Positions 1 to 52,110 of a stretch of DNA of 52,110 nt are shown here, one piece after another. The stretch is taken from NCBI GenBank assembly GCA_002269645.1, contig NIVC01003242.1, positions 1 through 52,110 on the forward strand, read 5' to 3'. How positions within the stretch are numbered: position 1 is the stretch's first letter; each line of letters begins with the position of its first letter. The notes under the pieces are model-generated. The model saw only the letters and a list, made by a program, of their open reading frames with translations, made no database searches and was not told the DNA's origin. A program made the position numbers and the translations under genes. The DNA comes from Macrostomum lignano. Lineage: Eukaryota.

Positions 1-999
1 AACAACATAGTGTGCATACACACCTGGCATGTACTTTTTAGAATCACATAAAAGAGTTGCTATAAAAAAGATAGAAAAATTCACTTTTAAGCGTAAATTT
101 CAAGTTTTCTAGTTTTTAGCTTGTAATAAGACAGTCAAACAAATGTTTATACATATTAATTTTCCACTCTAAATAGTATTAGCAAGAAATATAAATAATC
201 AACCAAATTATCAGCCAAAAACATTTTTATAGAACTCAAAAAATGTCATTTATTGTTGCAACACTGGCCTAGACAAGTGTGGGCACTAGGCATGCATTTA
301 CTATGGGCTAGGGCCTAAGATAAGGGACGTTATCCTGAAGATTCCCGCAATTTAATTATAACCCCCACCCCCCATGGCACCACCCTTGAATAGGGGCAAA
401 ATAATTTGTAAAATAATTAAACGCAGGAATCTTCAAGATTGCCAGATAAGGATGGTCAGTTAAAAACTATAAGTTACTATAACTATTTATCATTCACTCT
501 TATTTTTACTCTTATATTTACAGTACAGCTTCTTAGAATCTGTTAACGTCAAAGTAGTGGCTCTAAATTTTGGCAATAAGATGGCCGCCATCTCTATTGC
601 TGAATGGATTCTATATTAGTGACATGGCCACCTTCTATGTCTTTAAGTTTGAACCCATTCAAATATTCAATGCTAACGACACGGCCGCTGGCGATGTGCA
701 GGGTTCCCACTCTCGAGTGTGACACAACGGAAACGGCCGCCGTCTGTAAGTTTTTGCATTATAGACACGGCCACCGTGTATTTAAGCGTGGCCTTTGTTT
801 TATATGTTGACCGTAGAAATAGTGTCATTTTGACGATTAATACGGTCACATTACAATAACAACTGCCAATTAAAAAACGAAAATTCCCTAGGCAGGCTAG
901 GCTAAGCTGTCCATAATATGTCATGACAGATAAGACAGAACCCAAATATGCTCAAAATGTGAATCATTACTAGTTTCCACCGCAAAATGCGATACTTAC

Positions 1000-1081
1000 T
1001 TGTCGTGCACCCTGTACAGTAGATTGTAGGAGGATTTTCTTTACACCTAGAACACTTCATGTTCTCTCTGTGGTGCAATAC
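1000..1081 (-). CDS. Candidate isolated exon encoding a B-box-like CxxC...CxxC motif (rest of gene not located)
   Basis: 82-nt segment with a strong acceptor (TTTTCATTTTCATTTTCTCAG|) and a GTAAGT donor. It reads VLHHRENMKCSRCKENPPTIYCTGCTT (C-x2-C-x8-C-x2-C). No partner exon was identified. Confidence 0.3.
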
Positions 1082-2057
1082 CTGAGAAAATGAAAATGAA
1101 AACAAGCCTAGTTTTAAATAAAAATTTTATGTATATAAACAAAATGTGTACAATTTAGTGTAAATATATTGGGAAAGTTTAATTAACTACTTCTCTTGCT
1201 TACCACATCTTAAAAAATTGATAGAAAATTGCGCAGTGTAAATGTTCATGTTAATAAAAAACAAGATTCAAAAGCCGTTGGATGTCCACGACAGGGTTTG
1301 AAGTATTGAAGAGTGAAGACTATCAAAACACGCGCTTCTGATTGCGGATTATTTATTTGTACAATCCTTGCCGATCGATCTAAAAACGCGAGAGAGACAC
1401 AAGAATTTTATACGACCCACAGCTTCACTACACTGTAAATTTGACTGAGTCTTGATTGCTTTCCATTTCAAATTTATTCTTCAAAATTTAAATTCATACT
1501 GTATTGAATACTGTATTGAATACTGTATTGATTAATTGAGAGAGAAACCAACTGAGAGACCAACACTGTATCGCGTCACTCACTGTGCGCGGGCCCAATT
1601 TGCTACATGAACAACCGCGTGGTAGAATCAAACTATATATATAACTGTACATGTAGTGTGCTAGAAAAACTACTAAACTCTGAGATTAACTTCAGGCTTC
1701 ATTCCAGTCTCTAAATTGGCATCCCCTTTCGGAGAACATGTATGTACACATAACTTATTGTATAAGTTAGAGATTAGTAGGTATCCGTCTGTATCTTAAT
1801 ATATACATGTATGTACAAAAAGAGAATTGCATGCAAGTTTGATTTAACTCCTCGAGTGTTTGATAGCAGACAGAAAAGAGTTCGGTGTATTTGTCGACGT
1901 CGTAATTTTTCCATTAAATCAAACCAAACAAAATACATCAGTAAAATTTATCCAGCACAACTAGACGACATAGAATCAGCCATGCCAGTATTTTAATCTC
2001 CCAATTAGTACGAGCACAGCACTATACTACTGCATGCTACTACTGTTTGAACTGACA

Positions 2058-2926
2058 TCAGTAGCCTTTGCAGAACACTCTGGCATCGCACATGCGTCTG
2101 CAACAAAGCGACATGGCCACGTGCGCGTGAATTCCTCGTTTAATTATTGTCGCCTCATCCGGCAGGTCGTAGTCGTCTAGAAGCTCGTCAGTTGATTTCT
2201 CGCTAGTAGGATTGCCGGATCTCTTTTTCCAAGGTGGCGGAGCGCTTAGCGGCAGATATCCCTGAGCCGGATCGATGTAGCCGTCTTTGATTCCGAAGCT
2301 CTCCAGGTGTTTGATTGACCGGCAGAGCCAGTCTATCATGACGGGACTGGCCGGACCGCAATAAAGGAATTTGCCTTTATGCTGTGACTCAGCGCTGGTT
2401 TGACAGCAGCTGATAGACATGACCATCAGACTCAGCAGGAGCGCAAGGCCTTGGCTCTTCCGTCCGGATAGAAGGTTTACTAAAACAAAGGATATAAAAC
2501 GTTACATGAGCGTATACAACAATGAGAAGTGAGTGCCGGTCTTAAGAAGCAAAGCCAGGAGGGCAAAAAATGGAAAGTTGAATGAAGTATGATAATCATT
2601 ACAGTGAAGGGTTCACATTCTGAAAGTAGAGCTACAATTTTGAGAAATCTAAAGTCAATAACTGGGGAAAAGTAGCTATTTAGTGGCTAACACGTCCTGA
2701 ATGCATTGGCATTGGCGGAATGAGCATGATTTACCGATAGCCCCTTCACTTGGCTGTGGGTCAACCTGTAGAAGTATCAGAAGCCCTCCTGCAAAACGAA
2801 TTACAATTCAGCGACACAGCAACATAACATTGGCACGCTGTAGCAAAGCGTCTCAATTTCTACCTACTAAAAATTAATGACGCGAAAATGTACATGTCAG
2901 GTGAACAAAAACTTACCGTTACCCAT
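2058..2926 (-). CDS. Insulin/relaxin-like prepropeptide (143 aa, 2 coding exons)
   Basis: Exon 1 is 2926-2917 (ATG GGT AAC G|GTAAGT) and exon 2 is 2479-2058 (TTTTAG|TA AAC). The phase matches and the CDS is 432 nt. Protein: MGNVNLLSGRKSQGLALLLSLMVMSISCCQTSA (signal-like), B chain ...FLYCGPASPVMIDWLC (CG, C-x11-C as in insulin B), KKR, acidic C-peptide, KR, A chain GIHAHVAMSLCCRRMCDARVFCKGY. Confidence 0.85.
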
Positions 2927-4829
2927 GACAAATGCTCGTTCGCGGCTCAAAAAACTCTTAAATCTACTATTTAGGAAGCTGAGAATTTCCAACTGGCAGC
3001 GACTGTGCGCTCGGCTACGAAGCGCTTAAATATACGCTTCAACGCTTCATCCGATCTTAGTCCAGATGTTCCACATCAATACGTTTCTCATCTTGATTCC
3101 AGATGCCTTCTATCATCCATGAGAATTCGCTGAGGCTTCTCAAAAGATTGCGAATCGGGTTACTGCGCGGCTAAACGCGTTATGTCGACAAAAATTGTGA
3201 AATAAAAATACTTGGATTAAGCGCACAGTGCTAAAGATTTTCTTACTAGATTACCGTCTGGGACAGCGTCAAAAGGCGGGAACAGAACATTTTCTTTAGA
3301 GAATAAAGAAAATTAGAAAATTCTGCGAGTCGATGCTTAATTTTCCTGTCCGCCAGTTGAAAATTCTAAGAATCGAAGAATGAGCCATATTTGGAACGAT
3401 TAAAATCATAGCTGTCATCATGACTCTTGCATGGGGTCACGCAAGTCTGCCCTTAACACTAGAACTACCAAGAGGGGGGCCCTGACAATGTTTTTTTGCT
3501 GCGCCGGACTGAATACACTGGCGCTTATGGGAAAAATCCGACCTTCTGGCAAAATTGTCGAATATCTCGACGGTCCGAAGGGCTGGCAAATTGATTCTTG
3601 TTCGAAAAGGGGCGCAACTAAAAGTTAGCCTGTGTTCTTGAATTTCGTGTGCCTGCGTTGCTCCGTTCCGGCTCAGCAAAAAAATTGTCAGGGGGGATTC
3701 CCCCACTCTTGGTAGTTCGACGGGCGCAAAAATGGCTTGGTATTCCTACAGTCAATATAAGCGAGCAGAGACGGAAACAGGCGCAAACCAAGCACCAGGG
3801 TTTTGCTAAGAGGCGCCAGCACCGCCGCATTGCCCAGGAGCGCCAGCGCAAGGAACGCCAGCGCTAGGGGCACCAGAACCTTGTATGTCTCCCAAATAGC
3901 TTGTTGTGATTGTATAATTTTATTCTCTGGATAAAGCATTTCAGTTCAAGATATTGGGCCGTATGCAGAAAGCTCTGTCTAGGGTAGTCCGGTCTTGAAA
4001 AGCTAGTCTGGACTTGGATTTGATATGCAGAAACGCAAAGTCAGACCGGTCTACTATAGACAGAACTAGGGTAGCTAGACCATAGACTATAGACTGAACT
4101 ACCCAAGCCCGGACTAGCTAGTCTGGACTAAGCTTTCTGCATACGGCCCATTGACTATGTAGCTCTGGATTATCGGTAATCCATAATCTATATTTACGAT
4201 AGATTGAAATCTATGGAAAGAGGTAGATTCATGCCCGTTGCCAATGGTATGCGCTGCAGGATGTTGCAAGTCTGTATAAAAAATATGTTCCTGACATTTG
4301 GACAAGCGCTTGTGAAATTCAATGTAAATTCAAAAAATTATCTTAATATTTATAGCGAAAGTGGGTGCTTGGAAAATTGATTTTAATATTGATATTTTAT
4401 TCGCCGTGTTATCGCCTTGATTAGTATCCCTGAAAATTAACTTTGAAGGTATTGCTTAATCAAAAGCATAGGATTTACGTCAAAAATAAACAGATACATA
4501 CATTTTCTATAGGCACATACTAGCTAATAATTTTTATCCAAGTTTGATGAGACGCATCGGAGGCATTTGCTTTATGGCGATAATCGTTCATTATAGATAA
4601 TCAGAAGAATGAAAAACTGTTGTTGGGAATCAGCGAGCTACAGGGCTAATGGATGATAATCATGCAGTGTAGTGTCGATAATAAATTAATGGTTCCCGTA
4701 AATAGCTGCTAAAACGTACATGTAATCATGACTACTGTGAATATACTAGTCCTTCCTTCACATGGAAATCCACCGATCAATCCAGCTTGATTCGAGGGCT
4801 GCCATTCCGATCAGCTGACTGTCTGCCTG

Positions 4830-7800
4830 TCAGTTGGGGTTGTCGACCACCAGCACGGCCTCGCCGTCCTTGTCGATGCACTGGCAGTTTTCTCTCTCCT
4901 CGCCGTCGATATTTCTGCAGCGAAACGGCGCCGCGCCAATCGGCTTGCAGCTGAAGTCGGCAGCCACGCATTCTGGAATGGGCGAGTGGTGGACTGCCTA
5001 GCAACTGGATTGTTGCGGAGCTGGCCGGGTGCAGTGACTGAGGGAGGGCTGGCAGACATGCAGTGACTGAGGGAGGGCTGGCAGACATGCAGTGACTGAG
5101 AGAGGGCTGGCAGACATGCAGTGACTGAGGAAGGGCTGACAGACATGCAGTGACTGAGAGAGGGCTGACAGACATGCAGTGACTGAGGGAGGGCTGGCAG
5201 ACAGGCAGTGACTGAGGGAGGGCTGGCAGACAGGCAGTGATTGAGGGAGGGCTGGCAGACATGCAGTGACTGAGGGAGGGCTGGCAGACATGCGGTGACT
5301 GAGGGAGGGCTGGCAGACATGCAGTGACTGAGGGAGGGCTGGAAGACATGCAGTGACTGAGGGAGGGCTGGCAGACATGCAGTGACTGAGGGAGGGCTGG
5401 CAGACATGCAGTGACTGACGGAGGCCTGACAGACATGCAGTGACTGAGAGAGGGCTGGCAGACATGCAGTGACTGAGGGAGGGCTGGCAGACATGCAGTG
5501 ACTGAGGTGACTTGGAGCGGCGCTGGAAGGGACGAAGAGCTGTGCTCAGACACTTACTCTTAACTGAGGTTGGCAGGATTGTATTGCCGCTGGAGTCGCA
5601 GCGGAAGTCGTGGCACATGTTGGTCCAAGACTCGCCTTCCAGGTGGTCGCTGCCGTCAATCGGGTCGACGCAGGTGGCCTCTAAAAGTTTGGTTCGCATT
5701 AAGTGCATTTTGTAAGCTCAACTGAGCATGGTGCACTGAATATTTGAGTATTATTCTCCAGCAGTCCTATGACGGCTGGCGTTTGAGGCTACGGTGTCTT
5801 TTCATCGAGAGTCTTTCTTTGGGACTTAAAAGCAAACGATGAAAAAACTTTTGATTAAACCGTGAAATTCTTGGGCAACTCTTGAGCAACTCTCAAGTCT
5901 CAAGCTTTCAGGAAAATTGCACGTAGTATACTAGTATATCTGCATTATTGGTATTAAAGAGCATCACAATACACATGAAATATATAAAAATGAGAAAATG
6001 CAACTTACTGCAACCATTACTTATTTCGTTTTTAAGATGCTTGATGCACGTTTTAACGGTGTCGTACTTGAAGTTTACAGTAGTGGTTTGCATTTTTTCA
6101 GACAGACACGGCGAGATGGACTTGATCTGAACATCAGCTTCGCACAACTTCGGATTTGGCGGCCTCAACTCCATGCAAAGCCGAGCTGAGAAATTTAAAG
6201 CCCAATGCCTTAGCTGATCAAATTTGTTGAAAATGAAGAGGTTTCTGTCGGACTCTGGCGAGGTGATCATCTTCAGCTCGTCACTGTAGTTGCAGGATGT
6301 TGTGTAGTTGCTATGAGCACGGCACACTTATCGCATTTATAAAATAAATCAAAGGCGCACGGGGAGGGCCATAAACAAAGAAGTACAAAGTACAAGTACA
6401 CAACACTGAATAGTCAGGGCTCATAGAGGTGGGATATGTGAAATTCTGAGTCTTTAGTCTCATAGAGAATCGCTGACATACCAAAACTTAACGTGCTGAT
6501 TGCTGAACTTTTTTGGCTCATGGAAGAATGACTAAACTGCTGTGACTTTCAGCAGGTTTAGAGTTAGTGCTTAGGATAGGGGTATTAGGCTCAGGGTTAG
6601 GGTTCAACCTTAAGAGAATCACCCTGCTAATCATTAAATGTTTATAGAGGAATCGCTCTATAATCATAGATACTCATAGGCTCATGAAGGAAATCGCTTG
6701 AACTCTGCGGCTTAGGGGAATTGTTCACATGCTGAGGCTCATGGAAGGATTGCTGATATCCTAAACCCCCCTCGAACCACCCCCCCCCCGGAAAGCTAGC
6801 CCCCTAATTGTATTGGTTCGTGAGAAGATCGCTGAAATGCCAAAGCTCATTGGGGAGTGGCTTAAATCCTTTGGCTCATGGGGGTTTCACAGATGCTTTG
6901 AGCCAAAGCTCATAGGGGATCTGATATCTTAGTCTGGACAGTTGTCTTAATAACTTAATGATTGAAGGCTTTAAAAATTAATGTGGGGCGCAGATTTCTA
7001 GTTCAGTGCTAAATTTACCCCTTCATTGGAGCAAAGGAGAGTTGTCTTATATATTTATAAGTCCACTACAAACAGGTGTCCTTGGTGTGAAATAATAACT
7101 CACTTCATACTGCTTTAAACTTTTCATACGCATTTTAAAGCAGTATAGAAATAAGACATATAAAGTGGCTCGCTGGTTCACGTCAAATTGGCTGTCGACT
7201 ACTGTGCCATAAAGAGTGACACCGTGGTATTTAATATTTTTACATGTATATGATTTGTATACTTTTCAGCCAACCATTGGTGCTAATATCTTCTATCTAA
7301 TTTAAAGAACAAACTAAAAATTAGATCTTAACAAAGAGGCTCACAAATCTAAGTCGTCCGGGTCGCCGACTCCTACCGCATACAGCGTAACATTGTCGTT
7401 TTTTATATCCGACACTGCTTGAAACAGTACTTTGGCGTCGTTGCTCCCACCATCCGTGATGATAACGACGGCTTTGAAAACGTTTCTTCGGCCTTTTGAG
7501 TTAAAAAGCTTCTTGACTTCTTTGAGGGCGGAACCAGTGTTCGTGCCCCGAAACTCATACTTATCTAAAGTCTTGCTTTCGTCAACCTTTCTTATAATTT
7601 CGAAGACGTCGAACTCATCGCCAAGGTTTACAAGCATTTCTAGCAGATCCCTCACATGCGTTTTTGATCCTGAGTAAGACAAATAGCCATTGAAGGATAG
7701 CACGCCAATCCGAACATTTCTCTCTCCAATGTTTAGCGACCGGATTATTGCCTTCGCTGAGTCCACAACAGTGCTGTAGTGACTAAGAATGCTACCAGAT

Positions 7801-10800
7801 TTATCCAGCATTATCACCACATCTGCGACTTGATCTTTGCACTCGCTTGCTCTGACTGGAAAATAGACATCCTTGCAGACTGACTGACTGACTGACTGAC
7901 TGACTGACTGACTGACTGACTGACTGACTGACTGACTGACTGACTGACTGACTGACTGACTGACTGACTGACTGACTGACTGACTGACTGACTTGAGTGA
8001 GTGACTGGCTGACTGACTGACTGACTGACTGACTGACTGACTGACTGACTGACTGACTGACTGACTGACTGACTGACTGACTGACTGACTGACTGACTGA
8101 CTGACTGACTGACTGACTGACTGACTGACTGACTGACTGACTGACTGACTGACTGACTGACTGACTGTGACTGACTGACTGACTGACTGACTGACTGACT
8201 GACTGACTGACTGACTGACTGACTTGAGTGAGTGACTGACTGACTGACTGACTGACTGACTGACTGACTGACTGACTGACTGACTGACTGACTGACTGAC
8301 TGACTGACTGACTGACTGACTGACTGACTGACTGACTGACTGACTGACTGACTGACTGACTGACTGACTGACTGACTGACTGACTGACTGACTGACTGAC
8401 TGACTGACCTGAGTGAGTGAGTGAGTGAGTGACTGACTGACTGACTGACTGACTGACTGACTGACTGACTGACTGACTGACTGACTGACTGACTGACTGA
8501 CTGACTGACTGACTGACTGACTGACTGACTGACTGACTGACTGACTGAGTGACTGACTGACTGACTGACTGACTGACTGACTGACTGACTGACTGACTGA
8601 CTGACTTGAGTGAGTGACTGACTGACTGACTGACTGACTGACTGACTGACTGACTGACTGACTGACTGACTGACTGACTGACTGACTGACTGACTGACTG
8701 ACTGACTGACTGACTGACTGACTGACTGACTGACTGACTGACTGACTGACTGACTGACTGACTGACTGACTGCTAATTGACGAATGAGTGACTGACTGGC
8801 TGACTGACTGGCATTAGTTGGAAGAACAGGAAACTCACAGCAATTCACTTTGTGCTTCTCCTCATATGTCACGCACGACTGTTTCTTTCGGTCGAGAAAC
8901 TGCAGCGTCTCAACGATTTCCGAATTGCCGTCAGCTTGGCATGAGCCAATGCTTCGCTCCATCTTGTAGCAGGAATGTTTCTCGGCTGCAAGTGTTTGCT
9001 GGTGTACTTTACTCCAGTGTTGCCTTATTGTATATAAATTGATTATATATATGACTTTATTTGAACATCAATGATTGTAAATAGATGAAAGTGAAAGTAG
9101 ATATGCAATTAGTGGTTTGGTATGGTATAGTTGAGGTAGGTGCGCTGTGTGGGTGGGAACACCGCAAGATTAGGGTGGGGGCGTGAATTTAGGGGCACCG
9201 TGAGGGCAGCGGTACTGTGTGGGCTGTCACAGGTCGCTGTGGTGTTTTAAAAGTACTGTACGCTAGTACTGTACTGTACGCTCTATCTTGCTGCAGGACT
9301 GCTTCTCGACTGGAAACGGCAAATGTTTAGATAATGTTTTTACCTGGTTTTGGAGCAGTCTTAGTGAAGAATGAATTTCGTTGTGAGCTTACTGGAAGCA
9401 TTACGAGCGTAGTGCAATTTAAAGAGTTACAAGTAATATCAGGTGTTGCATATCATAGCAACGTGTTTCTCGGGATTATTCGCAGATCAAGAATATTCGC
9501 TAGGACATCAGCCTAACGCTGTAAACTTTACATTCGCTACATCTCGCCGTAGTTTAGGGCCAAATGAGTTTCAACTCATTACTACACTACTGTACGCTCG
9601 AGTTCTATGTTTTATCCCGAGGTAAAAAAAACACATGCATGCTGCTTTCTGTTCTGGACTGACCTGACCCCGTAGCTTTCTTCTCTCATCCCACCTTGAA
9701 AAGCAATGTTTTACTAGTGATTTATAACCAGTGGTCGACTGTTAAGAGCTTCTAAATAGCAGCTACGCAAAATAAGCACGTTACCGTAAAATTTTAACCA
9801 GTGCTTCTTTAAATTGAGTTTCATCAGACCACAGGTGTCCAATTGCTAGTGGGACAAATTAGCTCGTGGCTAAGAATAAACTAACACTTAAGATTGTAAC
9901 AAAGTGCCACTGGACTGATCTGAGGTTGCTTGAGGGTGTAGGGTTGCGTGGGAACGTTGACTTTGCTTAAGTAGCTCGTATATGCACATCATTAATTGTT
10001 CTTCCTCGCGTGTACGTGTATCGTGTGTACTAATGTACGTCGTGCCTATTAAATATATATACGCGTGCGCTAACTAGCAGTCGCTCAAGTTTTTCTCGAG
10101 AAGTTCTAACTTACTCAACCAGTGGAGTCCGCGTGAGTTATTACAGAGATAAAGTTTACAACAGGCGGACAGTAAAAGTTGTAATCGATCGATGGTGAAC
10201 CTAGGCAAGGGCCAAACTGGAGGGCCAGGAGAGCGCCAAAGTGGAAAGTCGGGAGATGGTGAACCTAGGCAAGTGCCAAACTGGAGGGCCAGGAGAGCGC
10301 CAAAGTGGAAAGTCGGGAGAGGGTGAACCTAGGCAAGGGCCAAACTGGAGGGCCAGGAGAGCGCCAAAGTGGAAAGTCGGGAGATGGTGAACCTAGGCAA
10401 GGGCCAAACTGGAGGGCCAGGAGAGCGCCAAAGTGGAAAGTCGGGAGATGGTGAACCTAGGCAAGGGCCAAACTGGAGGGCCAGGAGAGCGCCAAAGTGG
10501 AATATCGGGAGATGGTGAACCTAGGCAATGGCCAAACTGGAGGGCCAGGAGAGCGCCAAAGTGGAAAGTCGGGAGATGGTGAACCTAGGCAAGGGCCAAA
10601 CTGGAGGGCCAGGAGAGCTCGCCAAAGTGGAAAGTCGGGAGAGGGTGAACCTAGACAAGGGCTGTCGCCCACCAAGGCCATTAGGCCATAAGTTTCGGTA
10701 CAGCGCTCGGGAAGAGATTCTCGCGCGTTCAGCCAGTCGGAACAGTAAACGTGCTTATTTGTAGCTGATTCAGTGGATAGATGACATTCTGATGTTACAA

Positions 10801-13800
10801 CCACGCAGCGTGCTCAGCGGGTACGATCCGGGAAGAGAGTACACAAGGCACACGGAGCTCGGCCTTCAGCACCTCTATCTCGCAACTCTTTAGCGGGTTT
10901 TCACCTACCAGTACCGCGCCAACGCTGTCACAGGACACTTTGGTGCTAACAGTACCTAAAAATAGCTGTTTATACTTCGTTGCATCAAAAGAGCAAGCGG
11001 CTGTTACGAAGCAGTGTCCAGTTTTTAAAGCTGCCCCGACCCGGAATTTCGTTCACATAGTTTCACAGTTAACTCGGACAATCTAGTTGATCAAACGATA
11101 TTGGGCCAGAGTCACTTCCAGGCCTAGATGATACCTCGGCTTAGGGGCACTCTGTTCTGGCCTCATCCTTGCCTCTAGGGTCCTTGCCTATCCAGTCATT
11201 CTTTCCATAAAAATCTGTTGACAATAGCTCGTATCACCACAAGAAGTACTTTTGTGGGCAAACGCGTCTTCAAAATTGCACTGTAATATACGTGAACCGC
11301 AATAAATTAACTAATAGACCAACTAAATGACAAGACAGTTAATGGTCCGCCTTTATTAGTAGTGCCTCGTGTGCTGGTTTACTTTCTACTTCAAGTACAT
11401 GTTAAACTACTCATATTTGCAATTTACGCTCGTACAAGTATACTGGGAATTTTATGCAAATCAGAAAACTTTTCATTTTTTCCAACCCTAAGGCCCAAGA
11501 AGTCTTTGCGTTTGAGTAAAAATTGAGCCCTCAGAGAGAAAGAAATCAGCAAATGGAGTAACTCACCGCAAGACTGAAATGATCGAGCAATCTGCTGTCT
11601 GCAGACTTCCATGCCAGATGAAGTGAAAGCACTGTCGTTTACCGTTAATACGTGCTGCGACTTTCCAAAGCAAGTTTCACGCTTCACAGTCCGACCCGAG
11701 CTTTTGCAGGCTGGCTTCGGGCAAACTTTGTTGTTTAGCGACTTGGCGGACTCCATAGCCTTGTTTGTGTTCTTGAAGAGCAGGTAGTTGGTTCCAAAAA
11801 TGGCCTTCAGTTCGTGGCTAAAATTTATTTTGCCGACAAGATGCAAGCTAAATCATCATGTTATATTATCCACTATGTCAGGATGTAATTCAACCCACTT
11901 ATACAATCGAATTTAAGTTTAAATAAGCTATTCTAGGTACTAAGCCACAAATGGGTGTTCAACTTGAGTGCCAAAACTACGCTCGCACAAATGCTGGGTG
12001 CAAGTCCCTGGTCCCTGGCCCGCCAAGTACTTTAGTGCCCAACATTCAATAGATGTTTGTGAGAGCGGAGGACACTTACGGAAGTAGTTGTCGTTACGGG
12101 GCTTTTAGGACAAAAATATAGCCTATCCCCTTAGATCAACATCTACTATACGCTCGTATCTACGCTCGTATTCATACATAATGCTCTTATAATTATATTT
12201 AAAATTAGCTAGCCAATGCAATACTTACTGCCATCTCATGTAAGGGCGATAAAATAGACAACCACCCCTTCCCGTCTAGGACAGCAAAAAAATCAACATC
12301 TATCTATTGGTCATTGTTCATTGGTCATTGGTATCATTGATAAGTAGTTTGCTTCTTCTATTGACACTATCTATTTAATAAACATTAATTTTTCCACATA
12401 TTAAGCTGTCACATTTGTAAAGCATACACTCTTTGACATGCTAATTTGAAAAGAATAGAGAAATTTGGCGGGAAAAATTCATAGCGGTATACAGGCAGGC
12501 CTTTTAAATATCACTTTTTTCAGAAATGATATCAGCACTCAAATGACAGATGCAGCCATTGGGGCATGCATTGGTCAGTACCTGCTAGATGCAAATCAGC
12601 GACTTGCGAGAAGGAATGAAGTGGAACAGTGACGCAACTGTGACGTTGCCAGTTTAAGGTGATCCCGCAAAAGGGCCGTTGGACTACAATTTCACTACAA
12701 TTTCTCATTTAAAATTCTCCAATCTTGTATTCTCACGTTTACTTGTAGTAGCGCCCAGCGAATCTGTATCAGTTGCTAAATCACTGCGTACTTTGTAATC
12801 TTTGCGTACGTTTGTAGAATCTCGCGCGATCGATAATTTCTGTTTCTTGTTTTTCCCTCGCCAGCCAATGAAAACTCTCCGCATATATTATGCTAACCCT
12901 CCTGCGCTCCTTGATTAACCCCGCCTGGCGGCGGGCTGGGGGTTTTCACGCTCTTCCCCTCGTCGCTCGCTTTTCCTTTTGGTTTCTCCCTTCCTTGCCT
13001 TTCCTTCTCTCTCCTTATTTCGCACTGGGACTGGGACGCACTGGGACCGCTGATTATTTATCCATCGTGTGCTTGTCTATCATTTTACATGTAATTTTGA
13101 GTTCGAGTGAAGTTGAAATAATGATGCCCTTAGCCATCTTTTCTAGCAAAGAAATATTTCAAGCTATTCTACTTGTATTTGATAGTTTGTTTTATGGCTT
13201 AGGAAACTTCCAACCAACCTTTAGTAACAGCAGATAGATTAAAATAGCATTTAAGGCCACGAGGCAATGTTCCTCTTTCGTTCGTTAAATCAATTTTTCG
13301 TTTGAGCACGAACAGTACTAACTTAAAACGACAAAAAAGATAACAGCATGTCGTGGAAACCTTCGTCAGCATTTAGAAAAGCATGAAATTGAAATCGCGC
13401 CAAGGCGAGCGAGCTCCCGCATTGTGAAATTAATGTTGCACAGCTCCAGTGCGGGACGCACTTGCCCAGGGGGTTACTTTAAATGAAGGTGCTGCAGGGC
13501 GACCAGTCATGTCGTTGAATATAATTGTATGTTTTTAAGCAGTAGCTGACTTATAAATTATTTTCTTCGTACCCCTTCTAGTTTTCTAGTGATATCACCG
13601 CAGTTTTAACCATAGACAGTTGCTAAAAGACAGTTGTTGCTTTACTTTCTTACACGCCTTGGCGCGATTTCAATCTCATGCTCTTCTAAATGCTACGAAG
13701 GTTTCCACGACATGCTGTTATCGTTTTTTGTCGTTTTTTAAGTTAGTACTGTTCGTGTTCAAACGAAAAAGTAATTTAACGAATGAAAGAGAAAAATTGC

Positions 13801-14676
13801 CTGCCACGGCACGAATACTACATGAAAATGAATACGGCATCAATACGACATTGCGACATACATGCGATGTAAAAACATCACGTTGTGCGGGACGACGTCG
13901 TTTCGACGTCGTTTCTCTCAGTGGGTGGGGTTGGTTTATCCTTCAAATAAACTTTCTGGCTGCACCATTATTAAAAAAAGTTGCTTTTTAACGGATGATA
14001 AAACTGTGCTATAAAGACTTTCAGCGTTCAGGCATCAACTGAAACTATATATAGCTATGAAAACAAATTGTATGTGAGCTAAAGAAAAAAAAACAATAAA
14101 ATTTAATCACCTGTTCCACAATCCACCGATTCCGATTGCGTGCACTGCGTTTCCCGTCAACTTCAGGACTGCGACTTCCGACTTAATCGAAGCCAGTTCC
14201 GCGTCGCTCGATCCCGTTATTCTCTCAGCGCACTGCCTGTCCTTTACCAGAGCTAAGAGTCTTGGAGTCGGAGCAGCCCTGGCCTTGTTGAGCACGGACT
14301 CCCGAGCCAGCTTGATGCCCTTCGAGATTTCGGCTCGTTCGGAACTCATCGTCAGCCTGTCGACCGCGGAGTTGAAGTCCGACAGAGACGTCAGGTCGTC
14401 GAAGTTGGCGAGAACCTGCGCAGTCTGCGACATGCCGATCAGAGCCAGTCGAGTTTTTGTGGGACCGATTGGAAATTTAGAGACCAAGGCCTTCACCTCT
14501 GAGAGCAGCCTGTCGAACTGTGTTTGAGAGCATGAAGACGATGTGTCCACTGCGACCACCAAGTCCAGGTTGATGCAGGGGCTTGTCGAGCAGCTGAGCT
14601 CAATCTGATGCACCAGTATTAAGAGAGCAATGACAGACAGAACCTTCCAGCATCTTGGATAAGTGTTGGAGAGCAT
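4830..14676 (-). CDS. Secreted double-VWA protein, copy A (671 aa, 7 exons)
   Basis: Exons 14676-14111, 11817-11567, 8985-8839, 7855-7345, 6283-6009, 5680-5558, 4972-4830. All introns are GT-AG with phases 2,1,1,2,1,1, and the exons sum to 2016 nt with no internal stop. It has a signal peptide, VWA1 (DLVVAVDTSSS), VWA2 (DKSGS..GTNTG..ITDG) and a C-terminal 8-Cys domain, with no TM segment. Confidence 0.88.
5030..5508. repeat. 29-bp minisatellite in intron 6 of copy A (~16 units)
   Basis: Unit GCAGTGACTGAGGGAGGGCTGGCAGACAT with point variants. It lies between the GTAAGT donor (5557) and the CCAG acceptor (4973). Confidence 0.95.
6400..6930 (-). repeat. Copy of a degenerate interspersed repeat family (CTCAGCAATTCCC/AGCCTTGA-type subrepeats, TTAGGG-like motif) in intron 4 of A
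   Basis: Reverse-complement similarity to 20500-20760, 45470-46460 and 47400-47770. A near-identical copy lies at ~27380-27900 in C. Boundaries are approximate. Confidence 0.45.
7878..8772. repeat. (GACT)n tetranucleotide array in intron 3 of copy A
   Basis: ~0.9 kb of GACT with GAGT/CTTGAGT interruptions, between the donor at 8838 and the acceptor at 7856. Confidence 0.97.
10194..10660. repeat. 64-bp minisatellite in intron 2 of copy A (~7 units)
   Basis: Unit GGTGAACCTAGGCAAGGGCCAAACTGGAGGGCCAGGAGAGCGCCAAAGTGGAAAGTCGGGAGAT starts at 10194, 10258, 10322, 10386, 10450, 10514 and 10578. Confidence 0.95.
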
Positions 14677-15199
14677 TTCGATTTGTGAGCCGATTATTAA
14701 AGTGTAAGCTACGCTTTTCTTTCACAGCTAAAACTCTATGAAGTATCGCTTAAGCTGGTCCCTTTGACTTTCGTACTTATATTGAAGACTTTGGTTCGTT
14801 TGTCTTTGGCAGAAGCTCCTTTCAGTGTTACAGAAACGCGTCTCACTGTACCTAAGCAAGTGAAATATTTACTGCCATAAACAACTAAAGTTTTTACATA
14901 CCCTTTGCGCTTGAATTCTGAGCTTTAAATTGACAGTGTAAGAAATTAAGTAGTTTTTTTGCAAATCAAATTTCTGCTATAATGCAGATGTTCATGGGGC
15001 CCGATCCATGCTCGAAATGCTGGTCTGCTATTAGTATAGATGGCTTTTGTTGTTGTTGGGGGAGAGAGCTTGTCTCGCCTGGGATCAGCCTAGGGAAAAG
15101 CTCTACCGCGGGGGTATTTAAGAAGTTTGCAAAAATCACTGGCCTGAAAATGCACCACTGAAACGAATTAACCGCCATACACGCCCCATCGACCCACCC

Positions 15200-16431
15200 G
15201 CAATTTTAAAGATTTTTCATTGACTTCCCTGCGTCAGACTGTCTCAAGTAAGTATGAATGGTTGTGTACTTAGTGTACTTACTAAGTTGTATCAGCCTGT
15301 TTCAAATATTTTAGGACGCTCTAGAGATGCTGGTCGGCGAGGCGTGCTGTTGGTCGACAGAGCTAGGGCCCCTGATGAATTGACTGCCTTCCTACTGTTA
15401 AGTCCTCCGTTCGAGTTAAGAGCGACTTCACAGTCTTGGCGTATCGGCGCGATGTGCTTGTAAAAATTTATCGTCAAGGTCATGGAGGCTGCTATTACAT
15501 ATCAGTGGATCAGATTATGGCCAGTGCTCGCCTCCGCCGCATACAGCTCTATGCGCAACTTTACGCTTCGCCACCAGATCACTCGCCATCCGCATGTTGT
15601 CAGCATGATGTCACCGATGAAGAGACTGTCAGTTTTGACGAGTTAAGTTTATCCGTTGCTCGAATTTCTACCGAAGAAAGCCTCTCTTTACTACATTTGT
15701 GGCTACGTTTCCCACAAAGAAAATTTGCCTGACCGAACAATTGCAACAAGTTTGCCTGGTCTGGATACTTCCACTGCTTGTAGTGAGTTCACTACGCTTG
15801 TATCTCGAGGGAAACTGAGCCATCCGCCTGAATGGTTAGTTGTCTTTGCCTGCTTCTGTTATGCCCATTCTCTTGGTTCTGGGCAGCGTTGTGTTAGCAG
15901 TTCCGTGCTTGTATTTGAGAAAATCTTCGAAATTTTTTTGATGTTCAACTGGACCGAGATCTGCTGCGTGGAGTGTCTCGAAGACTGGCCAACTCCATCT
16001 ATAAAGGCATGGTGCGCAGAGATTCCGAGACGTCCAGACAATCAACCACCGTTTGCTCTCGCCGACTCCGCAAACTGAAGCCTAGCTGAATGTTTCTTTC
16101 AAACACCTGTATATTTTCAAACTTTGTTATAGCCATCTATGTTTTCCTTATACAGTTATGTCCGGAGTTTTCCGGTTCGTTGCATATCGTACTTTTCAAT
16201 TGTCATTTACAATTCTTATGCTGGGAATATTTGCATATATTTATTGTTTGTATAACTGTAAAAATAATTATTATAGCGCAAATCCTTTATAATTACTCGT
16301 ATCTATCACTTAGTACTTGCTTCTTTATCCAAAAGGCTTATTAAAAAACCATAGACAGCCAAATCAAGCGGCCTTTTCTAGAATTTCTACCATTTGCGAG
16401 TGTAGCGTCCTAAGTTGTTAAGTAGTCCTTG
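15200..16431 (+). mobile_element. Degenerate P-superfamily (THAP9/Galileo-like) DNA transposon, 3' remnant
   Basis: Frameshifted peptides YRQGHGGCYYISVDQIMASARLRRIQLY and SLYYICGYVSHKE...EFTTLVSRGKLSHP resemble the P-transposase C-terminal motifs (RQ.GG, YIAGY, RGGL..P). It ends in ...AAGTAGTCCTTG (reverse complement CAAGGACTACTT), a CA-starting TIR-like end. No left end was seen. Confidence 0.6.
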
Positions 16432-17028
16432 TATGCGGCTTACGCCGGTTGGAGTGCTCGCGTTCTGATTGGCTGGGGGGTGTCCGTCTGCCCAGACCGG
16501 CCTAGGCCGGGTGGGGGGTTTGGTGTTTGCTGAATCATGCTTTTAATTACAATATAAGTGCGCACCGGCTTTTCAAGGCTTTGTGACTTTGAACTTGGCT
16601 TTGAAATCGCTTCTCGCATCTTATTCATTTGGCCATGCTGCCTCAAGGTACAACATGGCGACGAGTCTGAGCATTTCCGAGCCACGCGTGTTTCTCGCCC
16701 ACCCAGGACAGCTACACACGCCTTAGAATCGTTGGATCGAAGGATTCAAGATCTACCTGGAGGCCTTGGACCTAAAGAAAGCATCGGATGCACGCAAGAA
16801 GGCGATTCTCGTTCATCTGCTAGGCGAGGAAGGCCAGAGAGTCTACGCGCTGAGGAATCTGCCACGACGAGCGTTGATACGTTTGACAAGCTGGTGGCTG
16901 CACTGACAACGATCTTCGGTCAGTCGCACAGCACAATCAGCAACCGCTACAAGCTCAAGTCGCGTTCCCAGATGCCAGGTGAGCCAGTCAGCCAGTTCGT
17001 CGACGCCCTCCGAGAACTCGCGGCATAG
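16432..17028 (+). mobile_element. Ty3/Gypsy remnant: probable 5' LTR, PBS and truncated gag
   Basis: ...CAACA (16655) is followed by TGGCGACGAG (16656-16665), complementary to a tRNA-Ser(GCU) 3' end. The gag-like sequence reads MATSLSISEPRVFLAHPG..*NRWIEGFKIYLEAL..KKAILVHLLGEEGQRVY, then after a frameshift NRYKLKSRSQMPGEPVSQFVDALRELAA. Confidence 0.75.
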
Positions 17029-17624
17029 AGAATCCTCCATAGACGCGTTTCAGTAACACTGAAAGTAGCTTTTGCCAAAGACAAACAAAGCAAGAGATAA
17101 CTCAAGTTTTGACTTACCCATTGCACTAAAATTCTGAATTCTAAAAGTCTCAATGTGGTTTTGTAGTTAAACTTTCGATACCATAGTTTACAGCTGATGC
17201 AAAGTAACAAGCACTAATATATAAATAACATTTCGGTATTGTGCAAAACTTTCCATTTAATCGGTCCGGTTTTTTCTCAAGCTTAGATACATTTGTAATT
17301 CGATTTGTAGTCGCATCAGGCGCACAGCATTCAGGCTAAGTTAATAACAGAGGTTCGATTGCTTGAGTTTTGAGACGCATCGATTCGGTGTAGATGAGAA
17401 GCAGAATTAATTGGCGATTAATAATAAAGCCAACACAAAACACAGACTAATAAATTTTATAAAGGTGTGATGAGACGCATCAGGGGCTGCTCATAAGTAT
17501 ACCAACATCAGATCAACAAGTAACTTCGACTGTTATTAACGGACTAGTTCTTTCACACAGCAAGCCACCGATTATTCCAGCTTGATTCGAGGGCCGCGAT
17601 ACCAATCAGCTGACTGTCTGCCTG

Positions 17625-24807
<7,183 letters not shown>

Positions 24808-24886
24808 CTCGATTTGTGCAGAGCTGATTATTAAGTGTAAGCTACGCTTTTCTTTCGCAGCCTAAACTCTATAAAGTATCGCTTTA

Positions 24887-24929
24887 GCTGGTCCAAGGAC
24901 AACTTGATCCTTGTTGTCCTTGGCTGGTC
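24887..24929. mobile_element. 29-bp palindromic insertion with 7-bp direct repeat (putative P-element footprint) in the B promoter/5'UTR
   Basis: GCTGGTC [CAAGGACAAC TTGATCCTT GTTGTCCTTG] GCTGGTC. A and C have a single GCTGGTC at this site. Confidence 0.7.
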
Positions 24930-25592
24930 CCTTGACTTTCGTACTTATATTGAAGCCTTTGGTTCGTTTGTCTTTGGCAAAAGCTCCTTTCTGCGTTATT
25001 GAAAAGCGTCTCACTGTAACTGTACACGGGGCTTCTGAGCAAGTAAAATATTCACTGCCATAGACAACTAAAGTTTTGACTTTCCTTTTGCACAAAAAAT
25101 CTGGATTCTAAAATACAATTCAAGGTGGCTTTTTTACAAGTTAAAATTTCGATACAATGGTTTACAGCTATTGCAAGGTAACAAGCACTAATACATATAT
25201 CTTATTTCGGTATCAGAGAAAGCTTTCCATTTAATCATTCCGGTTTATTCTCAAGCTTAGATAATTTGATTTGTAGTTGCATCAGGCGCATAACTTTCAG
25301 GCTAAGTTAATAACAGATGTCTGATTGCTTGTGTTTTGAGACGCATCGATTCGGTGTAAATGAGAAGCAGCAGAATTAATTGACAATTAGTAACAAAACC
25401 AACACAAAACACAGACTAATAAATTTTATAAAGGTGTGATGAGACGCATCAGAGGCTGCTCATAAACAAATATCTGATCAACATGTAACTTCGACTATTA
25501 TTAACGGACAAGTCCTTCTTTTACACAGCAATCCACCGATTAATCCAGCTTGATTCGAGGGCTGCGATTCGGATCCGCTGTCTGTCTGCCTG

Positions 25593-28500
25593 TCAGTTGT
25601 CGACCACCAGCACGGCCTCGCCGTCCTTGTCGATGCACTGGCAGTTTTCTCTCTCCTCGCCGTCGATGTTTCTGCAGCGAAACGGCGCCGCGCCAATCGG
25701 CTTGCAGCTGAAGTCGGCAGCCACGCATTCTGGAATGGGCGAGTGGTGGACGGCCTAGCAACTGGATTGTTGCGGAGCTGACCGGGTGCAGTCAGACACG
25801 CAGTGACTGAGGGAGGGCTGGCAGACATGCAGTGACTGAGGGAGCTCTGGCAGGCATGCAGTGACTGAGGGAGGGCTGGCAGACATGCAGTGACTGAGGG
25901 AGCTCTGGCAGGCATGCAGTGACTGAGGGAGGGCTGGCAGACATGCAGTGACTGAGGGAGGGCTGGCAGACATGCAGTGACTGAGGGAGGGCTGGCAGAC
26001 ATGCAGTGACTGAGGGAGGGCTGGCAGACATGCAGTGACTGAGGGAGGGCTGGCAGACATGCAGTGACTGAGGGAGGGCTGGCAGACACGCAGTGACTGA
26101 GGGAGGGCTGGCAGACATGCAGTGACTGAGGGAGCTCTGGCAGGCATGCAGTGACTGAGGGAGGGCTGGCAGACATGCAGTGACTGAGGGAGGGCTGGCA
26201 GACATGCAGTGACTGAGGGAGCTCTGGCAGGCATGCAGTGACTGAGGGAGGGCTGGCAGACATGCAGTGACTGAGGGAGGGCTGGCAGACATGCAGTGAC
26301 TGAGGGAGGGCTGGCAGGCATGCAGTGACTGAGGGAGGGCTGGCAGACATGCAGTGACTGAGGGAGGGCTGGCAGACATGCAGTGACTGAGGGAGGGCTG
26401 GCAGACATGCAGTGACTGAGGGAGGGCTGGCAGACATGCAGTGACTGAGGGAGGGCTGGCAGACATGCAGTGACTGAGGTGACTTGGAGCGGCGCTGGAA
26501 GGGACGAAGAGCTGTGCTCAGACACTTACTCTTAACTGAGGTTGGCAGGATTGTATTGCCGCTGGAGTCGCAGCGGAAGTCGTGGCACATGTTGGTCCAA
26601 GACTCGCCTTCCAGGTGGTCGCTGCCGTCAATCGGGTCGACGCAGGTGGCCTCTAAAAGTTTGGTTCGCATTAAGTGCATTTTGTAAGCTCAACTGAGCA
26701 TGGTGCACTGAATATTTGAGTATTATTCTCCAGCAGTCCTATGACGGCTGGCGTTTGAGGCTACGGTGTCTTTTCATCGAGAGTCTTTCTTTGGGACTTA
26801 AAAGCAAACGATGAAAAAACTTTTGATTAAACCGTGAAATTCTTGGGCAACTCTTGAGCAACTCTCGAGTCTCAAGCGTTCAGGAAAATTGCACGTAGTA
26901 TACTAGTATATCTGCATTATTGGTATTAAAGAGCATCACAATACACATGAAATATATAAAAATGAGAAAATGCAACTTACTGCAACCATTACTTATTTCG
27001 TTTTTAAGATGCTTGATGCACGTTTTAACGGTGTCGTACTTGAAGTTTACAGTAGTGGTTTGCATTTTTTCAGACAGACACGGCGAGATGGACTTGATCT
27101 GAACATCAGCTTCGCACAACTTCGGATTTGGCGGCCTCAACTCCATGCAAAGCCGAGCTGAGAAATTTAAAGCCCAATGCCTTAGCTGATCAAATTTGTT
27201 GAAAATGAAGAGGTTTCTGTCGGACTCTGGCGAGGTGATCATCTTCAGCTCGTCACTGTAGTTGCAGGATGTTGTGTAGTTGCTATGAGCACGGCACACT
27301 TATCGCATTTATAAAATAAATCAAAGGCGCACGGGGAGGGCCATAAACAAAGAAGTACAAAGTACAAGTACACAACACTGAATAGTCAGGGCTCATAGAG
27401 GTGGGATATGTGAAATTCTGAGTCTTTAGTCTCATAGAGAATCGCTGACATACCAAAACTTAACGTGCTGATTGCTGAACTTTTTTGGCTCATGGAAGAA
27501 TGACTAAACTGCTGTGACTTTCAGCAGGTTTAGAGTTAGTGCTTAGGATAGGGGTATTAGGCTCAGGGTTAGGGTTCAACCTTAAGAGAATCACCCTGCT
27601 AATCATTAAATGTTTATAGAGGAATCGCTCTATAATCATAGATACTCATAGGCTCATGAAGGAAATCGCTTGAACTCTGCGGCTTAGGGGAATTGTTCAC
27701 ATGCTGAGGCTCATGGAAGGATTGCTGATATCCTAAACCCCCCTCGAACCACCCCCCCCCGGAAAGCTAGCCCCCTAATTGTATTGGTTCGTGAGAAGAT
27801 CGCTGAAATGCCAAAGCTCATTGGGAGTGGCTTAAATCCTTTGGCTCATGGGGGTTTCACAGATGCTTTGAGCCAAAGCTCATAGGGGATCTGATATCTT
27901 AGTCTGGACAGTTGTCTTAATAACTTAATGATTGAAGGCTTTAAAAATTAATGTGGGGCGCAGATTTCTAGTTCAGTGCTAAATTTACCCCTTCATTGGA
28001 GCAAAGGAGAGTTGTCTTATATATTTATAAGTCCACTACAAACAGGTGTCCTTGGTGTGAAATAATAACTCACTTCATACTGCTTTAAACTTTTCATACG
28101 CATTTTAAAGCAGTATAGAAATAAGACATATAAAGTGGCTCGCTGGTTCACGTCAAATTGGCTGTCGACTACTGTGCCATAAAGAGTGACACCGTGGTAT
28201 TTAATATTTTTACATGTATATGATTTGTATACTTTTCAGCCAACCATTGGTGCTAATATCTTCTATCTAATTTAAAGAACAAACTAAAAATTAGATCTTA
28301 ACAAAGAGGCTCACAAATCTAAGTCGTCCGGGTCGCCGACTCCTACCGCATACAGCGTAACATTGTCGTTTTTTATATCCGACACTGCTTGAAACAGTAC
28401 TTTGGCGTCGTTGCTCCCACCATCCGTGATGATAACGACGGCTTTGAAAACGTTTCTTCGGCCTTTTGAGTTAAAAAGCTTCTTGACTTCTTTGAGGGCG

Positions 28501-31500
28501 GAACCAGTGTTCGTGCCCCGAAACTCATACTTATCTAAAGTCTTGCTTTCGTCAACCTTTCTTATAATTTCGAAGACGTCGAACTCATCGCCAAGGTTTA
28601 CAAGCATTTCTAGCAGATCCCTCACATGCGTTTTTGATCCTGAGTAAGACAAATAGCCATTGAAGGATAGCACGCCAATCCGAACATTTCTCTCTCCAAT
28701 GTTTAGCGACCGGATTATTGCCTTCGCTGAGTCCACAACAGTGCTGTAGTGACTAAGAATGCTACCAGATTTATCCAGCATTATCACCACATCTGCGACT
28801 TGATCTTTGCACTCGCTTGCTCTGACTGGAAAATAGACATCCTTGCAGACTGACTGACTGACTGACTGACTGACTGACTGACTGACTGACTGACTGACTG
28901 ACTGACTGACTGACTGACTGACTGACTGACTGACTGACTGACTGACTGACTGACTGACTGACTGACTGACTGACTGACTGACTGACTGACTGACTGACTG
29001 ACTGACTGACTGACTGACTGACTGACTGACTGACTGACTGACTGAGTGAGTGACTGACTGACTGACTGACTGACTGACTGACTGACTGACTGACTGACTG
29101 ACTGACTGACTGACTGACTGACTGACTGACTGACTGACTGACTGACTGACTGACTGACTGACTGACTGACTGACTGACTGACTGACTGAGTGACTGACTG
29201 ACTGACTGACTGACTGACTGACTGACTGACTGACTGACTGACTGACTGACTGACTGACTGACTGACTGACTGACTGACTGACTGACTGACTGACTGACTG
29301 ACTGACTGACTGACTGACTGACTGACTGACTGACTGACTGACTGACTGACTGACTGACTGACTGACTGACTGACTGACTGACTGACTGACTGACTGACTG
29401 ACTGACTGACTGACTGACTGACTGACTGACTGACTGACTGACTGACTGACTGACTGACTGACTGACTGACTGACTGACTGACTGACTGACTGACTGACTG
29501 ACTGAGTGACTGACTGACTGACTGACTGACTGACTGACTGACTGACTGACTGACTGACTGACTGACTGACTGACTGACTGACTGAGTGAGTGACTGACTG
29601 ACTGACTGACTGACTGACTGACTGACTGACTGACTGACTGACTGACTGACTGACTGACTGACTGACTGACTGACTGACTGACTGACTGACTGACTGACTG
29701 ACTGACTGACTGACTGACTGACTGACTGACTGACTGACTGACTGACTGACTGACTGACTGACTGACTGACTGGCTAATTGACGAATGAGTGACTGACTGG
29801 CTGACTGACTGGCATTAATTGGAAGAACAGGAAACTTACAGCAATTCACTTTGTGCTTCTCCTCATATGTCACGCACGACTGTTTCTTTCGGTCGAGAAA
29901 CTGCAGCGTCTCAACGATTTCCGAATTGCCGTCAGCTTGGCATGAGCCAATGCTTCGCTCCATCTTGTAGCAGGAATGTTTCTCGGCTGCAAGTGTTTGC
30001 TGGTGTACTTTACTCCAGTGTTGCCTTATTGTATATAAATTGATTATATATATGACTTTATTTGAACATCAATGATTGTAAATAGATGAAAGTGAAAGTA
30101 GATATGCAATTAGTGGTTTGGTATGGTATAGTTGAGGTAGGTGCGCTGTGTGGGTGGGAACACCGCAAGATTAGGGTGGGGGCGTGAATTTAGGGGCACC
30201 GTGAGGGCAGCGGTACTGTGTGGGCTGTCACAGGGCGCTGTGGTGTTTTAAAAGTACTGTACGCTAGTACTGTACTGTACGCTCTATCTTGCTGCAGGAC
30301 TGCTTCTCGACTGGAAACGGCAAATGTTTAGATAATGTTTTTACCTGGTTTTGGAGCAGTCTTAGTGAAGAATGAATTTCGTTGTGAGCTTACTGGAAGC
30401 ATTACGAGCGTAGTGCAATTTAAAGAGTTACAAGTAATATCAGGTGTTGCATATCATAGCAACGTGTTTCTCGGGATTATTCGCAGATCAAGAATATTCG
30501 CTAGGACATCAGCCTAACGCTGTAAACTTTACATTCGCTACATCTCGCCGTAGTTTAGGGCCAAATGAGTTTCAACTCATTACTACACTACTGTACGCTC
30601 GAGTTCTATGTTTTATCCCGAGGTAAAAAAAACACATGCATGCTGCTTTCTGTTCTGGACTGACCTGACCCCGTAGCTTTCTTCTCTCATCCCACCTTGA
30701 AAAGCAATGTTTTACTAGTGATTTATAACTAGTGGTCGACTGTTAAGAGCTTCTAAATAGCAGCTACGCAAAATAAGCACGTTACCGTAAAATTTTAACC
30801 AGTGCTTCTTTAAATTGAGTTTCATCAGACCACAGGTGTCCAATTGCTAGTGGGACAAATTAGCTCGTGACTAAGAATAAACTAACACTTAAGATTGTGG
30901 CAAAGTGCCACTGGACTGATCTGAGGTTGCTTGAGGGTGTAGGGTTGCGTGGGCATGTTGACTTTGCTTAAGTAGCTCGTATATGCACATTATTAATTGT
31001 TCTTCCTCGCGTGTACGTGTATCGTGTGTACTAATGTACGTCGTGCCTATTAAATATATATACGCGTGCGCTAACTAGCAGTCGCTCAAGCTTTTCTCGA
31101 GAAGTTCTAACTTACTCAACCAGTGGAGTCCGCGTGAGTTATTACAGAGATAAAGTTTACAACAGGCGGACAGTAAAAGTTGTAATCGATCGATGGTGAA
31201 CCTAGGCAAGGGCCAAACTGGAGGGCCAGGAGAGCGCCAAAGTGGAAAGTCGGGAGATGGTGAACCTAGGCAAGGGCCAAACTGGAGGGCCAGGAGAGCG
31301 CCAAAGTGGAAAGTCGGGAGATGGTGAACCTAGGCAAGGGCCAAACTGGAGGGCCAGGAGAGCGCCAAAGTGGAAAGTCGGGAGATGGTGAACCTAGGCA
31401 AGGGCCAAACTGGAGGGCCAGGAGAGCGCCAAAGTGGAAAGTCGGGAGATGGTGAACCTAGGCAAGGGCCAAACTGGAGGGCCAGGAGAGCGCCAAAGTG

Positions 31501-34500
31501 GAAAGGGAGATGGTGAACCTAGGCAAGGGAGGGTGGAACCTAGGACAAGGGCTGTGGAAAGTCGGGAGAGGGTGAACCTAGACAAGGGCTGTCGCCCACC
31601 AAGGCCATTAGGCCATAAGTTTCGGTACAGCGCTCGGGAAGAGATTCTCGCGCGTTCAGCCAGTCGGAACAGTAAACGTGCTTATTTGTAGCTGGTTCAG
31701 TGGATAGATGACATTCTGATGTTACAACCACGCAGCGTGCTCAGCGGGTACGATCCGGGAAGAGAGTACACAAGGCACACGGAGCTCGGCCTTCAGCACC
31801 TCTATCTCGCAACTCTTTAGCGGGTTTTCACCTACCGCGCCAACGCTGTCACAGGAAACTTTGGTGCTAACAGTACCTAAAAATAGCTGTTTATACTTCG
31901 TTGCATCAAAAGAGCAAGCGGCTGTTACGAAGCAGTGTCCAGTTTTTAAAGCTGTCCCGACCCGGAATTTCGTTCACATAGTTTCACAGTTAACTCGGAC
32001 AATCTAGTTGATCAAACGATATTGGGCCAGAGTCACTTCCAGGCCTAGATGATACCTCGGCTTAGGGGCACTCTGTTCTGGCCTCATCCTTGCCTCTAGG
32101 GTCCTTGCCTATCCAGTCATTCTTTCCATAAAAATCTGTTGACAATAGCTCGTATCACCACAAGAAGTACTTTTGTGGGCAAACGCGTCTTCAAAATTGC
32201 ACTGTAATATACGTGAACCGCAATAAATTAACTAATAGACCAACTAAATGACAAGACAGTTAATGGTCCGCCTTTATTAGTAGTGCCTCGTGTGCTGGTT
32301 TACTTTCTACTTCAAGTACATGTTAAACTACTCATATTTGCAATTTACGCTCATACAAGATACTGGCAAATCAGAAAACTTTTCATTTTTTCCAACCCTA
32401 AGGCCCAAGAAGTCTTTGCGTTTGAGTAAAAATTGAGCCCTCAGAGAGAAAGAAATCAGCAAATGGAGTAACTCACCGCAAGACTGAAATGATCGAGCAA
32501 TCTGCTGTCTGCAGACTTCCATGCCAGATGAAGTGAAAGCACTGTCGTTTACCGTTAATACGTGCTGCGACTTTCCAAAGCAAGTTTCACGCTTCACAGT
32601 CCGACCCGAGCTTTTGCAGGCTGGCTTCGGGCAAACTTTATTGTTTAGCGACTTGGCGGACTCCATGGCCTTGTTTGTGTTCTTGAAGAGCAGGTAGTTG
32701 GTTCCAAAAATAACCTTCAGTTCGTGGCTAAAATTTATTTTGCCGACAAGATGCAAGCTAAATCATCATGTTAAATTATCCACTATGTCAGGATGTAATT
32801 CAACCCACTTATATAATCGAATTTGAAATCGAAATGATATCAGCACCCAAATGACAGATGCAGCCATTGGGGCATGCATTGTTCAGTACCTGCTAGATGC
32901 AAATCAGCGACTTGCGAGAAGGAATGAAGTGGAACAGTGACGCAACTGTGACGTTGCCAGTTTAAGGTTATCCCGCAAAAGGGCCGTTGGACTACAATTT
33001 CACTACAATTTCTCATTTAAAATTCTCTAATCTTGTATTCTCACGTTTACTTGTAGTAGCGCCCAGCGAATCTGTATCAGTTGCTAAATCACTGCGTACT
33101 TTGTAATCTTTGCGTACGTTTGTAGAATCTCGCGCGATCGATAATTTCTGTTTCTTGTTTTTCCCTCGCCAGCCAATGAAAACTCTCCGCATATATTATG
33201 CTAACCCTCCTGCGCTCCTTGATTAACCCCGCCTGGCGGCGGGCTGGGGGTTTTCACGCTCTTCCCCTCGTCGCTCGCTTTTCCTTTTGGTTTCTCCCTT
33301 CCTTGCCTTTCCTTCTCTCTCCTTATTTCGCAACCAACCTTTAGTAACAGCAGATAGATTAAAATAGCACTTAAGGCCACGAGGCAATTTTCCTCTTTCG
33401 TTCGTTAAATCAATTTTTCATTTGAACACGAACAGTACTAACTTAAAACGACAAAAAAGATAACAGCATGTCGTGGAAACCTTCGTAGCATTTAGAAAAG
33501 CATGAAATTGAAATCGCGCCAAAGCGAGCGAGCTCCCGCATTGTGAAATTAATGTTGCACAGCTCCAGTGCGGGACGCACTTGCCCAGGGGGTACTTTAA
33601 ATGAAGGTGCTGCAGGGCGACCAGTCATGTCGTTGAATATAATTGTATGTTTTTAAGCAGTAGCTGACTTATAAATTATTTTCTTCGTACCCCTTCTAGT
33701 TTTCTAGTGATATCACCGCATTTTTAACCATAGACAGTTGCTAAAAGACAGTTGTTGCTTTACTTTCTTACACGCCTTGGCGCGATCTCAATCTCATGCT
33801 CTTCTAAATGCCACGAAGAATTCCACGACATACTGTTATCGTTTTTTGTCGTTTTTTAAGTTAGTACTGTTCGTGTTCAAACGAAAAAGTAATTTAACGA
33901 ATGAAAGAGAAAAATTGCCTGCCACGGCACGAATACTACATGAAAATGAATACGGCATCAATACGACATTGCGACATACATGCGATGTAAAAACATCACG
34001 TTGTGCGGGACGACGTCGTTTCGACGTCGTTTCTCTCAGTGGGTGGGGTTGGTTTATCCTTCAAATAAACTTTCTGGCTGCACCATTATTAAAAAAAGTT
34101 GCTTTTTAACGGATGATAAAACTGTGCTATAAAGACTTTCAGGGTTCAGGCATCAACTGAAACTATATATAGCTATGAAAACAAATTGTATGTGAGCTAA
34201 AGAAAAAAACAATAAAATTTAATCACCTGTTCCACAATCCGCCGATTCCGATTGCGTGCACTGCGTTTCCCGTCAACTTCAAGACTGCGACTTCCGACTT
34301 AATCGAAGCCAGTTCCGCGTCGCTCGATCCCGTTATTCTCTCAGCGCACTGCCTGTCCTTTACCAGAGCTAAGAGTCTTGGAGTCGGAGCAGCCCTGGCC
34401 TTGTTGAGCACGGACTCTCGAGCCAGCTTGACGCCCTTCGAGATTACGGCTCGTTCGGAACTCATCGTCAGCCTGTCGACCGCGGAGTTAAAGTCCGACA

Positions 34501-34792
34501 GAGACGTCACGTCGTCGAAGTTGGCGAGAACCTGCGCAGTCTGCGACATGCCGATCAGAGCCAGTCGAGTTTTTGTGGGACCGATTGGAAATTTAGAGAC
34601 CAAGGCCTTCACCTCTGAGAGCAGCCTGTCGAACTGTGTTTGAGAGCATGAAGACGATGTGTCCACTGCGACCACCAAGTCCAGGTTGATGCAGGGGCTT
34701 GTCGAGCAGCTGAGCTCAATCTGATGCACCAGTATTAAGAGAGCAATGACAGACAGAACCTTCCAGCATCTTGGATAAGTGTTGGAGAGCAT
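25593..34792 (-). CDS. Secreted double-VWA protein, copy C (669 aa, 7 exons; near-identical to A)
   Basis: Exons 34792-34227, 32727-32477, 29986-29840, 28825-28315, 27255-26981, 26652-26530, 25729-25593; the sum of 2010 nt is open. It differs from A by ~4 aa substitutions and a 2-aa C-terminal deletion (VVDN* vs VVDNPN*). Confidence 0.88.
25797..26478. repeat. 29-bp minisatellite in intron 6 of copy C (~23 units)
   Basis: Same unit. It includes variant units (GGGAGCTCTGGCAGGCAT) not seen in A. Confidence 0.95.
28848..29775. repeat. (GACT)n array in intron 3 of copy C
   Basis: ~0.93 kb with GAGT interruptions only, between the donor at 29839 and the acceptor at 28826. Confidence 0.97.
31195..31590. 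repeat. 64-bp minisatellite in intron 2 of copy C (~5 units plus rearranged partials)
   Basis: Units start at 31195, 31259, 31323, 31387 and 31451, followed by truncated units. Confidence 0.93.
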
Positions 34793-34995
34793 TTCGATTT
34801 GTGAGCCGATTATTCAAGTGTAAGCTACGCTTTTCTTTCACAGCTAAAACTCTATGAAGTATCGCTTAAGCTGGTCCCTTTGACTTTTTCGTACTTATAT
34901 TGAAGCCTTTGCTTCGTTTGTCTTTGGCAAAAGCTCCTTTCTGTGTTACTGAAATGCGTCTCACTGTAACTGTACACGGGGATTCTGAGCAAGTA
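34793..34995 (-). promoter_or_regulatory. Conserved ~200-bp proximal promoter/5'UTR of the VWA genes (copy C instance)
   Basis: Near-identical upstream of A (14677-14880), B (24808-25050) and D (50581-50781, inverted). A TATAAG-like box lies at 34894-34899, ~100 bp before the ATG. Confidence 0.5.
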
Positions 34996-36876
34996 AAATA
35001 TTTACTGCCATAGACAACAAAAGTTGTGACTTTCCCTTTGCAATTCTGAGTGTTTTAGTTTTAAATTGACAGTGCGAAGTTGGCTCTAGAGTAAACCAAC
35101 TTTCATTTCATCGAGGGTGGCAAGAAAAATAATAAGTAATTGAATAAACTACATCGAGCCTGTCCTCTTTTACAGTCACTTTTTAAACTTTATTATGAAA
35201 CATGTTGCTTAAAGCTAAAATTATCAACCCTGAAATACAGCTGTCTAGCCAAAGATATCAAATCTCTTGTACGAACTTTGGCTAAAAGCATCAGGGCAAT
35301 CTTTCATGAGCCCCATAATTTCAGAAATCCATCCGTGATACTTCAAACCTCAGCAATTCCCTTATGAGTCACTGCATTTCAGCAATTTTTATTATGAACC
35401 ATGAGGAGTACGAGATCTGCTAGCAAAATATCTGCTAGCCGAACATAATTTACTTTGCTCTCTTATCTTTGCTTTTTGATAGAGTACGCTCGTAGTAACA
35501 AAGAGTCCTAGCTTAGAGATTATACTGTTTATGCACGAGTCTGCCACAGACCCCGAGAAACTGAAATGTTGAGGCTCATGTAGGATTTTCTGGAAGGTCA
35601 AGGTGCATGAGGGATTGCTGAGATGTGGCTCAACGAGGGGAGGGGGTTGTAAAGACGCTAAGGGTAAATTGGAAGTTGTTTGTTGGACAAGCCAAAGGTA
35701 AGTCAAAGGAGGGACAGTTAAGGTTAAGCCATGGCTCTTATGGAGGCTTTGATGCCCAAACTCCACAAGGGTGCTGGTAAACAACCAGTGGTTTTTGCAA
35801 AATTAAAATTTTGGCGACAATGAAACAATAAGTAGATGGTATATCACAGATAGGATTTTGCGTAGTGCCTGCATCTTTTGCTCACATCGGATAGCAAAGA
35901 ATTGAACTCGAAGCACGTTGTTTCTGGGCCCAGGCTGCTGCGGTTTTACAGCACATCCGTAGCAATGGCCATGCCTTTGGGCACCGCAATTTTCTCTCAC
36001 AGTATTCTGTTGTGGGGAGACGACTCTTGACCTTTGGGCCGAAACACTGCTTCGCTATTGATATGGATCGCCTCTCAGGGCAGGAAAATTGATCTGCATG
36101 CCGGTCGCCGAGATAGTGATGTAATTTGAGCATCATACGTAAATTACCTTTAATTGTCCTCAATTATTAATTGTTGTTTCTTCTATTTTTGGCTGTTTTT
36201 CAAAGTGCTTTTTGTTTGTAGAGTTTATTATTGGAAACAGGTCAAAACAGCTAGACGCATTTCCAAAACCAGTTTGGCTCAGGGGAGGGTCGACAACTTT
36301 GCAATGTACCCCGGCTTTGCGCGACCAGCCAATCAGGATTGGCCTGGACCCCTGACACGCGGCAAACCAGCTCTACCCAGCCTGAGAGCGCGCCGCAGGT
36401 TCAGTGCAATCCGGATTATCGAGCGGCCAGCCAGACAATCCAAATTTTGTTAATATAAATAATTTTGTTAATAATTTTTAATAATAATTATTAATTAATA
36501 ATAACAATAATGATAATAAATTATTTAAAATAATAAAAAAATTGTTAATAGGTAATATTATTTTGTTAATAAAGTTAACAAAAGTGACGGTACAAGAGGA
36601 AAGGCTCGATGTAGTTTATTCAATTTTTTATTTCTTTTTTGCTGCCAACTCACTGTAGCATGCGCAGGCAGCCAGTTCGGGCACATAGTTTGCACTCCGC
36701 TTCCCCTTGCTCGAGCACATCCCAACTCAATGAACCGGAGATCTGAGTTCTGCCAGACAGTAAATATACAGACACAGCCACCTTCTATTTCTCCACCTTT
36801 TTGAGGGGCTAAATAAAATAACACTCGCAATAACCAGCTAGATTTGCTCGCTAAATTTGTGGCAAGAAAGAACCCA

Positions 36877-38800
36877 ATGGCGCTACTACAGCTACCGCCG
36901 CCATCCGCATTCAGCATCAGTGCGGACCCCCACACCGTCAGCAAGCGCTGGACAGAGTGGGCCACCACACTAAAGCGATTCCTGGCAGCATCAGGAATCT
37001 CGGACGACGCCCAGAAGCAGGAAATCCTTCTGTACATCGCGGGAAAAGAGTTTGCAGACATCTTTAAAGAGATCTCAGAGATGCGTCCCGCCACTGACCA
37101 GGGAAGCCATCGACAGCTGGTACAACCGACTGTGCAACGCGGCTGAGGCCTGCCAGTTCGGAGAGCTGCGCCAGTCCTTCATCTGCTACCAGATCGTCGC
37201 CTGCTGCCGCAGCGACTCCCTCCGAAAGCGGCTGCTCAACTTGCCCAACATCAGCCTCCCGGAGGCCCTCCAGCTGGCGAGAACAAACGAAGCAGCCAGC
37301 CAGCAGGCGGCCATCATGGGGCGCTCGGCATCCGGACCAGCTGAAGAAGTGCATGCGGCTCGCGACAAGCGCCCCGCCAGGCGCCCGCCAGGCAGCCCGG
37401 CCGACAAATGCCTGCGGTGCGGAGAGCCCGGCCACCGCACTTGCAACCGGGCCCAAGGCAAGCGCTGCAGCAACTGCGGCAAGCTGCACCACCTGGCGAA
37501 GGCCTGCCTAAGCGGCCGCGCACGCATCAACATGGCAGAGCCTGAGCCAGAGGAACCAGCAGTGGCGCACCTGGAGGAGGCGGCATTCTCCAGCCTCGAC
37601 CCCAGCCGCAAAAGCGCCACCTTCAAAGCGGTCATCAACGGCTCAAACGTACCCATTCTGATCGACAGCGGCGCGAGCTGCAATGTGCTTAGCCAGCGGA
37701 CCCTTCATCTAAGTGGAGCACCCGAGCGGGCGTTTCAGCTCAAACACACAAGGATCTATACTCTCGGAGCAGCGAGGCCCTTGACACCGTTGGCCAGATC
37801 ACTCTGCACACGAAGATCAACGGCAACTCGGAGAGAGTGCGCTTAATCGTCATCAGAGAGGACTGCATCACCATCCTAGGCCTCAAAACAATCACGCAGA
37901 TGGGGATGCTGAGGGTCGGACCGCAGGCCGAGCCAGCTCTCACCGCAGGACTGTCAACGACCTGCACCTTCCGCAAGACTTGCGACTGTCATCGATCATG
38001 AAGGAGTTTTGCGACAGGTTTCAAGGAATCGGCTGCATCAAGGGCGTCAGCATCCAGGTGAAGGAAGAAGCGGTGCCAATCTGCCACCCTCCGTCTCGAG
38101 TTCCGGTGCATCTTCGAACCGCCGTGGAAAAGGAGGTGAAGGACCAGCTAGCAGCCGGCATCCTGGAGCGAGTGACGGCCGGCCCAGCGCTTGGAGTTCA
38201 CCATTGTGGTCGTTCCAAAGGCCTCGCCAGGTGAGATTCGCATCAAGTAGGACCCGAGGGACGTAAATAAGTACGTTATTCCAGAAAAACAGTCAATACC
38301 GACATTCGAAGAAGTCACCGACGAGCTCCACCTATTTCTCCGAACTGGTCGTTGCCAAGGTCTTCCATCAGATCGAGGTCACCGAGGAGTCACGGCAGCT
38401 GCTCACTTTCTCAACGCCTCTGGGCCTGCTTTGCCTCCAGCGCCTTTGCATGGGACTTACTTCAGCATCCGAAATCAGCAGGCAATGCGCCTCTCGGCGG
38501 CCGGAATCCAACCGATAGAGAAAAAGCTGGAGGCTTTGGCTAACTTCAAGCAACCAGAAAATTCAACGAAGGTGTGGTCCTTCCTCGGACTTGTCACATT
38601 CGTAGCCCGCTTCATCCCAAACCTCGCCGACAAAGCGAGGCCACTTCGAGAGCTGACCAAGAAGAACTGAAATGGTCGTGGGGCCCACAACAAGCCTCAG
38701 CCTTCCAGTCCATCAAGCAGTCGATCGCACACAGCACCACACGCTTGCCTTCTTCAACAAGAACTGCGAGACCGGGTTGATCGTCGACGCCAGCCCGACT
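36877..38800 (+). mobile_element. Decayed Ty3/Gypsy retrotransposon (gag-protease-partial RT), frameshifted and truncated
   Basis: Gag MALLQLPPPSAF..RWTEW..; zinc knuckles CLRCGEPGH and CSNCGKLHHLAKAC; aspartic protease ILIDSGASCNVL; RT pieces GFHQIEVTEESRQLLTFSTPLG and SFLGLVTFVARFIPNLADKARPLRELTKK; ends at LIVDASP. The YxDD region and integrase are missing. Confidence 0.9.
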
Positions 38801-40910
38801 GAGATATTGAAAACTTTTAAAGGAGGGCATTACTGTTGCATGTGACTAAAATCGTGGTAGGTTTAGGATGGTGAAACTGGTGATTGGTATCTAGCTTTTT
38901 TGATTACTTAGCCAGTTAAACCACGATATACGAGCTAGCTTTTGTAACGCTGGAGCCAAATAAAATGGAGCGATTAGTTTCTCTCAAATCTGTCTCTGCC
39001 AGTGCCAGTTTAGTCCATAGTAAGTAACCAAAGTAAAATACCCATTAGTGGTCCCGTTTCTAATGTTTATAAATAATAAGCTTCAATTTAATTTTGGCAC
39101 AGTATGCAATTTTGAAAATTCACCCTAATAACGGTTTCCACCAGCAGGAAAGTAACTGTTTTGTCGTTGGAAATCGGATCAAGCAATCAAAACAGTGTAT
39201 TTCTTTAAAAAAGGGTACTTTTTTCCCTTTTTTCAAATATTTAATCAGGTTTCGCTCTTTCGAGAAAAAAATCATCGCAGTACCTTAAAGTACAGTTAGT
39301 TTGGAATTAAATGACGGCGTTGAATTGTTTCTTCCATATTCTAAAAATTATAATGAGCACTTTTCCACAAAGCAGTTTGAGATCATGATTTTTAGTCTTT
39401 CGTCTATAACTTCCGTATTTCAAGTGTTTAAGAATTGATAACTTCCACACTTGTGTATCTTTGAATTGCGCATCGATTGGTGCATAGTATGTATGCTTAA
39501 CTATTAGCAGTATAGAAAAAATGCAAAAAAACTGTAAAAGTACATTCCCAAAGCATGACAACAATCAAAGCATAAAATGAAGATTTCAAGAAATTGGGTT
39601 ACTTTTCCACAGACGAACTTGACTCACTTTCTTACTTAAATTTATCATAGACAGCTTCTTTTCTTACCATGGACAAAGCAAACACTTTTTCTGATCAGGC
39701 TGTATTTGCACTGACGAATTTCACCTACTTAGACAAATTCGAAGTCACTTTCTCTAAAAATTTCCCATAGACACTCATTCTCTTCCCCTTGAGCGCTGTA
39801 TAGTTTTGCATACGCTGACGAATTTGAACTCACTTTTGACGAATCCGAAGTGGAAAAAGTATAGTTACTACAAGAACTGACAGTTATAACTTAAATGTGT
39901 TTCTTGTTTTTGTTAACAGAATTTAGTGCTGCCTCTGTATTTCCATGTATGTAAATATTTTCTGTTTTCTTTGTCGTTTCATAATCATACTAGTCCACCA
40001 TATTACTTTTAGATGGCGTTACTTTCAGAGAAAGTCGAAAACAAAAAAACGAGGCGAAAACGACTTTGTCAATGACTTTGACAACGGGGTGAAGGGATGC
40101 TAAAAGTGAAGATCGAGCGAGACAAAAATAACTGGCTCAGTTTAGCACTCCATTCTATTCTTACCTCCATGGCTTTGACCCAGAACTTGAATTTAGACGA
40201 TAGAAGAAAAAGCGCTCTCAATAAGGAACTATTTAAATTGAATAGAAAGCCGAAAATCGACATGTGGTTTTTTCGACGCGTTTCGCACACCAAGGTATAT
40301 TGTTTGAAACGAAAGGTTTGAGCAAGCGAATTTATAAATTATTTGTCAATTAACGTATGTAGCTGGTGAGTAAGTATTTTGTATGTACAAAGTAGTTGGA
40401 GGTTGATAGTCCGTAGGGCGGGGCGAAGACCAATAGGCAGAAAACAAAATATAATTGAATGAGCACTGCATGGATACAACAAGGTCAGTGCTCTCTCACT
40501 CAGAATATACGGAGGACATGGCCTGCACCACTGTGTTGGAGTTGAGTATTAAGGGTGGGCGACTGGTTTTTTTATATACAAGGCTTCTAAGATTTTGAGC
40601 TTGTGATCAGATGGGCATGGAATATCTGATGTCTAAATTGAAGTTCAATTTGTCCAATTCAAAAGTCCAACTGAAATTAAAATAGATAGTCGAAAATTAA
40701 TGTCGAGTTGTCTAAATTGTATTGCAGATTTGTTGAAATTAACGGGAAAAGGTGTAGTTAATTTGGGCCTTGGGGTCTTGACGTAGAGCCGACTCATGCA
40801 GGCTATCAGGCTTGGCTTTAGACAAGCTGTGAGACGAGATTGTGCTGACTCAGGCTCGTCCTAGTTCTGTAGTTGCAGTTTCAGATGGCTATTTTTTATT
40901 TAACTGATGA

Positions 40911-41024
40911 AGGCCTGTTCACAACGCCATTAAATGAGGTCAAAGTTCGTGCGATCCCACAACTTGTGTACATCAAATTCAATCTTTTTGGTCGTGTGAT
41001 TTGGTTGGCATTGTGAATGAGCCT
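40911..41024. mobile_element. ~115-bp MITE (PIF/Harbinger-like TIR)
   Basis: Ends AGGCCTGTTCACAACGCCA ... TGGCATTGTGAATGAGCCT. Related ends occur at ~43372 (AAGGCCCATTCACA) and ~49095 (TGTGAATGAGCCTT). Confidence 0.5.
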
Positions 41025-41829
41025 TTAGGCTACAATTAATGTCACAGTGCCTGCTAAAGATTGTAGCCTGAATTCAGGTGCCTCGCCTGACGCCCGATGA
41101 TGATGACTGACGTTTTGAAGAGTTTGGTAGTGAAGATCGCCTCCAAGTTATTGCAACCATTTTGGTAAATTTACGATGGCGGCTATGGTATGGTACTAGT
41201 AGTATAGAAGGTTAAGCAGCTGTGCCTGTCGCTGTCGGGACTCGACGATTTAATATGATGAGGACGCACCTTTTTCAATCTTGGAACCGCACATTTTGCT
41301 TCGATACGCTTTTCCTCTACTGTCAGTAAGCTAGCTTAGGGATTTCTCTCCATTCTCTCATCTGGTCTAAGTTCTATACTAATTTATGCCTTTACTATTA
41401 ATTTTCCTAGGAACTTAATGTACTTCGCTTAGGATCCTAATTTTGGATTGTGTACGCACCTTTGAAGGTCAGACTGTCTGGGTTCGAGACGGATTGACCT
41501 CCAACAGTCTAGACAGGCGACACTAAGTCTGGGAGAAGTGTTTTCTAACCCCCCTGATTTGTGGATTTCTCACTGTTTCCCGTGATTTATGGCCGTCTAG
41601 CTGTCACTTTTGGCGCCAGCCTGTCTGGGTCAAAGAGGTCCTTCCAGCTTTCTCCCCACTCACTCTGTTACTTTCTCCTTTGATTTATGGGCGTTTTGCT
41701 GTCACTTTTGGCGCCAAAATGTCTAGACAAGGGGCTTTTATTGCGTTTTGTTCATGATTTATGACCGCACCTGTCAACTCCCCCGGGGTCCGAAGGCCAC
41801 CTGGTGGGGTGGGTTTTGGGGTCTTGAGC

Positions 41830-41970
41830 CCAGCCAATCAGAGTCGACCTGACTGCCTCCGGCTCAGCCAATCAGAAAATTCGGCGCCTATTTTAACAAA
41901 AGCTCTCAGCCAATCGGAAAATTCGGCGTGCGTTATAACTAATCGGCCGCGTGAGAGCTATAAAAGGCGG
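41830..41970 (+). promoter_or_regulatory. Pol II promoter-like module (3x CCAAT + TATAAAAG), probably the U3 of a solo/decayed LTR
   Basis: CCAAT at 41834, 41868 and 41910 (the last two in a TCAGCCAATCRGAAAATTCGGCG direct repeat); TATAAAAG at 41959-41966. No credible downstream ORF. Confidence 0.45.
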
Positions 41971-43809
41971 CAACTCGACCCGCGCTCGAGGAGAATCCTC
42001 CTTCCTCCCTCCCCCGGTGTTTTACGCTTTTAGCGCCTTTGGAGGTTTGGAGAGTTTGCCCTGCTCCGGGACGTCCTCTTCTGGTCCTGCCTGATCCCCC
42101 TTTCCCCGGCAGTTTCGGCTTTAACAGCTAAGGTCCCCCTGAGAAGCATCATCAATATCTCCCGGCAGTGATCTAAGAGCAGCAACGACTTTCGGCAAGC
42201 AAAGAGCAGCGGCGGCAATCGTCAGTCAAGATCGGCAACAGCATCCCATATGGGCACTTCGGTCTCTGTGGATTCCTTGGCCACCGGCAGATAGGTCCTC
42301 TGATTGGTTTGGTGAGAGGCTTTCTTGACCTGCTTAACTGGGTGCACCCTTTGACTGACCCCTTCCTAGGTAGTCTGATAGGATTTGCACTTTTGCTTAC
42401 TTGTTTTTGTGTGCCAATCGCGAGGCAGAAGTGTCAGTTAATATTAAAAGTAGCCATTCGCTCTAACTCAATCTAAAGTGTTTAGGATTGCGGATTAAGT
42501 GAGAGAGTTAAATCTGGAAGTTAAAGACTTAGCGTTTTCTTTCTTTTTCGCAATGCCAGCTGAGATGAGTGGCTAGATCTAGAGGCAGAGGTCACGGTGG
42601 ACCGGAAGCGGCACAGTTCCCAGTCAATGAGTCGATCTAAGAAATCATTATGTTAAGCATGCGAATTAAGTGCCAGACTGGCGCTTTCGCGCGGTCACAG
42701 GCAGTTAAGCGGCTAAAGTAAGTTAAATATTAGTCTAAATATCTCCGAAAGTGACAATGCATCTACATCATCGCTATCTGTCGACGTGTTAACACATTTA
42801 GTGCCAAAAGCGTGCAGTTACGTGTACTTATACATGTACTTCTGGGAATTTGGTAATGAAATAGTACATGTAGTAGTGTATAGAGGCTCGCCAGCGCAAG
42901 AACCCCCTGCAGAAGTCCTCTCTGTCCCTGCATGGCCAATGCGATCTTAGTCCCAGCAGCGTCCCTTCTATTCGGCTATGACTTCGAGATTGACAGCTAA
43001 AAGACACTAGATGGCAGGTAAGTGCAGTGCCCCTCTAGTCGGAAGTCCGATTTCGATAGCTCCGGTTTGTTGAGCCGGGGCGCACGGACTGGTGGCAGCG
43101 AGTTAGTTGACCCGCGGGTTAGCTAATTTCTACCTTTCAAATTCTCCCTGCTTGTCTCTCGCTGTCTTCTCCTAGCTATAGGACCTTGCTGCTCGCCCAC
43201 AATCTAGCTACCATGGGGCTGACCATCTGACAGGAGTGAGAGGCCAGAGCTCCCAGTGATTCATTTCTGAGTTCTGAGGCCCGAAGCTATAGGCTTAAAA
43301 AGGCCGAACCCATCAAATACTAGAGAAATAAGGTGCCAATCTTATTGTTAACTTGAATTACACTGCAGTAAAGGCCCATTCACACCACCATCAAATGAGG
43401 CCAATTTTCGAGTGATCACAAAAAATTTCAGTTGATAATTAACGAATCTTTGACAATCACATCAGTTTTTCACGCTATCAACTGACTTTTACGAGTGATC
43501 GCAAGCGTTCACACTTCAATCAACTGACATATACTGAGGAGAATGAGTGGGCTGGGGTTTAGAGGAGGGTAACGCAAGATTTCCAATTTGTTGCGCGAGC
43601 AATACTGAGCGCACATATCTCCAGCTGAGCCCAAAATCGTACATATTTTCAACACGTTTAAAAAAACTATTTTGTGCTTTGAATTCAATACCAGTGTACA
43701 GTCTGTATCAGAGTACTGTAGAGTGTTCTGCCTCCCGTTAAAAGTAAAAAGTAGAAACCATAGAAACTACTGTAAGTAGATTAGTGCATGCATGCGTGCT
43801 TAAATCTGA

Positions 43810-43980
43810 AAATGATGTAAGTTGCTATTTATAGTGTATGAATCATGTTCCTATTTATAGTGGGTGAATCATGTGGCTATTCATGGCGACAGAATGATTC
43901 ATGCTGCTATTTATAGCAGCGGAATGATTCATGTTACTATTTATAGTAACAGAATGAGTCATGTTACTATTTATAAACGC
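43810..43980. repeat. Degenerate ~30-bp tandem repeat (~5-6 units)
   Basis: Consensus ~GAATGATTCATGTTACTATTTATAGTAACA. Confidence 0.6.
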
Positions 43981-44833
43981 AATATATCATATTTCACCTT
44001 GTAGCGCAACAAGTGAGTCATGGTGAAGAAGTCTATAAATACAAGAGGCCCAACGCGGCACCGGAGCCAACTCCAGACGATAGGAGAAGCTCCGAAGAGG
44101 GTGTCTTTAGGAAGACTCCCTGATTCACCAGTCGAACGAAAGACTTGGTCAAGTGTTGCGGTAAGCCTTTCTTATTTGCACCAGTTGTTGTTGAGACGTC
44201 TCGCTCAAGTCTATTGTGTCTTGAGTCTATTTGAGTCTGTGGAGACTCTTGAGTCTGTTTAGACTCCCTTGGCAGTAGTCGCCCGAAGGACAACCCTAGT
44301 AGATCTTAGAGGAGCTACTAGAGATATCCGGAGCATTACCTAGAGTGCATCGAGGCACTGCTAGAAGAAGAAGGCTTAACTGATACCGCTATTAGGCGCA
44401 GGGTACCCATTGTTGATACGAAGCCTCTGATTGGTCCTGACTGCAGATACCGACCGGAAGTAACGACAAGCGGAAATACAAAGGAACCAGGACCAGAAGC
44501 AGCAGAGGAACTAAGGCGCACTCCGTAGAAAAAGCAAGTCAAGGTAAGAAGTACCTTTGTCTGATAACTGGGTTGCCTAGCTACAGAGCTAGAAGTGATT
44601 GTTCCTTGATTATCAAAGGACTGGTAATAAGGATCACATCAGTACAAAGGCCAGTGCTCTTATTGATATAACTGGCGCGAGCTAACGAAAAACCTAGCGT
44701 ACTTTTTCCTGGTATTTCGATTGGCAGGGTGCCGAAGGTCGTATTTAGAGCAGGATTTCCTTGCACTTTGTTTACCTGGGGTACCAGCGGCAACCAACAG
44801 GCGCTGTTTTTCACGATTGCTCCTTTCGCCTGT

Positions 44834-45225
44834 CAGGGGTCGGCAAACTTTTTTACCCCAAGGGCCAGATAAAGAACCTAGAGCATGACTGCGGTCCGGA
44901 GGAAGGAGGAGATTAGAGGGAATAAAAAAGAAAGAAGCGAGATAGGAGAAGGGAGAGGCGAGAGAATAAAGGAGCAATGAGGAGAGAGGAGAGGAGAGAT
45001 AAATTTGGCTAGGAGGAGGAAAAAAGAGAGAGAGGGAGAGTAGGAAAGAGAGAGGAGAGGAGAGAGGAGAGAAGAAGAGGAGAGAGAAGAGAGAAGAGCG
45101 CTGAGAAGAGACAAACAACGAGCGGGCCGGATCGCTATTGTGCAGTTTCAAAGGACCGCGAGGGCCGGATGAAGAGCCTTGCGGGCCGCATATGTGGCCT
45201 GCGGGCCGGAGTCTGCCGACCCCTG
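44834..45225. mobile_element. 392-bp non-autonomous hAT (Charlie-type) element with an AG-rich interior
   Basis: TIRs CAGGGGTCGGCA(A/G)AC match at 14/15. Subterminal GCGGGCCG repeats are typical of hAT MITEs. The 8-bp TSD is not preserved. Confidence 0.75.
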
Positions 45226-45519
45226 GCTCATGTGATGGAAAATAATAAAATAGTTAATAACCTGACTGGTGTGATGACTCATCAATTTTGAAGCGACAGT
45301 CAGACTAGACGGAGAGTTGTTGAAATAGAGTGGCTTGAGTTGAATTTTGTGTTGCGCAACTTGGGTTGCTGTGTAAGAGGCAAGCGACTAATGTACAGCG
45401 TTTTAGTTGATCAACTAGCAATTTACGCCCCCCGTTAGGGAGCCAAAGAAATGCAACACACGTTTTTTTAATAAGCTACATGTAGCCTTGAAATCTTGAA
45501 AAATCTCCTGTCAAACTTC

Positions 45520-45570
45520 TAACCCTAACCCTAACCCTAACCCTAACCCTAATCCTAACCCTAACCCTAA
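45520..45570. repeat. Interstitial (TAACCC)n telomere-type tract, ~8 units
   Basis: TAACCC x5, TAATCC, TAACCC x2, embedded in the degenerate repeat family at 45470-46460. Confidence 0.9.
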
Positions 45571-46539
45571 AGCATTGAAATTTCAGTAATTCTCTCTAAG
45601 AGTCATTATAGCACTACAAAAGCATTATAGCGATTCCCTGCAAGCCTCGACATCGTAGGGATTCCCAAATGAATCTCTTAACTACGACATGAAGCTTCTT
45701 TTATTTTTTACATTACGCTTTTTTTATCAGCGATCCCTCCCCTGAGGAGGCAACAAATAATGTAATAAAAAGTTTTAACTTCGGCATGAAGCTTCTTTTA
45801 TTTTTTACATTATGCTTTTTCTATCAGCGAGCCCTGAGGAGCCAACAAATAATGTAATAAAAAGTTTTCAATAAACTACATGTAGCTTCTGACTTTAGCC
45901 TTGAAATCTCATTTATACCCCCGTGAGCCTTGACATCTCAGCTATTCCCCCCGTAAGCCTTGACATGTCAGCGATGGCCCCCATAAACCTTGAAATCTAA
46001 AAAATCCCTTGTTAACCTTGAAACCCGATAAAATATAACCCTCAACCCACACCTGACCTAAACCTAACTTTAACCCAACCTAAAGCCTTGAAATCTCAGC
46101 AATTCTTCTCCCCTAAGCCTTGACATTTTAGTGATTCCTTCTTTAAGAATCACAGCACTATAGCGATTCCCTCCAAGCTTTGACATCGTAGCAATTCCCA
46201 AATGAATCTTTTAGCTTCGACATGACTTTTCTTTTATGTATTACATAGTGCTACTTTTGTTTTTTACATGACTCTTCTTCTATCAGCGCCCCCCCCCGTG
46301 GCGAGCCAACAAAGAATGTAATAAAAAAATTGAGTAAAGTACATGAACTTTGAAGTAGCTTCTGACTTTTGCTTTGACATCTCAGAAGCCCCCCCGTAAT
46401 CTCAGTTATTCTCTGTGAGCCTTTACGTCTCAGTTTTTCGCCCCAGCACAGCATTACTGCTGCATTTAACTTTTACATGCCACCCTTCATGTCTGACATG
46501 ACGCTTCTTTTATTCTACCATGATGCTTCTTAATTTTTT

Positions 46540-46800
46540 AAATGACACTTTCATTAGTTTTTAAATGACGCTTCTACGATTTTTTCATGACGCTTCTATG
46601 ATTTTTTCATGACGCTTCTATGATTTTTTACATGACGCTTCTATGATTTTTTACATGACGCTTCTATTATTTTTTACATGACGCTTCTATGATTGTTTAC
46701 ATGACGCTTCTATGATTGTTTATATGACGCTTCTATGCTTTTTACATGACGCTTCTATGATTGTTTATATGACGCTTCTATGCTTTTTACATGACGCTTA
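46540..46800. repeat. 22-23-bp minisatellite (~11 units)
   Basis: ATGACGCTTCTATGATTTTTTAC-type units start at 46565, 46587, 46609, 46632, 46655, 46678, 46701, 46724, 46747, 46770 and 46793. Confidence 0.92.
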
Positions 46801-47144
46801 TCCTTTCAAGCACAAACTCTTAGAGCATATCGTCATTGGCCTGGGCATATTCTGGTCCGCAGCAGGAGCTCAATATGCCAATCCCAGACGGCCTTTGACA
46901 CCCCTCTTTATTAGCCTAACTCAAAGAATCAAACCTTTAATAAATACGCTGGTATTTCCTATCAGCAGAATTCAGCATCACTTGTGTGTACTTTTTCATT
47001 ATCTGAATTAAATGAGCTACTTGAGCTGTACTACTTGAGGATCTGACAATCGCTCAACAACCTAACCCCCTGGAGGAGCTCCGTCTGCACATCTCACATC
47101 TTTAAATCTATGAAATGATCCTCCAGACCAGACAATATGATCTA

Positions 47145-48100
47145 TATGTCTGGAGGAACTACCTTAGCAGTTTGCAGTTTGTCCCCTTTGCAGTCTGTGA
47201 TGATCCTTTTGACAATCTGCAGTTCTTCTGTCGGCCGGCTCCTCAGTCTCCTGCTTAGCAAACTGCAATGATATTTTCAACAATAAAAATTTGCTAACAG
47301 TTTAGTACGACTCATTAATCGATTTTCGATACATATCGGCAGTTTTTTGCACAAATCAGCATTAAGTAATACCTTCATTCCTAAATAGCAAGCATCCTCC
47401 AAAAGAAAGCAATCGCAGCATCTCCCCCCGTCAACCTTGTAATCTCAGCACTTCCCCCCATAAGCCTTCGATTCTTCCAGTAAGCCATGGCATATCAGCA
47501 ATTCCCCATGGGCCTTGAAATCTCAGAAATTGGCCCAAAAAGCCATGACATCTCAGCAATTCCTGAGATATGCCCACAACAACCTGAAATTATCCCTTCT
47601 AATCCCACAAAACAGACTGCAGTCATTATCTTAGCAGCCTGGAGTTATCCCCTTGCAGTCTATAACTTTCATTAACATTAAGCATTTATCTCCCCTCAGC
47701 AGCCTAGAACTGTCCCGTCAGCAAACCACAATAATCCACTCAGCAGTCCACAGTAATCCCCTAAACAACCTGCACTTAATCACTTAAACTGTACAGTTTT
47801 GAAACTGATGTCTTGCTATCCTATCTTCTCTGAGAGTTGTCTTGCTCAGAAGTCTACCAATCCTCCAAGCAGCCCCCTCAGCAGTTTTCAGCTATAGGCT
47901 TATAAGTCTGGAGGAACTACCTCAGCAGTTTTCAGTTTGTCCCCTTTGCAGTCTGCAGTTCTCCTCTCGGCCGGCTCTTCAGTATCCTCAGCAAAATGAA
48001 ATAAAGGATCCTTTTAAGAATAAGATTTTTTCAGCATTTATTACGGTTCACTAATCAATTTTCGATACAAATCGGCAGTTTTTTTTCACAATTCAGCCTT
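47145..48100 (+). repeat. ~210-bp imperfect direct repeat pair (~47145-47365 and ~47905-48100)
   Basis: Both start TCTGGAGGAACTACCT..GCAGTTT..CAGTTTGTCCCCTTTGCAGTCTG and end ..TTTTCGATACA.ATCGGCAGTTTTTT..CACAA.TCAGC. Confidence 0.7.
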
Positions 48101-48344
48101 CATTTTAACAATAAATTTAGCAGCTTAGCAATTTGATACTTTCATGGAGCTAGGCAGTACCCATTGCTGCGATGAGTAATACGCGAAGCAGTTTTTTACA
48201 AATCAAATTTGCTTAGTAAATTTGAATTATTTTGTATGGCAAAACTTATTCATTAAGTGTGTCTTGCGAATTCAACAAAAATATTTCTATTAGTTGAGCC
48301 CGAAGCTATATATAAATGAATAAATTAATTTAATTTTAATCATC

Positions 48345-48425
48345 CGCCGAGGAGGCAGACTCGAACCTTGGACCTTACGCCTAGCCTAAACCTAGTCCTA
48401 GTGCGTACACTGCGGCTATTCCGCC
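48345..48425 (-). mobile_element. tRNA-derived SINE head or tRNA pseudogene
   Basis: Minus strand has an A-box-like TAGCCGCAGTGT (48418-48407) and a B-box GGTTCGAGTC (48367-48358). It does not fold into a clean cloverleaf. Confidence 0.5.
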
Positions 48426-50781
48426 TACTGATGGGAGGACGCAAAAATCAGCCATATATGCTTCGGCACTGCAGTCAAATACATAGCAGTGATAGGCTGC
48501 TCAGTGTGCACAGGTTGTGTGCAGGCAGAGCCAATGCACAGTTGAGTGAAATCTATAAATAGCAATTGTCTATGCAGTCCGCCAGTCAGCCAGGGTCAGA
48601 ATGTACACACACAGCCACTGAGCATTTCCTCTCACTTATTGCAACCTTTGGAATTGAGGCGTACACAGTGAACAGAGAAAAGTTGTGGCGCAATCTTAAT
48701 TGGAATTGAAATTCAGTTAGTGAGATTTTGACCTTTTTAGCTTTCCATTGAAAGCATTAGGAAAACTCGTTTTTAGAATATTTAACCAACTTCCCATTCG
48801 AATTTTCAATGCAGTTTCACCCACACAATCTCACAAGAATTTTGAGTTGAATAAAGCAAGTTTGAAAAAAATCGGTTCAGGCATTCAGGCTGTGGACTGG
48901 AATACCGGTCAGACAGACAAACGGACAGATCTTAGAGATTTAGTATATTGTGATGACTGGCCCTCGCGTTATTAACTTTTTTCGCTGAATTTGAAAATTT
49001 TCTAAGTTAGCTGAGACTTCAAGTGATCACAGAAAAAGTTAGAAGTTCTGTGTGGTCAAACGATTCGTGTGATTTGGTCTTTCATTTTATTGCAGTGTGA
49101 ATGAGCCTTAACTCTCAGTAGTTATTATAAGACGCTACGCTTTACAATGTTTCACACATTCTAATCTAGGTCCGAGTGTTGCCTTGGATGGCTACAGAAA
49201 AAAGATTAGAAATTTCAGGTAAAAATTTGAGTAGAACTCCTCCAAAACAGAATCAAAATTAACAAACTAACCTATAGGATTTAAAAGAGCCCTAGCAAAA
49301 AAGGATCCGTTAACTTACAGCTAAATTTGAGTCCGAGTAACCTATGTACACAGATGATCTGCCATTCTGTTCTCAGTGACGCCAGGAAGCTTGGTGTGGC
49401 AAAAGACGCGACTAAACGTGGACGTGGGATAGGGCCAACAAGCAAGGGGAAAAGCAGGGACTATTATGTCAACTTAAGCTAAGTGACCTTAGCGTTTGCT
49501 AGAAAGCAATTTGACTATACTCATATTACTGTATGTTTTTTAATCTCACGGTTGTTAAAGGGCGACGAGCACAATTTCGGCTGGATCTGTTTGGAATGGA
49601 TTGTCCGGGTAGCAAAATGCGCGTGTCATCTATTCTGCTCCAGCCGCTCTCAGTCTAACGCCGCAGGTATAGCGACCTTCGCGTATGTTAGTGCCTGATG
49701 GGAGACTGCAAAACCGGAAACCTATGCTAAGTAGTATCGTCGCAGTCTTTGTTGAGCTGGATGCGGTTCGCAATCTTTTGACCGTTCCATAGTGTGCGAT
49801 CGAAGTTCAGCAGAGTCATGCGGCCAGGCAGCACAAGCACAAGGACCACTAGGAACACTTTGTAATATAATGACGCTACATTCCTCGTTACATATCCAGA
49901 ACTGAGATGCCTAGGTCAGCTACTGCAGCATCCACAGGTGACTGAGGTGACAGACCAGCTAATTCTAATGCTTCCTAAACTTGATTTTGATGTTAAGAGG
50001 GACAGGGTTTGTCAGCATATACATGTACCCAACACTGCTTATGAACCACTATTTTACTATGCTAAATTTGTTAAAAGAATTTTATACATTTATACAAGCA
50101 TTTTTGCTTGGTTTTGTGATTTAGTTTTCCCTTTTCTTTGTTCTATATTGTTTTATCACTTTGCAACACTGTTCGATCGACAATTAAAATTTGCTCAATA
50201 TAGTTATTAACAACTCCTCAATTTTGTGGCGGACAGACTGCTTATTATAAGTTTAGCTATAAGCAAATAAACTCGATACAAGTTTGCTTGCTTGCTAAAT
50301 TCTACTACCACTCACAAGCCCCTTCAATTTACAGATTATAGAGAACAGAATGTTAAAACAAGAGTACATTGAAGCGATTCGAGCGTATTGGAGAAAATGA
50401 ATTTTAAGTTGACATAAGAGCCGCTAATTATCCCATTGCTTGTTCACCCCCTATCCAAATTCCAAATTAGTGCAAAGATTCAAATCAATTCATGATGTAT
50501 TGCAAAGAAGCTGGTTAGACTTGGTTAGAATAATTCTATCAAAAGCGATGTAATTTAAAATTCCTCTCAACCAGCTCTTGTACTTGCTCAGACGCCCCGT
50601 GTACAGTTACAGTGAGACGCATTTCAGTAACACAGAAAGGAGCTTTTGCCAAAGACAAACGAAGCAAAGGCTTCAATATAGGCACGTAAATCAAAAGGAT
50701 CAGCTTAAGCGATACTTCGTACCGTTTTAGCGGTGAAACGAAAGCGTAGCTTACACTTGAATAATCGGCTCACAAATCAAA

Positions 50782-51910
50782 ATGCACTCGAACACTTATC
50801 CAAGATGCTGGAAGGTTCTGTCTGCCATCGCTCTCCTAATACTGGTGCATCAGATTGAGCTCAGCTGCTCGACAAGCCCCTGCATTACTCAGCTCGACTT
50901 GGTGGTCGCAGTGGACACATCGTCTTCATGCTCTCAAAAGCAGTTCGACAGGCTGCTCTCAGAGGTGAAGGCCTTGGTCTCTAAATTTCCAATCGGTCCG
51001 ACAAAAACTCGACTGGCTCTGATCGGCATGTCGCAGACTGCGCAGGTTCTCGCCAACTTCGACGACGTGACGTCTCTGTCGGACTTTAACTCTGCGGTCG
51101 ACAGGCTGACGATGAGTTCCGAACGAGCCGAAATCTCGAAGGGCATCAAGCTGGCTCGGGAGTCCGTGCTCAACAAGGCCAGGGCTGCTCCGACTCCAAG
51201 ACTCTTAGCTCTGGTAAAGGACAGGCAGTGCGCTGAGAGAATAACGGGATCGAGCGACGCGGAACTGGCTTCGATTGAGTCGGAAGTCGCAGCCGCGCGG
51301 TCGATGGAAAGCGCAGTGCACGCAGTCGGAATCGGCGGGTTGTGGAACAGGTGAGACTGAGACGAATTTTTTCGCGACTTTGCTTGAAAATCGTGTTTTA
51401 ATGAGATTAGCTACACTTGCTCGTAGTATTTTATAGTTTTCATACAGGTCACAATCTAACTGTAGCAGCCGTTGAATATGGTACCCAATACGTCATTTTC
51501 CAACCTGGAATGGGTGACAATTATGTTGGTTTGCAAGCGCAAGCTTGAATATCATCGTAAAAAAACATGAGGCGATGCTTTGAGATTCTTTATTAGAAGT
51601 CGCAAATGCCACGCGTTCAACACTGCTTAGCGTTTGACCTCGACTTGTATTTTCAGTAAGGAGCTGAAGGCCGTCTTTGGAACCAACTTCCTGCTTTTCA
51701 AGAACACGAACAAGGCTATGGAGTCCATCAAGTCTTTAAATTATAAAATGTGTCTTCCAACAACCTGCAAACACTCGGGACGGACAAATAAGAGAGAAGC
51801 CTGCATTGGATGGGGGCTTCAAGAATTTACGTTCAATGTTGCTGCCGCTCTCACTTCGTCTGGCATGGGAGTCTGCAGACAGCAGATCGAGAGGTCATTA
51901 GTGGAGTGTG
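50782..51910 (+). CDS. Secreted VWA protein, copy D (inverted; exons 1-2 only, continues beyond the window)
   Basis: Exon 1 is 50782-51350 (MHSNTYPRC..GGLWN AG|GTGAG) and exon 2 is 51657-51910 (TTTTCAG|T AAG GAG..TGT G|GTGAGT). Phases are the same as in A-C. Intron 1 is only 306 nt. Confidence 0.85.
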
Positions 51911-52110
51911 GTGAGTTGGGAAAACTAAAATCTCGATTATTAGAATGCGCATTTTTGTTGGGCAAAAGTGAGATCGACATAGTCAAAATTCAGCGTGTGA
52001 CTAAAGAAGTGAGTTGGATTTAGTCCCGTATCGATGTGCCATAGACAATGGATTTGATTTATAGTCAGTTTGAAAGTTGAGAAATAATGGAAATAGGAAA
52101 GTTTAGCCAA

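Follow-up and report, generated by a model that had tools for sequence, protein, structure and literature searches.

Does the minus-strand gene at positions 2058–2926 of Macrostomum lignano contig NIVC01003242.1 encode a member of the insulin/relaxin superfamily, and how should the short last loop of its putative A chain be understood? As a model for work on stem cells, regeneration and reproduction, Macrostomum lignano is open to transgenesis and RNAi, and in planarians and other animals these very processes are under the control of insulin-type signals. A first-pass annotation of the window, i.e. the entire 52,110-nt stretch of this contig analysed here, had proposed a divergent insulin-like peptide (ILP). 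What stood of this proposal was a genuine spliced, secreted-looking prohormone with the superfamily architecture; what did not stand was a match to this superfamily in Pfam or PDB. Our best reading, to which we assign a probability of roughly 0.6, is that of a secreted prohormone with insulin/relaxin-superfamily architecture, representing an unannotated, Macrostomum-restricted and relaxin-like member or variant.

The locus holds a bona fide M. lignano gene (Mlig028676), which is expressed and strongly conserved. Its first coding exon (2917–2926, minus strand) consists of the 10 nt ATGGGTAACG, which encode Met-Gly-Asn and the first base of Val4 and are followed by a GTAAGT donor; the intron (2480–2916, minus strand; 437 nt, GT..AG) contains a polypyrimidine tract and has the acceptor end TTTTAG, and coding exon 2 (2058–2479, minus strand) provides residues 4–143 and the TGA stop at 2058–2060. 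Joining of 2926–2917 with 2479–2058 gives 432 nt in frame, corresponding to 143 amino acids and the stop. Since an in-frame stop is located directly upstream of exon 2, the upstream ATG must be spliced onto it. In tblastn against the window, the product was 100% identical over 2480–2061, and over its full length it is 100% identical to the M. lignano NCBI entries PAA52434.1 and PAA91742.1 (hypothetical protein BOX15_Mlig028676g4/g2), whose annotated gene span on the contig is exactly 869 nt. The GenBank annotation of Mlig028676 was derived solely from a genome-guided RNA-seq transcriptome (PMC5730564). Furthermore, the independent UniProt model P0002, originating from an older assembly, crosses the same junction (...FVMGN/VNLLSG...), and the splice from 2917 to 2479 deduced in the first-pass annotation is thereby borne out. 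It had also been suspected that the mechanical list of open reading frames truncated the gene and concealed its signal peptide; the listed frame (2058–2426, 122 aa) does begin at Met22, with the hydrophobic leader missing. Both Mlig028676 and its paralogue Mlig014741 are annotated merely as hypothetical proteins.

As for the flanks, the TATA-like TATATTTAA (3026–3034, minus strand), 108 nt upstream of the ATG, is a possible core promoter, and an ATTAAA polyadenylation-like signal (1992–1997, minus strand) lies 60 nt past the stop codon, both being pattern matches only. A scan of the window for bacterial promoters and terminators gave background levels and is irrelevant for a eukaryote. The neighbouring genes, tandem VWA-domain repeat genes and a retroelement remnant, were rejected as functional context.

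The precursor has a predicted layout of signal peptide (residues 1–33), B chain (34–87), KKR, connecting (C) peptide (91–116), KR and A chain (119–143), and the order read on first pass, with a C-x11-C B chain beginning with CG and an A chain starting with GI, was confirmed in full. The signal peptide was called from hydropathy and the (-3,-1) rule, the cleavage site being inferred; its part encoded by exon 2 (residues 4–33; 2391–2479, minus strand) comprises an n-region with R10 and K11, the h-region GLALLLSLMVMSI, with which helix 12–26 of the low-confidence AlphaFold2 model coincides, and the c-region SCCQTSA. The likely cut is at TSA/ESQ (ASA/ESK in the paralogue); an alternative one at SIS/CC might keep Cys28 and Cys29 in the mature peptide. 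The putative B chain (2229–2390, minus strand; 54 aa) consists of ESQHKGKFLYCGPASPVMIDWLC and a conserved 31-aa extension that ends with PPPW and counts 5 Pro after the second Cys, in agreement with the Pro-rich stretch of about 30 residues noticed initially. It is closed by KKR (88–90; 2220–2228, minus strand), a putative prohormone-convertase site that has not changed in the paralogue, nor even in a decaying copy. The acidic connecting peptide (2142–2219, minus strand; pI 4.05) is followed by KR (117–118; 2136–2141, minus strand), replaced by RR in the paralogue, as a putative convertase site ahead of the putative A chain (2061–2135, minus strand; 25 aa; GIHAHVAMSLCCRRMCDARVFCKGY).

The product contains eight Cys residues, at positions 28, 29, 44, 56, 129, 130, 134 and 140. 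In the B segment, C44-G45...C56 (2322–2360, minus strand) shows the x11 spacing of the superfamily; Gly directly follows the first Cys (+1), and Pro stands at +5. The classical A-chain signature of the insulin/IGF/relaxin superfamily is CC-x3-C-x8-C. The A segment reads GI, eight residues, CC-x3-C-x5-C (C129, C130, C134 and C140; 2070–2105, minus strand) and KGY, so that, exactly as first described, its last loop is three residues shorter than in this signature. Across all six frames of the window, the pattern CC-x3-C-x(4–9)-C was matched once, by the A chain of Mlig028676.

The short loop is genuine and under purifying selection. It is retained in the window, in a second contig of 99.8% identity, in a third copy (P0007) and in at least five tandem copies of the paralogue, staying in frame throughout the three gene copies and the paralogue copies despite a synonymous difference within it; sequencing error, named at first pass as a possible cause of x5, was rejected on these grounds. 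The paralogue Mlig014741 is 74% identical, intronless and arranged in a tandem array of at least five copies (names suggest seven) with identical coding sequences spaced about 4.3–5.1 kb apart. Mlig028676 itself is present as a single, intron-containing copy on its contig. Comparison of the B and A chains between the two paralogues gave dN 0.028 and dS 0.776 (dN/dS 0.036); for the B chain alone dN was 0.026 and dS 0.572, and for the A chain alone dN was 0.034 with dS saturated. The 31-aa B extension is conserved as well as the Cys core. The connecting peptide, in turn, is unalignable and of different length, whereas the segments flanking it are conserved, and this constraint on B and A around a variable spacer is the classic conservation pattern of prohormones. 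Because the Cys framework is retained in the paralogue despite many synonymous changes, it is beyond chance. A third, decaying paralogue evolves neutrally (omega 1.23) and has lost the Cys pair equivalent to A6/A11.

To place the family, both proteins were searched against profile, sequence and structure databases. In Pfam, neither the 143-aa product nor the paralogue matched any family at E ≤ 10, and the Insulin profile, recommended as a check in the first-pass annotation, gave no match at this threshold. In a control, PF00049 found the x8 relaxin-like peptide (RLP) of Lineus (26.3 bits) and missed cephalopod x5 RLPs. Word-indexed searching of 5.8 billion proteins returned the M. lignano copies alone, and HMMER with a profile of the two paralogues, run exhaustively on 1.84 billion representatives, retrieved the family itself and three long repetitive proteins, rejected on inspection as low-complexity noise. 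PDB searches (hmmsearch with the profile, phmmer with A and B chains separately) found no insulin, relaxin or IGF chain; matches to a vasopressin receptor and PGRP-LB were discarded as chance (E 0.4–0.6). Literature searching turned up nothing on Macrostomum ILPs or on the gene IDs Mlig028676 and Mlig014741. Altogether, none of the databases searched contained the family outside Macrostomum, and no sequence method gave a statistically significant link to any insulin-superfamily member.

The insulin fold has three helices and the disulfides A6–A11, A7–B7 and A20–B19. AlphaFold2 prediction, another of the recommended checks, did not show a fold: pLDDT was 44.2 for the full precursor (2-sequence MSA) and 42.3 for the pro-peptide without signal peptide (5-sequence MSA), both too low for any fold call. 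At this low confidence, helices predicted at 49–64, 112–131 and 136–140 sit at the helix positions of the insulin fold, the first of them in both runs. Foldseek of the low-confidence model against PDB yielded meaningless matches (E about 5). For the Mlig028676 peptide, the insulin fold is a candidate structure.

For comparison with RLPs, we used the specialist-curated dataset of a 2025 study on relaxin evolution (PMC11863921). There, x10-CC-x3-C-x5-C goes together with a C-x11-C B chain in relaxin-like precursors of cephalopods: Octopus bimaculoides (XP_014770853.1), O. vulgaris, Sepioteuthis lessoniana (ENSUKOP00000000666.1) and another two squid-like sequences (PMC11863921). XP_014770853.1 bears the UniRef name 'Insulin-like domain-containing'. 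The formula taken as distinctive at first pass is therefore shared with cephalopod RLPs, and the premise of a universal x8 loop gave way, as these peptides have x5 and earthworm (Lumbricus) paralogues x9. The longer N-terminus of the A chain, likewise considered atypical, corresponds to the relaxin-like norm of 10–11 residues before CC, M. lignano and the cephalopods having 10, Lineus and Owenia 11.

Cephalopod RLPs resemble the M. lignano precursor in the order of signal peptide, B chain, dibasic site, spacer, dibasic site and A chain, in the short C-terminal tail and in being overlooked by PF00049. They differ in the B chain, which stops 3–6 residues past the second Cys instead of continuing into a conserved 31-aa extension, in the basic residues at Cys+2 and +6/+7, where M. 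lignano has Pro and Val, and in the tail (CP versus CKGY). Beyond the scaffold, no residue similarity to the x5 RLPs of cephalopods was detected (p = 0.13 and 0.60), for which reason the x5 loop common to them and Macrostomum is probably convergent.

MAFFT aligned all six Cys with those of RLPs unaided, the columns of the B-chain framework matching and Pro at Cys+5 being common to both. The RLPs of Owenia fusiformis (CAC9481874.1) and Lineus longissimus (LOC135488467) share with the M. lignano peptide the B motif C-G-x3-P...C with x11 and a long A N-terminus (11 residues) straight after KR, starting with G-V/I in Lineus; unlike it, they possess the canonical CC-x3-C-x8-C and relaxin-type basic B residues, and Pfam Insulin picks up the one from Lineus. 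Permutation with Cys positions fixed gave z = 2.27 and p = 0.014 against RLPs, the p-values of this test being modest and uncorrected for several comparisons; Owenia (p = 0.0016) and Lineus (p = 0.022) showed the best residue similarity of all comparisons, insulin/IGF-type peptides gave p = 0.07, and the x5 loop itself carried no residue-level signal. With hhalign, the region from KR through the last A-chain Cys was aligned at P = 0.014, with a probability of 3.2% only; the small size and the divergence of these peptides preclude a phylogenetic tree. Residue similarity to spiralian RLPs is weak (p about 0.01). By architecture, the closest branch is the relaxin/Dilp8-like one (spiralian RLP), because of the 10 residues before CC, the A-chain start KR/G-I/V and the B-chain motif C-G-x3-P. 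The receptor-binding cassette of relaxin consists of R/K at B-chain Cys+2 and +6 and hydrophobic residues at +9/+10. This basic cassette is absent from M. lignano, which has Pro46 (+2), Val50 (+6) and Asp53 (+9) versus K/R at +2 and +6/+7 in RLPs.

Apart from RLPs, several other systems invite comparison. The canonical insulin/IGF/relaxin family has in common with the M. lignano peptide the precursor order, Gly after the first B-chain Cys, C-x11-C, CC-x3-C, Gly-Ile after KR and an aromatic residue before the last Cys (Phe139); in canonical insulin, Tyr A19 is the aromatic residue right before the last A-chain Cys. Framework-I conopeptides (CC-C-C, 3/5 loop class) have the loop formula CC-x3-C-x5-C, which is that of the 25-aa C-terminal peptide, a pattern comparison only with no homology claimed; they are unlike it in the precursor, as the M. 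lignano motif is placed C-terminally behind a dibasic site in a two-block prohormone with C-x11-C. Bombyxin genes, being intronless insulin-like genes in tandem arrays, illustrate that hormone families can amplify in this way. Mlig014741 resembles them in being intronless and tandem with identical coding sequences, and the M. lignano family differs in phylum and peptide subtype.

ILPs of schistosomes (SjILP, SmILP and ShILP) are encoded by a two-exon gene, have B chains of 51–53 aa and were proposed to form three disulfides (PMC5391603). They belong to the same phylum and, like the M. lignano gene, combine two exons with an unusually long B chain; together with relaxin-like peptides they set precedents for a B-chain length that had been taken as atypical. 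Compared by description, they differ in the A-chain signature CCCX2CX8C with an x8 last loop, in A chains of 36–37 aa versus 25 aa and in an intron of 8–12 kb versus 437 nt in Mlig028676 (PMC5391603). The concern that x5 might already be common in the lineage was not upheld, given this x8 signature.

By analogy with these hormones, we infer how the precursor would be processed, bonded and folded, and how it might act. The signal peptide would be removed, probably after Ala33, and the propeptide would fold with three disulfides, two interchain (C44–C130 and C56–C140) and one within the A chain (C129–C134). A PC2-type convertase would then cut behind KKR90 and KR118, with a carboxypeptidase removing the basic residues, to give a two-chain hormone whose B and A chains count 54 and 25 aa. 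In M. lignano itself, a pc2 homologue is known, with a phenotype in prohormone processing (PMC4490696). It should be added that the 2 + 4 Cys could pair inside each segment, which speaks against the insulin reading.

RXFP/LGR3- and LGR4-type receptors have been reported missing from surveyed flatworms (Schmidtea and Clonorchis; M. lignano was outside that survey), and RXFP/LGR3-type receptors are reported absent from molluscs too (PMC11863921). Because of this absence in surveyed flatworms and of the lacking basic motif of relaxin B chains, an insulin-receptor-type tyrosine kinase or a receptor of unknown type is more likely than an RXFP/LGR3-type GPCR. The altered A20–B19 geometry and the receptor different from the canonical one, both put forward in the first-pass annotation, are purely conjectural. 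It is a long shot that the shortening from x8 to x5 occurred independently in cephalopods and macrostomids, both from phyla in which RXFP/LGR3 is reportedly lost, and marks RLPs re-targeted after this loss, e.g. to a kinase of the insulin-receptor type or to some unknown receptor. If true, nature would have provided a repeatable case of a ligand being remodelled once its receptor was lost, coupled in Macrostomum with the conserved 31-aa B extension and gene amplification.

Among other explanations, the one that survives best, unlikely as we consider it, is convergence: a precursor of neuropeptide or secretory type, specific to Macrostomum, from which the two segments are freed independently, without interchain bonds or insulin fold, one as a 54-aa peptide with a single C44–C56 loop, the other as a 25-aa peptide with two disulfides of its own. 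It is consistent with the even number of Cys per segment (2 and 4), each of which could be self-contained, with the lack of detectable homology to insulin-family profiles and structures and with the x5 deviation from the canonical signature; a 31-aa B extension as conserved as the Cys core is what would be expected of a bioactive peptide of its own, and two conserved blocks with a variable spacer and dibasic sites are just as typical of neuropeptide precursors that yield several peptides. Against it speak the specific joint set of C-G...x11-C, dibasic sites, KR/GI, CC-x3-C and a last Cys three residues from the C-terminus, all in insulin order, the exact formula common to recognised cephalopod RLPs and the weak but directional residue similarity to B chains of annelid and nemertean RLPs. 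The Cys loss in the decaying paralogue fits the C1–C3 pairing, but does not discriminate, as both models predict it; as proof of insulin-type connectivity it was rejected, this copy being neutral.

Quite improbable is a bulk secreted, non-hormonal Cys protein (gland, seminal-fluid, adhesive-associated or antimicrobial) that would act as a single chain with incidental dibasic motifs. Amplification of the paralogue into at least five identical intronless tandem copies, a pattern often tied to high-output secretory products, would agree with it, as would the confinement of the family to Macrostomum in all databases searched and the impossibility of any family assignment. Divergence restricted to the spacer, with KKR and K/R-R strictly kept at its borders, points instead to spacer excision; hormone gene families such as bombyxin are also tandem and intronless, and nothing positively supports a gland product. 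Finally, an annotation or assembly artefact (non-coding or mis-spliced frame, or x5 from a sequencing deletion), as might be suggested by a first coding exon of merely 10 nt and by the mechanical list showing only the truncated 122-aa frame, is already effectively refuted by the RNA-seq-derived model, the second annotation crossing the same junction, the dN/dS over B and A, and the x5 loop, which includes a synonymous difference and yet stays in frame in the three gene copies and in at least five paralogue copies.

Returning to the preferred reading of a relaxin-like prohormone, profile-based lists of insulin-like ligands in flatworms are likely to lack both Mlig028676 and Mlig014741, because these evade the Pfam Insulin profile and every other sequence search tried. 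Should the insulin fold with a shorter loop prove true, Macrostomum would represent a second, independent lineage after cephalopods, and the A11–A20 segment would be plastic beyond the textbook signature; this would also inform on minimal insulin/relaxin scaffolds and on ligand–receptor co-evolution after loss of relaxin GPCRs. Should the fold prove false, the family would have arrived at the insulin Cys pattern by convergence, which would advise caution in motif-based mining of ILPs.

The gene occupies 2926-2058 on the minus strand of the 52,110-nt contig NIVC01003242.1, from the Mlig_3_7 assembly (GCA_002269645.1) of the free-living flatworm Macrostomum lignano. Coding exon 1 (2926-2917, ATGGGTAACG) is followed by a GTAAGT donor, which opens a 437-nt intron (between 2917 and 2479) whose 3' end is a polypyrimidine tract and TTTTAG; coding exon 2 (2479-2058) is joined in frame, and the resulting 432 nt encode a 143-aa product. 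A TATA-like element is found 108 nt before the ATG, and an ATTAAA 60 nt beyond the stop. Due to an in-frame stop upstream of exon 2, the spliced-on ATG is needed. The sole internal-ATG ORF (2058..2426, 122 aa) begins at Met22 and is devoid of a hydrophobic leader, and the first-pass annotation was right that the ORF track cuts the gene short and hides its signal peptide; that mechanical list is bacterial-style and a guide only for eukaryotic DNA.

The product is 100% identical to GenBank PAA52434.1 and PAA91742.1 ('hypothetical protein BOX15_Mlig028676g4' and 'g2'), and the gene annotated on NIVC01003242.1 spans the same 869 nt. Since the GenBank annotation of Mlig_3_7 was built solely from a genome-guided RNA-seq transcriptome with StringTie/TACO, de novo assembly and TransDecoder (PMC5730564), the 2917|2479 junction derives from transcripts; it is also read across by an independent UniProt model from an older assembly (P0002), and the transcript join on which the earlier reading depended is thereby borne out. 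It should be added that a 179-aa record named 'DDE_Tnp_1_7 domain-containing protein' (UniRef A0A1I8GWI6) shares the product's 90%-identity cluster; it is probably a chimera or a wrongly named gene model of the older assembly.

Behind its hydrophobic leader the precursor carries a B segment (ESQHKGKFLY-C-G-x10-C, then 31 further residues, five of them Pro, ending in PPPW), KKR, a 26-aa acidic spacer, KR and an A segment, GIHAHVAMSL-CC-RRM-C-DARVF-C-KGY. The layout proposed previously (signal peptide, B chain with C-x11-C beginning CG, KKR, C-peptide, KR and A chain beginning GI) is correct in all elements, the A-chain formula GI-x8-CC-x3-C-x5-C is exact, and the Pro-rich B extension before KKR, put at about 30 aa, measures 31. 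Cysteines are located at positions 28, 29, 44, 56, 129, 130, 134 and 140, and CC-x3-C-x(4-9)-C matches only once when the window is translated in all six frames. Judged by its sequence, the precursor is built like a relaxin-type insulin-like peptide (ILP). Counting back from the last Cys in established insulin numbering, we take Phe139 to stand in the place of Tyr A19; the shortening of the last A-chain loop to x5 presumably takes out the residues that correspond to A12-A14, where the second A helix makes its first turn.

In the proposed processing, the signal peptide would be removed, most likely at TSA|ESQ (the paralogue Mlig014741 has a canonical ASA|ESK), oxidative folding would form C44-C130, C56-C140 and C129-C134, and a PC2-type convertase would cleave after KKR90 and KR118. 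Trimming of basic residues would then leave chains of 54 aa (B) and 25 aa (A), with a predicted heterodimer mass of 8862.26 Da. The knock-down of the M. lignano pc2 homologue is lethal in juveniles (PMC4490696). A further Cys pair, Cys28-Cys29 (window 2403-2408), lies in the signal peptide's c-region and is kept in both paralogues (SISCCQ). The (-3,-1) rule permits predicted cleavage after Ser27 (SIS|CC) or Ala33 (TSA|ESQ); if the former were used, the mature peptide could hold eight rather than six Cys, the conserved pair included, as do some molluscan and decapod ILPs. The same precursor may alternatively release two peptides that fold on their own: its 2+4 Cys parity permits separate folding, and the loops of the A peptide by itself follow the formula of framework-I 3/5 conopeptides. 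We consider this unlikely, and favour the two-chain heterodimer.

No Pfam family was detected at E<=10 for the product or its paralogue, and the proposed check against the Pfam Insulin family thus returned nothing. A profile of the two paralogues, searched against 1.84 billion representative proteins, turned up no relatives; three marginal matches, all long repetitive proteins, were rejected. Searches of PDB sequences with the profile and with either chain (A or B) by itself recovered no insulin, relaxin or IGF chain, only chance matches (E about 0.4-0.6). AlphaFold2, run on very shallow alignments, reached a pLDDT of 44.2 for the full precursor and 42.3 without the signal peptide, and Foldseek matches of such a model were set aside as meaningless. 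Both runs placed a helix at residues 49-64; on the A side, the first predicted helices at 112-131 and 136-140 and the second a single helix at 112-136, again at low pLDDT. In these models the predicted helices sit where those of the insulin fold would, and nothing more can be read from them; the checks suggested earlier thus neither confirm nor exclude the insulin fold. As testing revealed neither the canonical x8 loop nor a profile match, the gene is not strictly fileable as a member of the insulin superfamily. In a control, however, PF00049 detected the x8 relaxin-like peptide (RLP) of the nemertean Lineus (26.3 bits, cutoff 23) and missed the x5 RLPs of cephalopods, likewise the Macrostomum proteins; because the model is blind to cephalopod x5 peptides, the Pfam miss weighs little against membership.

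These cephalopod peptides come from the supplement of a 2025 study on relaxin evolution, which comprises relaxin/insulin/IGF-type precursors of 31 invertebrate species (PMC11863921). Sepioteuthis lessoniana ENSUKOP00000000666.1 and Octopus bimaculoides XP_014770853.1 are labelled there as RLPs, so that peptides of identical Cys formula are already counted in the family by specialists (PMC11863921). Both have a B chain with C-x11-C and an A chain with 10 residues past the basic site, CC-x3-C-x5-C and a one-residue tail, sharing with the Macrostomum gene the formula x10-CC-x3-C-x5-C. A joint-profile search recovered the octopus RLP (UniRef 'Insulin-like domain-containing protein'), its O. vulgaris orthologue and two squid-like sequences, all x5. 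In the RLPs of Lineus and the annelid Owenia, CC is preceded by 11 residues and the last loop is the canonical x8. Of about 45 sequences sampled from this dataset, almost every A chain has x8; apart from the cephalopod peptides, the only ones to deviate are three tandem Lumbricus terrestris insulin-like paralogues on chromosome 7 (ENSVPPP00000031830/32285/33472), which depart in the opposite direction, with C-x12-C in the B chain and CC-x3-C-x9-C in the A chain (supplement file 8, PMC11863921). Two premises of the first-pass annotation were accordingly too strict: a long A N-terminus is normal for relaxin-type peptides (10-11 residues in RLPs), and the last A loop is not always x8.

Unaided, MAFFT lined up the six Cys of the Macrostomum proteins with those of three RLPs. 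Counted from the first B-chain Cys, Macrostomum, octopus, Lineus and Owenia share Gly/Ser at +1 and Pro at +5; at +2 and +6, RLPs have the basic residues of relaxin type, whereas Macrostomum has Pro and Val. With hhalign, the Macrostomum pair and the RLP trio aligned only from KR to the last A-chain Cys (P=0.014, probability 3.2%). In a permutation test with Cys fixed and other residues shuffled (p-values uncorrected for multiple comparisons), the RLP set gave z=2.27 and p=0.014 overall, with z=2.41 for the B chain, 0.77 for the A N-terminus and -0.06 for the x5 loop; by species, uncorrected p was 0.0016 for Owenia, 0.022 for Lineus, 0.13 for Octopus and 0.60 for squid. Five insulin/IGF-type peptides gave z=1.52 and uncorrected p=0.07. 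These comparisons suggest a weak directional affinity to spiralian RLPs, strongest for the x8 members and lacking for the x5 peptides of cephalopods; the x5 loop shared with cephalopods is therefore more likely convergent than inherited.

Among flatworms, schistosome ILPs have two-exon genes, an A-chain signature CCCX2CX8C and B chains of 51-53 aa (PMC5391603), which provide a precedent for the 54-aa B chain but none for the x5 loop. The only planarian entry of the relaxin dataset is a truncated insulin-type B chain (PMC11863921), and our literature search found no paper on these genes or on any Macrostomum ILP.

A second contig is 99.8% identical over window 1-8929, the gene included; the matching stretch, within NIVC01000075.1:172451-185319, is part of a 278-kb contig and represents a haplotig or a very recent duplication, which fits the known redundancy of the DV1 assembly. 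A third copy (P0007) codes for a 141-aa variant whose chains are the same. The paralogue Mlig014741 (126 aa, 74% identical) is intronless and has a different signal peptide. On NIVC01002732.1 (stretches L001-L004) it forms at least five tandem copies with identical proteins, at about 17798, 22943, 32444, 36730 and 40921, spaced by 4.3-5.1 kb; its gene names reach g7, and it is carried on a second contig as well. This tandem amplification would suit an uncleaved bulk secretory protein, a reading to which we assign a still lower probability than to two separate peptides. Codon comparison of gene and paralogue gave dN 0.026 and dS 0.572 for the B segment, dN 0.034 and saturated dS for the A segment, and dN 0.028, dS 0.776 and omega 0.036 for both together; the spacer from KKR to K/R-R is unalignable and differs in length (27 vs 22 residues, with the leading basic residue of the second cleavage site counted in). 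Constrained ends around a divergent spacer read as the textbook signature of a putative prohormone with functional end blocks and an excised middle. Within the x5 loop the two differ synonymously (AGA vs AGG) with the frame kept and, together with the constraint and the multiple copies, this excludes the sequencing or assembly error raised earlier as a possible source of x5; given also the transcript-derived junction, an artefact is scarcely credible.

In the paralogue array, an uncalled 109-aa ORF (L001:2740-3069, plus strand) represents a third family member. It retains the signal peptide, B-chain C-x11-C and KKR, has no connecting peptide, and has lost exactly two A-chain Cys, the equivalents of A6 and A11 (CC to SC, C to F). 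Its B region evolves neutrally relative to the neighbouring copy (dN/dS 1.23), and it is probably a decaying pseudogene. The loss of this pair was rejected as evidence on connectivity, since the copy is neutral and the heterodimer and two-peptide models predict the same pairing.

The neighbourhood of the gene in the window held nothing informative on its function. A unit of about 10 kb is repeated in three tandem copies over 4800-35100 (about 4.9-15, 17.6-25 and 25.6-35 kb), with 98-100% identity between copies 1 and 3 and 80-95% for copy 2. ORFs with a VWA domain (Pfam E about 1e-19 to 1e-20) lie on the minus strand at 14107-14676, 21055-21696, 24238-24807, 28311-29963 and 34223-34792, and the adjoining gene on the near-identical contig is annotated as a 671-aa VWA protein. 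The units hold internal satellites with periods of 8, 29 and 64 nt, and the 'Gp5_C/DUF445' Pfam matches are driven by low-complexity repeats. An inverted partial unit at 50605-51917, with a VWA-domain ORF at 50782-51354 (plus), is 91-98% complementary to 14107-14853, 24235-24699 and 34223-34886. A 264-aa ORF at 37052-37846 (plus), with weak zf-CCHC and retroviral-type aspartyl-protease matches, all under Pfam cutoffs, is probably a decayed retrotransposon gag/protease remnant.

Taken together, what the first-pass annotation observed is confirmed and its reading is borne out in part: the gene belongs to a real, transcript-supported, strongly constrained and Macrostomum-restricted putative prohormone family of insulin/relaxin architecture in which the last loop of the A chain is shortened. 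Receptors of the RXFP/LGR3 and LGR4 types are reported missing from the flatworms surveyed, Schmidtea and Clonorchis (PMC11863921); the more likely target would thus be an insulin-receptor-type kinase or an unknown receptor. The x5 loop is new for flatworms and has its precedent in cephalopods; its structural and receptor consequences are speculative, and the model-organism status of M. lignano makes the question cheap to test.

Follow-up and report, generated by a model that had tools for sequence, protein, structure and literature searches.

Interlocus gene conversion from which a divergent segment escapes is well known from the peptide-binding exons of the MHC and from opsin, RH and globin clusters, and models of conversion versus selection have reportedly been developed by Innan and Teshima. 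The gene cluster of Macrostomum lignano analyzed here resembles these systems in that old paralogues carry patches of low synonymous divergence (dS), non-coding flanks included, beside segments of high dS, in that topologies are incongruent along the gene, and in that the divergent segment is a ligand-binding surface, here a putative one. It differs from them in that such a pattern is new for this family, organism and domain, and in that the tracts have their borders at conserved micro- and minisatellites of the introns as well as at exon borders.

At the protein level, the best match in the PDB is PTMP1 (4cn8, 4cn9 and 4cnb), both by sequence (E=1.9e-11) and when the fold of the two VWA domains is compared (Foldseek E=6e-14). 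PTMP1, the proximal thread matrix protein 1 of mussels, is a byssus protein that is secreted and binds collagen. Like the M. lignano proteins, it is secreted, comes from an invertebrate, and has VWA domains in a tandem pair as well as a MIDAS. However, identity is only 16-17%, the likeness carries no claim of orthology or collagen binding, and the Cys-rich linker (~130 aa) and Cys-rich tail (~180 aa) of the M. lignano proteins have no counterpart in PTMP1 (454 aa). The second VWA domain (VWA2) also resembles collagen-binding VWA domains (VWF A3, the integrin alpha1 and alpha2 I domains, and collagen VI N5), its model superposing on them with an rmsd of 2.2-2.8 Å and sharing the MIDAS residues, but sequence identity is 20-25% and the protein context is different. 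Matrilins carry EGF repeats and a C-terminal coiled coil, and cochlin carries an N-terminal LCCL domain; in the M. lignano proteins, no EGF, coiled-coil or LCCL mark of the matrilin or cochlin-vitrin families was found, and Pfam at E<=0.1 reports VWA-type families only.

The close database matches are all from M. lignano, and the family is known mainly from Macrostomum. A second M. lignano subfamily (BOX15_Mlig013408g1/g2 and Mlig006715g1) has the same architecture and is colinear over the full length: its 673-aa match is 27% identical over residues 36-667, with VWA2 followed by the same Cys-rich tail pattern. Together with the fragments P0021 (Logan) and P0059 (JGI), which stem from organisms other than M. 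lignano, this subfamily is very distant (24-34% identity) and lies outside the converting cluster.

Gene models of the VWA cluster

The window, that is, the whole stretch of M. lignano DNA that was analyzed, is 52,110 nt long and contains three intact seven-exon genes (A, B and C) on the minus strand, together with the start of a fourth (D). As part of the explanation that we favour as probable, the cluster is laid out in tandem as <-A <-B <-C ... D-> <-E and is made up of old paralogues. Each gene encodes a signal peptide, a first VWA domain (VWA1), the Cys-rich linker, VWA2 and the Cys-rich tail. Gene models were built from the sequence, and in A, B and C they gave intact ORFs with GT-AG introns. 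The genes are the following.

4830..14676, minus strand: gene A, 671 aa, spliced ORF intact; exons 14676-14111, 11817-11567, 8985-8839, 7855-7345, 6283-6009, 5680-5558 and 4972-4830
17625..24807, minus strand: gene B, 672 aa, mosaic paralogue, ORF intact; exons 24807-24242, 23193-22940, 21816-21670, 21569-21059, 18699-18425, 18156-18034 and 17767-17625
25593..34792, minus strand: gene C, 669 aa, recent duplicate of A; exons 34792-34227, 32727-32477, 29986-29840, 28825-28315, 27255-26981, 26652-26530 and 25729-25593
50782..52110, plus strand: gene D, 5' part only, with exon 1 at 50782-51350 and exon 2 at 51657-51910, the remainder lying past the end of the window

The A protein is a 100% match to BOX15_Mlig004332g2 of M. 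lignano in NCBI and UniRef (P0002). D corresponds to BOX15_Mlig014655g1 (P0005), and its complete seven-exon model was taken from another locus (L002). In contrast, the B protein is missing from public protein sets, where its top match is 80% identical and of the A type; B thus adds an unannotated and apparently functional gene to the M. lignano gene set. The initial annotation had described the lengths of exons 4 and 5 (511 and 275 nt) and their phases as conserved, which holds in A, B and C; the corresponding lengths are 481 and 278 nt in D and 508 and 275 nt in E, with equal phases.

A and C are the product of a separate, very recent segmental duplication of ~10 kb. They are 96-98% identical in long blocks over most of the unit, introns included, the exceptions being indels in intron 1 and differences in repeat length; there are no differences in exons 3-6 or in intron 4 (100% identity), and other parts are at 91-99%. 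The copy of intron 3 in C is open and 1014 nt long, a multiple of three, and would read as (SQSV)n if coding. This reading was ruled out, as the intron measures 983 nt in A (a frameshift) and 100 nt in B; it is also contradicted by the annotation, since intron 3 is spliced out in the models of A, D and E.

Uneven divergence and homogenised tracts

Divergence between A and B was then resolved by exon. Amino acid identity was 0.942 in exon 1 (dS 0.06), 0.964 in exon 2 (dS 0.14), 0.959 in exon 3 (dS 0.11; 2/49 residues differ), 0.976 in exon 6 (dS 0.08) and 0.957 in exon 7 (dS 0.07), but only 0.497 in exon 4 (dS 0.73; 85/169 residues differ) and 0.703 in exon 5 (dS 0.44; 27/91 residues differ). 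These values reproduce closely those given in the initial annotation, where exons 1 and 2 had been put at ~95%, exon 3 at two differences and exons 6-7 at ~98% (recomputed as 94%, 96%, 2/49 and 96-98%), with ~50% for exon 4 (now 49.7%) and the same 27 of 91 differences for exon 5. Its description of intron 4 as unrelated was likewise confirmed: this intron is 1061 nt long in A and 2359 nt in B, and the two are 42% identical, which is the chance level. Intron 1 is similarly unalignable between A and B. The two exons of B that stand out are listed below.

21059..21569, minus strand: exon 4 of B, divergent VWA2, 511 nt; counterparts at 7345-7855 in A and 28315-28825 in C
18425..18699, minus strand: exon 5 of B, 275 nt; first ~55 nt A-like (95%), the rest divergent (75-82%)

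Synonymous divergence is therefore uneven by about 10-fold, with 0.06-0.14 in the frame exons and 0.70-0.73 in exon 4 (A/C versus B), and the uniform dS across exons that the initial annotation had set against its own proposal of a framework in concerted evolution was not seen. Exon 4 of B is 49.7% identical to those of A and C at the amino acid level and 63-65% at the nucleotide level, and its nearest relative is exon 4 of D (dS 0.43). In a wider comparison, dS of exon 1 is 0.06-0.12 in every pair among A, B, D and E, and that of exon 7 is 0-0.07 in all pairs, whereas exons 4-5 reach 0.4-1.3 between paralogues, against a baseline nucleotide identity of ~70%, introns included. Judged by dS, homogenisation of exons 2-3 is limited to A/C and B and does not extend to D or E. 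At the protein level, VWA1 and the tail hardly vary among paralogues.

High identity in B is not confined to coding sequence. The homogenised tracts, and the repeats that lie near their borders, are as follows.

24238..24998, minus strand: homogenised tract 1 of B, ~190 nt 5' of the ATG and exon 1
22822..23189, minus strand: homogenised tract 2 of B, exon 2 and 118 nt of intron 2, 91% identical to A
21590..22077, minus strand: homogenised tract 3 of B, running from the final ~260 nt of intron 2 across exon 3 into the initial ~80 nt of intron 3
17548..17983, minus strand: homogenised 3' tract of B, 29-nt minisatellite of intron 6 with exon 7 and the adjoining ~77 nt of 3' flank
7878..8810, no strand: (GACT/AGTC)n microsatellite of ~233 copies (TRF), which fills intron 3 of A directly 5' of the VWA2 exon
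28848-29811: the same microsatellite in C (TRF), with a short remnant in B at about 21590-21640
5030..5507, no strand: 29-nt minisatellite in intron 6 of A, 16.5 copies (TRF)
17825-17983 and 25793-26479: the same minisatellite in B (5.5 copies) and C (23.7 copies) (TRF)

Tract 1 is 91% identical to A and C, its upstream part included (exon 1 alone, 96.6%), and ends at most 4 nt from the donor site of exon 1. For conversion at the DNA level, a tract edge within a few nt of a donor site is unusually sharp, and it may be due to the loss of homology in the intron. Tract 2 contains 46 successive polymorphic sites at which A and B are identical, and tract 3, which is 94% identical to A and C and has the (AGTC)n repeat as its end, contains a run of 25 such sites (each p<0.0005 in a GENECONV-like permutation). 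Identity of the 3' tract is 97% to D and 95% to both A and E. Homogenisation thus extends to non-coding flanks, with 89-91% upstream, 94% in the flanks in introns 2 and 3, and 95-97% in intron 6 and the 3' flank. Genes A, B, D and E all carry the (AGTC)n repeat at the same place in the intron, and the 29-nt minisatellite is also present in intron 6 of D and E.

Topologies were found to switch along the gene, in line with the incongruence that the initial annotation had proposed to look for, here analyzed as quartet site patterns by exon (pattern by exon chi-square 49, p=6e-8; Fisher p=5e-10). Informative sites support AB|DE in exons 2-3 (26/29), BD|AE in exon 4 (32/52) and AD|BE in exon 7 (3/3). 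Moreover, B and D are colinear at 69-75% identity through the ends of intron 1, exon 4, the ends of intron 4 and the stretch from exon 5 across intron 5 to exon 6. The level of old paralogues (~70-75%) holds for the ends of introns 1 and 4, for exon 4 and for the 3' portion of exon 5. Sequence of the A/C type occurs in B as at least five separate patches, which lie over exons 1-3, over the beginning of exon 5 and over exons 6-7. From its sequence, B thus reads as a D-like gene whose frame exons have been patchily overwritten by its A/C neighbours. A single unequal crossover was rejected as the origin of B, since at least five alternations between A-like and D-like sequence would be required.

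Probable gene conversion and its alternatives

Taken together, the uneven dS, the switching site patterns and the homogenised non-coding flanks argue for short-tract interlocus gene conversion among old paralogues, with the VWA2 exon and most of exon 5 escaping, and we regard this as the probable explanation. Dissimilarity between tracts and baseline is large (dS 0.06-0.14 versus 0.43-1.3), flanks are 89-97% identical, topologies are incongruent and the runs of identical sites are significant; the concerted evolution of the framework proposed in the initial annotation is well supported by the same contrast in dS, flanks and conversion runs. The ends of the genes would be alike because short stretches have been copied among neighbours, while VWA2 has stayed old and different. 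In all members, conversion would have covered a 5' tract of ~200-280 nt of upstream sequence and exon 1 (in E, most of exon 1 only), and a 3' tract in which the intron 6 minisatellite and exon 7 are joined by at most ~100 nt of 3' flank. Between A/C and B, tracts would have covered exons 2, 3 and 6 and the initial ~55 nt of exon 5 as well. Tracts appear to halt where similarity collapses, namely at the borders between exons and introns and, within introns, at the (AGTC)n and 29-nt repeats. Escape of the VWA2 exon and most of exon 5 may reflect functional maintenance of a paralogue-specific ligand-binding (MIDAS-face) surface, and a further factor may be that exons 4-5 are by now too divergent to pair. 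In this respect, the cluster offers a clean example of conversion and functional divergence splitting a gene into homogenised and escaping exons, with the genealogy of the backbone still legible in the introns and conserved intronic repeats at the tract borders.

The initial annotation had spoken of a swappable VWA2 cassette, with old variants "maintained or shuffled". Exchange of divergent VWA2 (exon 4-5) modules, moved or shuffled among uniform genes to give combinatorial variants as in a recognition system, is in our view unlikely. Repeats do flank the divergent block at the same positions in all paralogues, with (AGTC)n 5' of exon 4 and the minisatellite in intron 6, and recombination could take place there; the lengths and phases of the exons would permit exchange; and copy number differs among haplotypes or assemblies, as NIVC01001851, whose flanks are ~99% identical to the window, carries one A/C-type gene where the window has A-B-C. 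Set against 99.86% for contig NIVC01000075, this identity did not favour NIVC01001851 as the haplotype of the window, and its single gene may represent either a collapsed assembly or real copy-number variation. However, no VWA2 type was found in two frames, every type being unique apart from the whole-gene duplicate A/C, and VWA2 is nearly invariant between haplotype/homeologue copies. Furthermore, the A/C-like parts of B do not form a continuous frame, and the ends of its introns 1 and 4 share the D-like genealogy of exon 4, so that the old part is the backbone of the gene and not an insert: the frame was overwritten, and VWA2 was not swapped in. Maintenance of old variants has therefore held up, as each gene keeps its own, but their shuffling has not. 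The single gene of NIVC01001851 would also fit an assembly artefact, in which B is a chimera or mis-join at repeats, or A, B and C are over-expanded from one locus. In addition, contig NIVC01000075 of GCA_002269645.1 (flanks 99.86% identical to the window) has an N-gap at the (AGAT)n repeat of B's intron 4, and in that assembly the 3' half of B is placed in the opposite orientation and B is unannotated. Such an artefact is nevertheless very improbable, since the junction between the A-like exon 3 and the divergent exon 4 falls within a repeat-poor intron of 100 nt, the ORF of 672 codons is intact with seven canonical splice junctions, and the 3' half of B was found independently at 99.1% in NIVC01000075; moreover, among other known copies even the nearest to the divergent parts of B, which is D, reaches only ~70%, so that B cannot have been pieced together out of known genes.

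Two further explanations dispense with copying between genes. If the genes were equally old and exons 1 and 7 were under very strong selection, synonymous sites included, with the middle relaxed or diversifying, no recombination would be needed, and it is true that high identity often ends almost at exon borders and that VWA1 and the tail are nearly invariant as protein. We give this reading hardly any weight, as upstream, intronic and 3' non-coding DNA is also 90-97% identical, three topologies are supported in different exons, and exons 2-3 are homogenised between A/C and B but not with D or E. Conversely, recent duplicates could have undergone targeted central hypermutation, for instance through error-prone repair linked to repeats, a mechanism that has been put forward for certain families of venom and immune genes. 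Large microsatellites adjoin the variable exon, and both dS and dN are raised in exons 4-5; yet a change of rate alone cannot yield incongruent topologies, introns distant from the repeats (intron 1) are also at the divergence of old paralogues, and A and C hold the largest repeats while being 100% identical in exon 4, which makes hypermutation the least probable of all these readings.

The VWA2 domain and a possible recognition role

Two stretches of each protein match Pfam PF00092 (E=3e-45 for A, E=2e-46 for B). In VWA2, types A, B, D and F all share the MIDAS residues of the D-x-S-x-S, T and D pattern (D339, S341, S343, T426 and D456), in agreement with the full MIDAS that had been noted initially in both VWA2 versions; type E has Thr at position 343, the last Ser of the MIDAS. 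In VWA1, an alignment to PTMP1 indicated that D-T-S-S-S and the Asp are kept and that the Thr position is Ala, and a canonical MIDAS is thus probably missing there. AlphaFold2, run on a shallow family alignment of seven rows in which B was represented by the translations of exons 4 and 5 only, gave a mean pLDDT of 48.9, and only VWA2 is usable. This domain was modelled confidently as a canonical VWA fold (pLDDT about 80), with TM-scores, normalised to the target, of 0.81-0.87 to VWF A3 and the integrin alpha1 and alpha2 I domains, whereas VWA1, although matched by Pfam, was modelled poorly (pLDDT below 50). The tail appears VWC-like from its Cys/Gly/Trp pattern.

With structural classes assigned from fold topology and the model, which has a low-confidence loop at 377-392, mean pairwise identity was 0.29 in the top loops of the MIDAS face, 0.48 in helices, 0.54 in bottom loops and 0.62 in strands. 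The MIDAS-face loops are thus the most variable class (top versus bottom loops, permutation p=0.003), roughly as the initial annotation had predicted. Nevertheless, top loops are variable in most VWA families, and the bias towards the MIDAS face is by itself weak evidence. Values of dN/dS above 1 were not found, either in exon 4 (0.42-0.93) or in the MIDAS-face loops (<=0.9; Nei-Gojobori), dS being partly saturated. VWA2 polymorphism is low, with 0-2 differences per ~500 nt between haplotype/homeologue copies, which is a weak test on the genome of an inbred line only; exons 1-2 differ more than VWA2 between these copies. About five or six VWA2 types occur in public data (A/C, B, D, E and F).

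On present evidence, the cluster represents ordinary, clear mosaic gene-family evolution and does not reveal a new kind of recognition system. It is conceivable, but in our judgement doubtful, that the family is a Macrostomum-specific extracellular recognition or adhesion toolkit (e.g., reproductive, in seminal fluid or egg, in self/non-self recognition, or in substrate adhesion), in which a constant VWA1 and tail would anchor or multimerise, each VWA2 MIDAS face would bind a different ligand, and repeat-bounded conversion and copy-number change would reshuffle the repertoire in populations. A search of the full-text literature and of searchable supplements of M. lignano papers for the gene identifiers, and for Macrostomum with VWA, returned no relevant match, and the adhesive proteins Mlig-ap1 and Mlig-ap2 are unrelated, being VWD/TSP/EGF proteins. 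The products may work as adaptor proteins of the extracellular matrix or of an adhesive type, with the constant VWA1 and Cys-rich tail anchoring or multimerising and the metal-dependent VWA2 binding a paralogue-specific ligand. With its variable metal-dependent binding face, this lineage-restricted family of secreted proteins would be a sensible target for RNAi or in situ screens in M. lignano.

Gene models and members of the family

Self-comparison of the window revealed two units of ~10 kb (4718-14938 and 25481-35074) whose sequences, introns included, agree at 96-98% in long blocks for most of their length, and a third unit (~17095-24998) that matches these two only in patches. Reading frames and splice sites served to model genes A, B and C manually; all three genes have intact seven-exon ORFs on the minus strand, with every intron GT-AG.

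14676 to 4830, minus strand: gene A, 671 aa, hand-built model
24807 to 17625, minus strand: gene B, 672 aa, hand-built model
34792 to 25593, minus strand: gene C, 669 aa, hand-built model
50782-51350 (exon 1) and 51657-51910 (exon 2), plus strand: gene D, 5' part, the remainder lying beyond the window end

Two VWA domains were detected in A and in B (Pfam, E about 1e-45), and a hydrophobic signal-like segment, judged from sequence alone, is located at the N-terminus. The stretch from exon 3 through exon 6, with intron 4, is 100% identical between A and C. In database searches, the A protein was identical to BOX15_Mlig004332g2, D corresponded to Mlig014655g1, and Mlig003734g1 was found as an additional cluster member (E); a sixth type (F) is present solely as UniRef A0A1I8J873. 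The protein database searched held no counterpart of B, the top match being of the A type and 80% identical. The A, D, E and F proteins are annotated as 'hypothetical' or 'VWFA domain-containing' at most, and no mention of these genes was found in the literature or paper supplements searched; the family is uncharacterised so far, and its member B is unannotated.

GenBank contig NIVC01001851 (loci L001 and L002) supplied the full D and E genes. Seven exons and their phases are common to A, B, C, D and E; exon 4, which encodes the second VWA domain (VWA2), and exon 5 measure 511/275 nt in A, B and C, 481/278 nt in D and 508/275 nt in E. A distant M. lignano subfamily (Mlig013408 and Mlig006715) shares the full-length architecture at 27% identity, and two fragments from other sources show that the VWA2-plus-tail module predates this cluster.

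Exon-by-exon divergence and recombination between paralogues

The initial annotation had described a homogenised frame (exons 1-3, 6 and 7) surrounding a divergent VWA2, and its figures were reproduced closely in the comparison of A with B. Exons 1 and 2, put at ~95% amino acid identity, gave 94.2% (dS 0.06) and 96.4% (dS 0.14); exon 3 has the two reported differences (2/49, dS 0.11); exons 6-7, put at ~98%, gave 97.6% (dS 0.08) and 95.7% (dS 0.07). Exon 4, described as ~50% identical, reached 49.7% (85/169 residues differ, dS 0.73), and exon 5 differs at 27 of 91 residues, as stated (dS 0.44). Intron 4, called unrelated, is indeed unalignable (42% identity, 1061 vs 2359 nt), while the reported conservation of exon lengths (exon 4, 511 nt; exon 5, 275 nt) and phases was confirmed, as was the full MIDAS motif (D-x-S-x-S, T and D) in both VWA2 versions. 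The uneven divergence among exons is real and statistically solid.

In every pairing of A, B, D and E, dS was 0.06-0.12 in exon 1 and 0-0.07 in exon 7, as compared to 0.43-1.3 in exon 4 and 0.38-1.26 in exon 5, and conserved ends with a variable middle are therefore a family-wide property. In exons 2-3, dS was low in the A-B pair only (0.11-0.14, against 0.36-0.76 in the remaining pairs), and B versus A/C is the case with more exons homogenised than elsewhere in the family. At the end of exon 1 (A 14111-14200, B 24242-24330), 7 of the 11 A-B amino acid differences fall within one short patch, which reads VAVLKLTGN..AI in A/C and VAAVRSMES..AV in B, with a near-identical AAARSMES version in D and E; it looks like a small mosaic within an exon homogenised elsewhere.

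Parsimony-informative quartet sites changed topology along the gene: AB|DE at 26/29 sites in exons 2-3, BD|AE at 32/52 in exon 4, AB|DE in the first part of exon 5 and mostly BD|AE thereafter, and AD|BE at 3/3 in exon 7, where B matches E and differs from A. The sites are significantly heterogeneous (chi-square 49, p=6e-8; Fisher p=5e-10), and in a GENECONV-like permutation test the runs shared by A and B in exons 2 and 3 reached p<0.0005. Moreover, homogenisation extends into non-coding flanks: identity is 89-91% over the ~200-280 nt that precede the ATG, 94% over 260 nt on the 5' side and 80 nt on the 3' side of exon 3, and 95-97% over the intron 6 minisatellite with exon 7 and ~80-100 nt of 3' flank, and the 118 nt that follow exon 2 share the high identity. 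Coding-sequence constraint as the sole cause is excluded by the dS contrast, the topology switches, the shared runs and the homogenised flanks. The paralogues have recombined with each other, and the proposed concerted evolution of the frame around a divergent VWA2 stands. The best explanation, and in our judgement a probable one, is that interlocus gene conversion has acted in patches on old tandem paralogues and has spared the VWA2 exon.

Origin of gene B and borders of the homogenised tracts

The swappable or shuffled VWA2 cassette also proposed was not supported, as no VWA2 type was seen in two different frames among the family members compared, and the B backbone is D-like beyond exon 4. 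B and D are colinear at 69-75% at both ends of intron 1 (58 nt at the 5' end, 146 nt at the 3' end), over exon 4 with 113 nt of intron 4, and from the end of intron 4 up to and including exon 6. On either side of exon 4, the acceptor and donor flanks can be seen to be one sequence in both genes. This colinearity indicates that B is a D-related old paralogue, its backbone apparently overlaid by at least five short A/C-like patches of about 100-850 nt each. Conversion would then have acted on the frame around a resident VWA2, with no foreign cassette inserted.

It could be argued that B is a chimeric assembly. In the older assembly (GCA_002269645.1), its 3' half is present at 99.1% identity, but is joined to gene A in the orientation opposite to the window, with a 2764-N gap directly after the (AGAT)n repeat of B intron 4 (L004 about 5200-8070, NIVC01000075.1; window ~20464), and the 5' half is absent at that locus; the gap and the missing half are probably why B is unannotated. 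Nevertheless, the sequence is contiguous across the 100-nt intron where the A-like exon 3 gives way to the divergent exon 4, and the divergent parts of B closely match no other known copy, which makes a chimera unlikely.

An (AGTC)n microsatellite immediately precedes the VWA2 exon in all paralogues (~235 copies in A and C), and intron 6 contains a 29-nt minisatellite in each of them. The exon 3 tract has its 3' border at the former and the exon 7 tract its 5' border at the latter, and these repeats may start or stop conversion tracts.

5030-5507 (A), 17825-17983 (B), 25793-26479 (C): 29-nt minisatellite, intron 6; 16.5, 5.5 and 23.7 copies
10191-10662 (A), 31192-31529 (C): 64-nt minisatellite, intron 2; 7.3 and 5.3 copies

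The 64-nt repeat had no counterpart in B in A-B alignments or TRF. The 29-nt repeat is stop-free in every minus-strand frame and gives rise to three long ORFs (≤400 aa) that overlap and turn up spuriously when ORFs are listed mechanically. Intron 3 of C (28826-29839, within 28311-29963; 1014 nt, a multiple of 3) consists almost entirely of (AGTC)n and stays open in the frame of exons 3 and 4; its retention would add ~338 aa of (SQSV)n. The feature is not conserved, the intron measuring 983 nt in A and 100 nt in B.

The VWA2 face, copy variation and neighbouring elements

An AlphaFold2 model, obtained from a shallow family alignment, was confident for VWA2 only (residues ~330-530, pLDDT about 80); superposing it on VWF A3, integrin alpha1/alpha2 I domains and collagen VI N5 gave TM-scores (normalised to target) of 0.81-0.87. 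The top PDB match, both by sequence and by fold, was the two-domain mussel byssal protein PTMP1. The MIDAS residues were found in every type compared, type E having Thr at the last Ser position. VWA2 residues were classed by VWA fold topology and by the secondary structure of the model, and types A, B, D and E were compared pairwise; mean identity was 0.62 in strands, 0.48 in helices, 0.54 in bottom loops and 0.29 in the MIDAS-face loops (0.23 without the five invariant metal ligands; top vs bottom, permutation p=0.003). The predicted concentration of variable residues on the MIDAS face was thus broadly observed, and fits diversification of the putative ligand-binding face, although top loops are variable in most VWA families. 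The dN/dS ratio was elevated in exon 4 (0.42-0.93, against 0.13-0.55 in frame exons for A-C and A-B), yet never exceeded 1, either in exon 4 or within the top loops.

Between copies on different contigs (haplotypes or homeologues), VWA2 differs at 2/508 positions for E and its second copy E2, at 0/481 for D and its second copy D2, and at 1/511 for A and the single A/C-type gene of contig NIVC01001851, while exons 1-2 vary more (7/566 and 6/251). A polymorphic recognition domain should show the reverse, and converted frame exons should show just this pattern; with one inbred line sampled, the test is a weak one. Overall, neither the variable recognition system nor the swappable cassette is supported by the tests run.

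Contig NIVC01001851.1 (loci L001-L003) carries that single A/C-type gene, with a 1.25-kb insertion in intron 4, in place of A-B-C, between flanks ~99% identical to window 1946-7061 and 33327-52110; this reflects either copy-number variation (haplotypes or subgenomes) or assembly collapse. E2 (locus L005 9672-15939, NIVC01000097.1) has 8 substitutions relative to E and single-base deletions in exons 1 and 7 that break the frame, and its NCBI model begins with an internal Met and is out of frame at its end; E2 is either a pseudogenised homeologue or a product of long-read indel errors.

Further elements in the window are as follows:

1-2929, minus strand, downstream of A: publicly annotated 143-aa gene (about 2061-2929), no Pfam match; also the start of a ~1240-aa gene
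16558-17028, plus strand, A-B spacer: retroelement remnant, weak gag/PNMA-like match
23587-23901, plus strand, B intron 1: ORF with weak GIY-YIG nuclease match (E=5e-4, below the Pfam cut-off)
36844-37846, plus strand, C-D spacer: retroelement remnant, weak gag zinc-knuckle and aspartyl-protease matches

The ORF in B intron 1 may represent a Penelope-like retroelement fragment, and the counterpart of the ~1240-aa gene on contig NIVC01001851 has a TUDOR domain.
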